The translations under genes were made by a program, and so were the position numbers. The notes under the pieces are model-generated. The model was not told where the DNA came from, did not search any database, and was given only the letters and a program-made list of their open reading frames with translations. Shown here in pieces: positions 1 to 64,000 of a stretch of DNA of 64,000 bases. Each line of letters opens with the position of its first letter. Within the stretch, counting starts at the first letter, position 1. Where the stretch lies: IMG/VR virus record IMGVR_UViG_3300020204_003072, positions 1 through 64,000 of that record; one strand, 5' to 3'. The DNA is from an uncultured virus (IMG/VR IMGVR_UViG_3300020204_003072). Taxonomy: Duplodnaviria > Heunggongvirae > Uroviricota > Caudoviricetes.

Positions 1-168
1 TGGACTACTTTCCCGTTTCATATATAACATACATTATAAGAAAGTATATTGTAAGAGATTTAGATTAAAAATAACACGGACCGACCTTCTCGGACTCCCT
101 TCGGTCGTTGTCAATCCCCCCCGCCCCTTTTTTTCGGATTGTTTATATTTATAATTAAACAAAATACT

Positions 169-963
169 ATGAGAACAATTAATGAATATAATAAAAGATT
201 TTATCAATTAATTGAGTCAACAATGGGGAATGTTAAACCCTTAATAACTGAAGAAGAAAATACGATTTATTCTATTCCACCATTTAACAACTTACCAGAT
301 GAAATAAAAACAAACACCAATGATTTGTTTGATGGTAATGTTGTGAACAACATTATAAATTTAAGTGGTTTAACACAACCTATTAAAATATATCAAATAA
401 AAACCAAATTAAATCTTGGGAATTTAAGTGCAATTTATTGTTTTGTTGACAAATCTGATTATGCTAAGAAATTAAAAATAACAGACATTAAAGATGGTAC
501 AAACTGTTTTGTTTGTAGGTCAAATGGAAATGATTTAAATGATACATCAAATTTTGTTTTACATACAAAACAAGATGGTACTGAAACGGTTTCACAATTT
601 ACCCAAGAAACCTTCAATTTAAGAAATGTTGTTACAACGGGAAATAATGAACAGGCAATCCTTTATCAAACTTATGTTAAATTTAAAGAATATGAACCGT
701 TTAAATCAAACCCAAAAAGTATTTCTTTTAACACAAAAGAAAACCAAGTTAATATGAATTTCAAGGATATAAATGGAAAAGATAGGAATATTATTTTGGC
801 TAGTAGGGGAGCTGAAAATGTCGGAGGGGAAAGATTTTTCTATCTAGGAGCATTCGAGTGTAACGAAACATCTTGCCCACTCAATGATAAAATTACCGTT
901 AGTAATAAATCTCCATTAGTTACTGTTGAATCTTTCCAAAGTAATGGATTAATACCTAAATAG
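169..963 (+). CDS. Hypothetical protein with leader family A (RF.QL.ES.MG.VKPL..E)
   Basis: ATG 169 follows TATTTAT at 146-152; N-terminus matches ORFs 1071 and 4338. Confidence 0.75.
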   Translation: MRTINEYNKRFYQLIESTMGNVKPLITEEENTIYSIPPFNNLPDEIKTNTNDLFDGNVVNNIINLSGLTQPIKIYQIKTKLNLGNLSAIYCFVDKSDYAKKLKITDIKDGTNCFVCRSNGNDLNDTSNFVLHTKQDGTETVSQFTQETFNLRNVVTTGNNEQAILYQTYVKFKEYEPFKSNPKSISFNTKENQVNMNFKDINGKDRNIILASRGAENVGGERFFYLGAFECNETSCPLNDKITVSNKSPLVTVESFQSNGLIPK

Positions 964-973
964 TTTCCCACAA

Positions 974-1034
974 ACACGACCCCCATTTTAAAATAATCCT
1001 AATATTCGTAAAAAAATTTCTGGAAAAATTTTTT
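974..1034 (+). repeat. ~60-bp intergenic repeat, copy 1 (ACACGACCCCC...AATATTC...AAAAAATTT.TGGAA)
   Basis: Aligns by eye with 1538-1596 and 3132-3192. Confidence 0.85.
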
Positions 1035-1070
1035 AGAAAATCTGGGTATTTATTATTAAATAAAATTATT

Positions 1071-1454
1071 ATGGAAAAATATAGATTTAAACAATTATTA
1101 GAATCACAAATGGGGAATGTTAAACCTTTGATAAATGAAGACATAAATGATTTCCCTATTTGTGTTAGGTCTGCGGATGGAGGTAAAGTAACTAGTAATA
1201 AAAACGGAAGTAATTATATATTAGTTAGAAAAGCTCACACAAATGAACATGGTGAAAAACTAGATTATAAATGGTTCAAAGATGGTACTTTAGGTTATGC
1301 TGTGGCTGATGATTACCCCGATAAAGATATGGCCGGTAGAATTGTCGATTCAAAATATTACTATTGTAAATGTGTAAATAAAAAATGTGTTCCTAAAGTT
1401 GTTGATAAACCGAGACAACAACATGAATGTTCCGACCAAAAAAAATGCGATTAA
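1071..1454 (+). CDS. Cys-rich hypothetical protein with leader A
   Basis: MEKYRFKQLLESQMGNVKPLINE followed by DFPICVR domain shared with ORF 11494. Confidence 0.75.
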   Translation: MEKYRFKQLLESQMGNVKPLINEDINDFPICVRSADGGKVTSNKNGSNYILVRKAHTNEHGEKLDYKWFKDGTLGYAVADDYPDKDMAGRIVDSKYYYCKCVNKKCVPKVVDKPRQQHECSDQKKCD

Positions 1455-1460
1455 CTTTTT

Positions 1461-1498
1461 ACCCCCCCCCCCTTTCTACAACAAATAGGGGGTTTTTT
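1461..1498 (+). terminator. Intrinsic terminator
   Basis: ACCCCC...GGGGGT stem followed by T-run, after ORF 1071. Confidence 0.6.
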
Positions 1499-1537
1499 AT
1501 TTTCCATAAAACACTCCACTAACGTGTCGGTCTAAAG

Positions 1538-1596
1538 ACACGACCCCCTTCTAGAAAATAACCCCAATATTCAAAAAAAATTTTTTGGAATTTTTT
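1538..1596 (+). repeat. ~60-bp intergenic repeat, copy 2
   Basis: Same ACACGACCCCC / AATATTC / TTTTTGGAA blocks. Confidence 0.85.
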
Positions 1597-1607
1597 CTGG
1601 AAATTCC

Positions 1608-1615
1608 TATATTTG
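1608..1615 (+). promoter_or_regulatory. Bacteroidota sigma70-type -7 element (TATATTTG)
   Basis: Matches TAnnTTTG, 4 nt before ATG 1620. Confidence 0.65.
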
Positions 1616-1619
1616 TTTT

Positions 1620-2108
1620 ATGTCAAAAATATGTAATGTCTGTAATTTACAAAAAGACCAATCTGAATATAGAAATAGAAATACTTGTAAGACCTGTGAA
1701 AATAAGGAACGTTATAAAAGAAAGAAACTTCAAAGGTTAGATCCGGAATATGATAAGAAGTGTAGGGAGTATGATGTTTTAAGAAAACGAAAAAAAGAAC
1801 GTCAGTGTCCCATTACCAATTTCAAACAACTAATAAGACAGTCAGTTAGAAAATCATTCAAACGTAGAGGGTATTCCAAAAAAACAAAAACATATATGAT
1901 ATTGGGGGAAGAGTGGAATGTTGTAAAAACACATTTTGAATCTTTATTTCAACCAGGTATGTCCTGGGATAATTATGGTCTTTGGCATATTGACCATATT
2001 AAACCACTATCCCTTGCCAATACCGAAGATGAGGTTATTGGACTATGTCATTATAAAAACCTTCAACCCCTATGGAAAGAAGATAATCTAAAAAAAGGAA
2101 GTAAGTAA
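1620..2108 (+). CDS. HNH endonuclease (probable free-standing homing endonuclease)
   Basis: N-terminal CxxC...CxxC; C-terminal WHIDHIKPL...HYKNLQPLW..DNLKK. Confidence 0.85.
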   Translation: MSKICNVCNLQKDQSEYRNRNTCKTCENKERYKRKKLQRLDPEYDKKCREYDVLRKRKKERQCPITNFKQLIRQSVRKSFKRRGYSKKTKTYMILGEEWNVVKTHFESLFQPGMSWDNYGLWHIDHIKPLSLANTEDEVIGLCHYKNLQPLWKEDNLKKGSK

Positions 2109-2148
2109 TTATATTTCTTTTGTTATATTTATTACTAAAGAATATATT

Positions 2149-2688
2149 ATGAATAGAAGTCAATCAAAAATTAGACACATACAAGAAGCTAATAAAAGAT
2201 TAGAAAATAAACTAATACTTGAAAAAATTGGGGAACCTCTAACCCCAGAAGCGGCTGGTAGTCAAAAAGCACAATTCACCAAAAAGAAAGCACAATTTTT
2301 AAATTCATACTATAATATAAATTTATCCGCAGCACAAACTGGAAACTGGCAAGATAAAGATTTTAATGATACTTTAAAAAAGTATATGGAAGAAAAACAA
2401 ATTCCAGTTTGGGTTTGTAAAAAAGGTGATGGGTATTGTAACGATGATGCTGAAGGTGAGATTACTGCAAAAGGTGATGATTCAACAAAACTTCTTGATA
2501 GTATGAAAAAAATTGAAAAAGGAAAAGTAAATACAACATTTGATAAGGCGTATGATTATAAATTGGAAAATGGTAAATACTATTTTAAGGGAAAAGAAAA
2601 TACCCAGTATGTAAAAAAATATCCTAATTGGGTTGAGGCTACTGGTAAGGGTCTTGAATCAATTAAAAGTAAAGTTTCATTTGCTTAA
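2149..2688 (+). CDS. Hypothetical protein with leader family B (MNRS..KI.H.Q..N..LE)
   Basis: N-terminus shared with ORF 8129; TATTTAT upstream. Confidence 0.7.
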   Translation: MNRSQSKIRHIQEANKRLENKLILEKIGEPLTPEAAGSQKAQFTKKKAQFLNSYYNINLSAAQTGNWQDKDFNDTLKKYMEEKQIPVWVCKKGDGYCNDDAEGEITAKGDDSTKLLDSMKKIEKGKVNTTFDKAYDYKLENGKYYFKGKENTQYVKKYPNWVEATGKGLESIKSKVSFA

Positions 2689-2812
2689 ATTATCATAATT
2701 TCAATTTTCTTCCTTTTACAATGGGGGTATAAACCGAACCCGGACTTCGTCCGTGATTTTCTTGGTCTTCGGTCTGGCCGCGTTTTTTGAATTGATTAAT
2801 ATTTATCTCTAT

Positions 2813-3118
2813 ATTGAAAAAAGTTTATTATGGTTTGTAAGAAGGATGAATAATCCTGAAATATTGAGTTACATAGATAGAATTGTCCGAGAAGGATTTG
2901 ACTATGAGGACCCATGCAATTTTATTGATGATAGGGAGGGTTTTATAAACGTAATTGTTTATGGGTCTAATATAACATTTATAAATTCATATGACGAACT
3001 AAATAATATAAGTCCCGTTGGTGAAGAATTTATTTTTGATTTTATTAAAAAAAAATTTTTAAAAGTTATAACAAACCATTATGATTTTTGGATTTCTGAC
3101 GGCTACTGTGATGAATAG
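2813..3118 (+). CDS. Small acidic protein of the F-x-RR paralog family, possible ATT start
   Basis: IEKSLLWFVRRMNNPEIL aligns with MDKGLVFLLRRISPEYL of ORF 9910; TATTTAT at 2800-2806. Confidence 0.6.
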   Translation: MEKSLLWFVRRMNNPEILSYIDRIVREGFDYEDPCNFIDDREGFINVIVYGSNITFINSYDELNNISPVGEEFIFDFIKKKFLKVITNHYDFWISDGYCDE

Positions 3119-3131
3119 TTTTTCTACAGAA

Positions 3132-3192
3132 ACACGACCCCCATTTATAAATTAACCCCAATATTCAAAAAAAAATTTTTGGAAAATTTTTT
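3132..3192 (+). repeat. ~60-bp intergenic repeat, copy 3
   Basis: Aligns with copies 1 and 2. Confidence 0.85.
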
Positions 3193-3247
3193 CTAAAATT
3201 TTGAGTATTTATAATTAAAATAAAAATAGAAAAAATGTAATAATAAA

Positions 3248-3844
3248 ATGAAAAGATTTTTAGTGACTGAGGATGAGAAAAAACAAATTATGGATTTGTA
3301 TAAACAAGTGATTACTGAGGAATCTGAAGTTGTTAACTCTGTTAGGGTTGCAATGGATGCTAAAAAAGAAATGGAGACAACAGGTATTAACTATAACGTA
3401 GTTAAACTTGACGATGTTGTCGATTCAAACGAACCCACTTGTATTCCACAAACAGATGATGAGACTAATAATGGTATCATTGCAAGGGTTTGGGATTGGG
3501 CCAATAATCCTGAAAATAGAGGTAATCTTAAACAAACTTTATTTTCATTAAAAAACGCAATTTTTAAAGCTAAAGACCAAGTTAAAGGAGATACGTCAAC
3601 AACCCAAACAACAACAGTCCAAGTTAAAGATGAGACTCAACCAATGAATGAACAAGTTGAAACGGCCTTAATAACAATCGCAGGTGTTTCATTAGGACCA
3701 AGTGTTCTTATCGCGATTGGAGCGATTTTACTTATAATTATTATTGTTGCTATAGTTTCTAAAAGTGGAGGTAAAAGACGTTCTTCTTGTAAGAGAAGAA
3801 GTAAATTATTTAAACGTCACGGAATTGACGGAATGTTTATGTAA
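3248..3844 (+). CDS. Membrane protein with leader family C (..TE.EK..I..L(H/Y))
   Basis: MKRFLVTEDEKKQIMDLY; C-terminal hydrophobic segment followed by basic tail. Confidence 0.7.
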   Translation: MKRFLVTEDEKKQIMDLYKQVITEESEVVNSVRVAMDAKKEMETTGINYNVVKLDDVVDSNEPTCIPQTDDETNNGIIARVWDWANNPENRGNLKQTLFSLKNAIFKAKDQVKGDTSTTQTTTVQVKDETQPMNEQVETALITIAGVSLGPSVLIAIGAILLIIIIVAIVSKSGGKRRSSCKRRSKLFKRHGIDGMFM

Positions 3845-3845
3845 T

Positions 3846-3917
3846 ATGAAATATATTATCACTGAATATAAATTAAGAGATGTTATCTACAACTACATAA
3901 ATAATTATTATGATTAG
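3846..3917 (+). pseudogene. Leader-only remnant ORF (MKYIITEYKLRDVIYNYINNYYD*)
   Basis: Starts like MKYLITE/MKIIITE leaders but stops after 23 codons. Confidence 0.45.
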
Positions 3918-4089
3918 GTACTATGTCAGGTAGTGAATTGGAAGAAAAAAAGGGTGTTGACGATTGTTATAATGTTGAGTTATTAAACAGAAAATATTAT
4001 AGATAAATAAAAAGTTAATATTTTAAAACCCCATTCTTATCAGTGGGGTTTTTTATTTCCTTTTAAAATATTTCAACTATATATAAATT

Positions 4090-4269
4090 ATGAACAACGA
4101 ACAAAAAGCGCAGAAGTATAATCAACTAATGATTGAATATACAAGAACTCAAAATAAAATCTCTTCAATAAGGGGGGAATCCCTTGAGTTAAACGAAAGA
4201 CAATTAAAAGAAATTCGTGAACTGGAAAATAAGTTAAGATATCTTATGGAAGCGGCATCTCGTTTGTAA
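4090..4269 (+). CDS. Small coiled-coil hypothetical protein (59 aa, not in ORF track)
   Basis: MNNEQKAQKYNQLM...EAASRL*, between two terminator-like hairpins. Confidence 0.65.
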   Translation: MNNEQKAQKYNQLMIEYTRTQNKISSIRGESLELNERQLKEIRELENKLRYLMEAASRL

Positions 4270-4337
4270 TTCAATTCCCCATCTAATAAAGAGTGGAGTT
4301 TTTTGTTTTATGATATATTTATATATAAAATTATATT

Positions 4338-4736
4338 ATGGAACTAAATAGATTTAAACAATTATTGGAATCAACAATGGGGGAAGTTAAACCATTAACT
4401 GAACAACCAAAACCAATATCAATACCAAAAGAACCAATAACAATACCAAAAACAGTATCAATACCTCCATCTGATGTTGTCAAGTCAGGACAAACTCCGT
4501 CAGGAAATATAGATTATAAGTCATTCGAAAATCCCAATTTACCTGAATGTATTGACTTCCTTGAAGGTGGTGCTAGTCCTGAACTAACAATTCCACTTAA
4601 ACCCGGTGAAATGCCACGGATTATTCCTTTGATGGACGACGTTTCAATTGGACTAAATGCTCCTCACATTGAAAGATTTATTTTTATGTCAAAAAATGGT
4701 AAGGCGTTTTGTAGAACTCAAATGGAGAAATATTAA
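4338..4736 (+). CDS. Hypothetical protein with leader A
   Basis: MELNRFKQLLESTMGEVKPLTE. Confidence 0.7.
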   Translation: MELNRFKQLLESTMGEVKPLTEQPKPISIPKEPITIPKTVSIPPSDVVKSGQTPSGNIDYKSFENPNLPECIDFLEGGASPELTIPLKPGEMPRIIPLMDDVSIGLNAPHIERFIFMSKNGKAFCRTQMEKY

Positions 4737-4740
4737 AATT

Positions 4741-5235
4741 ATGAAAAAAATTATAAGACTTACAGAATCAGATCTTGCAAGAATTGTTAAAAGAACAATT
4801 ATGGAACTTGATAGGTCCACATATGAAAGAGCCGCAGATAATGCAAATCAAAGAGGTTATTCAAAATTAGGTAATAGATTTCGTGAACACGGAAAAGAAT
4901 TTGGTTTAAACCAAGAAACAGGTAATGTTACAATGGTTGTAAAATATAAAGATGAAGAACAAACTTTAAACGTAAGAATTAATAGTGTTGAAGGGGAACC
5001 TAGTTATTCTATGAGTTATGCGATGAAAACAGAAGACCTTGAAACTGGAAATAAAAAAACATTTATGATAAACAAATATCTAGGTGAAATGGAGTTTTAT
5101 TTAAGTGGTGATTATCCATCTTTACCAAAAACAAGAACGGATGCTAAAAAGGTCTTAAAAGCTTTTGAAAGTAATGGTATTGATGCTAGTGATATTGACC
5201 CAAGGTCAATATCATATGATGATACCGATTTTTAA
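4741..5235 (+). CDS. Hypothetical protein with leader family D (MKKIIRLTESDL..IVKR.I.E)
   Basis: Start moved to ATG 4741 by similarity to ORFs 20169(-), 40998 and 41464. Confidence 0.75.
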   Translation: MKKIIRLTESDLARIVKRTIMELDRSTYERAADNANQRGYSKLGNRFREHGKEFGLNQETGNVTMVVKYKDEEQTLNVRINSVEGEPSYSMSYAMKTEDLETGNKKTFMINKYLGEMEFYLSGDYPSLPKTRTDAKKVLKAFESNGIDASDIDPRSISYDDTDF

Positions 5236-5292
5236 TTATTTAAACCCACCACACAAAGGTGGGTTTTTTATTTGTTCTAATATTTATCTTAT

Positions 5293-5577
5293 ATGAAATC
5301 AAAATTATCTAAAGACCAAATATTTTTTATTAGAAGAAAACAAGATATTGAAAGACTTGTTGAGTTGGCTTGTAATTATGGTGCACAAGATGAAGATTTT
5401 TGTAAGTATGATTTTTATGATTACTACGATAATGTTTTAAATGATATTGAAAAAAATTTGGATAGAAATGGTATTATTCCTAATGGATTTCAACAAAAGG
5501 TAATTGAATTTGTTATGACATTTATGTTTGATTATATACATAAACAATACGAATCAAATAAAAGAATGTTGTGTTAA
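5293..5577 (+). CDS. Small acidic protein, F-x-RR family
   Basis: IFFIRRKQDIE; TATTTAT 5 nt upstream. Confidence 0.65.
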   Translation: MKSKLSKDQIFFIRRKQDIERLVELACNYGAQDEDFCKYDFYDYYDNVLNDIEKNLDRNGIIPNGFQQKVIEFVMTFMFDYIHKQYESNKRMLC

Positions 5578-5578
5578 T

Positions 5579-5932
5579 ATGAAATCCCTAATTAGAAAAA
5601 TCCTTAAAGAAGAATATACACCAACCGAAACTGATTTTTTATATTATGAAGTCCCAAAAAAGTTGGTTGCTCAATTGGGAATTGAATTATTTAAAGAAGA
5701 AGATGTTGTTTACATTACTGAAATTCATTTTGATACGCAAAATGTCCTATTTCAACTTTTTTCTAGATATCCCTTTGTTCATGGTGAAGAAATACATTAT
5801 GATGAAGATAGGAATGTTCCAGGTGACTTTGAATCAAATATATTAATTCCAATTAAAGATTTACCAAAAAGTGTTCTTAATATAATACTAAGAAGATTGG
5901 ACCCAGAATATTTAAAATATATGAATCTATGA
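5579..5932 (+). CDS. Hypothetical protein with MKSLIRKILKEE leader
   Basis: In-frame ATG 5579 immediately after previous stop. Confidence 0.65.
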   Translation: MKSLIRKILKEEYTPTETDFLYYEVPKKLVAQLGIELFKEEDVVYITEIHFDTQNVLFQLFSRYPFVHGEEIHYDEDRNVPGDFESNILIPIKDLPKSVLNIILRRLDPEYLKYMNL

Positions 5933-6534
5933 AAATCCTTATAACTGAAAATCAAATACATTTACTTAGATTACTTGGGCAATTCATTGAAATTGTTGAA
6001 GATCAGATTGAAGGTTATAAAGCCAATCTTAAATTTGCTTGGTGGTGTAAGGTTTATGATGAAGATAGTTTTACAACAAATCTTATTGATAGATCAATTG
6101 AAGAACTTATTGACCGAAACTGGGATTTTTTTCACGACAACACAGATAAGGGGGGAGCAACTATGGATCTTGAATTGATAGATGATTATGCTAGAGAACA
6201 TTATACCGAGCAAATTATTGATGTATTCAGACGTAAGTGTGGAAGTTCATTAAATGAATCAAAGATTGATTTTGTTAGAAGACTCCCAGCTGTTGAAGAA
6301 GAACTTAATAGACATTTAAAAAGGGTTGACCCCACAAAATTTGATTTCTTTCAACGTTATGTTGAATATCTTGCAAAAGTAACATTAATGTATGTTTCGG
6401 ATAATTTAATAAATCGTGATATTCGTGGAGAAAATTATGATTTATATACCGAATTTAGAAATCACATTATATATGGATTAAGAAATGATATAAGGGACAT
6501 ATATGATAGCCGTAAACCTGGTGGTTTATTTTAA
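5929..6534 (+). CDS. Two-domain F-x-RR family protein with MKILITE leader
   Basis: Internal SLNESKIDFVRRL resembles a second leader/domain junction. Confidence 0.65.
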   Translation: MKILITENQIHLLRLLGQFIEIVEDQIEGYKANLKFAWWCKVYDEDSFTTNLIDRSIEELIDRNWDFFHDNTDKGGATMDLELIDDYAREHYTEQIIDVFRRKCGSSLNESKIDFVRRLPAVEEELNRHLKRVDPTKFDFFQRYVEYLAKVTLMYVSDNLINRDIRGENYDLYTEFRNHIIYGLRNDIRDIYDSRKPGGLF

Positions 6535-6546
6535 TATTTATAATAT

Positions 6547-6927
6547 ATGAAAATTATTATCACAGAATCTCAATACGAAAGACTACTTGTTGATTTGTCT
6601 CCAGCTTTAAAAAGACGATTGACAGATGAAGATTTGAATACTATTGAAAGATTGGTATTAAAAAATATTAAACACTGCTCATACCCTTATTATGCTGACC
6701 ATTTTGATTTTTTTGTTGATGATATTATTTATCAGACATTACACGAATTTGTTGCGGAATATAAAAGTGATGAAATTGATACCGAATATGACGAAGAATG
6801 GGGTGAAGTATGGATTGAAGATAGTAAAGAAAAAATATTTGACTTATATTGGCCGTTATTTGCAAACATTAAATCTTTATATACCGATAAATTACACGAT
6901 ATTTGGAAAGACATATTTAAGAAATGA
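6547..6927 (+). CDS. Acidic hypothetical protein with MKIIITESQY leader
   Basis: Paralog of ORF 6924 (LKRR(L/V)T...LH.F....K.(D/E)EIDT...(L/M)YW.L). Confidence 0.7.
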   Translation: MKIIITESQYERLLVDLSPALKRRLTDEDLNTIERLVLKNIKHCSYPYYADHFDFFVDDIIYQTLHEFVAEYKSDEIDTEYDEEWGEVWIEDSKEKIFDLYWPLFANIKSLYTDKLHDIWKDIFKK

Positions 6928-7298
6928 AAAAGTTAATAAAAGAATCGGAACATCTCAAAGGACTATTTGCCAGCCTTCCACCATTTTTAAAAAGGAGGGT
7001 TACAATTGCTGATTTAAAATGGATTGATGAAGAATTAACCAATTTTATTATCGCAACACCACCGACAGATAAATTTGATAATTTTTGTGATTATGTTCTT
7101 GGTGATTTGCTTCATAATTTTTTGGTTGATAGAAAAGATGAAGAGATTGATACGGTTGAAGACCCGGAATATGGTTTGATATATGATGATGAAAGTCTTG
7201 GTAAAGTTGCATCAATGTATTGGGAATTAATGCCATATCTTAAAAAAAGATATGAAATTAGACTTCATCAAGCTTGGGAAAGAAAGAAACAACAATAA
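6924..7298 (+). CDS. Paralog of ORF 6547
   Basis: MKKLIKESE leader; shared motifs. Confidence 0.7.
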   Translation: MKKLIKESEHLKGLFASLPPFLKRRVTIADLKWIDEELTNFIIATPPTDKFDNFCDYVLGDLLHNFLVDRKDEEIDTVEDPEYGLIYDDESLGKVASMYWELMPYLKKRYEIRLHQAWERKKQQ

Positions 7299-7323
7299 TA
7301 ACAATATTTATAAATAAACAATT

Positions 7324-7779
7324 ATGGAACAATCACCCTTTGAAAATTTTTCTGATAAACAAATGATTAAGTATATGCGTTACGCATTACCAATCATTAG
7401 TGAACTTGACACACAAATTGAGTATTTCTTTGATGGAATATATGGCCCAGTCGAAAAACAACTTGCAGCACCAATTGGTGGTTCCTTATCGAGACTTGAT
7501 AAAGAATATCTTTTTTATTTATATGTAAACAATGAAAATTTTGATGGCGAAACTATTAATAGACCAACACTAAATGAAAGAACCATTAATTTTATTGTAA
7601 AGGAAAGACAAATTACATATACAACATATAGTGAAGATTTACCAACATATGTTGATGAGTACATAGATCAAAGTTATTTATATCATCTAAAAGATAATGA
7701 TGAAATTGAACCTTGGGAATGGGATAGTGATATAGATTATGAGGATTCAGATTATATTGATGATGAATTTGATTATTAA
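7324..7779 (+). CDS. Acidic hypothetical protein
   Basis: ORF with TATTTAT upstream. Confidence 0.65.
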   Translation: MEQSPFENFSDKQMIKYMRYALPIISELDTQIEYFFDGIYGPVEKQLAAPIGGSLSRLDKEYLFYLYVNNENFDGETINRPTLNERTINFIVKERQITYTTYSEDLPTYVDEYIDQSYLYHLKDNDEIEPWEWDSDIDYEDSDYIDDEFDY

Positions 7780-7781
7780 TT

Positions 7782-8087
7782 ATGAATAAGGTACCCCCAG
7801 TTTTTTTAAGAAGATTTAATTCTCATAAATTTGAAAAAATTATGAGAAAAGGTGCTATTCACGCATATTGGAATACAACAAATAGAGAACAATTTAAAAG
7901 AGAATTGGCTTCATCGGCAGCTGATGCTCTTTTATATACGGTACATAGAATTGATCCAGAAACAGAATTAACAAAAGAAGAAATGGATGACATCACTGAT
8001 TATGTTATTGAAATTTTTAATTCATTAATGGATTTATATTATAACAATTTAAGAAAAGAATATCCAATTAGTGGAAAAAACATATAA
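7782..8087 (+). CDS. F-x-RR family small protein
   Basis: PPVFLRRFN. Confidence 0.65.
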   Translation: MNKVPPVFLRRFNSHKFEKIMRKGAIHAYWNTTNREQFKRELASSAADALLYTVHRIDPETELTKEEMDDITDYVIEIFNSLMDLYYNNLRKEYPISGKNI

Positions 8088-8128
8088 GTTTTTAACTTTA
8101 ATATATATTTATTAATAAAATTAATATT

Positions 8129-8422
8129 ATGAATAGAAGTTTTACAAAAATTAATCATATGCAAAAAGTAAATATGTTACTTGAAAATAGAATGTTACAA
8201 TATAAAACATTGATAAAAGAAGATACTTCAATACATATCACAAATGAAGATGAAGATGATATCGTATTTAAAACATCTCCAACATCAACAAAAAAATTTT
8301 ATTACAGTTGTAGTACCAAAAAAGTTCAAAGCGAAGGTGGTGGTACAGAATCACCAGTTTTGACAGATGGCGATAAAAAACTTTTAGACTTAAAGTGTCA
8401 AAGTAATAATAAAGCGGTTTAG
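8129..8422 (+). CDS. Hypothetical protein with leader B
   Basis: MNRSFTKINHMQKVNMLLENR...LIKE. Confidence 0.65.
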   Translation: MNRSFTKINHMQKVNMLLENRMLQYKTLIKEDTSIHITNEDEDDIVFKTSPTSTKKFYYSCSTKKVQSEGGGTESPVLTDGDKKLLDLKCQSNNKAV

Positions 8423-8484
8423 TTTAAAATTTAAAAAAGGAATCTATAGATTCCCTTTTTTTGTTTAAACACTATTTATTATAT

Positions 8485-9240
8485 ATGAAAAACTATATTC
8501 TAACAGAAGAACAATTAACAAGGGTAATAACTGAAGAACGACCAATTAAAAAAGGTGTTGCAATCAAGTATTCACCAGGTAAAGGTGAAGACCCAGTTTA
8601 CCAATCTCATATGTTAGAGTTTAAGGATGAACAAGAATGGCAAGACTACAAAAAATCTCTTCCGAAAAAAAAAGAAATAATTGGTGTTATTGATATTAAA
8701 GAATCAATAAGTGAAAAAAAAAATCCGTTAATTTCTGAATCTGAAAACAAACGCATTGATGCTGGAAAAAAAATCTTATTAAGACATCTTAAAGATGAAT
8801 ACCCATTTATTATTAATATTAATATCAGAATAAAAGATGGATTGTTTGGTAATGTTAGTTTCAAGATTGATTTAAATAAATTTTATGATTTTTATAATGT
8901 AACACCACCAAATGATTATAAAGAATTTGATTTTCTATTACCAAACCTTGAAATTAGTAGATTGTATCTACAAAGTTATGTGGACGATAAGTTTAAAAAC
9001 GATTTTGGTTACGAATTTAATAGAAAGTTAGAAAAGTTTATGGATGATATTTACATACATTTACCAGAAAATATGATAAACTATAAGTTTGAAGGATTTT
9101 CAGATGAAGATTTTGAAACTGACGAATTTAGCACTAGAGATGTAAGTTTTTATAAAAGATGGCAAGGTGAAAAAGAACCGATTGAATTAAAAGTTGATGA
9201 TTACTTACCAGTAGTTGATTTAACTAAAATAAAATTTTAA
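8485..9240 (+). CDS. Hypothetical protein with MKNYILTEEQL leader
   Basis: ATG 8485 follows TATTTAT; several internal (L/I)-x-E sites. Confidence 0.65.
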   Translation: MKNYILTEEQLTRVITEERPIKKGVAIKYSPGKGEDPVYQSHMLEFKDEQEWQDYKKSLPKKKEIIGVIDIKESISEKKNPLISESENKRIDAGKKILLRHLKDEYPFIININIRIKDGLFGNVSFKIDLNKFYDFYNVTPPNDYKEFDFLLPNLEISRLYLQSYVDDKFKNDFGYEFNRKLEKFMDDIYIHLPENMINYKFEGFSDEDFETDEFSTRDVSFYKRWQGEKEPIELKVDDYLPVVDLTKIKF

Positions 9241-9282
9241 ACAAAAATCTTTATAAATTTATATTTTTTTATAATTTTAATT

Positions 9283-9837
9283 ATGGTTAAAGAATATGAT
9301 AATTTTATTTCAGATATTATTTGTGACCGACTTATTAAAATATCCTACAAAAATTTATCTGAAGCAGAAGTTTTAGGTGAAAAGATAGATGGATATAGAA
9401 CAGCAAATAGTTGTTGGTTATACGATGATGATTACGATATTGTAAAAAATTATAGACAGAAAATTTCTGAATTGGTTAATTTACCAATTGAAAATATGGA
9501 ATCATTACATATTGTTTCATATGATGTTGGTGGTGAATATAAAGAACATCACGATTTTTTCCATCCAACTGAAGAATATTTTGAAAATACCATATCTGCT
9601 GGAGGACAAAGAACAAAAACTTGTCTTCTTTATTTAAACGATTCATTTGAAGGTGGTGAAACTGAATTTATAAATTTAGGAATAAAAATAAAACCAAAAA
9701 TTGGTAAACTTATTGTTTGGGATAATTTAAATGAAGATGGGTCTTTAGATTATGATAGTTTACACGCAGGATTACCGGTTATTGAAGGAAAAAAATTTAT
9801 TGCTGTTATATGGATAAGGGAAAATAAATTTATTTAA
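9283..9837 (+). CDS. 2OG-Fe(II) oxygenase, prolyl 4-hydroxylase-like
   Basis: RT motif, HHD (HxD), LYLN...GGET.F, distal H in HAGLPV..G.K...W. Confidence 0.9.
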   Translation: MVKEYDNFISDIICDRLIKISYKNLSEAEVLGEKIDGYRTANSCWLYDDDYDIVKNYRQKISELVNLPIENMESLHIVSYDVGGEYKEHHDFFHPTEEYFENTISAGGQRTKTCLLYLNDSFEGGETEFINLGIKIKPKIGKLIVWDNLNEDGSLDYDSLHAGLPVIEGKKFIAVIWIRENKFI

Positions 9838-9909
9838 TATAAAAAAATATAAAATTTAACCTCATCTTTACGATGAGGTTTTTTTATTAATATTAGTATT
9901 TATTAAAAT

Positions 9910-10230
9910 ATGGATAAAGGTTTAGTATTTTTACTAAGGAGAATTTCTCCAGAATATTTGAAACTACTGCTTGATGGTGAAATGGAAGATCAGCAACCTT
10001 GTTATTATAGAAATAGATTTGGTGAATATTTTGGAAAAGGTAAATATACAGAAGTTGTTCTTGAAGGTCTTTCTGATAACATATTTTATGTATATACAAA
10101 ACATAATCCAGCAACCGATGGTGATACAGAAAATGAAATTATAAGAGACATAGTTCAAAAAATATTTTTAAAAACTATAAAAAAATACTACGATGATGTT
10201 GATTGTAGTGAAGAAGAAGATGAAGATTAA
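9910..10230 (+). CDS. F-x-RR family small acidic protein
   Basis: Paralog of ORF 2813. Confidence 0.65.
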   Translation: MDKGLVFLLRRISPEYLKLLLDGEMEDQQPCYYRNRFGEYFGKGKYTEVVLEGLSDNIFYVYTKHNPATDGDTENEIIRDIVQKIFLKTIKKYYDDVDCSEEEDED

Positions 10231-10788
10231 ATGAAATATCTAATAACAGAAAAACAAGGATCCAGACTGAAAAGTCAACTTTCACAATCATTTGATGAAA
10301 TTGGTTTTATTAATACAATCGATAGATACAGATTATCAATACCTCAACTTGATAAAATTTATAGAAATTCAAAATTACCAGAATTTAGTTGTGATGATTT
10401 AAATGAAATTTGTTCTAAATTAATTTATGAAAGTGATGTCAAAAAACGGTACATTACAGGAGAATATTTTATTAGTTTAGATATGGACGATTTTGTAGGT
10501 TCAGTATATTTCAAAGTAACAGATAATGAAACAACAAATAGTCTTGATGGTTATGCAACACCTTATTGGGATGGTAAATGTTTTTTACCAATTGATACTG
10601 AATATTACAATTTTACAGATGATGACGGTGAAATAATCGATGAAGAAATAACTGGTCAGTACTATAAACAAATAAAATTACCGACCAAATTTGAAAGTTT
10701 TCAGGCAATAGTAGATTGGATGGAAAATGATTATATACAGTATTTAATTAATTTTTGTAAACAAACCTTTGAAGAATTGGAATCTTAA
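10231..10788 (+). CDS. Hypothetical protein with MKYLITEKQ leader
   Basis: ORF; leader motif. Confidence 0.7.
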   Translation: MKYLITEKQGSRLKSQLSQSFDEIGFINTIDRYRLSIPQLDKIYRNSKLPEFSCDDLNEICSKLIYESDVKKRYITGEYFISLDMDDFVGSVYFKVTDNETTNSLDGYATPYWDGKCFLPIDTEYYNFTDDDGEIIDEEITGQYYKQIKLPTKFESFQAIVDWMENDYIQYLINFCKQTFEELES

Positions 10789-10802
10789 TAATATTTATCT
10801 AT

Positions 10803-10916
10803 ATGAAAAAAGAAGAAACAAAGCCAAGGAACAGAAAAAATCTTTCAAAAACACTTAAAAGAATTGAAAAAAATTCTGAAATCCTTAGAAAATATCAACA
10901 AGAACTGAAAAATTAA
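10803..10916 (+). CDS. Small basic protein (37 aa, not in ORF track)
   Basis: TATTTAT 4 nt upstream; stop abuts next ATG. Confidence 0.55.
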   Translation: MKKEETKPRNRKNLSKTLKRIEKNSEILRKYQQELKN

Positions 10917-10918
10917 TT

Positions 10919-11452
10919 ATGACAAAAATATTAGTAACGGAAGACCAATACCAAAGATTAATAAAAAGAATTACAGAAGAAGCTGCCGGTTATGACGACT
11001 ATAATGTTATGGCTCATCACGGCGGTACTTCTATGAAAGTATTGATTGATACTTTTACAGATTTATCACAAGTTCTTAGAAGTATCGGATATATGTTAAA
11101 ATCTGAAAATATTGAATATGTTGATTTAAAAGAAAATTTATATGAAGCAATTGATTTAATTTCAGAAATTAATTCGGCAATGGATATTGTTTTCAAAGAT
11201 TTTACAGAAAAAGAATTAATTAGACTAGGTAAAATTTTACACAGAAAACTAGAATCTTATCAAGAAAAAATTAGAATAATGCTTAATATGGGTAAAGAAT
11301 TAATAACAAAAGAAACAATCATTGATAAACTTTTTGGCTTAACAATGAATGTTTATAGAGCTATGACAGATTATGCAGCCGAATTAAAAGTCACAGACAT
11401 TAAATTTCAAATAAGAATTGATAAAGGAAGCCCAAAAACCGATTTAAACTAA
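10919..11452 (+). CDS. Helical hypothetical protein with MTKILVTEDQY leader
   Basis: ORF; leader motif. Confidence 0.7.
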   Translation: MTKILVTEDQYQRLIKRITEEAAGYDDYNVMAHHGGTSMKVLIDTFTDLSQVLRSIGYMLKSENIEYVDLKENLYEAIDLISEINSAMDIVFKDFTEKELIRLGKILHRKLESYQEKIRIMLNMGKELITKETIIDKLFGLTMNVYRAMTDYAAELKVTDIKFQIRIDKGSPKTDLN

Positions 11453-11493
11453 TTTTTTTGGTTTTATAACATATTTATAAATAAATTAAAATT

Positions 11494-12816
11494 ATGAGTT
11501 ATTATAGAAGATTAATCGAAGAATCTGAAAAACAAAGAATTTTGGGTCTACACAATAGAGTTAAAAAAAATCCAACAACACGATTATTGAAAGAAGGTCT
11601 TTATGATTTCCCAATATGTGTTAGAAATGCTAACGGTGGAAAAGTAAATAACATACAATTACCACAAAAGGCTTTAAATTTTTTATATGAAAAAATAGGA
11701 TATAAAGGATCTACAATGTTTGAAGCGGTTGTTGTAAATGACCCAAGTACAAATTACACCTATTATTGGTTACATACACCATCTAAAATGGTTGTTAAAG
11801 TACCCAATGGAGATGGTGAAGTAATAATTCAATCATATAGTTGTAACTGTAAAAAAGTTATAAGTCGAAAATATGATGGTCAAAATAAAGAAGATATCCC
11901 TTGTTCTGGAAATAACCAACAAGGTAATCAACAAGGTGGTGGTAAAGACACTAATTGTAAAAGTAAAACTCCTTACAACGCTATTACCGATATGGGTATG
12001 AACTTTAAAGATGTTCAAGCTAAATGGATTGCGGCAAATTGTAACGGAACCACTCCTTGTATCAAAGGTGACGCAACAACCAATATAAATTTAAGAAACG
12101 CTTTTTGTGACGGAACTTGGAAACCAGATGGTTCTAAAAGTGATTTTCCATTACCAGGTGGTCAAATACCTGGTGGTGATGTTAAACTTCCAGATATAAA
12201 AGAAATACAAGCATGTTTTGGTAAAGTACAACTTGATATGCCATTTGAATGTAAAGGAACTGTAATGTCTACAACAGGAAATGTAGTAGGTGGTGGTTGT
12301 ATTAATGCTTTAATTAAAAGATTTGAAGAAATGCCACAAAAAATGTTAGAAGTAATTCTTTGTATTTTTGCTAAATTACAAATTCCTGAAACACTTTTAA
12401 GAATAGTAATTGACTATGTTACTAAAAATCCACAGATTATTATTGACATTATTAATAAGAATCCACAGATTATTATTGACATTATTACAAACAATCCTCA
12501 ATTAATAATTGATATTATAAGTAAAAACCCTCAATTAATAATTGATATTATTACTAAAAATCCAGATATCATAAAACAAATACCTATCGATAAATTACCA
12601 GATATTTTAAAACAAATACCTATTGAAAAATTACCAGAAATTATTAAAATACCTGGTATTCCAATCCAGTTACCGGGTGATAAAACTATTGAAGATATAT
12701 TAAAAGAATTTCCAGGAATGCCGATAGGTAAAATACCTGGTTTATTACCAGGGGATAAACAATATTCAGAAGAATATATAACACCAACATTTGAACAAAA
12801 ACCTAAAGCTGATTAA
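11494..12816 (+). CDS. Cys-rich protein with leader C and C-terminal 11-aa repeats
   Basis: IEESEKQRILGLH; DFPICVR domain; about 5 IIIDII.KNPQ-like repeats. Confidence 0.75.
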   Translation: MSYYRRLIEESEKQRILGLHNRVKKNPTTRLLKEGLYDFPICVRNANGGKVNNIQLPQKALNFLYEKIGYKGSTMFEAVVVNDPSTNYTYYWLHTPSKMVVKVPNGDGEVIIQSYSCNCKKVISRKYDGQNKEDIPCSGNNQQGNQQGGGKDTNCKSKTPYNAITDMGMNFKDVQAKWIAANCNGTTPCIKGDATTNINLRNAFCDGTWKPDGSKSDFPLPGGQIPGGDVKLPDIKEIQACFGKVQLDMPFECKGTVMSTTGNVVGGGCINALIKRFEEMPQKMLEVILCIFAKLQIPETLLRIVIDYVTKNPQIIIDIINKNPQIIIDIITNNPQLIIDIISKNPQLIIDIITKNPDIIKQIPIDKLPDILKQIPIEKLPEIIKIPGIPIQLPGDKTIEDILKEFPGMPIGKIPGLLPGDKQYSEEYITPTFEQKPKAD

Positions 12817-12828
12817 AAATTTATAGTT

Positions 12829-13656
12829 ATGAGTTATTATTTGAAAAATTTATTAAGTGAGTCTGAAAAAAGACGAATTTTAAATCTTCACGAAAATCGT
12901 AGAAAATACGAATGGAAAGGTTTGATTATGGAAGCAACTGAAGAAGAGGCTAAAAGTTTTTTTGAAAAAAGAAAAACAAAAATGAAAAATTTTCCACCAG
13001 TTGGAACTGTTATTGATTACGACGGGAAGGGTAATTTTGCATATAAAACAATAGACGCTAATAATAATCCATTATATTTATTTGCAGATGGTACAGCAAA
13101 AAATTCTACTGGTAAAACAGCTACAAATAGATGGTACGGTCAATTAAGTCCAGACGAAGTGGCCCTTGATAAAATGCCCACACTAAAACCAACTCTAATA
13201 GAACCTAAAATAGACTTAAATACATTAAGTTCAACACCTAAAGGTTCTGAACCCCAAGGAATGATGACAGGTAAAGAAATTAATCAAAGTAGAAGAGAGT
13301 TAAAAAGAAAAATAAAATCTGCAAAAAAACAATTTAAAAGTGAAAATAAAAAAAATAAACAAAGTTGTTTAGCCTACTTTAAAAATTGGGTAAACGATTG
13401 GAACCAGAAGGATGAAGCATTACAAGTTATTGTTAAAGAAACATCACCACAATACAATAGTTACGTAAAATTTTTAAGTTCTTGTTGTGATATTTTGAAT
13501 GAAAATGGAAAACAACCAGCTCTTTATGGGCTTTGTTCTACTAAAGGTGTAGAACCAGAAACAATCGTTAAGTCTTATAAAACGAAAACAGGTGGTTCTG
13601 GATTGGGTGCAATGGAAATAGAAAATCAAACCTATGAAAATTTAGGATTACAATAA
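12829..13656 (+). CDS. Hypothetical protein with leader C
   Basis: MSYY...LSESEKRRILNLH. Confidence 0.7.
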   Translation: MSYYLKNLLSESEKRRILNLHENRRKYEWKGLIMEATEEEAKSFFEKRKTKMKNFPPVGTVIDYDGKGNFAYKTIDANNNPLYLFADGTAKNSTGKTATNRWYGQLSPDEVALDKMPTLKPTLIEPKIDLNTLSSTPKGSEPQGMMTGKEINQSRRELKRKIKSAKKQFKSENKKNKQSCLAYFKNWVNDWNQKDEALQVIVKETSPQYNSYVKFLSSCCDILNENGKQPALYGLCSTKGVEPETIVKSYKTKTGGSGLGAMEIENQTYENLGLQ

Positions 13657-13684
13657 AAAAAAGGGACTTAAGTCCCTTTTTTTT
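13655..13684. terminator. Bidirectional intrinsic terminator
   Basis: A-run GGGACTTAAGTCCC T-run between convergent genes. Confidence 0.75.
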
Positions 13685-14109
13685 TACTCAACTCCCAAAA
13701 GTTCTAAATCAAAAAAAAGTTTTTGTCCTGCTAAAGGATGATTTGCATCCAAAACAACAACATTTTCTTTTACTTTAACAACTTTCACAATTACTGGACC
13801 GTTAGGACCAAATGTTTGTAACATAGCACCTTCTTGTACATCTTGTGGTACACGATCTTTAGGTATTTCAGTAATCAATTCATTATTATAATCACCATAC
13901 GCTTCTGTATGTGGTATTTCTACCGTTTTTTTATCACCAACAGTCATATCAATTAACCCAGATTCAAAACCAGGAATTAATTGTCCTTGACCTAACGTTG
14001 CTTTAAGTGGTTCACGACCTTCATTTAATGAAGAATCAAATACAGAACCATCTTCCAATCTACCTGTGTAATTTACAGTCACAGTACTGTTTAGACTTAC
14101 TTTGCTCAT
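13684..14109 (-). CDS. FKBP-type peptidyl-prolyl isomerase (SlyD/FkpB-like with IF domain)
   Basis: VNYTGRLEDGSVFDSS...LIPGFE...DANHPLAGQKL.F. Confidence 0.93.
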   Translation of the reverse strand: MSKVSLNSTVTVNYTGRLEDGSVFDSSLNEGREPLKATLGQGQLIPGFESGLIDMTVGDKKTVEIPHTEAYGDYNNELITEIPKDRVPQDVQEGAMLQTFGPNGPVIVKVVKVKENVVVLDANHPLAGQKLFFDLELLGVE

Positions 14110-14328
14110 AATATTTTTTTTATTAAGGATAGTTTATTTTAATTTAAATGTAAAACATTATGGTTAAAATAATATTACAAATAATATTCAATATTTGACA
14201 CCAAATTGAAAAAGAAATTGTTTTATACAATAGACCTTTTTTCTTGAAAAGTAAAAAATCTAAAAAAAATTTTTTCATAATAAAAAGTATTTATAATAAT
14301 ATACTTATAAATTTTTAAAAAACCAACT

Positions 14329-14937
14329 TTGAAATCCTTAACTGATAAAATTGTTTCTTATTTAACTTTCGGTATAAATCTGGATATTTTACCAATAGAC
14401 AATAAAAATAAAAAAGAAGAAAAACCAGAAGAAAATTCAAAACTACCATCTAAAATACAGTCGGCAATCGATAAACTTAAAACAGATTGGGGTGTTGAAA
14501 TTACACAAAAACATATAGACAAAGAATTAGAACAAGAAGGTTCTTGGAAAGAAGACGCTGGAAGTGTAAACCAACAAGCACTAACAAATATAAATAAATT
14601 AATAAAAGATTGTAATTCTAAATTTGGGTACCAAGGTGGTATAGCTTCTGGGTATCGAAGTTATAACGACCAAGTTAAAAATTTTGGTAGAAAAGTAAAA
14701 GAAGATGGTCGATCAATTGATAATGTACAAGCTTCTAATACAATCCCAGGATTCAGTGAACATCACACAGGTAAAGCCTTTGATATTTTTAGTACTGAAG
14801 AATCTTGGTGGGATGCAAGACCAAAAGTAAAAAATTGGGTTGCAGATAATGCTAGTAATTATGGTTTTAGAGTTACATATAAAACACCTGGTACATTAAG
14901 GGTTGTGGAACCTTGGCATTTGTATTATACTAAATAA
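14329..14937 (+). CDS. M15B D-Ala-D-Ala carboxypeptidase (VanY-like)
   Basis: SGYRSY..Q, PGFSEHHTGKAFD, EPWH motifs; TTG start uncertain. Confidence 0.85.
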   Translation: MKSLTDKIVSYLTFGINLDILPIDNKNKKEEKPEENSKLPSKIQSAIDKLKTDWGVEITQKHIDKELEQEGSWKEDAGSVNQQALTNINKLIKDCNSKFGYQGGIASGYRSYNDQVKNFGRKVKEDGRSIDNVQASNTIPGFSEHHTGKAFDIFSTEESWWDARPKVKNWVADNASNYGFRVTYKTPGTLRVVEPWHLYYTK

Positions 14938-14945
14938 TTATAGAT

Positions 14946-15521
14946 ATGAAAAAAATTATAAAAGAATCGGATTCAACATCACTTGTTAATAAGTTAGTAT
15001 CTTTTTTAACTTCTGGGTTAAATTTAACTGATTTAACATTAGGTTCGGAAAAAGATGATACACAAATTTCTAAACCATCTTTATCTGATGATGAAGTGTA
15101 TGAAGCAATACTAACTGGTGTTGGTGCTCCAATAACAAAAGAAAATATGAAATTTATGTATGCTTGGAGACAAGGTGAAGGAGCAAAAGCAGCATTTAAC
15201 CCATTTAACACAACGAAGAAAAAAGAAAAATCAACATTTTATAATTGTCTTAGTAGAAAAGATGGTAAATGTAATGGTGGTGTTAGAAACTATAGTAGTC
15301 AACAAGAAGGTATTGATGCAACAATAGAAACTTTAAAATTAAGTTATTATACTTGTATTACAGATGGTCTTAAAAATGACATTGGTGCTAAAAAAATTGC
15401 AAGACAATGTAAAAGTGCTTTGAAGACTTGGGGTACTGGTGAACTTGTTGCTAAAGTTTTAGACGGTAACAAATTAAGTCCTTCACCAATACCAACATCC
15501 ACAACTAAAACAGTAACATAA
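14946..15521 (+). CDS. Putative lysozyme-fold cell-wall hydrolase
   Basis: AWRQGEG..AAFNPFNTT...GVRNY.S..EG..AT pattern; adjacent to M15 peptidase. Confidence 0.5.
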   Translation: MKKIIKESDSTSLVNKLVSFLTSGLNLTDLTLGSEKDDTQISKPSLSDDEVYEAILTGVGAPITKENMKFMYAWRQGEGAKAAFNPFNTTKKKEKSTFYNCLSRKDGKCNGGVRNYSSQQEGIDATIETLKLSYYTCITDGLKNDIGAKKIARQCKSALKTWGTGELVAKVLDGNKLSPSPIPTSTTKTVT

Positions 15522-15736
15522 TGTTAAAGTTTTCCAAATACTTAATTATACAATTAATGAACAAGTATGGTTCATTTATGTGGTTTGGAACGCACGTATC
15601 TATGACTCAAACAGATTGGCATTGGTTGTTTGAAACTTTTTTATGTATTTTTGTTAATTTATTAGTTATTTTTTCTTTATATTTGCAATACAAAGAAGAA
15701 GAAAATGAAAAACTACAAAAAACTAACAATACCTAA
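15521..15736 (+). CDS. Small membrane protein
   Basis: Hydrophobic segments; overlaps both neighbours. Confidence 0.55.
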   Translation: MLKFSKYLIIQLMNKYGSFMWFGTHVSMTQTDWHWLFETFLCIFVNLLVIFSLYLQYKEEENEKLQKTNNT

Positions 15737-16295
15737 AGATTCTGCTTGGAATAGAAAAGGGGTTTTACCATTCTTGTGGCGAAAAACACATTGGAGAATA
15801 CGATATTTTATTGGCGGAATAAAAAATATCTTTAGATGGATGCCAACTTTATATAAAGATAAAGATTGGGACGATTGGTATATTTTAACAATCTTACAAA
15901 AGAAAATAGAATTTCAGAGAAAAGAAATAATCTATGCAAATCGTCACATTAATGTTGATAGAGATAATCGTGATATGACAATTGTTTTAAACCTCATTGA
16001 AAGAGTTAAAGACGAATTCTATAATACTGAATATCTAAATTACGAAGAATCTAAATTTAGATTTGAACCTGTTGAAGATAATGAAAACTTCCGTTTTTTG
16101 GAAGTTGACGTTTTATCTGAAAGATATGATGATTTTTTAAAAAAATATCAATCAAGCGTTCGTAAAGTATTAAAAGAAAGACCCAATTTAGATAAAAAAG
16201 ATTTATGTTTTTATGTTTCAAAACATAATCAAGAAAAAGCACATAACTTATTGTTTAAAATCTTAAAAGAAAGAATGAAATGGTGGTGGGATTAA
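15705..16295 (+). CDS. Hypothetical phage protein
   Basis: ORF ending WWWD. Confidence 0.7.
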   Translation: MKNYKKLTIPKDSAWNRKGVLPFLWRKTHWRIRYFIGGIKNIFRWMPTLYKDKDWDDWYILTILQKKIEFQRKEIIYANRHINVDRDNRDMTIVLNLIERVKDEFYNTEYLNYEESKFRFEPVEDNENFRFLEVDVLSERYDDFLKKYQSSVRKVLKERPNLDKKDLCFYVSKHNQEKAHNLLFKILKERMKWWWD

Positions 16296-16477
16296 AAGTA
16301 TATAAAGTAAAAGATAAAGAAACCTATAAAAAATTAAATTCTTTACTTGTTGGTTGGTGTTTTTTTAGACACGAAGGTGATGACTATTACATTAAAGCGC
16401 CTTCTAATAAAACAATAAAAGAATTAATAGAAAATGGTTCAATTACGGAATTAAATCAAACGAAGATTGAAGTATAA
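16280..16477 (+). CDS. Small hypothetical protein
   Basis: ORF overlapping previous stop. Confidence 0.5.
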   Translation: MVVGLKVYKVKDKETYKKLNSLLVGWCFFRHEGDDYYIKAPSNKTIKELIENGSITELNQTKIEV

Positions 16478-16721
16478 TTTGTTTTTTATCGCCAACAACA
16501 TTCCAAGCTCTTTGTATTAATAATTCAAGAGCTGATGGAAATAGTAAATCAACCTTTTCTGGTTCATCTAAATATAAGTTTACGCTTATCAAGTAAGAAT
16601 CCTTACTTCTTACATACGTTAAATTACTTATTGTAATATAACTATTTTGTCCAAAAAATTCTTCCAAATCTCTTTTAAATTGTTTGTCTATAATTTTCTG
16701 TAGATATTTTTTATACTTCAT
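16443..16721 (-). CDS. Hypothetical protein
   Basis: Minus-strand TATTTAT just upstream. Confidence 0.65.
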   Translation of the reverse strand: MKYKKYLQKIIDKQFKRDLEEFFGQNSYITISNLTYVRSKDSYLISVNLYLDEPEKVDLLFPSALELLIQRAWNVVGDKKQIILQSSFDLIP

Positions 16722-16801
16722 TTAATAAATAATAACCTATGAATGTTTATTTGACAAGTAAAAAACAAAACCTCAATTAATTTCTAACGTATTTATTGTA
16801 T

Positions 16802-17395
16802 ATGAAAATATTGTTATCAACATTTTTAATTTTTATAAGTTTAATTGGGTTTACACAATGTAATGGTACACAATCTTTTACTTTAACACCCCCAGCAGTG
16901 GGTGGTACTTATTTACCAGGACAAGTTATTACAATGTGTTATACAATGAACGGATATACTCAGGCTGGTATTAACTGGATTGAAGGTTTTGATTTAACTT
17001 TAGGTTCTGGTTGGTCATCTGTTGTACCACAATCAGCACCTTTAAACTGTGGTGGTAACGCAACCGGCGGACAATGGACTTGGATGACTTCTGTAACATC
17101 AACAACAACACCAATACAAACCGTGGGTCCTGGTTATTTCTTCGATTTAACAATAGATGGAAACCCAGGTAATGATTTTGGTGACGCAGGAAGTTGTGTA
17201 TGGACATTCTGTGTCACTTTGACTGTTGCAAATGTATGTACACCCCAAAATTTATTAATTCAAGTCACACCAGGGTCTGATGGTCTATGGGGAAGCTATA
17301 TTAGTTCTTCTTGTGATTTGGCAACACCATTTAATGTCTTTAACGGAACAATAAACACAGTTCCAATAGTATTGGGACCAATAAACCATAATTAA
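16802..17395 (+). CDS. Secreted beta-rich Cys/Thr/Gly protein
   Basis: Sec signal MKILLSTFLIFISLIGFTQ; C-terminus LGPINHN. Confidence 0.75.
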   Translation: MKILLSTFLIFISLIGFTQCNGTQSFTLTPPAVGGTYLPGQVITMCYTMNGYTQAGINWIEGFDLTLGSGWSSVVPQSAPLNCGGNATGGQWTWMTSVTSTTTPIQTVGPGYFFDLTIDGNPGNDFGDAGSCVWTFCVTLTVANVCTPQNLLIQVTPGSDGLWGSYISSSCDLATPFNVFNGTINTVPIVLGPINHN

Positions 17396-17401
17396 TCTAT
17401 C

Positions 17402-17983
17402 ATGAAAAAACTTTTATTTATTTTAATGATGATGATTTCGGGGATTTCATTGTCACAACTATCAACAACAAACCCAGATACGGTTTGTTATCAATCAACA
17501 ACTCTTTCTACTTATACTGTACCATCTGTTGGATTAGGAACATATACTTGGACTGTTACAGCACCTGGTGTTATCACAGCAGGTCAAGGTACTAACTCAA
17601 TTTCTGTTAACTGGTCGGCAGCAGCCCCTGGACTAATCACAAATGGTGTATCTGTAACTTATTCTTCACCTCCACCAGCTAACTGTCCTGCAACACCGGT
17701 TAATTTAAATGTATTAATATACCAAGTTATACCAACAATTACTGCTTTAGGGCCATTTTGTGAATCAGATCCTTGTGTAACTTTAGTTGGAACACCGGTA
17801 GGAAGTACTTGGTCTGGTACTGGGGTAGTTGGTAACCAATTTTGCCCAGATAACGTAACAAATGGAACAAATGCAACCTCAACAGTGACATATACTGTAA
17901 GTTCTGGTGGTTGTACATTCTCAACATCAGTTGTTGTACCAGTATATGGAACACCAACATTATCGCCTATACAACATAATTAA
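17402..17983 (+). CDS. Secreted PKD/Ig-like protein
   Basis: Signal peptide; YTWTV...GQGTNSISVNW; C-terminus LSPIQHN. Confidence 0.75.
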   Translation: MKKLLFILMMMISGISLSQLSTTNPDTVCYQSTTLSTYTVPSVGLGTYTWTVTAPGVITAGQGTNSISVNWSAAAPGLITNGVSVTYSSPPPANCPATPVNLNVLIYQVIPTITALGPFCESDPCVTLVGTPVGSTWSGTGVVGNQFCPDNVTNGTNATSTVTYTVSSGGCTFSTSVVVPVYGTPTLSPIQHN

Positions 17984-18549
17984 TGAGATTATTGTTATTT
18001 GTATCTTTTTTATGTCTTTCTTTGACCACATATTGTCAACATATGTTTGAATTGTGTGATGGTGAAAGTAAAACAGTCACTTATACGTCAAATTATGGTG
18101 GTTTCGGTACAAATACGTGGACAGTTAATGGAATTGTGTATAATAGTGAAGACTTAACATACACATTTACACAAACTGGAACATATAATATAGTATTGAG
18201 GCGTGAAAATGTTATTTGTTATGTTGAAGAATCAATACAAGTTGAAGTAACAGACTGTCCAAGAGTAGTTTATTGGGTACCTAACTGTTTTACTCCAGAT
18301 GGAAATGAAAATAATCAATTATATGGTCCAGTTATGATTAGTGGATTTGATATAAATGGGTTTGAATTTACCATTTTTAATCGTTGGGGTAACATTGTGT
18401 GGAAATCTAATGACCCAAATGGTCGTTGGAACGGTACATTCAACAATAAAATGTGCACAGATGGTGTTTATATATGGAAATTAGTGTTTAATATCTTTGG
18501 AAACGACAAAAAAATACAAAATCACGGTCATTTGACGTTAATTAGGTAA
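17983..18549 (+). CDS. Secreted protein with gliding-motility-associated (T9SS type B, CHU_C-like) C-terminal domain
   Basis: VPNCFTPDGNENN...F.IFNRWG..VW...WNG...DGVY.W...G.LTLIR. Confidence 0.88.
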   Translation: MRLLLFVSFLCLSLTTYCQHMFELCDGESKTVTYTSNYGGFGTNTWTVNGIVYNSEDLTYTFTQTGTYNIVLRRENVICYVEESIQVEVTDCPRVVYWVPNCFTPDGNENNQLYGPVMISGFDINGFEFTIFNRWGNIVWKSNDPNGRWNGTFNNKMCTDGVYIWKLVFNIFGNDKKIQNHGHLTLIR

Positions 18550-18597
18550 AAATAAGGTTATAGACTGTTTTTTTTGCTAAATTTTAAGTTTTCAACC

Positions 18598-19038
18598 TTA
18601 AAACTCGTCATTTTTAATGTTTATTTCTTGAATTTTCAGTATTTTGACGTTTTTTCCCTTATTTTTAACCGTAATTTCCATTTCATTAGGGTAAAGTATG
18701 TTATTTTCGATAGTTTCTTCAATATCTACTTCTTTTTTGGGTATTTTTGTTGTAATTAGGTAGTATTTTTCCCCACATCTAGTACAAAATGAGTGATTTG
18801 ACAGTAATTCTGTCCTATTTTTGCTTAAATGTGACCCAATTTCGTCTAAATTAATGTCTTTTTTGTCATCTACGACTAAAATTCGGTATCCTTTTTGTGT
18901 TTTTGGTAGGTTTTAAGCCCATTTTAGGTAGTATTTTACCTCATTTTCGGCCTCTTTTTGGTTGAAATCCATTGATTTTAGGGTAGAAATTAGGGTTTTT
19001 TTACTAATTATTTCACTTAAAACAGGTAAAATCTTCAT
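18598..19038 (-). pseudogene. ADP-ribosyltransferase-like gene broken by an in-frame TAA at 18913-18915
   Basis: Manual translation: MKILPVLSE...WA*NLPK..GYRIL...IGSHLS...YPNEMEITV (R, S, ExE order); TATTTAT 4 nt upstream. Confidence 0.6.
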
Positions 19039-19055
19039 ATATATAAATAATTTAT

Positions 19056-19211
19056 TTATCCCTTTTTCTTATTGTATTTGATTTCCACTTCATATGGACC
19101 AGAATTTGACTTATAATTGTCATATTTCCAGATTAAAGTACAATCTTCGTGGGTAATAACACGTTCAAATACCTTACGTTCTATTTGTTTTTTAACTTTC
19201 TTATCACTCAT
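19056..19211 (-). CDS. Small hypothetical protein (51 aa, not in ORF track)
   Basis: MSDKKVKKQIER...KKKG*; TATATTTG upstream on minus strand. Confidence 0.6.
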   Translation of the reverse strand: MSDKKVKKQIERKVFERVITHEDCTLIWKYDNYKSNSGPYEVEIKYNKKKG

Positions 19212-19286
19212 AAAGTACAAATATAGTAATTTTTCTTTAAAAAAAGAAACCCCTCTTTTGGAGGGGAGTTAAAAACTGATAAAATG

Positions 19287-19520
19287 TTATTCTTGGGACT
19301 CTTTATCGTCTTCTTTAAAGAAATTTGTAAGAAACTTACCAACAACACCGAATACAATCGATGATACAATCATAATTTTGATTTCTTGTGTTGTAAAAAT
19401 TTCTTTTAACGTGTCATACTGCCAAACACCACCAACCGCAACAATTGCAGCGGCAGCCAGTAATCCGTCCCCTAATTTTCTCCACTTTTTTGGTGTGGGT
19501 TTCCAATAATGTTTCATCAT
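19287..19520 (-). CDS. Two-TM membrane protein, holin-like
   Basis: Basic N-terminus (TPKKWRK), two hydrophobic helices, charged C-tail. Confidence 0.55.
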   Translation of the reverse strand: MMKHYWKPTPKKWRKLGDGLLAAAAIVAVGGVWQYDTLKEIFTTQEIKIMIVSSIVFGVVGKFLTNFFKEDDKESQE

Positions 19521-19617
19521 AGTTCTTTTTATATAAATATCATATAATAAAAAAAGGGACAGTAGCGAATTGTCCCTTTAACATTACCATAACCAGTAAT
19601 GGTCCTAAGCAAAGTTT

Positions 19618-20169
19618 TTATTGTCCTTTTACAAGATTAACACACTGTTTAAGATACTCTTTAGCTCTTGGTGATGGTGTGTATTCATCATCTTTTGTTT
19701 GTAGGTTTAAAATACGTTCAATATCCTTAACAAGTTCTGTACCGTGTTCATTTTCTTTATATAGTTCAATGATTTTATCCATAGCCTTATGACACTCACC
19801 AGTTGTTTCATCGTGATAGTTTTTATTTCTAAAACGATTTAGATTATTCATCATATCATAAGCTAAATGAGCACCACCATCTTTAACGTCTTTAAATAGT
19901 CTTATGTTATTTAAGATTCCTAGAGTATCGACCATTGAATTCACACCCATTCTTCTTTTATTAACACCAGGGGCATATTTAACGTATTCATCGGCTTGAC
20001 CAACAATTTCGTCAAGAAGAATCATATTTTCTGGAACACATCTAGGTTTAGGTGGTTCTTTCTTTTTATTTTCTCTTTGTTCACCACCCATCGGAACATC
20101 GCCATTTTCTTTAATTACCTTTTCAATTAAAGCAACAAGCTCACTTTCTGTTAATTTTATTTTTTTCAT
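19618..20169 (-). CDS. Hypothetical protein with leader D
   Basis: MKKIKLTESELVALIEKVIKE. Confidence 0.75.
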   Translation of the reverse strand: MKKIKLTESELVALIEKVIKENGDVPMGGEQRENKKKEPPKPRCVPENMILLDEIVGQADEYVKYAPGVNKRRMGVNSMVDTLGILNNIRLFKDVKDGGAHLAYDMMNNLNRFRNKNYHDETTGECHKAMDKIIELYKENEHGTELVKDIERILNLQTKDDEYTPSPRAKEYLKQCVNLVKGQ

Positions 20170-20247
20170 ATGATGATTTTAAAATAAATATGTTTTATTT
20201 AATCAATTTTAATGTATTTATATTAATAAATATCTAAATAGTTGATT

Positions 20248-20856
20248 ATGTTAGACAATATAATAAAAAGAGTTATAAATGAAGAAATAAACCACCCAAT
20301 GATTCTTACAGAATCGGTAAGAATTTCAGAAAATCTGAAATACCACTTGGATAATCAAATACCATTATCTGAAACTGTTTTTAGGATTTTTTCACCCGCA
20401 TATTTTGAATTAATTAATGAAGTGAGAAAACTTTATAATAATGGTTTAATGGATATTAACGAAGAAGATTTGTGGTTAGTTGAAAGTAACTTAGGTGAAA
20501 GTGTTACATTAGATAATGGAAAAAAAGTTTGGTTAGATGTTCCATTTGAAGTAAAGGAATCAATTAATGAGGCCGAACATAGAGGTAAAAAAGTAAAGCT
20601 TGGAAGTCCTTTTAGAACACCAGGTGGGCCAAAGAAATTTGCGGTATATGTTAAAACTCCAGGTGGCGGTGTGAAAAAAGTAACATTTGGAGATCCGAAT
20701 TTAAGAATTAAAAACGCAAATAAAGGAAGAGCAAAATCATTTAGAGCAAGACACAATTGTGACCAGAAAAAAGATAGAACCACAGCTGGGTATTGGTCTT
20801 GTAATGTTGGTAGATATGCCAAAAAATTAGGTCTTAAATCATCCAGAAATTGGTAA
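20248..20856 (+). CDS. Conserved large-phage protein with leader and basic C-terminal domain
   Basis: MLDNIIKRVINEE; KKFAVYVK...KKVTFGDP...SFRARHNC...AGYWSC. Confidence 0.7.
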   Translation: MLDNIIKRVINEEINHPMILTESVRISENLKYHLDNQIPLSETVFRIFSPAYFELINEVRKLYNNGLMDINEEDLWLVESNLGESVTLDNGKKVWLDVPFEVKESINEAEHRGKKVKLGSPFRTPGGPKKFAVYVKTPGGGVKKVTFGDPNLRIKNANKGRAKSFRARHNCDQKKDRTTAGYWSCNVGRYAKKLGLKSSRNW

Positions 20857-20862
20857 TATTTT

Positions 20863-22095
20863 ATGGGACCATACGAAAGATTTATTAACCCAAGATATGT
20901 AAAAATATTCAATCATTTCTTAAAAGAAGTATGTGAAGCGGCTATTGAAAACAAATATCACACGAAGGTAAAGCTTAAATTATATGGTATTGGTGTAAGA
21001 CCAAAAAGTTCTGTTTATGAAGAAATACCAAAAGAAGAATTATTAGATTCACAGACAAAAGTTGATTTTTTTATTGATTCTGAACCTAGTAGATTTAGTA
21101 GATTTAATGTTGTTGAAGATTTAATACTTCTTGAAGGTAAATCTTTCCTACAATTACAAAATGCCGACTATATGGGTTATATACCAGAATATTTTCGTAT
21201 TAGAATACATTTCAATAACAGACCATTATTTCCTTTAGATTATGTTAGTGAAGATAGTTTAAATGAAGAAGTTGAGCCTTCTGAAAGGGCAGTTAAAAAC
21301 ATTTGTGATGCAAAAAAATTCTGTGAAGCACAAGGAAAAATTACATTTGGACAATTAAAAGAAATTGTAACAAACGCAAAAGCAAAAAGACTATATCAAC
21401 ATATTGGTGAAGGTGGCTTTAAAGCAACACTGAGATTACTTCCTTGGTTTTTTCCACAATTAGCAATTGCTGGTTTTACTGGATCAATACTAAGAGCTTT
21501 TAATAAAATATTCAGACCTGGGATTGAAGAAACAACTGGATATAAAACTTGGTGGGGTAAAACTATAATGAAATTGTTTGACTTGGTTGAAGGGGAATTG
21601 GGAATAGGTGACCCGTTATCAAAAATATTTTTTATTTCAGATGGATTAATGACAATGCTTGACGATAAATTAAAAGTTAAGTTTGCCAGACATATTGCTG
21701 AAATTGCTAGTGAAAAACCAGACGATGAAGAAGTTCCAGAATACTTTGTTGAAAATGAATTAAGGAAATATCTAAATGAAAAGTTTTTATTAGACCCACC
21801 ATTAAGTCCAAAAGAAATTAAAAAGAATGACGACTTACCTTTCAAAGAAGTTAAAGAAAATGGAATTAAAACAAGACTTTTCAAAGAAAATGTAAGTAAT
21901 GGGGAATTAAAATGGCACTTTGATAAACAAGATAGAAAAGTTAAAGTTGTTAAATCAAATAACTGGATGTTACAGATGGATAATGATATCCCAAAACCAT
22001 TAAAGGAAGGACAAACAATATTTATTCCAAAAGGTGTTTATCATAGAGTGATAAAAGGTCAAGGTGATTTAATTGTAAAAATAAAAGAATTGTAA
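20863..22095 (+). CDS. Multidomain protein with C-terminal cupin
   Basis: WH.D...W.LQMDN...IFIPKGVYHRVIKG; internal SLNEE. Confidence 0.7.
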   Translation: MGPYERFINPRYVKIFNHFLKEVCEAAIENKYHTKVKLKLYGIGVRPKSSVYEEIPKEELLDSQTKVDFFIDSEPSRFSRFNVVEDLILLEGKSFLQLQNADYMGYIPEYFRIRIHFNNRPLFPLDYVSEDSLNEEVEPSERAVKNICDAKKFCEAQGKITFGQLKEIVTNAKAKRLYQHIGEGGFKATLRLLPWFFPQLAIAGFTGSILRAFNKIFRPGIEETTGYKTWWGKTIMKLFDLVEGELGIGDPLSKIFFISDGLMTMLDDKLKVKFARHIAEIASEKPDDEEVPEYFVENELRKYLNEKFLLDPPLSPKEIKKNDDLPFKEVKENGIKTRLFKENVSNGELKWHFDKQDRKVKVVKSNNWMLQMDNDIPKPLKEGQTIFIPKGVYHRVIKGQGDLIVKIKEL

Positions 22096-22964
22096 TGTAT
22101 AGAAAAAGATTTATAATAACTGAAAGTGAAAAAAAACATATAAAAAATTTATATGGTTTGTTAGTTGAACAAAGGGGTAATGTAACTGGTTGTACTTTTA
22201 GTGATGTGTATAAAAACACGTTAAGTGATTATAATGAAATTATGACTAAATATGGTAATGACTTTAATAAAATTTCTGATATTTTAACAACTAAAGCAAA
22301 AGAAATAATACAGAATGTAAAAAATAAAAATCAAAATGAAAATATTGAATTTGAGTCTGCCTGTCAAGTAGCTTTAAACACTATAAGAACAAATTATCAA
22401 AATAAACCTTGGTTAATAATAGATCAGGTTAAAAATACAGTTTATTTTTTTACTAATGGTGGGACATATTTAACTGGGACTTTAGCAATTATGGGAAAAG
22501 ATAAACCAACTGATGAATTTAAAGCTTGGTCTTTAATGGATGATGATGAAAGAAACAATTCTGGTTTTGACCCAATATCTAGAATTGGCGGTAGATTTGC
22601 ACCAACTGGTGTGTTTAATGCTGGACCAGGACAAACTTATACACAATATACAGGTGCCGGAACAAAAGAAACCCCAAAAAATAATCTTTGGTCTTTTTTT
22701 GATGAGTCTGGTAAAGAATTGGTAACAGCAATACACGGTGTTAAAAATACCACAGAAAGAAATGAAGCGTTTAAATGTGTAAATGGTACAAAACTAACTA
22801 AAGAAACAAATTTAGATTTATCTAGTGGTTGTATAAATTTACCAACAAGTTTTTTGGATAAATTAACCAATTTAAATATCGATATATCTAAGTATAAAAT
22901 TTTTAGCTTAGGTGATGAAAACTATTTAGTTAAAAATTCATCAAACATTGATAACATCACTTAA
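22095..22964 (+). CDS. L,D-transpeptidase (YkuD)-like protein with leader C
   Basis: AIHGV...LSSGCINL catalytic His/Cys pattern; MYRKRFIITESEKKHI. Confidence 0.7.
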   Translation: MYRKRFIITESEKKHIKNLYGLLVEQRGNVTGCTFSDVYKNTLSDYNEIMTKYGNDFNKISDILTTKAKEIIQNVKNKNQNENIEFESACQVALNTIRTNYQNKPWLIIDQVKNTVYFFTNGGTYLTGTLAIMGKDKPTDEFKAWSLMDDDERNNSGFDPISRIGGRFAPTGVFNAGPGQTYTQYTGAGTKETPKNNLWSFFDESGKELVTAIHGVKNTTERNEAFKCVNGTKLTKETNLDLSSGCINLPTSFLDKLTNLNIDISKYKIFSLGDENYLVKNSSNIDNIT

Positions 22965-23919
22965 CAACATATTTCACAGTATTTAAACAGCCTATTGTAT
23001 TTGGATTCCCGCCAGCATAAGAAATCGCACTTTGTAATGATTCTTCAATATCCTTTAACTTATCAAAAATAGAAACTTCTTTATATGGTACAAGTTTTCT
23101 AATCCCTTCTATTCTATTTGTTTTTCCAGATTGTGAAGATGATGCACTACCCCAAAATTCTTTGTACCAATGACCATCTAATTCATTTTTAATTTTTTCA
23201 CCTGGAGATTCGTTAAATCCGGCCAACATACCACCAATCATAACCATTGATGCTCCCAATACAAGACTTTTTACAATATCACAATGTTCTTTTATTGAAC
23301 CGTCAGCAACAATTGGTTTTTTTGCAACTTTAACACATTTTTTAATCATAGATGCTTGCCAACCACGGTTACCAAATCCGGTTGAATGGTACGTTGTACA
23401 AGCTGATCCTCCACCAATACCGCATTTTACCGCGTCACAACCCCAAGACTCCAAATCCGTTACAGCTTCTGGTGTACAAACATTACCACCAATTAAAAAT
23501 ACATTCGACATTTTATTTTTAATGTATTTAACCATTTTTTTCATTTTAATTGAATAACCGTGTGCAATATCAACTGTAATAAAATGCGGTATTAAATTTT
23601 TTGATACAAGTTTGTCAATTAAGTAATAAGAATCTTCATTTACACCAACAGAAATTGATGCAATTAAATTATGGTCTTTCATTTCTTTAACAAAAGAAAA
23701 TTCATCAATATTAAATCTATGTAATATATAGAAATAACCTTTTTTTGATAGTTCTTTAGCTAAATTAATATCAATTATACTTTCCATATTAGCAGGTACA
23801 ATCGGAAGTTTAAATCTATGACCACCAAACATACAAGTTGTATCACAATCACTTCTACTTTCAATACTACTAAAATTTGGTAGCAGAGTCATATTATCAA
23901 AATCAAATACTTTTTTCAT
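22957..23919 (-). CDS. guaC: GMP reductase
   Basis: PIVPANM, VDIAHG, KCGIGGGSACTT, ADGSI, FWGSAS, LQSAISYAGG; no CBS insert. Confidence 0.9.
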   Translation of the reverse strand: MKKVFDFDNMTLLPNFSSIESRSDCDTTCMFGGHRFKLPIVPANMESIIDINLAKELSKKGYFYILHRFNIDEFSFVKEMKDHNLIASISVGVNEDSYYLIDKLVSKNLIPHFITVDIAHGYSIKMKKMVKYIKNKMSNVFLIGGNVCTPEAVTDLESWGCDAVKCGIGGGSACTTYHSTGFGNRGWQASMIKKCVKVAKKPIVADGSIKEHCDIVKSLVLGASMVMIGGMLAGFNESPGEKIKNELDGHWYKEFWGSASSSQSGKTNRIEGIRKLVPYKEVSIFDKLKDIEESLQSAISYAGGNPNTIGCLNTVKYVVK

Positions 23920-24325
23920 TTTCATTATTTTCTTCAATTAAATTTGTAATTCTATTTTTACCCTTTTCACCAATTGGAATTGGGTTTCCTTCTTCATCGA
24001 TTCTAACAAATCTAATATTTGTTTTAAGAACAACAGCTTGATTACCAGTATAAACATTGTGTGCTCTTGCTTCCATATATAATGTTAAAGAACTATTACC
24101 AAGTTTTGCTGGTTTACCATAAATTTTTATTAACTGACCTTCTTTTGCTGGTTTTTCAAAATTACATTTATCTATTGACACCGTAACAATTCTTGGTGTG
24201 TCACATAATTGCATTGCATATCCTGCAGCCGAAGCATCAATCCAAGCAAGAAGTTTACCACCAAACAAATTTCCGTGGAAACCTAAGTCAGATTTTTTTA
24301 TTGGGTGTGAATTTAATAACTCCAT
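23903..24325 (-). CDS. Acyl-CoA thioesterase (hotdog fold, YciA-like)
   Basis: HGNLFGGKLLAWID...VTVSID...F..P...FVRIDEEG.P. Confidence 0.9.
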   Translation of the reverse strand: MELLNSHPIKKSDLGFHGNLFGGKLLAWIDASAAGYAMQLCDTPRIVTVSIDKCNFEKPAKEGQLIKIYGKPAKLGNSSLTLYMEARAHNVYTGNQAVVLKTNIRFVRIDEEGNPIPIGEKGKNRITNLIEENNENEKSI

Positions 24326-24392
24326 TTCTTTATTTTATTTTTTAAAAAAATAGATATATTTTAATTTATAGTCAAATAAAGTATTTATTATT

Positions 24393-24989
24393 ATGAAGTT
24401 CAGAAATTTAATTTTGGAAGATGGTAGAAGAAGGGATGTTATTCGAGTTGTTGTCAAAGATATTATAAAATTATTTAAAGAAGAAGATGAAGGTGAATTT
24501 CATTTACCAAATTATTATGATGAAGAAAATGATTACTATGAATTTCCAAATTTAGGAGAAGTTTTTCTTATTGAAGTTATTTTACAACAAAATGAAGACC
24601 TAGAAAGTTTCAAGGTTAATGCCGATTACTACCATAATGATGATATAATTGAAGTTACAATTGAATATAACCCAAATAATAAGACAAGAATAACTTATGA
24701 TTTGGTTGGTGAACTAAATGAAGTTATTGCACACGAAATTAGACATATTGAACAAAAAGTTAAGGGAACGTTTGATTTAGGTGGGGATGATGTTGAAGAT
24801 CCTTATGAATATTATACACAACCACACGAACTTGACGCTCAAGTTTTTGGTTTTAAAAGATTATCAAAAATAACAAAAACACCAATGGATGTTGTTGTTA
24901 AAAGATGGTTTAAAACACATAAAGATGTTCATAGGTTAACCGATGAACAAGCAACAGATGTTATAAGTAAAATATTAAATTATAAGTAA
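24393..24989 (+). CDS. Zincin-like protein (HExxH)
   Basis: HEIRH..Q and YY..PHELDA; MKFRNLILED leader. Confidence 0.65.
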   Translation: MKFRNLILEDGRRRDVIRVVVKDIIKLFKEEDEGEFHLPNYYDEENDYYEFPNLGEVFLIEVILQQNEDLESFKVNADYYHNDDIIEVTIEYNPNNKTRITYDLVGELNEVIAHEIRHIEQKVKGTFDLGGDDVEDPYEYYTQPHELDAQVFGFKRLSKITKTPMDVVVKRWFKTHKDVHRLTDEQATDVISKILNYK

Positions 24990-24994
24990 TTGTT

Positions 24995-25405
24995 ATGAAG
25001 GTACCACAAGAATATACAGCTAAAGTTGAAAAAATAAAAAATGTTATTTTATCAAGGTCTGGTTTAATATCGGAATATGGTCTTAACAATATTAAAATGG
25101 AAGTTGACGAATTTGATACTTTTGCTGATAATACTGTTTCTGAAATTGTATTTAGTCTTAGATTGAGTAATGTTGAATGTGATGAATGTGATCATCAACC
25201 GGAGTTAATTAGTGAAACAATTATAAACTTAAAATATAAAATAGAAAGTGCTGCCAATTTTTATATTTCACCAACATTAGAATTAAAAAGTAGTGGAGAT
25301 TCTCTTAGAGGTGTACTATTTTATGATTGTAAAATTTGGAGAAGTGAATTTGAATATCTTACATTTGGAATTTTCTATGATGTTGGTGAAGACTTTAAGA
25401 TTTAA
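24995..25405 (+). CDS. Hypothetical protein
   Basis: ORF. Confidence 0.65.
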   Translation: MKVPQEYTAKVEKIKNVILSRSGLISEYGLNNIKMEVDEFDTFADNTVSEIVFSLRLSNVECDECDHQPELISETIINLKYKIESAANFYISPTLELKSSGDSLRGVLFYDCKIWRSEFEYLTFGIFYDVGEDFKI

Positions 25406-26012
25406 ATCTTTTTACAATTTCTAACATTAATCTTTTTGCAAAATTACCACCAAAACTAACAACTAAAAAAGCAAGACTTCGACCAACAATTTCTTTTGTA
25501 TCAACAGAACTTCCAGTTTGTGCAACTTCATATAACTCTGGTAATATTGGTATTAAAAAAGTATATGCAAGCATATTTGATATTTTAGCCGTAGGTACTG
25601 CCAAACTTTCAATAAAAGATAAAAAAACACTTTTTAATTTACCTGCAACATCCAAAGCACTATCAAATTCAAAAACCAATTCTTTTTCTTTTATTTTTTC
25701 TAATACTTTTCCTAACATTTCTTTATTTGAATGATAGTACGTTAATATTATTCCAGTTGAAATTAATGCTAATTCAGTTGATGATATTTCAGGAAATTTA
25801 CCTTCAATAAAATCTGATACTGGCATAACAAAACCAGCAATTGTTGCACCCCAAGTTGTTAAAAAATTTAAGTCAAGACCGATTTGGTTTTTTGTTTCTT
25901 TAACGACTTTTTTGAAAAAAGATTCTAACTCTTTCAATTTATCCACTATGTTTATTTGTCTTTCCTCAAGTAAAATTTTTTTATATTGAGACTCTGATAT
26001 TATTATCTTCAT
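25395..26012 (-). CDS. Membrane protein with MKIIISESQY leader
   Basis: Leader plus several hydrophobic helices. Confidence 0.7.
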   Translation of the reverse strand: MKIIISESQYKKILLEERQINIVDKLKELESFFKKVVKETKNQIGLDLNFLTTWGATIAGFVMPVSDFIEGKFPEISSTELALISTGIILTYYHSNKEMLGKVLEKIKEKELVFEFDSALDVAGKLKSVFLSFIESLAVPTAKISNMLAYTFLIPILPELYEVAQTGSSVDTKEIVGRSLAFLVVSFGGNFAKRLMLEIVKRFKS

Positions 26013-26045
26013 AACAAATAAATATTTCGCTATATTTATATTTGT

Positions 26046-26360
26046 ATGGCAAGTAGAATTAAATATTTAAAAAATGCACCACTTGAAGTCGGAGATGAAG
26101 TTGTGTGTGTGATAATGGATGATAATTTTTCACCCGTTAAGTCTGGAACTCCAGGAGTTGTTAAGTCTGTGAGTAATGTACAAGGAAGTAATGTATATTA
26201 TGTAAATTGGGCTAGTGGGTCCAAACTTGCATTACTTCAAGGTGTTGATCAATGGAGAAAAGTTGTTAGTGAAGACGATGAAGAAGAAGACAGACAATTA
26301 AGTGAAGGTTTTATGTTTTTTACCACAAAAAGAGCATTAATAAAAGAAATAAAAAAATAA
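26046..26360 (+). CDS. DUF4314-like small beta-barrel protein
   Basis: VGD.V....M.D...PV..GT.G.V......V.W..GS.L.L..G.D.W. Confidence 0.6.
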   Translation: MASRIKYLKNAPLEVGDEVVCVIMDDNFSPVKSGTPGVVKSVSNVQGSNVYYVNWASGSKLALLQGVDQWRKVVSEDDEEEDRQLSEGFMFFTTKRALIKEIKK

Positions 26361-26363
26361 ATT

Positions 26364-26990
26364 ATGGCACAATACTTTTTCAAAATGTCACAAGCTGAAA
26401 AAAATGACATTTTAGATAAACATAAAACAATTTATGATGGTTATGTAACACAATATGGTCAACAACCAAATATACAACCATTATATGTACAAGACTTTGC
26501 AAACGATAAAGGTGGTCTTACCGTATCAAATAAAGGTGTAGTAAAACCATACACAAATATGAATATCAATGAAGATATTGATAGAAGAGATAGAATTGGT
26601 GATGGTCCACACGATTTACAAAATGGTACAGTTGATTTAAGAGGTGTTCCAGATATGTCAGATGTTGATAGAGAATATTTTCACGATTTATACCCATCTC
26701 CAAATGAAGATGAAACAGAATATGTTTCACTTGGAATGAAAAATGATGATGAAGAATGTACACATTGTGATGGAAATTCATTAGATATTGTTATTGATTT
26801 TGATGAATTGGGTGAAGACTTTGAATACGATATTGATAGGGATTTTTCTGAAGATTTAGCCGGGCCAATGAATTATGAAGTTACCGGAGATAGTTTTAGA
26901 GATGAAGTTGATCATGAAGAAATTCCTAACTTTATGGAAAAACTAAACGAATCACTTGATATGTTTAGAAGATTTAAAAAATATAATTAA
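26364..26990 (+). CDS. Acidic hypothetical protein with leader C-like N-terminus
   Basis: MSQAEKNDILDKH; C-terminal LNESLDMFRRF. Confidence 0.7.
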   Translation: MAQYFFKMSQAEKNDILDKHKTIYDGYVTQYGQQPNIQPLYVQDFANDKGGLTVSNKGVVKPYTNMNINEDIDRRDRIGDGPHDLQNGTVDLRGVPDMSDVDREYFHDLYPSPNEDETEYVSLGMKNDDEECTHCDGNSLDIVIDFDELGEDFEYDIDRDFSEDLAGPMNYEVTGDSFRDEVDHEEIPNFMEKLNESLDMFRRFKKYN

Positions 26991-26991
26991 A

Positions 26992-27294
26992 ATGGAAATA
27001 CAAGAAATTGTTTCTTACTACTTATACGAAGACACAAAAAGAGTTGAAGTTTCTTTTAGACTTACAACCGATTCTGAAGATGAAATAAGAAATGATGTTA
27101 TTAACTTGGATGATTCAAAAGAGTTTGGATATAATCTAATCCAGGAAAGTACAGATTTTTTTAATTTTGATGATGATGAATTGGATGAAGATGATTCAGA
27201 TTTTCAAACAATAGATGAAGATTTATTACTTTCTTTTTTAAATGAATATTACATTGTACATTCGGACAAATTACCTAAAGTTGAAATAATATAA
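26992..27294 (+). CDS. Acidic hypothetical protein
   Basis: In-frame ATG (MEIQEIVSY) right after previous stop. Confidence 0.65.
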   Translation: MEIQEIVSYYLYEDTKRVEVSFRLTTDSEDEIRNDVINLDDSKEFGYNLIQESTDFFNFDDDELDEDDSDFQTIDEDLLLSFLNEYYIVHSDKLPKVEII

Positions 27295-27310
27295 AAAAGT
27301 CCGTATTTTC

Positions 27311-27814
27311 TTACGGACCTACTCTTGTCAAAAAGAGTGTGATAGATTCATTTGGTCCAGATGAACCGTAAGCCCACTGTCCTGTTGAACGTAATACTAA
27401 TGTTTCAGCACCATCTTCAATAATATTAAAAACCTTTCTTGTTCCTTCAAATTCTATAATTAAGTTACCCAAAGCTGTATTTGTTTCACCAACAACATTA
27501 TAAAAGTAAGCTTTATTCCAAACTGTTGAACCATCTGGTTGTGGACTTGGTGAAAATCTAATTTGTACATAATCCATATGTAATTTAAAAAAACCAACTG
27601 GTATTGAATCAAAAGGTGATACATCGTTTGGATTCACGTATAAATCACCTGGATAGAAAACCATTGATTGTGGTGATGGACTATTATCAGTTTGTTCATA
27701 TGTTATTTTATCAACACGATATTCACCACTTAAAGATAAAAGTTTTGGTTGTGTATATTTAACACAAGAACTTAATGAAATTAAAAGAATAAAAAGTTTA
27801 AAAATGGTTTTCAT
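27311..27814 (-). CDS. Lipoprotein, lipocalin-like
   Basis: Lipobox LSSC; LSGEYRV start and TLFLTR end typical of lipocalin-like barrels. Confidence 0.65.
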   Translation of the reverse strand: MKTIFKLFILLISLSSCVKYTQPKLLSLSGEYRVDKITYEQTDNSPSPQSMVFYPGDLYVNPNDVSPFDSIPVGFFKLHMDYVQIRFSPSPQPDGSTVWNKAYFYNVVGETNTALGNLIIEFEGTRKVFNIIEDGAETLVLRSTGQWAYGSSGPNESITLFLTRVGP

Positions 27815-27886
27815 ATTGTATTATTTATATAACTACAAAATTAATACTTTTTTTTAAATATACAACTATTTATAAAGAAATATTTT

Positions 27887-28132
27887 ATGCAACTTGAAGA
27901 ATTAATTGGTTTAATGGAAAAATATACCTTTAATAATGATTTTGATGGTGAATTAGGCGAACAAGACGCACCTGCCGCTGGAGGTGGTGGTGCAACAGCT
28001 GGAGCTGCATACCCAACTGTCACAAAATGGGAAACCGGTTTAACAAGAAGTGTTGCAAACACAATTGATGATAAAGTTACTTGGTCGTCATTATATAAAA
28101 TTACAAGAGGAAAAGCAAATACATTATTATGA
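27887..28132 (+). CDS. Small hypothetical protein
   Basis: TATTTAT upstream; internal repeat TR(S/G).ANT. Confidence 0.65.
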   Translation: MQLEELIGLMEKYTFNNDFDGELGEQDAPAAGGGGATAGAAYPTVTKWETGLTRSVANTIDDKVTWSSLYKITRGKANTLL

Positions 28133-29148
28133 ATAACAAGAGCCTTTTATTGGAAAGAATTTTATTGAATATGATATATGATTCTAAAAAAACTTTGTCT
28201 GAAAATAAAATCATTCTTAATGAAAGTAAACCAAAAATAATAACATTTTATGGTCCTAAATCCCATAACCCAAATAAAAAAGTTCAATATATAATATATG
28301 GTACAATTATGAGTAATGTGTCTGCAAATTTAGAGAAGTTTGGATATAAACTAAGTAGTTCGAGTTGGGAATATACAGAAGGTTATAAACTTTCGAAATT
28401 TAAAACTGAAAATTCCATAGCAGATTGTTGCCTCGAAAGATACCCATGGTTGGGTCATAAAGATTACAAAAGCTACAGAAAAAAAAAGTGTGAGGAATTC
28501 GGAGGTAGTTTTCACTGGGACGAAGATAGATGTTCAAAAAATATGGGTGAGTGTAAGAAGTGGGATGATGAATGTGAAAAAAATTACCACACAAATTTGG
28601 AAATTTTAGAGAAAGAACGAGCCAGTCATTGTAAAGGAAAAATACAGGATAATCCACTAATAATGAACTTGCCATTTCAAATTGATTTACAAGGTTATCC
28701 AATAAAATATTACTACGTAGAAGGTTTTATTGAACCTTTCAAAACAGAGAACTACAATGGTACATATCAAATTTATATGGAATTGGAAGGTAATGATTGT
28801 ACATTTGGCGACTTTACTTACTACCCTGTTGTGGATGGAAAGATTTGGAGGGGGCACGTTAGCCTACCCCCTTATGAAATACCACCAAAAAAACCAGAAC
28901 CAGTTATAAAAAAGGTGGATAGAGTTGTTGATTCTGGAAAAACATTGGAAGAAAAAAAACAATGGTGTAAATTAAAGGGTAATGTTTGGGATGAAGTACT
29001 TGGTGTGTGTACCAATGCTAAAGTTAGTTTAAAAGCTAAACAATCAAGCGGTTCAAAAAGTAAAAGTGTTGGAATAATCAAAAACAATATTAATAGTGAA
29101 TTTAAAGCAAAAGAAATAACATTTCAGTTAAGTGGAGGAGGATTATAA
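28129..29148 (+). CDS. Cys-rich protein; conserved N-leader and C-terminal EITFQLSGGGL
   Basis: Termini shared with ORF 29150. Confidence 0.75.
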   Translation: MNNKSLLLERILLNMIYDSKKTLSENKIILNESKPKIITFYGPKSHNPNKKVQYIIYGTIMSNVSANLEKFGYKLSSSSWEYTEGYKLSKFKTENSIADCCLERYPWLGHKDYKSYRKKKCEEFGGSFHWDEDRCSKNMGECKKWDDECEKNYHTNLEILEKERASHCKGKIQDNPLIMNLPFQIDLQGYPIKYYYVEGFIEPFKTENYNGTYQIYMELEGNDCTFGDFTYYPVVDGKIWRGHVSLPPYEIPPKKPEPVIKKVDRVVDSGKTLEEKKQWCKLKGNVWDEVLGVCTNAKVSLKAKQSSGSKSKSVGIIKNNINSEFKAKEITFQLSGGGL

Positions 29149-29149
29149 T

Positions 29150-30097
29150 ATGAATAACAAGAGCCTTTTATTAGAAAAAATTTTATTGAATATGAAATAT
29201 GATTCTAAAAAAACTTCGTCTGAAAATAGAAAAATTATTTTGGAACAAGATCGAGACGGTGATGGTGTTCTTGACAAAAATGATTATTGTCCAGATGTTC
29301 CTGGTAAAAAAGAACTTAATGGTTGTCAACCACTTACAAAAACATTTGATATAAAAGGATCACCATTATACTTTTATGGCGAAGTTAAACAAACATTTGG
29401 TGATGCCTTAACAAAGGTTTTTTTAAATGAAAACGACCCCAATGCAACTGTAAAATATTATTATGGTTCCCATAGTAGGACATTAGGTCATATCCTATAT
29501 GGCATGTGTCGTGCGTCGTTATCGAAGTACGCAAGGTCAAACGAAAACACATATTTCCAAAATGAAGAAATAACAAATTGTATTTCAGATAGTAAAAAAA
29601 ATTTAAGTTCTTTAAATAAAGCAGCCCCATTTTTAGTTTCACAAGGACCAAAAAATTTATTTTATTTAAGTTTCTATTGCGGTTACTGGGGACCAGAACG
29701 ACAAGGTTGGGGGCGTGATGGGTGGCAAACAATTTATGAAGACGGTTGTAATACAAATAATATTATTGGAGAACGTGGATATATTAACTATTCAACAGAT
29801 AAGTGGTTACCTGTTAGAACATATATAAAACAACAACAACCAAAAAAACAAACACCAAAACCAAAAGAAAAAGTATTAAATCTGGATTTGAAGGACTTTG
29901 AAATTATCGGAACAAAGGGGTCTACAAATAAACCAATTGATGCAAAAACAACAGAAAATCAAGTTACAGATTTAGGTGTTGATAACGGTGAAAAAAGTAA
30001 CTTTAATAGGTCTAACATCTTACCAACCCCAAACACTACTGATGCTGAATCTAAATCACAAGAAATAACATTTCAGTTAAGTGGAGGAGGGTTATAA
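29150..30097 (+). CDS. Protein with thrombospondin type-3-like Ca-binding motif; same termini as ORF 28129
   Basis: DRDGDGVLDKNDYCPDVPG...NGC directly after ILEQ. Confidence 0.75.
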   Translation: MNNKSLLLEKILLNMKYDSKKTSSENRKIILEQDRDGDGVLDKNDYCPDVPGKKELNGCQPLTKTFDIKGSPLYFYGEVKQTFGDALTKVFLNENDPNATVKYYYGSHSRTLGHILYGMCRASLSKYARSNENTYFQNEEITNCISDSKKNLSSLNKAAPFLVSQGPKNLFYLSFYCGYWGPERQGWGRDGWQTIYEDGCNTNNIIGERGYINYSTDKWLPVRTYIKQQQPKKQTPKPKEKVLNLDLKDFEIIGTKGSTNKPIDAKTTENQVTDLGVDNGEKSNFNRSNILPTPNTTDAESKSQEITFQLSGGGL

Positions 30098-30113
30098 TAA
30101 ATATTTATAAAAA

Positions 30114-31703
30114 ATGAATAAAAAATTAATTTCAGAAGAAATCCTAAGAATCCGTGAAATGATGGGTTTTAGTAGTTATAACAAAAGATTTCTGACAGAA
30201 GGTGTAGGAAAGTTGTTAGCAGATGAGTCAATGCCTGGTGGTATTGTGGATGATTTGGCATCAATGGGTAAAACAGTTGATGATATATTTTCATACTCAA
30301 CAAAACTTGCAAATGACTTCCCAACAAAAACATTTGATTCAATTATTGATAGAGTTGCAAAAGAAAACACTATTGATAGTGCTTCTGTTACCAATGAAAT
30401 GATGAGAAAATTCATAGCAACACAACCAGGGCTTATGGATGAAATTATGACTGTTGCAGCAAAAATTGCAGATGAAAGTACAACATTAAAAATTAGTGAC
30501 GTTTCTTTTCAAGATGTTTTTACAAAAGCAGGTTTAGAAGAATTTCCAGAAAATTTAAAAAATACTTTAGCAACAAAAATAACTGATATAAATAAAGATA
30601 CGACAAAAAAAATTTTAGACCAATTTGAAAAATTACTTGATGGAAATATAAAAATAAAAAATACACCAGAAGCAAAAGAATTATCAAATAAAATAAGAAA
30701 TAAAAGAGCCGAAATTCTTGATTATGAAGATTATAAAACTAAGAAAAGCTCAAATGTTGACGTTGCAAAAAATGTTACAGAAAAAGAAGATGGTTTTGGT
30801 GAAGGTGATTTCCAAGACTTCAAAAAAAATTGGACAAGAGAAGATGTTGGTGGTGTTACTGACCCAAATCAATACTCTGTAGTTAAAAATAGTGCTGAAG
30901 AAACATTCAAAAATTTACCAGAAACATTTAACCCTTCAGAAATAAAAAGGGGTAGAGTAAATTCATATAAATTTATACAAAACGACGAAAGTACAAATTT
31001 CCAAGATGTTTTAAGATCTAGAACACAGATGGAAGTTACGTTACCAAACGGTAAAAAAACATTAATGTATTCTTCATCTGGCTCAAATGTTGGAACAACA
31101 GGAAAAGAAGCTGGAGAATGGTTTTGGATTCCTGGTTTTGCAAGAAGTGGTTGGTATATAAAAACAACCGAAAGTGTTGCATACACTAAAGGTGGTAATC
31201 AATATATGACAGACTTTGCAAAATATTTAGAAAATAATGGATATAATGGTTTATCTAAAGAAGGTACCACACCAAGTTCAGTTTCTAAAATAGCTTCAAA
31301 TGTAACACCAACATCAACAAATAGATTACAATCAATAGTTGGTGATACAAGTAAAATAAATTGGTCAGTTATTAATAATGCTAAAAATGTAGAAGATTAT
31401 AATAAATTTATTGATGACGCAATAGCAACAAATAATTATATGAAAATATCAAGAGCTGGTTTTGAAGAATATGGAATTCCTAATTTTAGAAAACATTTAA
31501 TGGATTTAGATTTAAAAGCCGGCGATAACTCAATTGCTAGACAAAATGGTTCACAAAATGAATTATATAAAATGAATAGAGAAATTTTTGATTTATATCA
31601 AGCCGAAGGTGGAACATCTGATACTTTTATGGATTGGTTAACAAAATTACCAGAAGATCAACTGGAAGATATATATAACTATATAAACTCAAAAAAACAA
31701 TAA
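30114..31703 (+). CDS. Large hypothetical protein with leader family E (EE..RIREMMGF)
   Basis: N-terminal ~200 aa paralogous to ORF 33966. Confidence 0.75.
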   Translation: MNKKLISEEILRIREMMGFSSYNKRFLTEGVGKLLADESMPGGIVDDLASMGKTVDDIFSYSTKLANDFPTKTFDSIIDRVAKENTIDSASVTNEMMRKFIATQPGLMDEIMTVAAKIADESTTLKISDVSFQDVFTKAGLEEFPENLKNTLATKITDINKDTTKKILDQFEKLLDGNIKIKNTPEAKELSNKIRNKRAEILDYEDYKTKKSSNVDVAKNVTEKEDGFGEGDFQDFKKNWTREDVGGVTDPNQYSVVKNSAEETFKNLPETFNPSEIKRGRVNSYKFIQNDESTNFQDVLRSRTQMEVTLPNGKKTLMYSSSGSNVGTTGKEAGEWFWIPGFARSGWYIKTTESVAYTKGGNQYMTDFAKYLENNGYNGLSKEGTTPSSVSKIASNVTPTSTNRLQSIVGDTSKINWSVINNAKNVEDYNKFIDDAIATNNYMKISRAGFEEYGIPNFRKHLMDLDLKAGDNSIARQNGSQNELYKMNREIFDLYQAEGGTSDTFMDWLTKLPEDQLEDIYNYINSKKQ

Positions 31704-31712
31704 TTTTATCAT

Positions 31713-33914
31713 ATGATGGAAAAACAAATATTATTAGAACTTAGAAGAATTCAAGAACTAATGGGTGTTAAAAAAATAATTAATGAATTTATTATAGACA
31801 CTGGAACTGGTGCAGTACCAAAAGCTAGTCCTGGTACTGGTATTTACGATGAAAAAGGAAACGAAGTTGAAGGAACTGACCCCGATGATGTTAGGTACCC
31901 AACGTATGATTTGGGTCTTCCTCAATTTATGGAACCAACTGAAGCTGGTAGATTTATTAACGGTTTTAATTCACCACCAACTTTAATTATGGGGCCAAAG
32001 GACGGTTCAGGCCCAAAGGTTTGGTATATTACATCATCAACAAAAATTGAAGATATCTTACCACCGGACGTAAAAAGTAAAATACAAATTGGTACTGTCA
32101 CAAATAAAGATGGTCAAGCCATTGAAAATCAAAAATATATTGAAATTGATGCTACATCCGATGAAGAAAAAACCGATAACACTACAGTAGTAAGTAATAA
32201 AAAAATCAAACTATGTTTACCAACACAAGAATGGTTTGATTCTTATGCTAACTTAGGTTTAGCCTATATGTTTGAAAATCCAAAAACAAGTAAAAAATAC
32301 GCACTATTATTTGGAACTTGGGGAATAATGAGACAAACTGGACCTAAAAAAGAAGCGATGACTGGTTATGAAGCGGCTAAAGCTTGTTATGGTGCAGACA
32401 ATGGTTGGGAATTCAAAGTAACAAATGTATTAGGACCAACTGGTAAAGCTTTGGCCCCTTATCAAGAAGTTGGTGGAACAAAATTTTGGGATCCATCAGA
32501 TAAAGAAATGTTTGATACAAGGTCTGTTAATGATACATTCTGGGATAAATGGGGTATTTTCATTGAAATTGCTGTTGGTGTAGCTGTTGCTATTGTCGCA
32601 CCTTGGGTTGCTACCTTTTTAATTAGTCTAGCACCTATGGTTGGTGGTGCTTTTGCTGCAATTGTTGGTGGTTTACAGGGGGTAGCATATGGTGGAACAC
32701 GACTTCTAGTAGTACTTGTTGAAATTATAGCGGAAGGGACACTTCTGGCCCCATTAATTAAAAACCAATTAAGTCGAGGAGATGAAGTTGGTGCTGGAAT
32801 CACGGTAATATTTTGTTTTATACCTTTTTTAACAGAATTAAAACCAATTCATAATTGGTTAAAAAATGGTATTAGCGGTAGCTTTGGTAAAGCTGAAATA
32901 AAAGGTTTATTAGATGAAGTTGCAAAGGTAGATGGTGGATGGAACACAATTATGAATGTTTGGTCTGATTCACAAAGAAATTTATGGGAAGCTACCTTAT
33001 CTCAACAAAATAAAGAAATATTTCAAGTTGGGATGACTGTGGTTAAAAACATAAGTGAAAAAGGAGCCGATGGTTCTAAAGACTTTGGGAAAGCTGTTGC
33101 TGATTACATGAATCAAAACGCTGACAAGGTTTTAAAAAATGCTAGACAGTTAGGATATACACCAATTGAAAAGGCAGTTGAAGATATTACAACGACTATA
33201 GTAACTATGCCTTTTTCTTTTACATCATTATTTACACAAACAGGATTAAAAGCAAGTCTAGCTAGGGGAATTATGACTTTTGCACCTGTTGCAATTGCCC
33301 TACAACAAATAGGTAAAAAAATAAAAGAACAATTTCCAAACGAACAAGAGCAAAAACTTAAAGAAATGGAAGAAAAAGTTACAAAAGCTTTTGAAGACTT
33401 GGGAAATAATCCTGGTCAAGCTTATCAATTTGAATTGATGGCTACTTTATATCAAAAATTAGGTTGGTTAGATAAAGTTGGTGAAGTGACAAATTTAACA
33501 ATAGACAAAATTCTTGATAACCCAGAATTAAAAACGATGTACGATAATGAAGTTAAAACAACAATTGCTGAGCTTTTAAATAAAGAAGCAATAAAGCGAG
33601 CAAAAGAAGAAGAAAAAAAAGCTGCGGAATATTTATTATCAACTAGTGCCCAACAACAAATTGCAACTATTCAAACACTAATTATAATTAATCAATTACA
33701 AACTAATATATTACCATCATTACTTGAAGGTCTTGGATATAAAAATCTTAAATTTGTTGACCCTTGTTGTGCAAGTTATTCCCAAACAGAAGACGCTCAG
33801 GAATTTATAGGAGAAAACGATGTTAAAGGTTTTATCGTATTTCCTAAAACAATGAAAGAAAATGATCCGTTTAAAATTGTTGTAAATGGTCAACAAGTTT
33901 GGCCAAAAGTCTAA
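31713..33914 (+). CDS. Large protein with leader E and central hydrophobic helices
   Basis: LLELRRIQELMG; long hydrophobic stretch around residues 280-375. Confidence 0.75.
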   Translation: MMEKQILLELRRIQELMGVKKIINEFIIDTGTGAVPKASPGTGIYDEKGNEVEGTDPDDVRYPTYDLGLPQFMEPTEAGRFINGFNSPPTLIMGPKDGSGPKVWYITSSTKIEDILPPDVKSKIQIGTVTNKDGQAIENQKYIEIDATSDEEKTDNTTVVSNKKIKLCLPTQEWFDSYANLGLAYMFENPKTSKKYALLFGTWGIMRQTGPKKEAMTGYEAAKACYGADNGWEFKVTNVLGPTGKALAPYQEVGGTKFWDPSDKEMFDTRSVNDTFWDKWGIFIEIAVGVAVAIVAPWVATFLISLAPMVGGAFAAIVGGLQGVAYGGTRLLVVLVEIIAEGTLLAPLIKNQLSRGDEVGAGITVIFCFIPFLTELKPIHNWLKNGISGSFGKAEIKGLLDEVAKVDGGWNTIMNVWSDSQRNLWEATLSQQNKEIFQVGMTVVKNISEKGADGSKDFGKAVADYMNQNADKVLKNARQLGYTPIEKAVEDITTTIVTMPFSFTSLFTQTGLKASLARGIMTFAPVAIALQQIGKKIKEQFPNEQEQKLKEMEEKVTKAFEDLGNNPGQAYQFELMATLYQKLGWLDKVGEVTNLTIDKILDNPELKTMYDNEVKTTIAELLNKEAIKRAKEEEKKAAEYLLSTSAQQQIATIQTLIIINQLQTNILPSLLEGLGYKNLKFVDPCCASYSQTEDAQEFIGENDVKGFIVFPKTMKENDPFKIVVNGQQVWPKV

Positions 33915-33965
33915 TAATTTTTTCATTTATTAGATTATTAACATATTTATTATAAAATTATAGTT

Positions 33966-35447
33966 ATGAAAGAACGTTTACTTATAGAAGAATTAGTTAG
34001 AATCAGAGAAATGATGGGTTTTAGTGGTTATAATAAAAAATTATTATTGGAATTTGGTCGTCAATTAGCAGATGAGGCAATGCCTGGTGGTATTATGGAT
34101 GATTTGGCAGCTTTAGGAAAAACAGTTGATGATATATTTTCATACTCAACAAAACTTGCAAATGACTTCCCAACAAGAACATTTGATTCAATTGTAGAAA
34201 AAGTTGCTGACGAAAATGGTGGAATTTCACCAGGTTCTGTTACTAAAGAAATGATGCAAGAATTTTTTGCTAAATCAGGTGTCTTTGATGATTTGACAGA
34301 AGTTGCAACAAAACTTGCAGATGAAAAAGTTGGTGGTTATATGACAGATGTAAATTTTACAAACGCGTTTAACAATGCTGGTCAAGGTGGATTACCAGGT
34401 AGTGTACAAGTTGTTGTAAAACAAAAAATTACCGCTCAGAATAAAAGTACAACAGAATCAATTTTAGAACAATTCAGAAGACTTATTGAAAGTGACACAA
34501 CTTTAAAAAATTCTGACGCTGGTAAAAAAATGTTGGATACAATTAATAATAAAAAGAAAGAAATTGCAGATTTTGATGCAAATGAAGTAAGAAAATCAAC
34601 AAGTACTGGTGGAGTTGGTGGAAGAGCAGGTACCGGACCAACGCAGGCGGAAATTGATGCCGCGATGGACGCATTAACAAATAGAATTAGTAATATTGAT
34701 ACAACATCTGAAAGTACAATTATGAGTAGTTTGAATTCAATTTTAGACGAGCTTGAAACAAATGGTTTAATTAAATACCCAAAAGGTGTTACTAAAGAAA
34801 TGGTTGTAAAAGATTTAACAGCAGCAATTCAAAGACTTTCAAACAACGCACAAGCCGCTGAAGCGGCATTTAATAAACTGACAACAGCTGAACAAGCAGA
34901 ATGGGCACAAAAAGTAATAAAAGATTTAGAAAATGCTAGAGCTAAAGTTGAAGGTGACCCTAATAAACCTGGTTGGTTTAAAAGAACGTTTTTTAGTTGG
35001 TTAAATGAAACAGCTGAAGTTGGTAAAAAAGGAAATAAAATTGAACCAATAAAAATTGTAAAAGGATTTTTTAAAATTTATTTTTTGATAGGGGGGATTT
35101 CTTTTGCTGTTTGTGCTATTAAAAATATATGGGACTTTAAACAAGAAGGTGTTGAAGGTATTAATAGTGGAAAAGATTTTGCAGATTGTTTATTCACCAT
35201 TGCAACTTGGGCTCCAGATGGGATAGTTTACCTATTAAATTTAGGTGAGGAAGTTTTAGATACCGATTATGAAAATACCCCCGAATCTTTTAGAAAATGG
35301 GCTGACACTAAAGAAGTAAAAGATAAATATAAGTATATTGATTCTGGATATGACGCAGATGGAAAAACATACTATTTTAAATTTAATGATGGTACTGTTA
35401 AAGATGTTAAATTTGACGCTGATAATCAAACTTGGGTAGTTGAATAA
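33966..35447 (+). CDS. Paralog of ORF 30114 with different, TM-containing C-terminus
   Basis: Shared ~58-nt identical DNA block (about 30270-30327 vs 34118-34176). Confidence 0.75.
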   Translation: MKERLLIEELVRIREMMGFSGYNKKLLLEFGRQLADEAMPGGIMDDLAALGKTVDDIFSYSTKLANDFPTRTFDSIVEKVADENGGISPGSVTKEMMQEFFAKSGVFDDLTEVATKLADEKVGGYMTDVNFTNAFNNAGQGGLPGSVQVVVKQKITAQNKSTTESILEQFRRLIESDTTLKNSDAGKKMLDTINNKKKEIADFDANEVRKSTSTGGVGGRAGTGPTQAEIDAAMDALTNRISNIDTTSESTIMSSLNSILDELETNGLIKYPKGVTKEMVVKDLTAAIQRLSNNAQAAEAAFNKLTTAEQAEWAQKVIKDLENARAKVEGDPNKPGWFKRTFFSWLNETAEVGKKGNKIEPIKIVKGFFKIYFLIGGISFAVCAIKNIWDFKQEGVEGINSGKDFADCLFTIATWAPDGIVYLLNLGEEVLDTDYENTPESFRKWADTKEVKDKYKYIDSGYDADGKTYYFKFNDGTVKDVKFDADNQTWVVE

Positions 35448-35471
35448 AATAATCAATAAAAAATGTAAAAA

Positions 35472-37892
35472 ATGATTTTAGGTAATTTTAGATATTGTAT
35501 TAAATCTGGTGGGTCTTGGCGAGACGCAAAAGATAAGTCAGAATATGACACAGTAAAGGCTGCAAATTCAAATAACGCAAAAAAATATTCAAAAGAATAT
35601 AATTGTGATGGAAAAATAGCACCAAGTCCTCCAAGTCCTCCAAGTCCTCCAAGTCCTCCAAGTCCTCCAAGTCCTCCAAGTCCTCCAAGTCCTCCAAGTC
35701 CTCCAAGTCCTCCAAGTCCTCCAAGTCCAAGTACTAGTTATAGTGTTTGTCCTGGACCAACATATTCAAGAGGTTGTAAAGATAGCGGAGCGCCAAATCC
35801 GAATGGTATAATATATAAGGTACAAGGATGTATTGGAGCAAAACAAGATAGTTTATTTGGTCCAAAAACAGAAACAGCTCTTAAACTAAAAACTGGAAAA
35901 ACAACATTTACTGATGATGATTTTTCTACAATATGTAAAACAAGTGGTGGTGATAACACTGGTGGTGATAACACTAGTGGTGGACAAGGAATGAAACCAG
36001 AAGATCAAAAGAAATTTTTTGAAAAACTAGAAAGAACAGGTAGAATTTATGATGGGTATATACAATATTTATCACAAGAAACCGACATTTCAAGTAAAGA
36101 CGGAAAATCAATTTATAGTTGTTGTTATATTAAAAAATTTGAATGTTCAAGAAATCAAGAAGGAAAAATAATATCAATTGGAAATGGCGTACCAATTTCA
36201 AGTAAAAGCGACGTTAAATTTTCTGAAGATTATATTTATATTATTTTATTTCCAGATTTAATTTATGGTTATATGACAAAAAGAGGTTCTATTGCACTTA
36301 ATGGTTATAAATTAACTTGGACACCAGATGATCCTAACTCTCAAAATATTTTCTTAGAATCAAAAAGAAGAAATATTAAAGAACAAAACATTGATTTTTC
36401 TGGTCTTCTTGGTAGTAATTGGAATTTTAATGCTGGTGGTGGAAATCGAGGTTCTGGAACTAATCAACAACAAGGAAATCAATCTGGAAGTGGTAATCAA
36501 CAACAAGGAAATCAATCTGGAAGTGGTAATCAAATTCAAGGAAAAAAATATGAAATTGACTATGACAAACTATGTGCTTACGTAAACCCAAAAAGAGACG
36601 AGGCCATACAAATCATTGAAGGAATGAGGGATATGAAGATTCCAGTTTTCAATATTCCATTAGTTAACGCAGAAGGTAAGAAAGAACTACAACAGACAAT
36701 TGATGAATTAAAAAAAGTAGATTGTAAAACAGTTTGTGAACCAGGGAATTTAAAAATTTTAGCAGATGGAAAAGCTATGATTTTAGATAAACAAAAAAAT
36801 GACCCAAATGCTAAATATGTTGAAAACAAGTTAGCAAGATTATTGGTTTTAATTGAAGAAATTGAAAGTGAATGTAAAAGAATAGATAGGGAAAAAAGAA
36901 ACTTTGAATCACAAAATCAAGGTGGTAGTCAAGGTTCTGGAACTCAAGGGTCTGGTAGTAGTCAAGGTACTGGTAGTAGTCAAGGATCTGGTGGTACAAC
37001 TGTTGTTACTGGAAGTAGAAAAGACGAATTAAGAAAAATGTTTGGTTTTGTCGATGAAAATGGTGATATTATACCACCAAAATCAAGAATTAGTAGAATG
37101 AATAAAATACCAGAAAAAGGTGTTGCTGGTTTTGGAAGTTTACAATATGCAATTGATAACTATAATGCAAGATCTGAATGGTTTGAAGATTATAACGAAC
37201 TAATGGATACTGAAGGGTTATCACAGTTTAAATTGAAATTCCCAGAAGATTTTGAAGATGAAGATTATGCGGGAATGATAATTAATAAGGAAAACTATTC
37301 TGAATTAACCCCATTGAAAGCAGGTTCAAAAACCCAATATAAAAGATTTACTTTTGGTGACTTTTTGGAAACTAGCTCAACCTTACCAATTTTCCAGACA
37401 CAAGCGGGTACTGGTGAATATAATGTTGAAAAAACAAAATGTATTGGTAACCCAAGAGAAAAATTAATTAACTATCTTACAGCAGCATTTTCAGCGTCAA
37501 GAAAGTTTAGAGGTAGTAATGAATTAGATTATTTTGAAAGGTGTCTTGCGACCAAAAAATTACAAAATGCTTTTGACGATGAAGGTCCGCTAAGAAAAAG
37601 TGATTTTGAAGAAGTTGATACAGATAGGTTACCTTTTGGTGTTTTTAATAACAAACTTAATCTAAAAGAAATTATTAAATTGTTAAGAGGTGAAGAAGTT
37701 AACGGTGTTAGAATTAATAATTCAAGTTTGATAGACAAAAACTTTTATAGAGAAGGTTTTGCGGTTTACGAATCAGTAAGAAAAACAGTTAAGAAAAATT
37801 TAAGTGAAGCAATTACTAAAAAGAAAAATTTAAAACTTACAGAATCTACTTTAACTAAAATTTTAACAAATATAAAAAGAAAAGGATACTAA
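35472..37892 (+). CDS. Large protein with (PSP)12 tract, peptidoglycan-binding-like motif and G/Q/S linkers
   Basis: IYKVQGCIGAKQDSLFGPKTETAL; leader-like motif at C-terminus (LKLTESTLTKIL). Confidence 0.7.
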   Translation: MILGNFRYCIKSGGSWRDAKDKSEYDTVKAANSNNAKKYSKEYNCDGKIAPSPPSPPSPPSPPSPPSPPSPPSPPSPPSPPSPPSPSTSYSVCPGPTYSRGCKDSGAPNPNGIIYKVQGCIGAKQDSLFGPKTETALKLKTGKTTFTDDDFSTICKTSGGDNTGGDNTSGGQGMKPEDQKKFFEKLERTGRIYDGYIQYLSQETDISSKDGKSIYSCCYIKKFECSRNQEGKIISIGNGVPISSKSDVKFSEDYIYIILFPDLIYGYMTKRGSIALNGYKLTWTPDDPNSQNIFLESKRRNIKEQNIDFSGLLGSNWNFNAGGGNRGSGTNQQQGNQSGSGNQQQGNQSGSGNQIQGKKYEIDYDKLCAYVNPKRDEAIQIIEGMRDMKIPVFNIPLVNAEGKKELQQTIDELKKVDCKTVCEPGNLKILADGKAMILDKQKNDPNAKYVENKLARLLVLIEEIESECKRIDREKRNFESQNQGGSQGSGTQGSGSSQGTGSSQGSGGTTVVTGSRKDELRKMFGFVDENGDIIPPKSRISRMNKIPEKGVAGFGSLQYAIDNYNARSEWFEDYNELMDTEGLSQFKLKFPEDFEDEDYAGMIINKENYSELTPLKAGSKTQYKRFTFGDFLETSSTLPIFQTQAGTGEYNVEKTKCIGNPREKLINYLTAAFSASRKFRGSNELDYFERCLATKKLQNAFDDEGPLRKSDFEEVDTDRLPFGVFNNKLNLKEIIKLLRGEEVNGVRINNSSLIDKNFYREGFAVYESVRKTVKKNLSEAITKKKNLKLTESTLTKILTNIKRKGY
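35622..35729 (+). repeat. 9-bp tandem repeat CCAAGTCCT x11 perfect plus one variant unit
   Basis: Read directly; encodes (Pro-Ser-Pro)12. Confidence 0.97.
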
Positions 37893-37966
37893 AGATACTT
37901 GTTTGGTGTAGTTACCGAATAAGAATAAACCATCTAAAAGAAGGAGGTGTTTAAGTATCTGACAAG

Positions 37967-37995
37967 ATAGGAACTTCGGTTCCTATTTTGTTTTT
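37967..37995 (+). terminator. Intrinsic terminator
   Basis: ATAGGAAC-TTCG-GTTCCTAT followed by T-run. Confidence 0.85.
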
Positions 37996-38013
37996 ATGTT
38001 GTATTTATTTATT

Positions 38014-38763
38014 ATGGGAAGATTTATTCAAGCAAGGGTTAGTGCCTCTGTAAAAAATTTTGAAAATCAATTGATGGAAAAATATAATTTGATACCATAT
38101 ACCAATAATGAAACTCCAACCGTTTTTTTTGGTTTATACCGTAAAGAAGATTATGAAGACTTTGATTTACATAGGAGCAATTCGATAATTGTTTGGTGTG
38201 GAAGTGATTCACATAAAATTGATAAATTTATAGATTTTGTACCTAAAATTAGAACTGTTAAAAATATTGCAAAGTCCAGTTTTATTTCAGAAGACTTAAA
38301 TACGTTTAATATTGCAAATGAAATTTTACCTATAACACCAACGTTAAATATTAAAAATCAAAAACCTAGAGGTGAAAATGTATATTTTTATGGTAGTGTA
38401 GAAAATAATTTTTATGGTATTGATATTTTGAACCGAATTAAAAATAAATTACCATATAAAATATATATAACACAAAAAGACACTTACAATAAGGAAGAAC
38501 TACAAAAAATATATGAGTCGTGTTTTATTGGACTTAGGTTGACAAAACACGATGGTTTACCAAACACAGTATGTGAATTAGGTCTTATGGGTAGGAAATG
38601 TATCTACAATGGAAACTTACCAAATGCAATACCATTTTTGGATGATGAAGATATTATTAATATAATAAATAAAGAATATGAAAATAGAATGGAAGATAAT
38701 TCACAAATTGTTGATGATTTTTATCATTATCTTAATATAAACGATAATTGGCTTTATTATTAA
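38014..38763 (+). CDS. Putative GT-B fold glycosyltransferase
   Basis: IYESCFIGLRLTKHDGLPNTVCELGLMGR resembles the GT4-type E-x7-E region; next to GT2 gene. Confidence 0.6.
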   Translation: MGRFIQARVSASVKNFENQLMEKYNLIPYTNNETPTVFFGLYRKEDYEDFDLHRSNSIIVWCGSDSHKIDKFIDFVPKIRTVKNIAKSSFISEDLNTFNIANEILPITPTLNIKNQKPRGENVYFYGSVENNFYGIDILNRIKNKLPYKIYITQKDTYNKEELQKIYESCFIGLRLTKHDGLPNTVCELGLMGRKCIYNGNLPNAIPFLDDEDIINIINKEYENRMEDNSQIVDDFYHYLNINDNWLYY

Positions 38764-38780
38764 AAATCATAATATAAAAC

Positions 38781-40601
38781 ATGGGTAAAATAATTTTAGA
38801 AAATATTTTTGAAAACGAAAAAGAACCAATACTAACTGTTGCACTCCCGGTCTACAATAGTAAAAAAATAGCATGGGTGTGTCTTGAAAGTTTAGTAAAA
38901 CAAGAAAATATAAATTTTAATTGGGAACTTATCATATATGAAGAAGAACACGAACAATCAATATTCCCAAATGTTTTATATGATTATATAGAAGAATTAA
39001 AATCTGTTGGATGTTCTAAAATATTATTTATAAGTGGAAAAGAAAAAGTATCTCTTGTTGAAAAATGGATTGAAATTGGAAAAAATGTTAGCCCAACATC
39101 TCAGTGTTTTATGCTCCAAGCCGCCGATTGTTATTCACCAAAATCAAGACTTAAAATAAGTTATGAAAAAATAGTAAATGAAGATTATGACTGGTATGAT
39201 CAAACTAAAGGTTATTTTTATTCTTTTATAAGTGATAGAGTAATTCTATATGAATTCAAAGGATTAACAAATTTAAATATGTCCCTTAAAACGGAATATA
39301 TGAAAAATTTACCATTTTCTAAACTTAAAAGTGGTATTGATGGTTACATATATAACCATTGTGTTATTTCTTGTAAACAAGTTTCTAGAAATTTTAGAAG
39401 ATATTTTGACGATAAACTATATAATGATAGTATTGACACACAGGGACATAATAACATAAGCCATTCCAGAGAATCATATTTTGATACAAAACCAAATATT
39501 TTTACAAAAACAAATTTAAGTGTTAACGATTTAGGTTGGCCATACAATATAAAAAATTCAATAAATTCGACATCCATATATGAACTTACAATAATAATAT
39601 CAACATATTTAAACACAAAATATTTAGAAGATTGTTTTAATTCAATTATAAATTCAATTGGTGAAAAGAAAGTACAAGTTTTGGTTGGTATTGATTCTTG
39701 CCTTGAATCCAAAGAACATATCGAATCACATAGTTATCCAGGTTATTTTGAATTTTTCTTTTTTGGAAAGAACAACGGACCTTATATTGTATTTAACACT
39801 TTATCAAAATTAGCAAAATCAAAAAACATTTTATTCTTTGGTTCCGATGATATTATGGATTTAAATATGGTTGAAGATTCAATTAAGGGTCTTACGACAC
39901 ACGATTGTGTAAAACCATATTATACAAATTTTGTCGATGGTAAACCATATAATTCACAAACAAAAAAACACGTTGGTGAAGGTGTGTTCGCAATTAGAAA
40001 AGACATATTTGATTATATGAACGGGTTTGAACCCTGGATGTGTGCCGCAGATTCTGATTTTATGGGTAGATTATATGGAACAAAACAATATAAATTTAAG
40101 TTCACAAATAAAATTAATTTTTATAGAAGAATACATAAAAATGGTTTAACAAGTAGACCAGATACCGGAATGGGTTCAAAATTAAGAGCACATTATGGAA
40201 AATTAGCAAGACAACGAAATTCTGTCGGACCAATAATTAAAATGGTCACAGAACCATATATTATGCTTAACACACAAACAGTAACAACATTAAGAAAAGA
40301 CATTACAAGTCCAAACATACCAAAGGTTGAAAAAAACATATCACCTTTAAGTTTATTACAGAATAAATCTGTTGAACCACAACCTTTTAGGAATTATATA
40401 ATAGAAGAAGTTAAACACAAACCAAAATCACAAATAAAAGAAAGACCACCAATTAGTCAAGTAAAACAAAACCACAAACCAGAAAAACAATTAGACAAAA
40501 ATTCATTAGCGAATAAATCAAAGAGTGTTTCAGTAAATAAAAAACCACAAATTTCAGAAACCAAAGATTTTAATATTGGTAAAGATTCATTAAGAGTTTG
40601 A
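38781..40601 (+). CDS. Tandem GT2 glycosyltransferase
   Basis: Two GT-A N-termini (LTVALPVYN; LTIIISTY..YLEDCFNSI); FFGSDD; ADSDF. Confidence 0.85.
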   Translation: MGKIILENIFENEKEPILTVALPVYNSKKIAWVCLESLVKQENINFNWELIIYEEEHEQSIFPNVLYDYIEELKSVGCSKILFISGKEKVSLVEKWIEIGKNVSPTSQCFMLQAADCYSPKSRLKISYEKIVNEDYDWYDQTKGYFYSFISDRVILYEFKGLTNLNMSLKTEYMKNLPFSKLKSGIDGYIYNHCVISCKQVSRNFRRYFDDKLYNDSIDTQGHNNISHSRESYFDTKPNIFTKTNLSVNDLGWPYNIKNSINSTSIYELTIIISTYLNTKYLEDCFNSIINSIGEKKVQVLVGIDSCLESKEHIESHSYPGYFEFFFFGKNNGPYIVFNTLSKLAKSKNILFFGSDDIMDLNMVEDSIKGLTTHDCVKPYYTNFVDGKPYNSQTKKHVGEGVFAIRKDIFDYMNGFEPWMCAADSDFMGRLYGTKQYKFKFTNKINFYRRIHKNGLTSRPDTGMGSKLRAHYGKLARQRNSVGPIIKMVTEPYIMLNTQTVTTLRKDITSPNIPKVEKNISPLSLLQNKSVEPQPFRNYIIEEVKHKPKSQIKERPPISQVKQNHKPEKQLDKNSLANKSKSVSVNKKPQISETKDFNIGKDSLRV

Positions 40602-40641
40602 TTTATTATGTTTTAATTTTTATGTTTTATAGAAAAATCAT

Positions 40642-40821
40642 ATGTACGTAATTGTAAAACACATCAAATTAGACGAAAACAAAAAAAGAGTTCCAGTTAT
40701 ACTACTTAACAGCGAAAGTGAAATTTGGGAATTTGATACCGAAAAAGAAGCAGAAAAAATGAGAGAGATTTTTGAATTAAATTCAGATTCTGGTCATAAA
40801 TATCAAGTTAAAAAGATTTAA
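40642..40821 (+). CDS. Small hypothetical protein (59 aa, not in ORF track)
   Basis: MYVIVKHIK...YQVKKI*. Confidence 0.6.
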   Translation: MYVIVKHIKLDENKKRVPVILLNSESEIWEFDTEKEAEKMREIFELNSDSGHKYQVKKI

Positions 40822-40826
40822 TATGC

Positions 40827-40900
40827 GGTCCCGTAGCATAATTGAATAATGCAACTCACTTCTAATGAGTAGATTCCAGGTTTGAATCCTGGCGGGACTA
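40827..40900 (+). tRNA. tRNA-Arg (anticodon TCT)
   Basis: Acceptor GGTCCCG/CGGGACT; anticodon arm ACTCA-CTTCTAA-TGAGT; T-arm CCAGG-TTTGAAT-CCTGG. Confidence 0.9.
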
Positions 40901-40997
40901 CACAAAAAAAATATTATGGAAGATATATTTGAACAAATACATAATGAATTTATAAATTCTGAAGATTATTTTTCATATCTTCAAGATATTTATTCTT

Positions 40998-41435
40998 ATG
41001 AAGAAAAGAATACGACTAACTGAAACTGAATTAATAAGTCTAATTAAAAGAATTCTTAAAGAAGAAAAGTATTCCGAAGAAGATATTAAGTACACCCACC
41101 CAATAACAGGTGAAGCCTGTAAAATCAAAGTAGCTAGAAATAAAGTAACTGATATGGAAAATAGACAATATGGATCAATCCTTGTCTGTATTGATGAAGA
41201 ATATGGTGATGAAAGAATTAAAGCCGAACTTCCAGTAGATGGTCCTACACCAGAAGAAGTTAGTGATTTTATATGTGAAAATATAGAAAGAACATTTGAA
41301 ATTCTGGATGATATGTTAACACACGAAGAAGAAGAGCCAATATCAGAAGAAGTTTATAGCCGAAGGTGGGACATTGTAGACCAGCCAATTGTTTGTTCAG
41401 ACAAACCAAAAAAGAAAAAAAGTTGGGAATACTAA
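40998..41435 (+). CDS. Hypothetical protein with leader D
   Basis: MKKRIRLTETELISLIKRILKEE. Confidence 0.75.
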   Translation: MKKRIRLTETELISLIKRILKEEKYSEEDIKYTHPITGEACKIKVARNKVTDMENRQYGSILVCIDEEYGDERIKAELPVDGPTPEEVSDFICENIERTFEILDDMLTHEEEEPISEEVYSRRWDIVDQPIVCSDKPKKKKSWEY

Positions 41436-41463
41436 ATAATATAATATTTATAAATAAAAAATT

Positions 41464-41826
41464 ATGAAAAAAGTAATTAAACTAACAGAAAGAGACCTTA
41501 CAAGACTTATTAAAAGAATTGTAAAAGAAAGTGAAGAAGAAGTCAAACAAGAGTTAGATATGAAAAATAAATTGGATGATATCTTCTTTGGTTATGATAG
41601 TGCAAATATTTTTACACCATCTGGTGAATTTGGATACCTTTCACAAGAAAAAAGATTAAAAAAAGAAATAACACCAAAAGGAAGAAAAGAAAGAATCCAA
41701 CAAGTAATTGATGGTTTGGAAGAATACATTGAATACTTACGAAATGAAAAATTGGGTGAAGAAGATACCTGGATTGAAAATCCAAAATACGATGAAGTTT
41801 GGGGTGGAAAAAATGATGAATATTAA
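41464..41826 (+). CDS. Hypothetical protein with leader D
   Basis: MKKVIKLTERDLTRLIKRIVKES. Confidence 0.75.
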   Translation: MKKVIKLTERDLTRLIKRIVKESEEEVKQELDMKNKLDDIFFGYDSANIFTPSGEFGYLSQEKRLKKEITPKGRKERIQQVIDGLEEYIEYLRNEKLGEEDTWIENPKYDEVWGGKNDEY

Positions 41827-41893
41827 TTTTTTTTCAAAAACACTTTGGGTGGGTACAACCCGAAGTCGGTCCCGAGCTAGGTCGGGCACTACT

Positions 41894-41966
41894 ATGTCTC
41901 TGGTGTAATGGTTTAGCATAAACGGCTTCAACCCGTTCGGTTAGGGGTTAAATCCTTGTGTACGTG
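41894..41966 (+). tRNA. Degenerate tRNA with TCA anticodon (UGA-reading or pseudo-tRNA)
   Basis: Canonical D-arm; AACGG-CTTCAAC-CCGTT; T-loop GTTAAAT; two mismatches in acceptor stem. Confidence 0.55.
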
Positions 41967-42013
41967 TTAATTTTTAATTTTGTCAATCAAAAAACTTTTT
42001 GTATATTTGTATT

Positions 42014-42514
42014 ATGAAAAACCAATTACCATACGAATCTACAGGAAGTGCGATTAAAGGTTATAGTGATTCTTTAACCGCAAGAAAAGAAACAAATGAT
42101 TGTGTTGTTAGGGCATTTGCTTCGGCGTTTGATGTTACTTATGATTATGCACATAAGTATGTTGCAGAGGAGTTTAAAAGAGAACCAAGAAAGGGAACCT
42201 ACTTTACGGCATCTAAGATGAGTAAATTATCTGAAGGTGTGATCAAAGTTAATAATAAAAAAATTATCCCTATTGGTACAAAAAGTAATAGTGTAATTTA
42301 TCCATATTCACTTTCATATGAAATAAAAGTTAAAGGTGAAAAAGTTAAAAGACAAATGACTGTTGGTACGTTTGTAAAGAAAAACCCAAAAGGAACTTTC
42401 TTTGTATTGGTCAGAGGACATGCGTTTACAATCAAAGACGGTGTTGTTATTGGTAACCCTGAAGATGCAGTCAAAACAAAACGTCATATGAAATCGGCAT
42501 TTGAAATTAAATAG
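42014..42514 (+). CDS. Hypothetical phage protein (NDCVVRA...GHAF, Cys/His pair)
   Basis: ATG 42014 lies 4 nt after TATATTTG. Confidence 0.7.
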   Translation: MKNQLPYESTGSAIKGYSDSLTARKETNDCVVRAFASAFDVTYDYAHKYVAEEFKREPRKGTYFTASKMSKLSEGVIKVNNKKIIPIGTKSNSVIYPYSLSYEIKVKGEKVKRQMTVGTFVKKNPKGTFFVLVRGHAFTIKDGVVIGNPEDAVKTKRHMKSAFEIK

Positions 42515-42579
42515 GGAATCCTACTTAAGATACAAAAAATAAATTTGGTAGATTAAAAAATTATTTATACTTTTGTTTT

Positions 42580-42885
42580 ATGGTAACATTTGATGATATA
42601 AAGTTTGGACCACATAAAGTTGGTGATGGATTACACGGATTGATTTTCTTTCCTGGTGGATATGGACTTTCGATTGCTAGGTTTAAATTTCCGGGGCATT
42701 TTCGTTATTCATCATATACAGATGATGATACTTTTGAAGTTGCAATTTTAAAGGGGACAAAAGATCAGTGGGAAATTTGTTATGATACAGAATTAACAAA
42801 TGATGTACTAGGTTACCAAACAAAAGAAGATATAAATAGAATAATTAAACACGTTCAAAGATTATATAACGATGAAAACAATTGA
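42580..42885 (+). CDS. Hypothetical phage protein
   Basis: F.GGYGLSI...FEVAIL...DVLGY; TACTTTTG upstream. Confidence 0.7.
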   Translation: MVTFDDIKFGPHKVGDGLHGLIFFPGGYGLSIARFKFPGHFRYSSYTDDDTFEVAILKGTKDQWEICYDTELTNDVLGYQTKEDINRIIKHVQRLYNDENN

Positions 42886-43028
42886 GATTACATATGAGGA
42901 AATTAAGATGGCAACAAGGCCAAATGTGTATCGTAATAAAAAAAAATACACAAGAAAAGAAAAGTTTAAAAAAGATTTGGTAGATTAAAAAATTCTACAT
43001 ATCTTTGTAAGACAAATAAGGAATAAAG

Positions 43029-43039
43029 GTTCTTTGAAA
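43029..43039 (+). promoter_or_regulatory. boxA-like element GTTCTTTGAAA downstream of a TATCTTTG promoter
   Basis: Recurs at 46051 and on the minus strand at 47685-47693. Confidence 0.6.
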
Positions 43040-43051
43040 TATTGAAAAACA

Positions 43052-43144
43052 TTGTGGTTGTAAGAAACGGGAAACTCGTAAAGTGTATCAACCTGTTAAA
43101 TCAAGATAGTGAAACGAGAGTTTGATTTAACTACTAAACTACAA
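43052..43144 (+). ncRNA. Small structured RNA candidate
   Basis: Closing stem TTGTGGTT/AACTACAA, 10-bp GTTAAATCAA/TTGATTTAAC, GAAA-capped hairpin. Confidence 0.4.
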
Positions 43145-43150
43145 AAAAAC

Positions 43151-43255
43151 AGTCAAGTGGCGGAATTGGTAGACGCTGGGAGAGATACCCAAGACTCCTT
43201 GGAATAAGGTAAATATTACACTTATTCCGTGCAGGTTCGAATCCTGTCCTGACAA
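43151..43255 (+). ncRNA. tRNA-like RNA (Leu-type D-arm, long variable arm, non-canonical anticodon arm)
   Basis: TGGCGGAATTGGTAGACGC; GGAATAAG/CTTATTCC; GCAGG-TTCGAAT-CCTGT. Confidence 0.65.
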
Positions 43256-43583
43256 CAGTGGTTACCTGACTCCGATAGGACGGTAAAACCCATTGGGAAA
43301 TCGGAAGTCCGTGAATGGGGGCGCAAGCAAAGAAGAACTTACAATGGTGGAGTGCCTAAGACAAAAGAAACGAAGCGTATGGGTGATCATGCGTTGGATT
43401 CAAATCTCCACCTTTTTTAAATTAAAAAAATTATGACACCACTATTGTTAATATCATTTATATTGTTTATGTTTGTCATAAGAAAAAGACATTAGTAAAC
43501 TTCAGTTCCCACACAGCGGTGAGATGGGCTAAGTTATATACAATTCCTCGGGGCTGGGAGTAGAAAGCTGAAGAGTCGTTGTT

Positions 43584-43699
43584 TGTCAGGAGTGTAATGA
43601 GGCATGGTGCCGAGTCCGAAAAACACCACGGTCCAAGAGCAATTTGGACGCGAAAAGTTATAAGGTTGCTCATTGTGGGTTCGAATCCCACCCTGACAT
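43584..43699 (+). ncRNA. tRNA-like RNA with expanded interior
   Basis: Perfect acceptor TGTCAGG/CCTGACA; T-arm GTGGG-TTCGAAT-CCCAC; internal hairpins GGTG/CACC and GTCCA/TGGAC. Confidence 0.6.
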
Positions 43700-43961
43700 C
43701 TAAAAAAGTTAATTTGAAATTTGTGGATAATATTTTATAATATAGTTCTATTCATCTATTACATTGTAACGTATTTTGTGTTCGTATTTATTAAAAAACA
43801 AATATCATGGAAGTAATTATTGCTTGTTTAGTACCCATTTCTCTTATTGGAATTCTTTTAGTTTCTTATTTAAGATATAAGGGAAAATAAAATATAATTT
43901 GATTTTTTTTCATTTCTTTTTGTATTTATATAAAAACAAATAAACGTTAAATCAAATTAAA

Positions 43962-44129
43962 ATGAAATTAACAAAAGAACAAGTTTTAGGAATTGTTAGA
44001 CATGCTTTGACATTTGTTGGTGGTATCGTTGTAATGAAAGGATGGGCTGATGAAAGTGTTGTTGTTGAAATTACTGGTGGTGTTATGACACTAGTTGGTG
44101 CAATCTGGTCAATCATTGCAAAAAAATAA
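43962..44129 (+). CDS. Small two-TM holin-like protein (55 aa, not in ORF track)
   Basis: MKLTKEQVLGIVRHALTFVGG...GAIWSIIAKK; TATTTAT upstream. Confidence 0.7.
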   Translation: MKLTKEQVLGIVRHALTFVGGIVVMKGWADESVVVEITGGVMTLVGAIWSIIAKK

Positions 44130-44208
44130 GTTTCTTATAACTTTTTGTGAACCCCATCTTTTAGGTGGGGTTTTTTGTTGATTAAAAAAAAAGTTATATC
44201 TTTGTTAT

Positions 44209-44676
44209 ATGAATATATTTTTTTTAGATTTTGATACTAAAAAATGTGCACAGTATCATTGTGATAAACACGTTGTTAAAATGATTTTAGAAACAGCTCA
44301 ACTTTTATGTGGTGTTCATTGGGTTATTGGTTCAGAAGCTCCTTATAAGTTATCACATAAAAATCACCCTTGTGCCATATGGACCCGTGAAAGTCTTTCG
44401 AATTACCTTTATTTATGTGACCTTGGTTTAGAATTGTGTAAGGAATATACATATCGTTACGGTAAAAGACATAAATCACAGGATATTATAGAATGGTGTT
44501 TGGACAACAAACCAAGTATTCCAGATAAAGATTTTACACAACCACCAAAAGCAATGCCAGACGAATTTAAAGTAGATTCTGTTATCGAATCTTATAGAAA
44601 TTATTATATGATTGCAAAAAAATCTTTTGTAAATTGGAAAAATAGAAATATTCCAGAATGGTTTTTAATTCATTGA
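44209..44676 (+). CDS. Pyrimidine-dimer DNA glycosylase / endonuclease V-like protein
   Basis: MNIFFLD...DKHVVKMILETAQLL...H.NHPC..W...EYTYRYGK.H...AMP...YR.YY. Confidence 0.8.
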   Translation: MNIFFLDFDTKKCAQYHCDKHVVKMILETAQLLCGVHWVIGSEAPYKLSHKNHPCAIWTRESLSNYLYLCDLGLELCKEYTYRYGKRHKSQDIIEWCLDNKPSIPDKDFTQPPKAMPDEFKVDSVIESYRNYYMIAKKSFVNWKNRNIPEWFLIH

Positions 44677-44691
44677 TGTATTTATATACAT

Positions 44692-45771
44692 ATGAATTTA
44701 CTAGTAGAAACAAATACATATGGTTTTGCGACTGGTTCTAAATATCCTGGATGTCTTGATCAAGGTAAAGTTTGTCTTGGTGGTGGAATAAATGGTGATT
44801 GGGCCGGTTCTGCAGAAAGAGCACTACAGATGGCATCTTGGTTAAAAGATTTAGGATTTAACCCTGGTTCACAAAAAAGAAGTAATAAATTAACAGCATC
44901 TGGAAATAGGTCAGACCACTGGGATGGTTCAAAAGATTCTTATGGTATTGATTTACCTTGTCGTGGTGAAAAAGGTGATAAAGGTTGGAAAAAACTAAGA
45001 GAAGAATTTGTAAAACGTGGGTGGATATCAGAAGATAAAATGCCAGATAAATTACTACAAAAAGGTAACGGTAAGTGGATTAATTTTAATGTTGGAACCT
45101 ACAGATATCAAGTTGGTTGGAATGTTAAAGACCACTATGACCATATTCACGTAGGTGTTAGAAACAAAAAACCAGATGAAAAATATTCATCAACTGATGA
45201 TAGTGAAAGTCAAGATTCAAAAGAAGTATCTAATGAAGTTGTACCAAAAATAAAAAAAATATTTTATACCGCTTTTTCTTTTAAAGAACAATCTATAATT
45301 GAAGGTGTTTTAGAAAAACTAGATTCTTTGAATGTTAAAGACAATTTTTCAAAAATTGTTTTAGCATCACTTGTAATATATAAAAAAGATTCAATTATAA
45401 AAGATGATAAAACCTCAAATTCAGACGCTGAAACATTTATAAATGATTTGAAAGATAAAACATTCAATTCTTTAGATGAATGTTTGGACTACTTTGAAAA
45501 AGAATTGGGTAAAAGGGAATTTAATAGAAGTGAAATAAAAACAATTGCTGAAAAATTTGAAGTTAAAGTTTCCGATGATACTGGCGCTGAAATAAAAATT
45601 GATTTGGAAAAAATCAGAGCCTTCATGAAAAAATTTAAGGAAATATTTAGTAGTGGTGAAGAAGTTTCAGAAGTTGAACTACCTAAAGTCAATTTAAAAA
45701 AAGAAGAAGAAAGTTTAAAATTAAATGAAGAATTAAATAGAATTAAAGATTTGATGAAAAAAATTCTTTAA
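44692..45771 (+). CDS. Putative Zn peptidase (M15/LAS-like) with C-terminal leader-E-like motif
   Basis: SDH...GIDL...HYDHIHV; ends LNEELNRIKDLMKKIL. Confidence 0.6.
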   Translation: MNLLVETNTYGFATGSKYPGCLDQGKVCLGGGINGDWAGSAERALQMASWLKDLGFNPGSQKRSNKLTASGNRSDHWDGSKDSYGIDLPCRGEKGDKGWKKLREEFVKRGWISEDKMPDKLLQKGNGKWINFNVGTYRYQVGWNVKDHYDHIHVGVRNKKPDEKYSSTDDSESQDSKEVSNEVVPKIKKIFYTAFSFKEQSIIEGVLEKLDSLNVKDNFSKIVLASLVIYKKDSIIKDDKTSNSDAETFINDLKDKTFNSLDECLDYFEKELGKREFNRSEIKTIAEKFEVKVSDDTGAEIKIDLEKIRAFMKKFKEIFSSGEEVSEVELPKVNLKKEEESLKLNEELNRIKDLMKKIL

Positions 45772-45825
45772 CCTTATTGACACACCAAAATATTTATTCT
45801 ATGTTTGAACTATAAAACAAACAAA

Positions 45826-45975
45826 ATGGCAGAACAAGAAACACAAGTAATTGAAATTGAAATCTTTGGATACATCAATGATAAAGGACAAAGAGTTTTT
45901 ACACCAAATTTGGAGTTTGCCCACATTATGGCAACAAAATACGGTACAAACCACGTCTTTATAGAAAAAAAATAA
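45826..45975 (+). CDS. Small hypothetical protein (49 aa, not in ORF track)
   Basis: MAEQETQVIE...FIEKK*; TATGTTTG upstream. Confidence 0.55.
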   Translation: MAEQETQVIEIEIFGYINDKGQRVFTPNLEFAHIMATKYGTNHVFIEKK

Positions 45976-45992
45976 AAAAGTTCACAAAGTAC

Positions 45993-46062
45993 TTGACAAA
46001 TCAAAATAAATGTCTTAACTTTGTAAAACAATTCGGGAATGACCGAAAACGTTCTTTGAAAA
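45993..46062 (+). promoter_or_regulatory. Promoter (TTGACA...TAACTTTG) plus boxA-like GTTCTTTGAAAA
   Basis: Directly upstream of the long non-coding structured region. Confidence 0.65.
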
Positions 46063-46911
46063 TAGAATTATCCGTTCAGGAGTAAGTAATGAAACTGATA
46101 AAGATATTGGGCCGTGTATAGTCCATAAAATAAACTGGGAAACCAGGATAAAGTGAATCATTCGTGTAAATGGTTTGCGGTTTGGGAAACTGAACGTGAG
46201 TACACAAGCGGGATACCGTTTAACCTTTAATACCGAGGGCAACGCTGTAGGGAAAGTGGTTAGATGATTGGGCGATGTGGGTCGTCTGATTGAAGTGGGA
46301 ACACTAATAGGAATAACCCGTAGGAATATTGCAAAAAATAGAATTATCCAATTTTATCATTGCGTGTTCCAATATTAGAGATTGTTTAAAACCGAAAGGT
46401 ATGTTAATGTACGGGTGGTGCCGTTATTCACCTTGTCAAACTTGAACCAAGAAGTTAGACACGAAGTAGTCTTGAAGTATGGAAACTGGGAAGTTTCACG
46501 AAGTTGTTTAGTATTTCATAATCCAAAAGATAATGAAACTTTAGGTGGACCACAACTTCGATAATCCACAACACAAAAACATTTTTTTATAATTGGATAT
46601 AAAAATCATAAAAGTAATAATGGAAAAGTGTCCATCACGGTATAACGGAAGTTGCCCACTTAGTCGTGAGATGTTCACGGCACATAAGGTTCCCAAGACC
46701 GAATGTATTTCTACCAAAAACCTCTAATCTCGCAAGGATTTACTGGGAAGGCATTCTCGGAGAGAGTTAAGTAATAGGAGAGTAGTTATATCGTTAAGGA
46801 GTGATTCACCTAAATAATCGGCAATGAGAAATACCATTCAAAAGATGGTGGATAAGAGTAGAAACAATAATGACTCTAAAGGTTCTCAATAAAACGTGTA
46901 ATCTCAACGTT
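46063..46911 (+). ncRNA. Large (~850 nt) structured ncRNA, GOLLD-like candidate
   Basis: No credible ORF; GC visibly higher than flanks; GNRA-type hairpins (CTGG-GAAA-CCAG, ACC-GAAA-GGT); own promoter; near tRNAs and tmRNA. Family assignment unverified. Confidence 0.6.
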
Positions 46912-47062
46912 CTTTTTAAAATATTTTATAATAAAAAAATCAGTAAAAAAAGTAAAATACCGATTTTTAAAAAAATTATGGGGCAACAATTAGTTACCCT
47001 TTTCTTTTTATAAAAACTTTGATATATATTATTATAATAAACCTTTAATTACCTTATTCAAA

Positions 47063-47233
47063 ATGAAAAAATTAGTTTTACTTTCTGCTGCTTTTTTTAC
47101 GACAATTTCTCTTTTGACGGCTTGTGGTGAAAAAGGAACTGGAAACGCAACTTCAGATGCAACACCAGAAGCTACTGTTGAGGCAACTACTGAAGCTACG
47201 ACTGTTGTAAAAGATACTGCTGTTGTTAAGTAA
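47063..47233 (+). CDS. Small Thr/Ala-rich lipoprotein (56 aa, not in ORF track)
   Basis: Lipobox LTAC; terminator downstream. Confidence 0.75.
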   Translation: MKKLVLLSAAFFTTISLLTACGEKGTGNATSDATPEATVEATTEATTVVKDTAVVK

Positions 47234-47256
47234 TTAGGAAATATCCTAAAAAAAGA

Positions 47257-47284
47257 AAACCCACTTCAAAAGAGTGGGTTTTTT
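47257..47284. terminator. Bidirectional terminator between lipoprotein gene and tmRNA
   Basis: AAAACCCACT...AGTGGGTTTTTT. Confidence 0.75.
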
Positions 47285-47287
47285 AAT

Positions 47288-47678
47288 TGGTGGATCCGGA
47301 GGGACTCGAACCCTCGTCCGGTTCATCTTGTTTAAGAGACGACTACATGTTTAGGTTGGTATTTTCTAATACCCCAAAATATTTGATTTGTTCTTCAACA
47401 TCGTAAATCAACAACCAATGGTCCCGAATCGGATTTAGAGAGCCATCCGGTGTGCTCTATCAAACTACGACTTCTGTTGCTAGGTTATATGTCTGCCGAC
47501 CCCCCGTTTCCGTATCTAATTAAGCTACAGTAACTTCAGAACCTCTTACTAATCCAAGAGTTTCCATTTTGTTTAGCACATTGCCAGTTGTTTTGTGAAT
47601 CAGTTTTTAACGAGATTAATTCAGTCCCGACATGCTTCTATTATTCAACCAACGCCCGTCAAATCCAAAAACGGACCC
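47288..47678 (-). ncRNA. ssrA: tmRNA
   Basis: 5' GGGTCCGTTTTTGGATTTGACGGG; 3' GAGGG-TTCGAGT-CCCTC-CGGATCC-ACCA; G3:U70 Ala identity pair; tag ORF 47585-47520. Confidence 0.93.
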
Positions 47679-47729
47679 ATAATATCAAAGAACTATATAT
47701 AAATACAAATATAATTATATTTATCTAAT

Positions 47730-48779
47730 ATGGCAAGTGAAACCTATGAATTTTTACAAAAAGTTGCTAAAGGAAAAGAAACCAGTAGATGGTCTTACCC
47801 TGATGATTTAATTAATTACATTTCTTATTCAAAAGGTAAATCACCAAAAGTTGAAATTACTTTTGATGATGACGATGATTTTTTGGAAGTTTTAAATGTA
47901 ACAGATGATGATGATAAGTATATGTGGCGTAGATTTACTGGTAGAGGTTACTATGATTATGATTTTGATATGTGGAGATATGAAGAAGATTTTAGAGAAG
48001 GATATATTGTTGGAGCTTTTAAAGGTGAAAACATTGTACTTACAAATAAAATTTTAAGTCTTACCGATCCAACCTTACAACTTAATGCCGATATAGTAGA
48101 TTACACACCTATTTCAAAATTTTTAGATGCAAAATTCCCAGATGAAATGTCTGATATTACATATGAATATGGGAGATATAATGAAGAATGTGTTTCAAGA
48201 GAAGTACAAAAAATACTAAGAAATGAAACAAATAATCCATTTAGAAACTTTGGTATTGTACAAAAACAACATTCTTATAAATTTGTAACATCTGTAAACA
48301 TTTTATTAAATCTATATAAAATGTTAAATGCTGAAGATGAAGATTTAAAAGGAATGTTAACATTATTATATAAAACTTATGGTGATAAAGATCCTGGTGG
48401 TTGGTACGATTTGGAATATAATGTTTTTTGTGATGATTATGATGAAGAAGGGTTCCAAAAAGAAGTTACTCGAAATCTTGAAAAGATTTTAGAAAGAGTT
48501 GAGGAAGATTTTGAAGGTGTTGACCAAGAAGAATATAATAAAATGCTTGATGTTATTTTAAAAATTGGTGGGTTTAATACTATTATTGAATTACCAGGTA
48601 AGAATATGCAAGTATTTTTCCATAGATTTGAACCCAGAACAAACAAATTATATTTTGATGTTTGGAAAGGAAATAAAAAAGAACAAAGGTCTATTACTAA
48701 TCTTGAAGATTTAAATTTAGCTCTATATCATCCTGAATTACTTGAAAATATAAAAAAAGTATTAAAAAAACTTTTGTAA
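47730..48779 (+). CDS. Acidic hypothetical protein
   Basis: TATTTAT 5 nt upstream; C-terminal LLENIKKVLKKLL. Confidence 0.7.
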   Translation: MASETYEFLQKVAKGKETSRWSYPDDLINYISYSKGKSPKVEITFDDDDDFLEVLNVTDDDDKYMWRRFTGRGYYDYDFDMWRYEEDFREGYIVGAFKGENIVLTNKILSLTDPTLQLNADIVDYTPISKFLDAKFPDEMSDITYEYGRYNEECVSREVQKILRNETNNPFRNFGIVQKQHSYKFVTSVNILLNLYKMLNAEDEDLKGMLTLLYKTYGDKDPGGWYDLEYNVFCDDYDEEGFQKEVTRNLEKILERVEEDFEGVDQEEYNKMLDVILKIGGFNTIIELPGKNMQVFFHRFEPRTNKLYFDVWKGNKKEQRSITNLEDLNLALYHPELLENIKKVLKKLL

Positions 48780-48807
48780 ATCAAAATAATATTTCTATAT
48801 TTGTCGT

Positions 48808-49593
48808 ATGGAAAGAAATTTTGAACTATTAAAACAAGTACTATCGGTACCAACCAAAACTTATCAAGAAGATTTGATGATTGATTTTATAACAGAATGG
48901 TTGGATGAAAATAAAATCCCCTATTATGTTGATAACTTCTACAACATATATGCAACAAAACAAACTGATGAAAATATTAAATACTTTCCTTGTGTGGTTG
49001 CACATACAGATACGGTACATACAATCGATTCTATCAATGTTGTTGAAGTACAACTACCAAACGCTCAAAAAGAAATTAAATTAGCCCTTAAAGCTTATAA
49101 CGATAAAGGAGAACCAATCGGTATTGGTGGTGATGATAAGTGTGGTGTTTATGCTTGTCTTGAATTACTAAAAGAATTACCAAATCTAAAAGCAGCCTTT
49201 TTTGTTGCCGAAGAAACCGGTTGTAAGGGATCATTTAATGCTGACCCCAAGTTTTTTAAAAATATTGGGTACGTAATTCAATTTGATGCACCAGAAAACA
49301 ATATGATTTCAGAATTCTTAATGAATAAACCAATGTTTAAAAGAGATTCAGATTTCTTTAATGTTGGGGGTCGTTTAATCACAGAACACTTTCCAGGCGA
49401 TACCAAATACCACAGACACCCTTATACGGACATCTTTCCGTTAAATCAAAATTTTGGACTATCTTGTTTTAATATATCAATTGGTTATTACAACTATCAC
49501 ACAAGAAATGAATATGTTGTTGTGGAAGATACCTACAACGGTATTAAGGTTGGTAAACTAATGATTGAAGAATTAGGTTACACTAAACATTAA
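48808..49593 (+). CDS. M20/M28-family Zn metallopeptidase
   Basis: AHTDTV, GGDDKCG, AEETG, QFD, YH..NE ligand motifs. Confidence 0.85.
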   Translation: MERNFELLKQVLSVPTKTYQEDLMIDFITEWLDENKIPYYVDNFYNIYATKQTDENIKYFPCVVAHTDTVHTIDSINVVEVQLPNAQKEIKLALKAYNDKGEPIGIGGDDKCGVYACLELLKELPNLKAAFFVAEETGCKGSFNADPKFFKNIGYVIQFDAPENNMISEFLMNKPMFKRDSDFFNVGGRLITEHFPGDTKYHRHPYTDIFPLNQNFGLSCFNISIGYYNYHTRNEYVVVEDTYNGIKVGKLMIEELGYTKH

Positions 49594-49609
49594 CAAAAAA
49601 GGAGGGTTT

Positions 49610-51670
49610 TTAATCCTCCTTTTTCTTTCTACCTCTTTTCTTTGGTTCTGGTTTTGTCCTGTCTTCAATTTCTATTGTTTGGTCTTCACCTTCTCCTTTA
49701 ACAAATAACATATATTCTTTTTCTTCCAGAACTTCATTTAATAATATTTTTTCTGAAATAAGGTCTTCTATTTTATCTTGAATGGCGCGTTTGATTGGTC
49801 TAGCACCATATTGTTCGTCAAAACCAACTTTTGCAATTAATTCAATTACAGATTGTTCATATGAAACTCTATATTTCATAGATGATAATCTATCAATAAG
49901 TTTGTCAATTTCTAATTTTACAATCTTATCAATATGTTCTTTTTTAAGTGAATTGAATATTACAACATCATCGATTCTATTTAAAAATTCTGGAGCAAAA
50001 AACTTACTTAATTCTTTTTTCAAAACATCCCTTTTATATTCTTCCTGGACCGCATCACTATTATTGTTTGTTTTGAATCCAACGCCACTTCCAAAGTCTT
50101 GGACTTTTTTAACACCAATGTTTGATGTCATAATAATTAAACAGTTTTTGAAGTTGATTTTTCTACCCAAACCATCTGTCATATGACCGTCATCCAACAT
50201 TTGAAGAAGTGTTGCAAAAATGTCTTTGTTTGCCTTTTCGATTTCATCAAATAAAATAACAGAGTATGGTTTGTTTTTAACTTGTTCTGTTAATTGTCCA
50301 CCTTCTTCGTGACCAACATATCCCGGAGGGGAACCAATAAGTCTTGATATGGTGTGTTTTTCTTGATATTCGGACATATCAACACGAATCAAACTATCTT
50401 CACTACCAAAAATTTCTTTTGCTAATTTTTTTGCAAGGAATGTTTTACCAACACCGGTTGACCCAAGGAATATGAATGAACCAATTGGTCTATTTGGGTC
50501 CTTAATCCCAACCCTATTTCTTCTAATGGCTTTTGATATTTTTTTAACAGCTTCATCTTGACCAATTACAGAACCATTAAGTGAATCTTCCAAATTAACA
50601 AGTGAATTTTTTTCATCAATATTAATTTTACTTACTGGGATTTTTGTCATATTTGATACGACTTCATAAATCAAGTCTTCTGGGATACCACGTTTGCTAG
50701 TTCTTAATTTTTCTTCAAATTTCTTTTTTTCTTCGTCGAGTTTTGTTAAGATACTTTTTTCACGGTCACGAAGTTCTGCCGCCATTTCGTATTTTTGTTT
50801 TTTAATAACGTCAGCTTTTTCTTGTTTTACGTCCGCAGCTTCTTGCTTCAACTTTTCAATATGATCTGGAAGTTTTATATCAATTTGCATACGGGAACCA
50901 ACCTCATCTAAAATATCAAAAGCTTTATCTGGAAATTCCCTATCTGTAATATATCTATCTGCCAATTCTACACACAACCAAAGAGCTTCATCTGTATAAT
51001 TAACTTTATGGTGTTCTTCATATTTTTCCTTACTTTGTTTTAAAATTTCAAAAGTTTCTTCTTTTGTTGAAGGATCAACGATTATTTTTTGAAATCTTCG
51101 TTCTAAAGCACCATCTTTTTCAAAATTTTTTCTATATTCATCAAGTGTTGTTGCACCAATACATTGTATTTCACCTCTTGATAATGCTGGTTTAAAAATG
51201 TTTGAGGCGTCCAATGAACCAGAACTATTACCAGCACCAACAATTGTATGAATTTCATCAATAAAAATTATAATATTTGGGCTTGATTGTAATTCTTCAA
51301 TTATAACCTTCATTCTTTCTTCAAATTGCCCACGATATTTTGTTCCGGCAACAATTGAATTAATGTCCAGTGAAACAATTCTTTTATCGGCTAAATTTTT
51401 TGGACATTCACCAGCGTGAATCATCATAGCTAAACCTTCTACAATTGCTGTTTTTCCAGCACCAGGTTCACCAATGATTATTGGATTATTTTTTTTTCTT
51501 CTGGATAATACTTGTGCTATTCTAAGTATTTCTTTTTGTCTTCCAATAACCGGATCTAATTTTCCTTGTTCTGCTAACTTAATCAAATCCTTACTGAAAT
51601 TATCTAAAACTGGGGTACCACCATCTTTCTTTTTACCCTTATCACCATCATCTACAAATTCTATTGCCAT
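49610..51670 (-). CDS. clpC: ClpC-type AAA+ ATPase lacking the N-terminal domain
   Basis: Walker A GEPGAGKT and GSTGVGKT; UVR-type M-domain (YEMAAELRD); GVGF ClpP-docking loop; begins near LDNFSKDL. Confidence 0.9.
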   Translation of the reverse strand: MAIEFVDDGDKGKKKDGGTPVLDNFSKDLIKLAEQGKLDPVIGRQKEILRIAQVLSRRKKNNPIIIGEPGAGKTAIVEGLAMMIHAGECPKNLADKRIVSLDINSIVAGTKYRGQFEERMKVIIEELQSSPNIIIFIDEIHTIVGAGNSSGSLDASNIFKPALSRGEIQCIGATTLDEYRKNFEKDGALERRFQKIIVDPSTKEETFEILKQSKEKYEEHHKVNYTDEALWLCVELADRYITDREFPDKAFDILDEVGSRMQIDIKLPDHIEKLKQEAADVKQEKADVIKKQKYEMAAELRDREKSILTKLDEEKKKFEEKLRTSKRGIPEDLIYEVVSNMTKIPVSKINIDEKNSLVNLEDSLNGSVIGQDEAVKKISKAIRRNRVGIKDPNRPIGSFIFLGSTGVGKTFLAKKLAKEIFGSEDSLIRVDMSEYQEKHTISRLIGSPPGYVGHEEGGQLTEQVKNKPYSVILFDEIEKANKDIFATLLQMLDDGHMTDGLGRKINFKNCLIIMTSNIGVKKVQDFGSGVGFKTNNNSDAVQEEYKRDVLKKELSKFFAPEFLNRIDDVVIFNSLKKEHIDKIVKLEIDKLIDRLSSMKYRVSYEQSVIELIAKVGFDEQYGARPIKRAIQDKIEDLISEKILLNEVLEEKEYMLFVKGEGEDQTIEIEDRTKPEPKKRGRKKKED

Positions 51671-51750
51671 ATTAAAAAGTTTTATTTAATTTTAATTATA
51701 AACTAACTAGTAGTCAATATTTGACATTCTGACATATGTTGTTAGAATAT

Positions 51751-51767
51751 ACTGACAAAATGTCAGT
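51751..51767. promoter_or_regulatory. Palindromic operator-like site ACTGACA-AAA-TGTCAGT
   Basis: Perfect 7-bp arms between divergent clpC and UVR genes; extra TGACA at 51722 and 51730. Confidence 0.5.
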
Positions 51768-51830
51768 TTTATCATTTTGGTATGGATTTGGTCAAATCAG
51801 AATCAAAATAAACTTATAAAAAAATAAATT

Positions 51831-52202
51831 ATGTTTGGAAGAAATTTTGACAAACTTTTTAATGAATTATTTAATTTCGAAAATCCATTTTTTAATGGAT
51901 TAAACAACTTTGAAAAAAGAACTTATAAATCTGAAGATGGTTCTATTTCATTTACTTACATTACAAATGTCAAAGGTGACCTAAATAAATCAGATGAGGT
52001 TGACCTTTTAAAACAAAGACTTGAAATTGCAGTTGAAGAACAAAATTTTGAAGAAGCTGTGGAGTTGAGAGATAAGATTAAAAATCTGGAACAAAACAAA
52101 GAAAAAATAAGTAAGCTAAATAAAGAACTGGATGAATGTATTAAAAATCAGAACTTTGAAAAAGCGATAGAACTACGAGACAAAATCAACTCCCTAAAAT
52201 AA
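51831..52202 (+). CDS. Tandem UvrB/UvrC (UVR) motif protein
   Basis: AVEEQNFEEAVELRDKI and CIKNQNFEKAIELRDKI; no CxxC zinc fingers. Confidence 0.85.
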   Translation: MFGRNFDKLFNELFNFENPFFNGLNNFEKRTYKSEDGSISFTYITNVKGDLNKSDEVDLLKQRLEIAVEEQNFEEAVELRDKIKNLEQNKEKISKLNKELDECIKNQNFEKAIELRDKINSLK

Positions 52203-52266
52203 CAAGGTCCACCCCAAAAGGGTGGATTTTTGTTTTAAGTAAAATATATTTAAAATAAAAAAAGTT

Positions 52267-52512
52267 ATGGCAATTACAAAAGAAGAAATCAAAGGAACAA
52301 AAATTATAAATGAAGTTGAATCTTCAAATATAGTTAGAACTGAATATGATACCGAAACAAAAAAAATGATTGCAGAATTTAAAAATGGTATGAAATACGA
52401 ATATGATGATGTTCCACATCAAACTTACACATCATTTAGATCTGCAAAATCACAAGGGTCTTTCTTTAATACAAACATTTCTAAAACTTTTAAATATAAG
52501 AAATTAAGTTAA
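52267..52512 (+). CDS. KTSC domain protein
   Basis: VESSNI...YD...EFKNG..YEY.DVP...A.S.GSFFN..I. Confidence 0.88.
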   Translation: MAITKEEIKGTKIINEVESSNIVRTEYDTETKKMIAEFKNGMKYEYDDVPHQTYTSFRSAKSQGSFFNTNISKTFKYKKLS

Positions 52513-52537
52513 TTCATTTTCTTAATATTTATATTTA

Positions 52538-53269
52538 ATGGATACCGAATTATTAAAAAGTTTTGAACCCCAAAAAGCATTAAATCCAAAAGTTTGGGTA
52601 GGCGATAAAAAAGAACCTAAATTAAAACCTGAAATAAGGGAAAGGTTGTTAGAAATTGCTTACGAATTTATTGACTTTTTGGATGTCGAAATTGTTGTTA
52701 CCGATATAATACTTACCGGTTCACTTTCTAATTATAATTGGTCTAAATATTCAGACTTTGACTTACATATTGTTGCGAATTTCCAACAGTATAAAGAAAA
52801 TCAAATTGAATTATACGAAAAACTTTTCACTTTGAAAAAAATGTTATTTAATCAAAAACACGATATAACAATAAAGGGGTATGAAGTTGAATTGTATGTT
52901 CAGAACGAAACAGAATCACACTTTTCAAGTGGTGTTTATTCAATATTATTTGATGAATGGGCAAATGTTCCAAAAAAAGAAGATGTTACAATAGATAAAG
53001 AACTAATTAAAGAAAAGGCAAAACAATGGATGAATATCATTGACAATCTTTTAGATACGATAGAAGATGATGACGCAACAACAGCAAAAGAAACTGTTCA
53101 AAAATATAAAGATAAATTAAAAAAATATAGAACTTGTGGGTTAGAAAAAGACGGTGAATATTCAACAGAAAACCTTGTCTTTAAAATATTAAGAAGAAAC
53201 GGATATATTGAAAAATTACACGATTCTACAACTGAATTGATAGATAAGAAATTATCTATGAACCAATAA
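52538..53269 (+). CDS. Pol-beta superfamily nucleotidyltransferase
   Basis: LTGSLSNYNWSKYSDFDLH (GS...DxD); VELYVQ. Confidence 0.8.
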   Translation: MDTELLKSFEPQKALNPKVWVGDKKEPKLKPEIRERLLEIAYEFIDFLDVEIVVTDIILTGSLSNYNWSKYSDFDLHIVANFQQYKENQIELYEKLFTLKKMLFNQKHDITIKGYEVELYVQNETESHFSSGVYSILFDEWANVPKKEDVTIDKELIKEKAKQWMNIIDNLLDTIEDDDATTAKETVQKYKDKLKKYRTCGLEKDGEYSTENLVFKILRRNGYIEKLHDSTTELIDKKLSMNQ

Positions 53270-53343
53270 TTTATTAAAAAATAAAATAATCTTAATAATC
53301 GATATATTTATTAAGAAAAATAATTAATTCAAAAAAATATACT

Positions 53344-54879
53344 ATGGGAGGATTAAGACCTATCGGAAGTGAAAAATTGGAAGGAATGGATAAAATCCGT
53401 AGAATTATGGAAATTGCCAGATATAATGAATCAATTCCACAACCAGTAAATGAAGATAAAAAAACAGAATATACTGCAGAACTTGCAGACGGAAAAACTT
53501 ATACAATTGTAAGAGAAAGATTAGGATATATAATCAAGGAAAGCTATGATGATATTAATTCTGATTACATCGAACCAATTCAAAATAGAAAGTATTTTTC
53601 TTCGTATTCACAGGCATTGAAAAAGTTAAACCTTATGGCTAAAGACTTTAATCAAATGTACGGAAATGAAGAAGGTATGTCTTTATTTACCGAGCAAAAA
53701 AAAAAGTTCAAACTAAAACTTCCTGGTAAAAAAAAAGCTGAACCAACTGGAGATGTAGGAGCATTACCTCCACCAGAACCAGTAGCAGCTTCGGCACCAA
53801 TGCCGGCAGCACCACCTATGGATAATATGGGGGGTGCGGGTATGGCGCCACCAGAAACAGGGACTGTAGAAGGTGAAGGGGCTTTACCTCCACCACCAGA
53901 TATGGGTGCAACTGGAAGTGATGAAGGACTACCTCCACCACCAGATATGGGTACGGAAGGAAGTGATGAAGGACTACCTCCACCACCAGAAGATGATATG
54001 GGTGATGAAGAAGAATTGCCTCCGCCACCAGAAGATGATATGGAAGATGAAGGTAAATCAAAGAAAGAAGGTGGAACTACATTTAAAGTAATACAAAAAC
54101 TTACCGGCAAATTAGCACAAAGAATTAGAAAATTTAATAGTGAAGATGATATGGATCCAAATGATGTTAAATACATTATTAATTCAATTTTATCAGCACT
54201 TGATGTTGATTTGTTAGATGATGACGATCTTGAAGAAATTATATCGAGATTAGAAGGTGATTTAGACGAAGAAGGTGATGAAGAAGATGAAGACTTAGAA
54301 GATGAAGAAATGAGTGACGAAGAAATACCAGAACCAACATCTGATGAAGAAGAAGAGACATTACCACCACCACCTCCTATTGGTGGTGAAACAACAGAAT
54401 ATCGTGAAATTGGTGAAATTGCAAGTTTATCTGATGCAATTAAAAACAGTGTATCAAAACAATACGCTGGTAGAATGTTTGATAAAATGAAAGAAATGCC
54501 GGTTACAGGTGAACTTGAAGAATATGGAAGACATGGTGCTAGACAACCAAGACACACATATAACCATTTTTCACACGGAACATTTGGCGAATCAAAAGTT
54601 GATAAAATTATTTCACAATATTTTACAACACAGAAAAAAGAAATTATTTCTGAAGAAAAGAAAAAAATACAAAAAATAGAAAAATACGAAAAAATCAAAG
54701 AAACAAATTACAGTAATGTTAAAAATCTTTCTGAAAATATTAAACAAGAAAGAATGGCATTAAAATATATGGAAAAAAATCCAGTTTCAGTTCTTATTGG
54801 AAAAACTAATAAGGGAAGTTTGGTATTTAAAGAAGGTGTTGTCAATACAAAAATTACAACAAACGGAATGGAAATATGA
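53344..54879 (+). CDS. Pro/acid-rich protein, possible head assembly/core component
   Basis: LPPPPDMG repeats; many (L/I)-x-E sites; upstream of head genes. Confidence 0.55.
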   Translation: MGGLRPIGSEKLEGMDKIRRIMEIARYNESIPQPVNEDKKTEYTAELADGKTYTIVRERLGYIIKESYDDINSDYIEPIQNRKYFSSYSQALKKLNLMAKDFNQMYGNEEGMSLFTEQKKKFKLKLPGKKKAEPTGDVGALPPPEPVAASAPMPAAPPMDNMGGAGMAPPETGTVEGEGALPPPPDMGATGSDEGLPPPPDMGTEGSDEGLPPPPEDDMGDEEELPPPPEDDMEDEGKSKKEGGTTFKVIQKLTGKLAQRIRKFNSEDDMDPNDVKYIINSILSALDVDLLDDDDLEEIISRLEGDLDEEGDEEDEDLEDEEMSDEEIPEPTSDEEEETLPPPPPIGGETTEYREIGEIASLSDAIKNSVSKQYAGRMFDKMKEMPVTGELEEYGRHGARQPRHTYNHFSHGTFGESKVDKIISQYFTTQKKEIISEEKKKIQKIEKYEKIKETNYSNVKNLSENIKQERMALKYMEKNPVSVLIGKTNKGSLVFKEGVVNTKITTNGMEI

Positions 54880-55283
54880 GTTACTTATTATACATAAATG
54901 GTTTGGGTCCTAATTATAGGGGTGAAAACATTTATGAATTTATTTTTGGTGATTCTTTGGAAGATGTTTGGGGTGAAAATTGGGAAGCAAGACCTGCAAA
55001 CGGTTATCCAAGTCCTCCGGATGTTGAACACGTAAAAAAAGTTGGGTCGTTAACACACAATGAAATTACATTGGAATTGGTACAAAATTCTGATGTTTTT
55101 TCTGTTCAAGATTCAATTGATGGTGTTATTGCCCTTGGTTGGGAAAAAGAAGATGAAATTGATTTTTCGTTGATTAAAAGATTGGTTTTTAAATATGGGG
55201 ACCAAGAACAGGATGTAAAAGATAAATTATACGAGAGAGACCTCGTGTTGCAATTTGAAAAAAAAGTTGTTTATGAAAACTAA
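54876..55283 (+). CDS. Hypothetical phage protein
   Basis: ORF coupled to neighbours. Confidence 0.7.
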   Translation: MSYLLYINGLGPNYRGENIYEFIFGDSLEDVWGENWEARPANGYPSPPDVEHVKKVGSLTHNEITLELVQNSDVFSVQDSIDGVIALGWEKEDEIDFSLIKRLVFKYGDQEQDVKDKLYERDLVLQFEKKVVYEN

Positions 55284-56199
55284 AAAATACATTGAAATTC
55301 TTTTGGAAAATGGTATTCATTTTACCACGGTTTCAAGAATGAAACCAAATCAAATAAGAATTCTTGCTGAAAAATTTGAAACTAAAGAAGCTATCCAAAC
55401 AACACGAAAAACCCTTGAAATCCAAAATGTTGATTCTTCAACGGTTAATCAAATGAAACAAAATAAGGAAGGTTTAAATGTTAAAGATGGTGAAGTAACC
55501 CCAAATCCAGATGGAAGTCTTACTGTTACTCGTGAAATAGGTGAAAAATTTGAATCAAAAGCACAACAAGGATTCTTTTGGGCCAAGTGTAATACAAGTA
55601 AGGGTGTTAAAAAGAAAAAATGGTGTGAAATGGCTAGAGAATTTTCAGATAGTACGTCAAAAAAACAATACAAAGATATGCCAGAAAAAAAACATCCAGA
55701 AAAAACTGTTAAAAGAAAAACAAGAAAAAATACCGATGAAAATTATGAAAAGTATTTGGAAGAACAAATATTCAATATGATTGAAAAACATATTGAACCT
55801 AGTATGACAAAAGGAGAATTGTTAAAAACAATTCAAGAAAAAGTTGATAAGTCAGAAAAGTTTATGTTGAACAACCCAAAGAAAAATACTATGTTTCAAG
55901 AAAAAGAGATGATAGAAAATACAAAAGAAAAAGAACGAACTAAAACAAAACCTGGAACTAAAACACCAACAAGAAGAAAAGGAAATCCATTCAAGGATCC
56001 GAATCCTGGTGTTGAAGAACAACCAAAAGCAAATACAAAAGAAAAAGAAAGAACTAAAGAAAGGGAAAAAACTAAAACACCGACAAGAAGAAAGGGAAAT
56101 CCATTTAAGGACCCAAATCCTAGTGTTGAAGAACAACCAAAAGCAGAAGAACAAAAAAATGATTTTATGGTAGCAATAACTTCAATTTTAAGAAACTAA
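55273..56199 (+). CDS. Basic hypothetical protein with duplicated C-terminal repeat
   Basis: NTKEKERTK...TPTRRKGNPFKDPNP.VEEQPKA x2. Confidence 0.7.
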   Translation: MKTKKYIEILLENGIHFTTVSRMKPNQIRILAEKFETKEAIQTTRKTLEIQNVDSSTVNQMKQNKEGLNVKDGEVTPNPDGSLTVTREIGEKFESKAQQGFFWAKCNTSKGVKKKKWCEMAREFSDSTSKKQYKDMPEKKHPEKTVKRKTRKNTDENYEKYLEEQIFNMIEKHIEPSMTKGELLKTIQEKVDKSEKFMLNNPKKNTMFQEKEMIENTKEKERTKTKPGTKTPTRRKGNPFKDPNPGVEEQPKANTKEKERTKEREKTKTPTRRKGNPFKDPNPSVEEQPKAEEQKNDFMVAITSILRN

Positions 56200-56202
56200 A
56201 AA

Positions 56203-57579
56203 ATGGGAAATAGAGAATTAGAAAGACTTGTAAGAAAAATAATTAAGGAAGCACCAATTGATTATGGTGATTATCCTGAAAGAATGCACCCTAGAACACA
56301 ACAAAGAATTGAGGACCCAGAAGGTATCTACGCAAAGAATAGAGCTTTTAGGGGTGGTGCTTCTGATGTTGAAAAAATTGCTGGTAAAAGATTTAAAGAA
56401 ATTGTCGACTATGTAAAAAGATATTTTGGTACAGAACAAAATATTACAAACCCACAAGTTAAAATGTCAATACAAATGGCACAGATGCAAGCAGTTAGAC
56501 AAGCTATGCAACTTGAACCAAGATATAGAGAACAACTTAGAGATTTGGCGGTTGAAATTGCGGCTAAAGAAGAAGGTTGGTTACCTTATTCTGATAATAT
56601 GGAACAAGCAATTGAAAAAGGTTTGGTAATTAAAAAAAGAAAAGATGGTGGTGTTGTTTATGAATTTGATTTTGTTAATATGTTAACATTTTTAGGGGAA
56701 CAAGCAATCGACCCAAGTATTTTTAAAATGAAACCACAAAAAGAACAAAAACTTCCATTACCTCCAAATTTTTCTTTTGATATCGACGAACTAACACCAG
56801 AAGAACAAAAACAATTGGAAATTGAAAAAAGAAATGTTATCAATGCTATTATAATGGGTAAAGGAAAACGTGGTCAATTTGCTTACCAAATGTATAAGGA
56901 TAGATTAGACGCGATTGATCCAGGACTATACGCACTTTATAATAAAATTATGGGTGCTAATGACCTTATGTATTTTACAGATGAAGATTTGATTGAAGCT
57001 CTTGGTGGTAATGCCGCCGGTGCTGCAGGTAAAAAACAAGAAAGTAATGATGACGATGAAGACGAAGATGAAGGTGGTGAAGAAGGAGATGGAAATGATA
57101 CATATTATGCTAATGGCTTAATATTTCCAATTTTACTTCACGAACTATTCAAATCATTTTCAATGATTCAGTCAAGAGCACAATGGAAAGATATGGACCC
57201 AGAAATCGCAACACAAGTTATTGGTCAAACAGATACAATGCAAAACGAACCAATGAATTTCCGTGTTGGTGGTGAGCTTGTAAGAAAATTAAGAACCTTA
57301 CTTCCAGATGAATTAACATTGGATAATGAAGGTAAAAAATATATTCCTTTCTTTGAACAATTGTTATATAGTATTCCAGCTGAAGAATTTTTAAAAAATG
57401 TAATTGCAAATGTTATTTCAGATAGTCCATCTGATAATGAAAAAGCTAAGAAAAAATTCAACGAATTATTACAACAAGCAAAAGCTAACTATAAAAAATA
57501 TAAAGAAGGTGATGACGATGATGATGACTACGATGACGATGAAGAAGATGATGATATCTTAACAAGACTAGGTTTATAA
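56203..57579 (+). CDS. Hypothetical protein with LVRKIIKE leader
   Basis: ORF; acidic tracts; FPILLHEL. Confidence 0.7.
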   Translation: MGNRELERLVRKIIKEAPIDYGDYPERMHPRTQQRIEDPEGIYAKNRAFRGGASDVEKIAGKRFKEIVDYVKRYFGTEQNITNPQVKMSIQMAQMQAVRQAMQLEPRYREQLRDLAVEIAAKEEGWLPYSDNMEQAIEKGLVIKKRKDGGVVYEFDFVNMLTFLGEQAIDPSIFKMKPQKEQKLPLPPNFSFDIDELTPEEQKQLEIEKRNVINAIIMGKGKRGQFAYQMYKDRLDAIDPGLYALYNKIMGANDLMYFTDEDLIEALGGNAAGAAGKKQESNDDDEDEDEGGEEGDGNDTYYANGLIFPILLHELFKSFSMIQSRAQWKDMDPEIATQVIGQTDTMQNEPMNFRVGGELVRKLRTLLPDELTLDNEGKKYIPFFEQLLYSIPAEEFLKNVIANVISDSPSDNEKAKKKFNELLQQAKANYKKYKEGDDDDDDYDDDEEDDDILTRLGL

Positions 57580-57636
57580 ATTAAATAATATATTGTCCTA
57601 CAAAACCCCCTTTTATGAAAATAACTGGGGGTTTTG

Positions 57637-57645
57637 ATATTTATA
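57637..57645 (+). promoter_or_regulatory. Putative late promoter (A)TATTTATA upstream of terminase
   Basis: Same motif before portal (about 59738), ORF 61579, protease (about 63027) and ~30 other genes. Confidence 0.65.
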
Positions 57646-57658
57646 TTAAAATATCTTT

Positions 57659-59431
57659 ATGAGTCTATCAAAAGAACAAATAATGCTAGAGTATGTAAAA
57701 TGTATGAAAGATACACCATACGCATTAAGAACATACTTACAGACATACGATAATACGGTTTCACAATTTGTACCTTTGGAATTATTTCCAGATCAGGTTT
57801 CATTACTGAAGGACTATGAAGAACACGAAGAAAATATTGCATTAAAGTATCGTCAGGCTGGTGTGTCAACAGTGACTGCCGCTTGGATATCAAAAAAACT
57901 TGTGTTTGCAAAAAAAGAACGTCCAGAAAAAATATTGATTATTGCAAACAAACTTGATACGTCAATGGAAATGGCAAATAAAATTAGAGCATTTGTTGAC
58001 CAATGGCCTAAATGGGTTGGCGCTTCTTTTTCTGCAGATAAAAATTCACAAAGACATTACAAACTAACAAATGGTTGTGAAGTAAAAGCAGTTGCAACAT
58101 CACGAGATGCCTTGAGGGGTTATACACCTACGGTACTTGTATTTGATGAGGCCGCGTTTATCGAAGCTGATGGTGATTTTTGGGCAGCTTGTATGGCATC
58201 ACTTTCTACCGGTGGTAAAGTAATTGTTGTATCAACACCAAACGGTTATGACCCAATTTATTATGATGTATATAATCAGGCGGTTAAAGGTGTTAACAAC
58301 TTTAAAATTTCTGAAATGTTTTGGTGGAAAGACCCTAGATACTCAAAAGATTTATATCTGGTACCAACTGATGATATGGTTGATTATCTATTAAATAAAG
58401 ATGAAAAAGACCATTCTAAAAATATTTCATTTACTGATACTGACCCTTATGAAAGGGATTATGATAAAATAAAAGAATATTTTAATCAAGGATATAAACC
58501 CTGTTCTCCTTGGTATGAAAAAATGGTTAAAAAGTTAAAATACGATAAACGAAAAATTAACCAAGAGCTTAACTGTGAATTTCTGGGGTCTGGAGATAAC
58601 GTATTTGATGCTAAAGAATTAGATTATATAAAAACAAGTACAATACAAGACGCACCATCTAAATTAATGGGAAATTCGCTTTGGATGTGGAAAGAACCAG
58701 AACAAGGACATAAATACATTATGGGTGTTGACGTATCTCGTGGTGATAGTGAAGATTTTTCATCGATTCAAATTATTGATTTTGATGAGCGAGAACAAGT
58801 ATTTGAATATGTTGGAAAAATTCCACCAGACGCTTTAGCCGAAATTGCTTATAAATGGGGTATTATGTATAACGCATTTTGTGTTGTCGATATTACCGGT
58901 GGTATGGGTATTACGACAGTAAGAAAAATGCAAGAACTTGGTTATCGTAATTTATATATTGATGGTGTCGATTCAACAAACATTTGGTCATATAATCCAA
59001 AAGCACAAGATAAAATACCAGGAATAAATTTTAATAACAAACGTGTACAAATAATTGCGGCATTTGAAGAATATGTCAGACATAAATTTAAAATTAAAAG
59101 TACAAGATTATACAACGAAATGAATACTTTTGTTTATGTTAATGGAAGACCTGACCACCAAAAAGGACAACACGATGACCTTATAATGGCAATTTCTATG
59201 GCAATTTATGTTGGGGAATCTTCATTTTCAAAGTTGGAAAAAGTCGTTGAAAAAACTAAAGTAATGATTGAATCTTGGACTGTTTCAAATAACGATTCAG
59301 TAGGAAAACAAATTCATTTTGACCCAGTAATTCCAAATGGACATATGTTAAATGAAAGAATGAAAATGAATTCTGGACCGGCAAAAGAAGATTATATTAA
59401 ATACGGGTGGTTATTTGGTGGTAGAAAATAA
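57659..59431 (+). CDS. Terminase large subunit (T4 gp17-like)
   Basis: QVSLL adenine-binding; KYRQAGVST; Walker B VLVFDEAAFI; STPNG; nuclease GVDVSRG, HDD. Confidence 0.93.
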   Translation: MSLSKEQIMLEYVKCMKDTPYALRTYLQTYDNTVSQFVPLELFPDQVSLLKDYEEHEENIALKYRQAGVSTVTAAWISKKLVFAKKERPEKILIIANKLDTSMEMANKIRAFVDQWPKWVGASFSADKNSQRHYKLTNGCEVKAVATSRDALRGYTPTVLVFDEAAFIEADGDFWAACMASLSTGGKVIVVSTPNGYDPIYYDVYNQAVKGVNNFKISEMFWWKDPRYSKDLYLVPTDDMVDYLLNKDEKDHSKNISFTDTDPYERDYDKIKEYFNQGYKPCSPWYEKMVKKLKYDKRKINQELNCEFLGSGDNVFDAKELDYIKTSTIQDAPSKLMGNSLWMWKEPEQGHKYIMGVDVSRGDSEDFSSIQIIDFDEREQVFEYVGKIPPDALAEIAYKWGIMYNAFCVVDITGGMGITTVRKMQELGYRNLYIDGVDSTNIWSYNPKAQDKIPGINFNNKRVQIIAAFEEYVRHKFKIKSTRLYNEMNTFVYVNGRPDHQKGQHDDLIMAISMAIYVGESSFSKLEKVVEKTKVMIESWTVSNNDSVGKQIHFDPVIPNGHMLNERMKMNSGPAKEDYIKYGWLFGGRK

Positions 59432-59439
59432 TTATAAAA

Positions 59440-59733
59440 ATGGGATTAGATAGAAGAAAAACTTCAGGAAGAATATTTGGTGGTTCTAATTTAATAGTAC
59501 CAGATCAGCCTATATATTCAGTTAAAAATTTTCCACCATCTTTTAAATATAAAAGAGGAACGCCAAAAGATACTTTCAGAGAATTACCACCACCTAAACC
59601 AAATCCAACACCACCTACACCAAGTCCGACACCACCTACACCAAGTCCGACACCAATTGTTGAAACTTTCTATATTTTGACGGAATTACAAAAAGCAATC
59701 TTAACAGAAAGTGGTGAAAACATTATATACTAA
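59440..59733 (+). CDS. Small Pro/Thr-rich protein
   Basis: PTPPTPSP repeats; C-terminal ILTE..ILTE. Confidence 0.6.
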   Translation: MGLDRRKTSGRIFGGSNLIVPDQPIYSVKNFPPSFKYKRGTPKDTFRELPPPKPNPTPPTPSPTPPTPSPTPIVETFYILTELQKAILTESGENIIY

Positions 59734-59773
59734 TGAATATTTATATTTGACAATTATAAATTAAATTTCTATT

Positions 59774-61555
59774 ATGGAACAAAATACAAATCAACTTACA
59801 GTTTGGCAAAGACTTAATAAAGCATTTGGACCAAATTCTTTATTGGGTCAAGATATCCCAACACACAAGTTTAGTAAACAAGAATTACTTAAAACTAGGG
59901 ATAAATCCGAATTTGAAAAAGAAAAACTTCAAGCACAACAAACTTTATATTTATCAAACCAATGGCAAAAAATAGAAAGTAATTTATATACCCAAGCAAT
60001 ATATTACGAACCAACAAGACTTGCCGCGTTTTATGATTACGAATCTATGGAATTTACACCAGAAATTTCAACGGCTTTAGATATATATGCTGAAGAATCA
60101 ACAACCCCAAATGAAGACGGTTATATCTTACAAATATATTCCGAATCAAAAAGAATAAAAGGAATACTTGCGGATTTATTTAACAATACTTTAGATATTA
60201 ATACAAACTTACAAATGTGGATTAGAAACACTTGTAAATATGGTGATAACTTTGTTTATTTAAAATTAGACCCTGAAAAAGGAATTATTGGTGGTGTTCA
60301 ACTACCTAATATTGAAATTGAAAGATTCGAACGAGGTATGACACCTAAATCACCAAACACCGAAGTAAAAGTTAATGAAAGAGGTTTGAGATTTAATTGG
60401 AAAGAAAAAAATATGGAATTTAACACTTTTGAAGTGGCACATTTCAGATTACTTGGTGATGATAGAAAATTACCCTACGGTACTTCGATGTTAGAAAAAG
60501 CAAGGAGAATCTGGAAACAGTTAGTTTTGGCCGAAGATGCAATGTTGATATATAGAACATCAAGAGCACCAGAAAGAAGGGTGTTCAAGGTATTTGTTGG
60601 GAATATGGATGATAAGGATGTAGAACCTTACGTACAACGTGTTGCAAATAAATTTAAAAGAGATCAGGTTGTTGATAATAAAACCGGTAATGTAGATTTA
60701 AGATTTAATCAAATGGCAGTAGATCAGGATTATTTTATTCCGGTTAGAGATGCTACACAAACAATGCCAATTGAAACTCTACCTGGTGGTACAAACCTTT
60801 CAGAAATTGCTGATATTGAATATATCCAAAAGAAACTTGTTACAGCTTTAAGAATACCAAAAGCTTACCTTGGTTTTGAAGAACCGGTTGGTGATGGAAA
60901 AAATTTATCACTACTTGATATTCGTTTTGCAAGAACAATTAATAGAATACAAAAAAATATTTTATCAGAATTAAACAAAATTGCAATTATACATTTATTT
61001 CTTTTGGGGTTTGAAGATGAATTACAAAATTTTACATTAGGTTTAAATAATCCATCAAAACAAGCGGATCTTTTGATGGTTGATGTGTGGAAAGAAAAGG
61101 TAACACTATACAAAGATATGGTTACAGAAATTCCAAATACATTAGCACCAACATCAGCTACTTGGGCTAAAAAACATATTTTTGGATTTTCTGATGAAGA
61201 TATCAAACTTGATACTCAAAGACAAAGAATGGAAAGGGCTGTTGCCGCAGAACTTGCAAATACTGCAACAATTATAACACATACTGGATTATTTGATAAC
61301 ATTGATAGATTATATAAAACAATAAGTGGAACAACTGAAGGTGGAGAAGCAGGTGCTGCACCACCACCGGGAGGAGGACCACCACCAGCAGGAGGAGGAC
61401 CGCCGCCACCACCAGCAGGAGGTCTTGAAGGGTTACCTGAAAACAGAGAAAAATTAGAAAATTTATTACTAGAATCTAATGATGATGATTTTATAATAAA
61501 AAATAGTTCACTTGGTGATATTGAAAACGAATTATTAAAAATACTTAAAGATTGA
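59774..61555 (+). CDS. Portal protein (T4 gp20-like)
   Basis: EDAMLIYRTSRAPERRVF.V.VGNM, DYFIP, IETLPGG.NL.EI.DIEY. Confidence 0.95.
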   Translation: MEQNTNQLTVWQRLNKAFGPNSLLGQDIPTHKFSKQELLKTRDKSEFEKEKLQAQQTLYLSNQWQKIESNLYTQAIYYEPTRLAAFYDYESMEFTPEISTALDIYAEESTTPNEDGYILQIYSESKRIKGILADLFNNTLDINTNLQMWIRNTCKYGDNFVYLKLDPEKGIIGGVQLPNIEIERFERGMTPKSPNTEVKVNERGLRFNWKEKNMEFNTFEVAHFRLLGDDRKLPYGTSMLEKARRIWKQLVLAEDAMLIYRTSRAPERRVFKVFVGNMDDKDVEPYVQRVANKFKRDQVVDNKTGNVDLRFNQMAVDQDYFIPVRDATQTMPIETLPGGTNLSEIADIEYIQKKLVTALRIPKAYLGFEEPVGDGKNLSLLDIRFARTINRIQKNILSELNKIAIIHLFLLGFEDELQNFTLGLNNPSKQADLLMVDVWKEKVTLYKDMVTEIPNTLAPTSATWAKKHIFGFSDEDIKLDTQRQRMERAVAAELANTATIITHTGLFDNIDRLYKTISGTTEGGEAGAAPPPGGGPPPAGGGPPPPPAGGLEGLPENREKLENLLLESNDDDFIIKNSSLGDIENELLKILKD

Positions 61556-61578
61556 TATATTTATAATTAAAAATAATT

Positions 61579-62295
61579 ATGAAATTTGGTTTAATAAAAA
61601 GTAAGATAGAAAAATTACTTACAGAGTCATACAAAAGAAATTCTTTTAAAAATACATTATTTGTATTCAAAGAATTGGTATTGGAAAATAAAAATATTAG
61701 TAAACTTTATTACTTGTATGATGAATTATCAAGTAGTAAGGGGTTAACTGAATCTACAGCTTCTGAATTAATAAACCAATCAACAATATTATATGAAAAT
61801 ACAATTAATAAAATTCCTAAAAAAAATCTAGAAGAAATTAATCTTTGGGTTGGGCATATCAAAACAAAAAATAATTACGAAGATATTGATAATCTGTTTT
61901 CAAGTAGTGTTTTAACATTAGAAAACAAAATTAAAAGTAAAAAGGTTATTTTAGAAAATTTAAAGAAAACTTCAGAAGATTTTGAAGTTATTGGTAATGT
62001 ACCTGTAAATAAATTAGTAAATGTTGCAAATAAAACTGTTGATAAATTTATTAATTCGTTAAACGAAGAAAGTAAAAAAATTTTAAATAAAATTTTATCT
62101 GAAGATGAAAATAAATTGAAACTTAAATATGAACTTCTAAAAGAAGATGTTATTGATAAGTTAGAAACTATGAAAACTTCTGAAACAGATTCAGAAGTTG
62201 TTAAGACAATTTATGAAACTATAAACAAGGTCGAAAAAGAAAATTTTGATAGAATTTCCTTTTTTAAATTACAAGAATTAAATAGAAGTCTTTAA
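61579..62295 (+). CDS. Hypothetical head-module protein
   Basis: Between portal and protease; TATTTAT upstream. Confidence 0.65.
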   Translation: MKFGLIKSKIEKLLTESYKRNSFKNTLFVFKELVLENKNISKLYYLYDELSSSKGLTESTASELINQSTILYENTINKIPKKNLEEINLWVGHIKTKNNYEDIDNLFSSSVLTLENKIKSKKVILENLKKTSEDFEVIGNVPVNKLVNVANKTVDKFINSLNEESKKILNKILSEDENKLKLKYELLKEDVIDKLETMKTSETDSEVVKTIYETINKVEKENFDRISFFKLQELNRSL

Positions 62296-62477
62296 TTCTG
62301 GTTCATAAATTTTTGTCGGTGAATTGCTTTTTGTAGAACTTGTCTTCTTTCTACTGATTTTTTTGTAAATTCTTTTCTATAATTAAGATTGGAATTTTGT
62401 CTGGTTTTTATAACCTTACCTTTTAATTCTTTAAGTGCTTTTTCGATGTCGTTTTTTTTTACTTGTATTATTAACAT
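62292..62477 (-). CDS. rpsU: Ribosomal protein bS21
   Basis: MLII.VK..IEKALK.LK.K..KT...RKEFTKKSV.RR..QKA; Bacteroidota-type. Confidence 0.9.
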   Translation of the reverse strand: MLIIQVKKNDIEKALKELKGKVIKTRQNSNLNYRKEFTKKSVERRQVLQKAIHRQKFMNQN

Positions 62478-62559
62478 ATATGATTTTATTTTATTTGATA
62501 TATATTACAAAATTATGTAAATTTAAATAAAATAAACATCGAGACTATGAAAAATTTTT

Positions 62560-63027
62560 ATGAAAAAGGGAAAAACCTCAAAAATTAATGGATTTCGTAC
62601 ATCCAAAGTAACTTATGGAACTGTAGATTCCAAAAATTTTAAATCACTTTATTTAAACATCCAAACTTGGGTGGAGCCAAAAAAAGAATCCGAAAACTGG
62701 AATAGGGTTGTTCTCAATATGAATAGAAGTGTTAAACATTCCGTTCATAATCACATAAGTAAAGAAATTTTTGATGTAAAATTTATTGTAGATTTAGACC
62801 TTAGAACAAGTGGTTTACAGATAAAGAAAAAATCTTTTATGAATTTAGAAATAACTTTATTTTTAAATCAAGAAATAGACTTTAAATCAACGAAATTAAA
62901 AAAATATCTTAAAAATCTAACAAAAGAAATTTATTCAGATGTATTTCTTGGCAATGAGTATTTCAAATTTTATTTCACAAAAAATGGAAATACTAAACCT
63001 TTAAAAGTAAAAACCGAAAAAGTTTAA
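62560..63027 (+). CDS. Hypothetical phage protein
   Basis: ORF in head module. Confidence 0.7.
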   Translation: MKKGKTSKINGFRTSKVTYGTVDSKNFKSLYLNIQTWVEPKKESENWNRVVLNMNRSVKHSVHNHISKEIFDVKFIVDLDLRTSGLQIKKKSFMNLEITLFLNQEIDFKSTKLKKYLKNLTKEIYSDVFLGNEYFKFYFTKNGNTKPLKVKTEKV

Positions 63028-63048
63028 TATTTATAATAAAATTTAAAT

Positions 63049-63765
63049 ATGAAAATTTTAGGACCAAACGAAACTGGAAAAGGAATCCTTATCGAATATG
63101 ACGCTGGGTATATAAACCCAAGAAGTCAAAATAATCATTACATAATGGAATCCCAAAATTTTTTGGACCATTCAAAACCATTTGAATTTTACGCTGTTCT
63201 ACAAAAGTACGATACCCCGAATAGAAACGGTAGAGTGTATCCAGAAAAGATATTAAAAAGGGAAGTAGAAAATTATAAAAAAATAATTGAAAAGGGAACT
63301 TCACTTTCTGAACTTAATCACCCAGAATCTTCATTAATTGATCTTGATAGGGTATCACACATTATTACTGATGTGTGGTGGGATGGTCCGATATTACTTG
63401 GTAAATTGAAACTATTAACATCACCTGGTTTTCACGAAAGAGGAGTTTGTTCAACAAAGGGAGACTTAGCTGCAAACTATTTAAGACAGGGAGTCACACT
63501 TGGTATTTCTTCTCGTGGTGTTGGTTCGTTAAAAAAGGTTGGTGAACAAAACGAAGTACAAGATGATTTTGAATTAATTTGTTTTGACCTTGTATCTTCA
63601 CCGTCAACACCAGGTGCTTATCTTTTCTTAGATAAAAATGATAGAATAAAATTTGATGAAAACTTGGAAGAAGAAAAAAGAATGAACGTGGAAAGAAATG
63701 TTGGTGAAAGTGGTAACAAATCTCTTGACTTAATGAAAAGATTATCCGATTATTTGGGTAAATAA
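63049..63765 (+). CDS. Prohead maturation protease (T4 gp21-like)
   Basis: NRNGRVYP, ELNHP, GISSRGVGS, FDLVSSPS. Confidence 0.93.
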   Translation: MKILGPNETGKGILIEYDAGYINPRSQNNHYIMESQNFLDHSKPFEFYAVLQKYDTPNRNGRVYPEKILKREVENYKKIIEKGTSLSELNHPESSLIDLDRVSHIITDVWWDGPILLGKLKLLTSPGFHERGVCSTKGDLAANYLRQGVTLGISSRGVGSLKKVGEQNEVQDDFELICFDLVSSPSTPGAYLFLDKNDRIKFDENLEEEKRMNVERNVGESGNKSLDLMKRLSDYLGK

Positions 63766-63773
63766 AAAAAATT

Positions 63774-63989
63774 ATGGAACAAGGAGAAAAATATTTTGTA
63801 GCAAAGATTACATCAGATTTGTTAGATTCGGAATCTGGAAGAGTAAAAAAACAAAAAGAAGAAAAATTAGTTTTGGGTTACACGCCGACGGATGTTGAAG
63901 CTAAAGTAACTAAAATCTATGAAAATTACACAATGGATTGGAGAATTACGTCAATCACAGAAAGTAAAATTGATGAAGTTATAGAATAA
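63774..63989 (+). CDS. DUF4494-like protein
   Basis: YFVAKI...G.VKK..E..LV...T..EA...I.SI.E.KI.EV. Confidence 0.6.
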   Translation: MEQGEKYFVAKITSDLLDSESGRVKKQKEEKLVLGYTPTDVEAKVTKIYENYTMDWRITSITESKIDEVIE

Positions 63990-64000
63990 AACCCAAAATA

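Follow-up and report, generated by a model that had tools for sequence, protein, structure and literature searches.

Phage T4 carries a capsid targeting sequence (CTS) on four proteins, IPI, IPII, IPIII and Alt, and the gp21 prohead protease removes it. The T4 ipII and ipIII products have the start MKTYQEFIAE in common and then diverge. An excerpted account of the T4 system (PMC9026906) gives the targeting propeptides as 10-19 residues and describes C-terminal propeptides on Alt and gp21 as well. In the giant phages SPN3US, phiKZ and 201phi2-1, propeptides of head and ejection proteins are cut by a gp21-related protease. Excerpts of the report on these phages (PMC7411985) describe cleavage of many jumbo-phage head proteins after a Glu motif reminiscent of that of gp21, report eight cleaved head proteins in SPN3US, and propose that propeptides target proteins, and the protease via its own C-terminus, to the prohead. 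Unlike the leaders described below, the SPN3US-type propeptides in those excerpts are long (111-130 residues) and have no common short cassette (PMC7411985). These phages also belong to a different lineage from the phage analysed here. In encapsulins, which are not viruses, and in P22 scaffold-fusion loading, cargo of many kinds is brought to the inside of an HK97-fold shell by a short peptide at one terminus. Such loading peptides are position-flexible and modular, like the present leaders, but no maturation protease removes them, whereas removal is proposed here.

The window, the whole 64,000-nucleotide stretch analysed, covers the first 64 kb of a longer fragment (127.7 kb) from an uncultured T4-like phage. 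The full genome is that of a giant T4-like phage of ~300 kb, and the host is probably a member of the Bacteroidota. About 31 ORFs in the window open with short common peptides and three further ORFs close with related helices. All of the leader families A-F and short forms that an earlier note had read from this DNA are present in the sequence at the coordinates it gave; two short-form carriers (6924 and 14946) are added here.

169..963 (+): A leader, 264 aa; ends PLITE, Glu28; late-type motif 24 nt upstream
1071..1454 (+): A leader, 127 aa; ends PLINE, Glu23; DFPICVR cargo domain
4338..4736 (+): A leader, 132 aa; ends PLTE, Glu22
2149..2688 (+): B leader, 179 aa; 26-aa match, to 8129 only, none in relatives
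8129..8422 (+): B leader, 97 aa
3248..3844 (+): C leader, 198 aa; hydrophobic stretch at C-terminus
11494..12816 (+): C leader, 440 aa; ends LLKE, Glu34; DFPICVR cargo domain
12829..13656 (+): C leader, 275 aa; ends LIME, Glu35
22095..22964 (+): C leader, 289 aa, YkuD-like cargo; leader (1-25) ends LLVE, with 13 of 25 columns invariant in 10 orthologues
26364..26990 (+): weak C-like N-terminus, 208 aa
4741..5235 (+): D leader, 164 aa; LTE Glu9, IME Glu22
19618..20169 (-): D leader, 183 aa; late-type motif
40998..41435 (+): D leader, 145 aa
41464..41826 (+): D leader, 120 aa
5929..6534 (+): short leader MKILITE, 201 aa
6547..6927 (+): short leader MKIIITE, 126 aa; paralogue of 6924
6924..7298 (+): short leader MKKLIKE, 124 aa
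8485..9240 (+): short leader MKNYILTE, 251 aa
10231..10788 (+): short leader MKYLITE, 185 aa
10919..11452 (+): short leader MTKILVTE, then RLIKRITEE helix, 177 aa
14946..15521 (+): weak short leader MKKIIKE, 191 aa
25395..26012 (-): short leader MKIIISE, 205 aa; late-type motif
5579..5932 (+): half-D N-terminus SLIRKILKEE, 117 aa; D profile iE 0.018
20248..20856 (+): half-D N-terminus NIIKRVINEE, 202 aa; D profile iE 0.003
56203..57579 (+): conserved head-module protein, 458 aa; half-D N-terminus LERLVRKIIKE, acidic tail; 81% identity in relative G003
30114..31703 (+): E leader, 529 aa; ends FLTE, Glu29
31713..33914 (+): E leader, 733 aa; ends IINE, Glu25
33966..35447 (+): E leader, 493 aa; ends LLLE, Glu29
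28129..29148 (+): F leader, 339 aa
29150..30097 (+): F leader, 315 aa
24393..24989 (+): uncertain, possible leader (LILE Glu9 and helix) on a zincin-like HExxH protein, 198 aa
35472..37892 (+): 806-aa protein; C-terminal D motif (residues 783-806, nt 37818-37889) after KLTE; iE 3.4e-10
44692..45771 (+): 359-aa protein; C-tail NRIKDLMKKIL akin to scaffold tail, weak
47730..48779 (+): 349-aa protein; weak C-terminal amphipathic helix NIKKVLKKLL after ELLE

The leaders have a short hydrophobic stretch closing in (I/L)-(T/S/x)-E. A single amphipathic helix, in many cases basic, generally comes next and closes in a second (L/I)-x-E. Like the T4 CTS, they are short N-terminal peptides that sit on otherwise unrelated, fast-evolving proteins and end in (L/I)-x-E, and the MKIIITE and MKKxIxLTE starts resemble the common start of ipII and ipIII. 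Unlike the T4 CTS, to which they have no sequence similarity, the leaders fall into at least five or six classes rather than one, extend to 22-35 residues, comprise a helix and two Glu sites, and occur as internal copies in multi-module ORFs. Carriers number dozens per genome as compared with four in T4. About one-third of the genes in the window open or close with such a peptide, and carriers number roughly 37 among 151 genes here and 37 among 153 in G003, about one-quarter of all genes. Were one-quarter of the genes to specify cargo for the head, the phage would have an exceptionally large payload, a point against capsid loading.

In common with T4, the present phage has genes for an S77 (gp21-type) protease and for a portal and a capsid protein of the T4 type. 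The head genes that bear on the leaders are as follows.

53344..54879 (+): head-module, scaffold-like protein, 511 aa; E-like N-terminal MDKIRRIMEIA
57659..59431 (+): large terminase
59774..61555 (+): T4-type portal (gp20); PF07230, 4e-75
63049..63765 (+): S77 prohead protease, gp21 homologue; L14-x-E16 and conserved C-tail SLDLMKRLSDYLGK

The gp21 homologue claimed at 63049 was confirmed (Peptidase_S77, E 1.1e-22; T4 gp21 structure 5JBL, E 2.8e-14). Its N-terminal L14-x-E16 is invariant in 28 protease orthologues, and the excerpted T4 account places an LIE site near the gp21 N-terminus (PMC9026906). When the capsid protein is aligned to mature gp23, L42-K43-E44 lies at the predicted mature N-terminus. 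It is plausible that the (L/I)-x-E specificity of the protease is kept. The scaffold is hyper-acidic and closes in NLIE-SKTYENPQFLRMKDLMxKIK, a tail that hardly varies among 36 orthologues. The protease and the 44692 protein end in DLMxK(I/L) tails that resemble it; the likeness of the cargo tail is insignificant by itself (iE 0.14), which counts against capsid loading.

Capsid loading followed by S77 cleavage, as for the T4 CTS, is the best explanation of these patterns and appears somewhat probable. The leaders would then be modular docking-and-cutting peptides of the prohead, the counterpart of the T4 CTS in a clade of ~300-kb T4-like phages, and most likely bring many diverse proteins, including several cell-wall enzymes, into the virus head. 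As the head is assembled, the peptide would dock on the scaffolding core, the main protein of which is hyper-acidic, or on the inner face of the shell, and the fused cargo would thereby become enclosed. The S77 protease would cleave after the Glu to free the cargo within the head, and at the next infection the cargo would exit with the DNA. Internal D copies may allow multi-module ORFs to be cut into separate small proteins. The earlier note had proposed head-loading of dozens of diverse cargoes; every prediction of the capsid-targeting reading that could be examined at the sequence level came out as expected, and the proposal may be regarded as partly supported.

Among these predictions is the boundary. 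The claim that similarity stops at (L/I)-x-E is borne out in the two well-sampled families, D and C. The D motif, LTESDLxRIVKRVIxE, has L7 in 98%, E9 in 99% and the second Glu in 97% of 154 distinct instances, and its information content falls from 4.1 to 1.2-1.8 bits immediately past the second Glu. In family C, (L/I)-x-E lies at most 22 residues after the helix in 108 of 111 distinct leaders as compared with 74 of 961 background windows, and information falls from ~1.8 to ~0.5 bits past the Glu. Two findings weigh against capsid loading: (L/I)-x-E is a short motif in a proteome rich in I, L and E, and the leader is no better conserved than its cargo (52% vs 55% in 11 orthologue pairs).

The expression class of the carriers also speaks for capsid loading. 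The motif [AGT]TATTTAT lies upstream of terminase, portal, protease, capsid and tail genes and, judged by these genes, would mark late transcription. Among regex-defined leader genes, 15 of 25 have it upstream, as compared with 34 of 126 others. The earlier note named equal frequency of the motifs in early and metabolic genes as a ground against its reading; leaders occur on none of 11 genes with a host-type TAnnTTTG promoter, and known metabolism and replication enzymes lack them. Leader genes also turn over much faster than their neighbors. An orthologue in the syntenic G003 was found for 12 of 33 leader genes and 36 of 47 non-leader genes (p 4.5e-4), a five-fold enrichment that is inflated because the leader set is partly defined by motifs including (L/I)-x-E and family members are not independent. 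In this hypervariability the cargo is like the T4 internal proteins.

It is possible, though unlikely, that the leaders are docking helices for another assembly and stay in place, uncut by the head protease. Such an assembly could be the lumen of the tail or baseplate, a site of assembly at the membrane, or hetero-oligomers that the small proteins form with one another. The D core is a single amphipathic helix with a conserved hydrophobic face, and the motif occurs at N-terminal, internal and C-terminal sites, as expected of a pure binding module. The internal copies in multi-module ORFs and the copy at one C-terminus went unseen in the earlier note and indicate that the leaders are not purely N-terminal signals. 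The tails and baseplates of many phages typically contain cell-wall enzymes, and the promoter motif of the leader genes is common to tail as well as head genes. However, conservation is highest at both Glu residues and at the Leu/Ile located two positions ahead of each, and similarity ends exactly at Glu, so that a binding helix alone is an insufficient explanation. Moreover, leader genes lie within the protease-scaffold interval in two of 39 loci surveyed (L046 and L078), one leader gene in G003 comes after the protease gene, and half-D motifs occur on conserved head-module proteins.

Capsid loading also requires weighing against simple descent, in which the families would be diverged tandem-duplicate paralogues in a hyperplastic region, with the N-terminus evolving slowest and no common address function. 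The genes are indeed clustered in tandem, and the earlier description of carriers as otherwise unrelated, which holds for many, fails for the full-length paralogues 4741/40998/41464, 6547/6924 and 30114/33966. The N-terminal sharing of the F pair stands, but the C-termini are also in common. Families B and F are each a single pair whose profiles found no match in relatives, whereas profiles for D, A and C do match relatives. Four of the five C members (3248, 11494, 12829 and 22095) were upheld, and 26364 is only weak, with no (L/I)xE in residues 1-42. The C-terminal helices claimed for three proteins proved strong for 35472 and weak for 44692 and 47730.

Sharing is concentrated at N-termini: among 131 proteins (8,515 pairs), the N-terminal 35-mers gave 80 pairs with a Smith-Waterman score of at least 35, as compared with 27 for the next 35 residues, 39 for C-termini and 13 for shuffled N-termini. 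Of 151 ORFs, 9 have the pattern [ILV][ILV][TS]E beginning at residues 3-7, vs 0.6 expected (p 1e-8). Taken one by one, the short forms do not reach significance with the D profile. Comparison of the D leaders gives 64 synonymous codon pairs, indicating selection at the protein level. One DFPICVR-type cargo domain is common to 1071 and 11494, behind an A leader in the former and a C leader in the latter, indicating the leaders are modular, and one leader can be fused to unrelated known folds (M23, GH24 lysozyme, PG_binding_1 and YkuD). Across 1.84 billion proteins read, the D motif was found in 7,683 representatives of 50%-identity clusters (E <= 0.001), a wide spread among uncultured relatives. 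Among the best 150 of these, 107 have one copy, which begins within residues 1-4 in 106, and 78 cargo parts form 74 groups unrelated by BLAST. The different leaders on one cargo domain, the unrelated folds and cargo groups, the motif repeats between modules and an AlphaFold model of 22095 (poor overall) that places the leader outside the domain at pLDDT <50 make paralogy very improbable.

A search of 50,697 cultured-phage records gave no D motif. That collection holds no cultured representative of the clade, which counts against capsid loading. Five complete D-bearing genomes (269-321 kb) have 8-17 D matches each, and all five encode S77, as the co-occurrence check suggested in the earlier note anticipated. 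However, a Clp-type unfoldase is likewise encoded in all five, with 13-18 kb between its gene and that of the protease, and co-occurrence therefore fails to point to the protease in particular. Clp tags may be N- or C-terminal, and the terminal peptides could be tags for a phage ClpB/ClpC-like AAA+ unfoldase and candidate adaptors that serve timed remodelling, unfolding or degradation. In the window, the double-AAA+ ATPase (49610-51670) adjoins a protein with two UVR motifs, and 47730 has a weak MecA-like match (E 0.098). This explanation is very unlikely, given that the tag-ATPase link is co-occurrence in one clade only, that ClpP is found in only one of the five genomes, and that neither the (L/I)-x-E boundary nor the late-gene, hypervariable pattern is predicted by it.

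Cargo with a known domain is nearly always predicted to be cell-wall-active (M23, lysozyme/LysM, PG_binding_1 or YkuD), whereas the T4 cargo is anti-restriction or ADP-ribosylating. Cell-wall modules occur in five of six leader proteins with above-cut-off Pfam matches (M23 twice, lysozyme with LysM, PG_binding_1, and LysM), and PG_binding_1 or M23 occurs in 16 of 17 Pfam-annotated C-leader proteins. Among the cargo types named earlier, YkuD-like holds for 22095 (Pfam E 3.6e-4, below cut-off, with the His and S-x-G-C-I-N residues invariant), zincin is weak for 24393 (Peptidase_M91 E 1.2e-3 and HExxH), a membrane protein is plausible for 3248 from its hydrophobic stretch, and an ART-like protein was not found in Pfam, PHROGs, PDB sequence or Atlas searches. 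A single phage rarely needs four or more endolysins. Although the recognisable cargo is overwhelmingly peptidoglycan-active and several cargoes are Cys-rich, as is common in envelope proteins, it is hardly to be expected that the leaders are inhibitory or export propeptides that keep lysis and cell-wall enzymes inactive or send them late to the envelope rather than the head, since they are charged and amphipathic without a Sec- or Tat-like hydrophobic core, are found internally and on 500-800-aa and conserved head-module proteins, mostly precede cargo with no enzyme domain, and would imply at least four endolysins.

Finally, individual carriers differ between relatives. The 6924 protein aligns at 65% identity with residues 119-238 of a G003 protein of 246 aa, suggesting fusion or splitting, and the C-terminal two-thirds of the 8485 protein match a G003 protein that has a different N-terminus. 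Additional leader members lie beyond the window in the same record, at 125350 (-), 71928 (-) and 69129.

The record under study (127,688 bp, G+C about 30%), of which bases 1-64,000 form the window, has a CheckV completeness estimate of 44%, and its complete relatives measure 269-321 kb. A related portal is encoded in more than 600 IMG/VR stretches, and the closest cultured portals, from one Microcystis phage and from Flavobacterium phages, are only 39-42% identical. A Bacteroidota host is inferred from upstream TAnnTTTG motifs, a consensus presumably indicative of such hosts, from a CHU_C type IX secretion domain, and from the lack of Shine-Dalgarno-like sequences, none of which was found upstream of called starts. 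The head module comprises the following genes, given by start coordinate.

57659, large terminase
59774, gp20-type portal (PF07230, 4e-75)
63049, S77 prohead protease (PF03420, 1.1e-22; T4 gp21 structure 5JBL, 2.8e-14)
64020, just outside the window, hyper-acidic scaffold (likely start MAKNQ, 545 aa)
65814, just outside the window, gp23-like capsid protein (gp23 structures, 3e-25)

The protease matches the Peptidase S77 model over residues 53-192, its predicted catalytic domain, with 81 bits against a curated cut-off of 27. A gp21-type protease, a T4-type portal and a T4-type capsid protein, the set expected with a T4-type capsid targeting sequence (CTS), are all encoded.

The earlier note described several families (A-F) of short N-terminal leader peptides common to different ORFs, together with shorter forms of the MK.I(I/L)TE.Q type, and all of them are present. 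A crude ATG-only caller gave 87 ORFs; by a generous count, an N-terminal leader is present in 31 window ORFs and a related helix at the C-terminus of three. Not every assignment is equally firm: B and F are single pairs without a match in relatives, and 26364, in which the (L/I)-x-Glu motif is missing, is a weak member. The short forms are individually insignificant. Their minimal pattern, [ILV][ILV][TS]E beginning between residues 3 and 7, is present in 9 of 151 ORFs (0.6 expected). In G003, a syntenic relative, 17 of 153 ORFs have the same pattern; in G004, a contig without the variable region, 0 of 95 do. Among 131 proteins of at least 80 aa (8,515 pairs), N-terminal 35-mers yield 80 pairs with a Smith-Waterman score of at least 35, compared to 27 pairs for the next 35 residues, 39 for C-termini and 13 for shuffled N-termini. 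Between the D leaders, 64 codon pairs differ synonymously, which indicates selection on the protein and not on DNA or RNA; an RNA-level or recent-duplication origin of the similarity is thereby ruled out. One cargo domain (DFPICVR...), cargo being the protein part behind the leader, occurs with two leaders, A in 1071 and C in 11494. That leaders are more conserved than cargo does not hold as a general rule (52% vs 55% in 11 orthologue pairs), but the 22095 family does have a better-kept leader, with 13 of 25 invariant columns compared to 60 of 264 in the rest.

Similarity within the two best-sampled families falls away at (L/I)-x-E, the cutting motif of the T4 gp21 head protease. In 154 distinct instances of the D motif (LTESDLxRIVKRVIxE), the best-kept positions are L7 (98%), E9 (99%), L12 (95%) and the second Glu (97%), and the least conserved residue is the one between Ile and Glu; information content drops from 4.1 bits to 1.2-1.8 bits right after the second Glu. 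The C leader, with the fuller consensus MKNLFIINEEEKNRILNLHExATKxQYLxE, gave 278 matches among 7,999 scored and is N-terminal in 118 of the best 120. An (L/I)-x-E lies within 22 residues past the helix in 108 of 111 distinct C leaders, compared to 74 of 961 background windows, and information falls from about 1.8 to about 0.5 bits past the Glu. In the genome studied, an [LI]xE occurs at least once within the first 30 residues of 30 of 31 leader proteins (45 of 109 others) and at least twice in 18 of 31 (7 of 109 others), a contrast inflated by the choice of sets and by homology within families. Each C-terminal helix is also preceded by (L/I)-x-E, 10-35 residues from the end, a placement for which chance may account.

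In the portions of the T4 literature consulted, N-terminal propeptides of 10-19 residues direct internal proteins into the core, gp21 cuts these propeptides off after Glu, and the internal proteins are hypervariable with the CTS alone conserved (PMC9026906, PMC7411985, PMC3012670). Replacement of the cut-site Glu with Asp stops cutting but not targeting, Alt and gp21 carry C-terminal propeptides, and it has already been speculated that the CTS allows T4-like phages to acquire various proteins (PMC9026906). In the T4 record, MKTYQEFIAE is common to ipII and ipIII, which then diverge. By eye, the leaders share with this sequence only M-K and the terminal (I/L)-x-E, and the likeness is one of form, without detectable homology. 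The logic, however, agrees feature for feature at the sequence level. On this ground the leaders probably, though by no great measure, constitute a CTS-like system in which a protein docks in the prohead and is then cut. The differences from the T4 CTS lie in scale, the number of leader classes, the helix and double-Glu architecture, the internal copies and the cargo. No report of these leader motifs or of such repertoires was found in the literature searched, where T4, SPN3US and P1 were the only relevant topics; what goes beyond the T4 literature is the size of the repertoire, the plurality of leader classes, the occurrence of the motif inside "polyprotein" ORFs and the cell-wall nature of the cargo. 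The leaders might instead be helices that dock onto another assembly and are not cleaved, an unlikely alternative.

If the dock-and-cut reading is true, T4 capsid targeting would be more than an oddity confined to a handful of internal proteins: it would be a general and expandable addressing system by which giant phages bring dozens of rapidly changing proteins, cell-wall enzymes among them, to the next host. The reading would also indicate where thousands of metagenomic proteins now labelled "hypothetical" (7,683 representatives for the D motif alone) are likely to reside and what they probably do, predict exact cleavage sites that can be checked by mass spectrometry, and supply natural tags with which foreign proteins could be loaded into large capsids.

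The D motif is widespread and modular. A 32-position profile read against 1.84 billion cluster representatives matched 7,683 at E <= 0.001, of which 218 pass E <= 1e-10. Among the best 150 of the 7,683 matches, 107 are single-copy, with the motif starting within the first four residues in 106, and the other 43 contain at least two copies. Diverged paralogy would explain the leaders as remnants of common ancestry, and some carriers are indeed full-length paralogues, contrary to the claim that all are otherwise unrelated. However, the 78 cargo parts of at least 50 aa from the same best 150 matches fall into 74 groups unrelated by BLAST, and plain paralogy is very improbable. Relatives of D were also sought with a 45-residue alignment, a full-length leader protein and a degenerate DNA pattern as queries; the full-length protein recovered only four related loci. 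A word-indexed search gave 2,303 matches among 7,971 scored, and the best 120 of the 2,303, a set biased to multi-copy proteins, contain the motif 194 times (89 times at the N-terminus, 100 internally and 5 at the C-terminus). In multi-module ORFs the motif stands ahead of each module of about 80-100 aa, and modules that are alone with a leader in one contig are fused behind another module, leader retained, in another contig. The D motif of 69129 is seemingly C-terminal but really internal: an in-frame TAA at record 70239-70241 (L082:7239-7241), outside the window, interrupts a gene of 507 aa (69129-70652), which a near-identical relative has unbroken, with a Glu codon in place of the stop. 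The TAA reflects either a nonsense variant or an error in sequencing. A true C-terminal D motif is found in the 806-aa product of 35472 (35472-37892), which also has a long (PS)PP repeat (PSPPSPPSPP...) near its N-terminus. A consensus-like D leader had no match by tblastn in 50,697 cultured-phage records even at E <= 10, which is weak evidence of absence, given a short query and an active low-complexity filter.

Several features connect leaders and head machinery. The earlier note called for a check of whether leaders co-occur with a gp21-like protease, and S77 is present in 5 of 5 complete relatives. The Clp-type unfoldase of the phage is likewise present in 5 of 5, which would suit a role of the leaders as tags for that unfoldase; even so, such a role seems very improbable. 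The protease has an L14-x-E16 near its N-terminus that is invariant in 28 orthologues; in T4, according to the portion of the source consulted, an LIE site lies near the gp21 N-terminus (PMC9026906). Alignment to mature gp23 places L42-K43-E44 of the capsid protein at the mature N-terminus. Across 36 scaffold orthologues, which drop to about 45% identity overall, the tail NLIE-SKTYENPQFLRMKDLMxK(I/L)K hardly varies, and both the protease tail SLDLMKRLSDYLGK and the 44692 tail NRIKDLMKKIL contain DLMxK(I/L). With a scaffold-tail profile, 44692 is the best non-scaffold match among 399 proteins (iE 0.14). A profile of the E-type leader has 16 matches at iE < 1, all terminal (10 N-terminal and 6 C-terminal), 10 of the 16 being its own seeds. 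These similarities are no more than suggestive of cargo tails that mimic the scaffold tail. The conserved head-region proteins 56203 and 69129 begin with half-D motifs. Leader genes lie within the protease-scaffold interval in 2 of 39 loci, and one further such gene follows the protease in G003; their proximity to the protease is therefore a minor point. That the D leader resembles the capsid propeptide (KVIKE vs RVIKE) was rejected, as the D profile has no capsid match at E <= 10. Prediction of a complex between protease (28-row alignment) and D leader (14-row alignment) scored 0.00 in both control-free runs, an outcome that weighs neither for nor against such a complex.

The most enriched upstream 8-mer is ATATTTAT, with 35 of 59 genome copies no more than 60 nt upstream of a called start. 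The degenerate form [AGT]TATTTAT stands before terminase, portal, protease, capsid and tail genes and upstream of 15 of 25 regex-defined leader genes, compared to 34 of 126 others; [AG]TATTTAT lies 11-51 nt ahead of many structural and leader genes (e.g., window 145-152 and 63020-63030). Equal frequency of the motifs in early or metabolic genes, which the earlier note held would speak against its proposal, is not seen: leaders are absent from Pfam-recognised metabolic or replication enzymes and from the 11 genes behind the TAnnTTTG motif. An orthologue in G003, where terminase and portal are 88% and 83% identical, exists for 12 of 33 leader genes but for 36 of 47 non-leader genes (p 4.5e-4), and median identity to these orthologues is 51% and 74%, respectively. 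The carriers appear to be late, hypervariable and non-essential-looking genes, with the timing judged from the association with the promoter motif.

Nearly all carriers are ORFans to Pfam and PHROGs. Above-cut-off Pfam matches were found for 6 of 59 leader proteins from relatives (Peptidase_M23 in two, Phage_lysozyme+LysM, PG_binding_1, LysM and DUF6576), and five of the six are cell-wall modules. Precomputed Pfam domains exist for 17 of the best 120 C-leader proteins: PG_binding_1 in 14, M23 in 2 and PF25218 only in 1. The leaders could on this account be propeptides of lysis enzymes, which is highly unlikely. The earlier note named YkuD-like, zincin and ART-like cargoes among others. For the YkuD-like protein 22095, the putative catalytic residues H214, S243, G245, C246, I247 and N248 are invariant in 10 orthologues, in agreement with the YkuD L,D-transpeptidase motif (His ... 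S-x-G-C-(I/V)-(R/N)), but the Pfam score is sub-threshold (21.6 bits, cut-off 23.4). Its AlphaFold model (10-row alignment) is poor (mean pLDDT 56), and Foldseek against PDB returned nothing at E <= 0.001, with several L,D-transpeptidases among the weak rows. The zincin (24393) is a weak match, and the ART-like cargo was not found by Pfam, PHROGs, PDB sequence search or ESM Atlas. ESM Atlas had no usable match for 11494 or 47730, and PDB sequence search gave nothing for 44692 and only weak rows for 47730 (an M. jannaschii uncharacterised ATP-binding protein, E 0.002; MecA adaptor, E 0.098).

Taken together, these features allow a broader proposal, which is tentative and rather doubtful as a whole. 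Interchangeable head-address cassettes would be carried by about one-fifth to one-quarter of the genes in an uncultured and widespread clade of ~300-kb lake phages, perhaps 60-80 head-addressed proteins per genome. The D cassette, with its two Glu sites, would work between modules too, so that multi-module ORFs would encode genuine polyproteins; maturation in the prohead would split these into individual small proteins and free a basic helix of 13 residues. Among the payload would be an array of peptidoglycan hydrolases, which would be ejected and breach the cell wall; unlike the T4 tail lysozyme, this entry toolkit would be head-borne. Such a natural, evolvable protein-delivery system would be far beyond any described in size.

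Other features of the record were observed. A ClpB/ClpC-like double-AAA+ ATPase without a Clp_N domain is encoded at 49610-51670 (-), and its neighbours (window 47730-52202) are a two-UVR-motif protein (51831-52202), an M20/M42-like peptidase (48808-49593) and 47730. Each of the 5 complete relatives has an AAA_2 gene 13-18 kb away from its protease gene, and 1 of the 5 has ClpP. Three tandem genes at 16802-18549 (+) have signal-peptide-like N-termini, two have PKD-like domains, and the last additionally has the CHU_C type IX secretion sorting domain; the products look like phage-encoded proteins exported via a Bacteroidota host pathway. Genes for glycosyltransferases, methyltransferase-like proteins and nucleotide-sugar enzymes are numerous (window 38781-40601; record ~78-91 kb and 106-115 kb), and N-termini at 82-84 kb of the record resemble NAD-dependent epimerases or dehydratases. 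These clusters suggest glycosylation of virion or DNA, or modification of the host surface. The only tRNA reported by ARAGORN is tRNA-Arg(TCT) at 40827-40901; a tmRNA at 47288-47678 (-) is matched by Rfam (104 bits) and absent from the ARAGORN output. A full-length match to the GOLLD RNA of Rfam (302 bits, gathering score 150) is located at 46499-46910 (+), in the gene-poor 42.9-47.7 kb.
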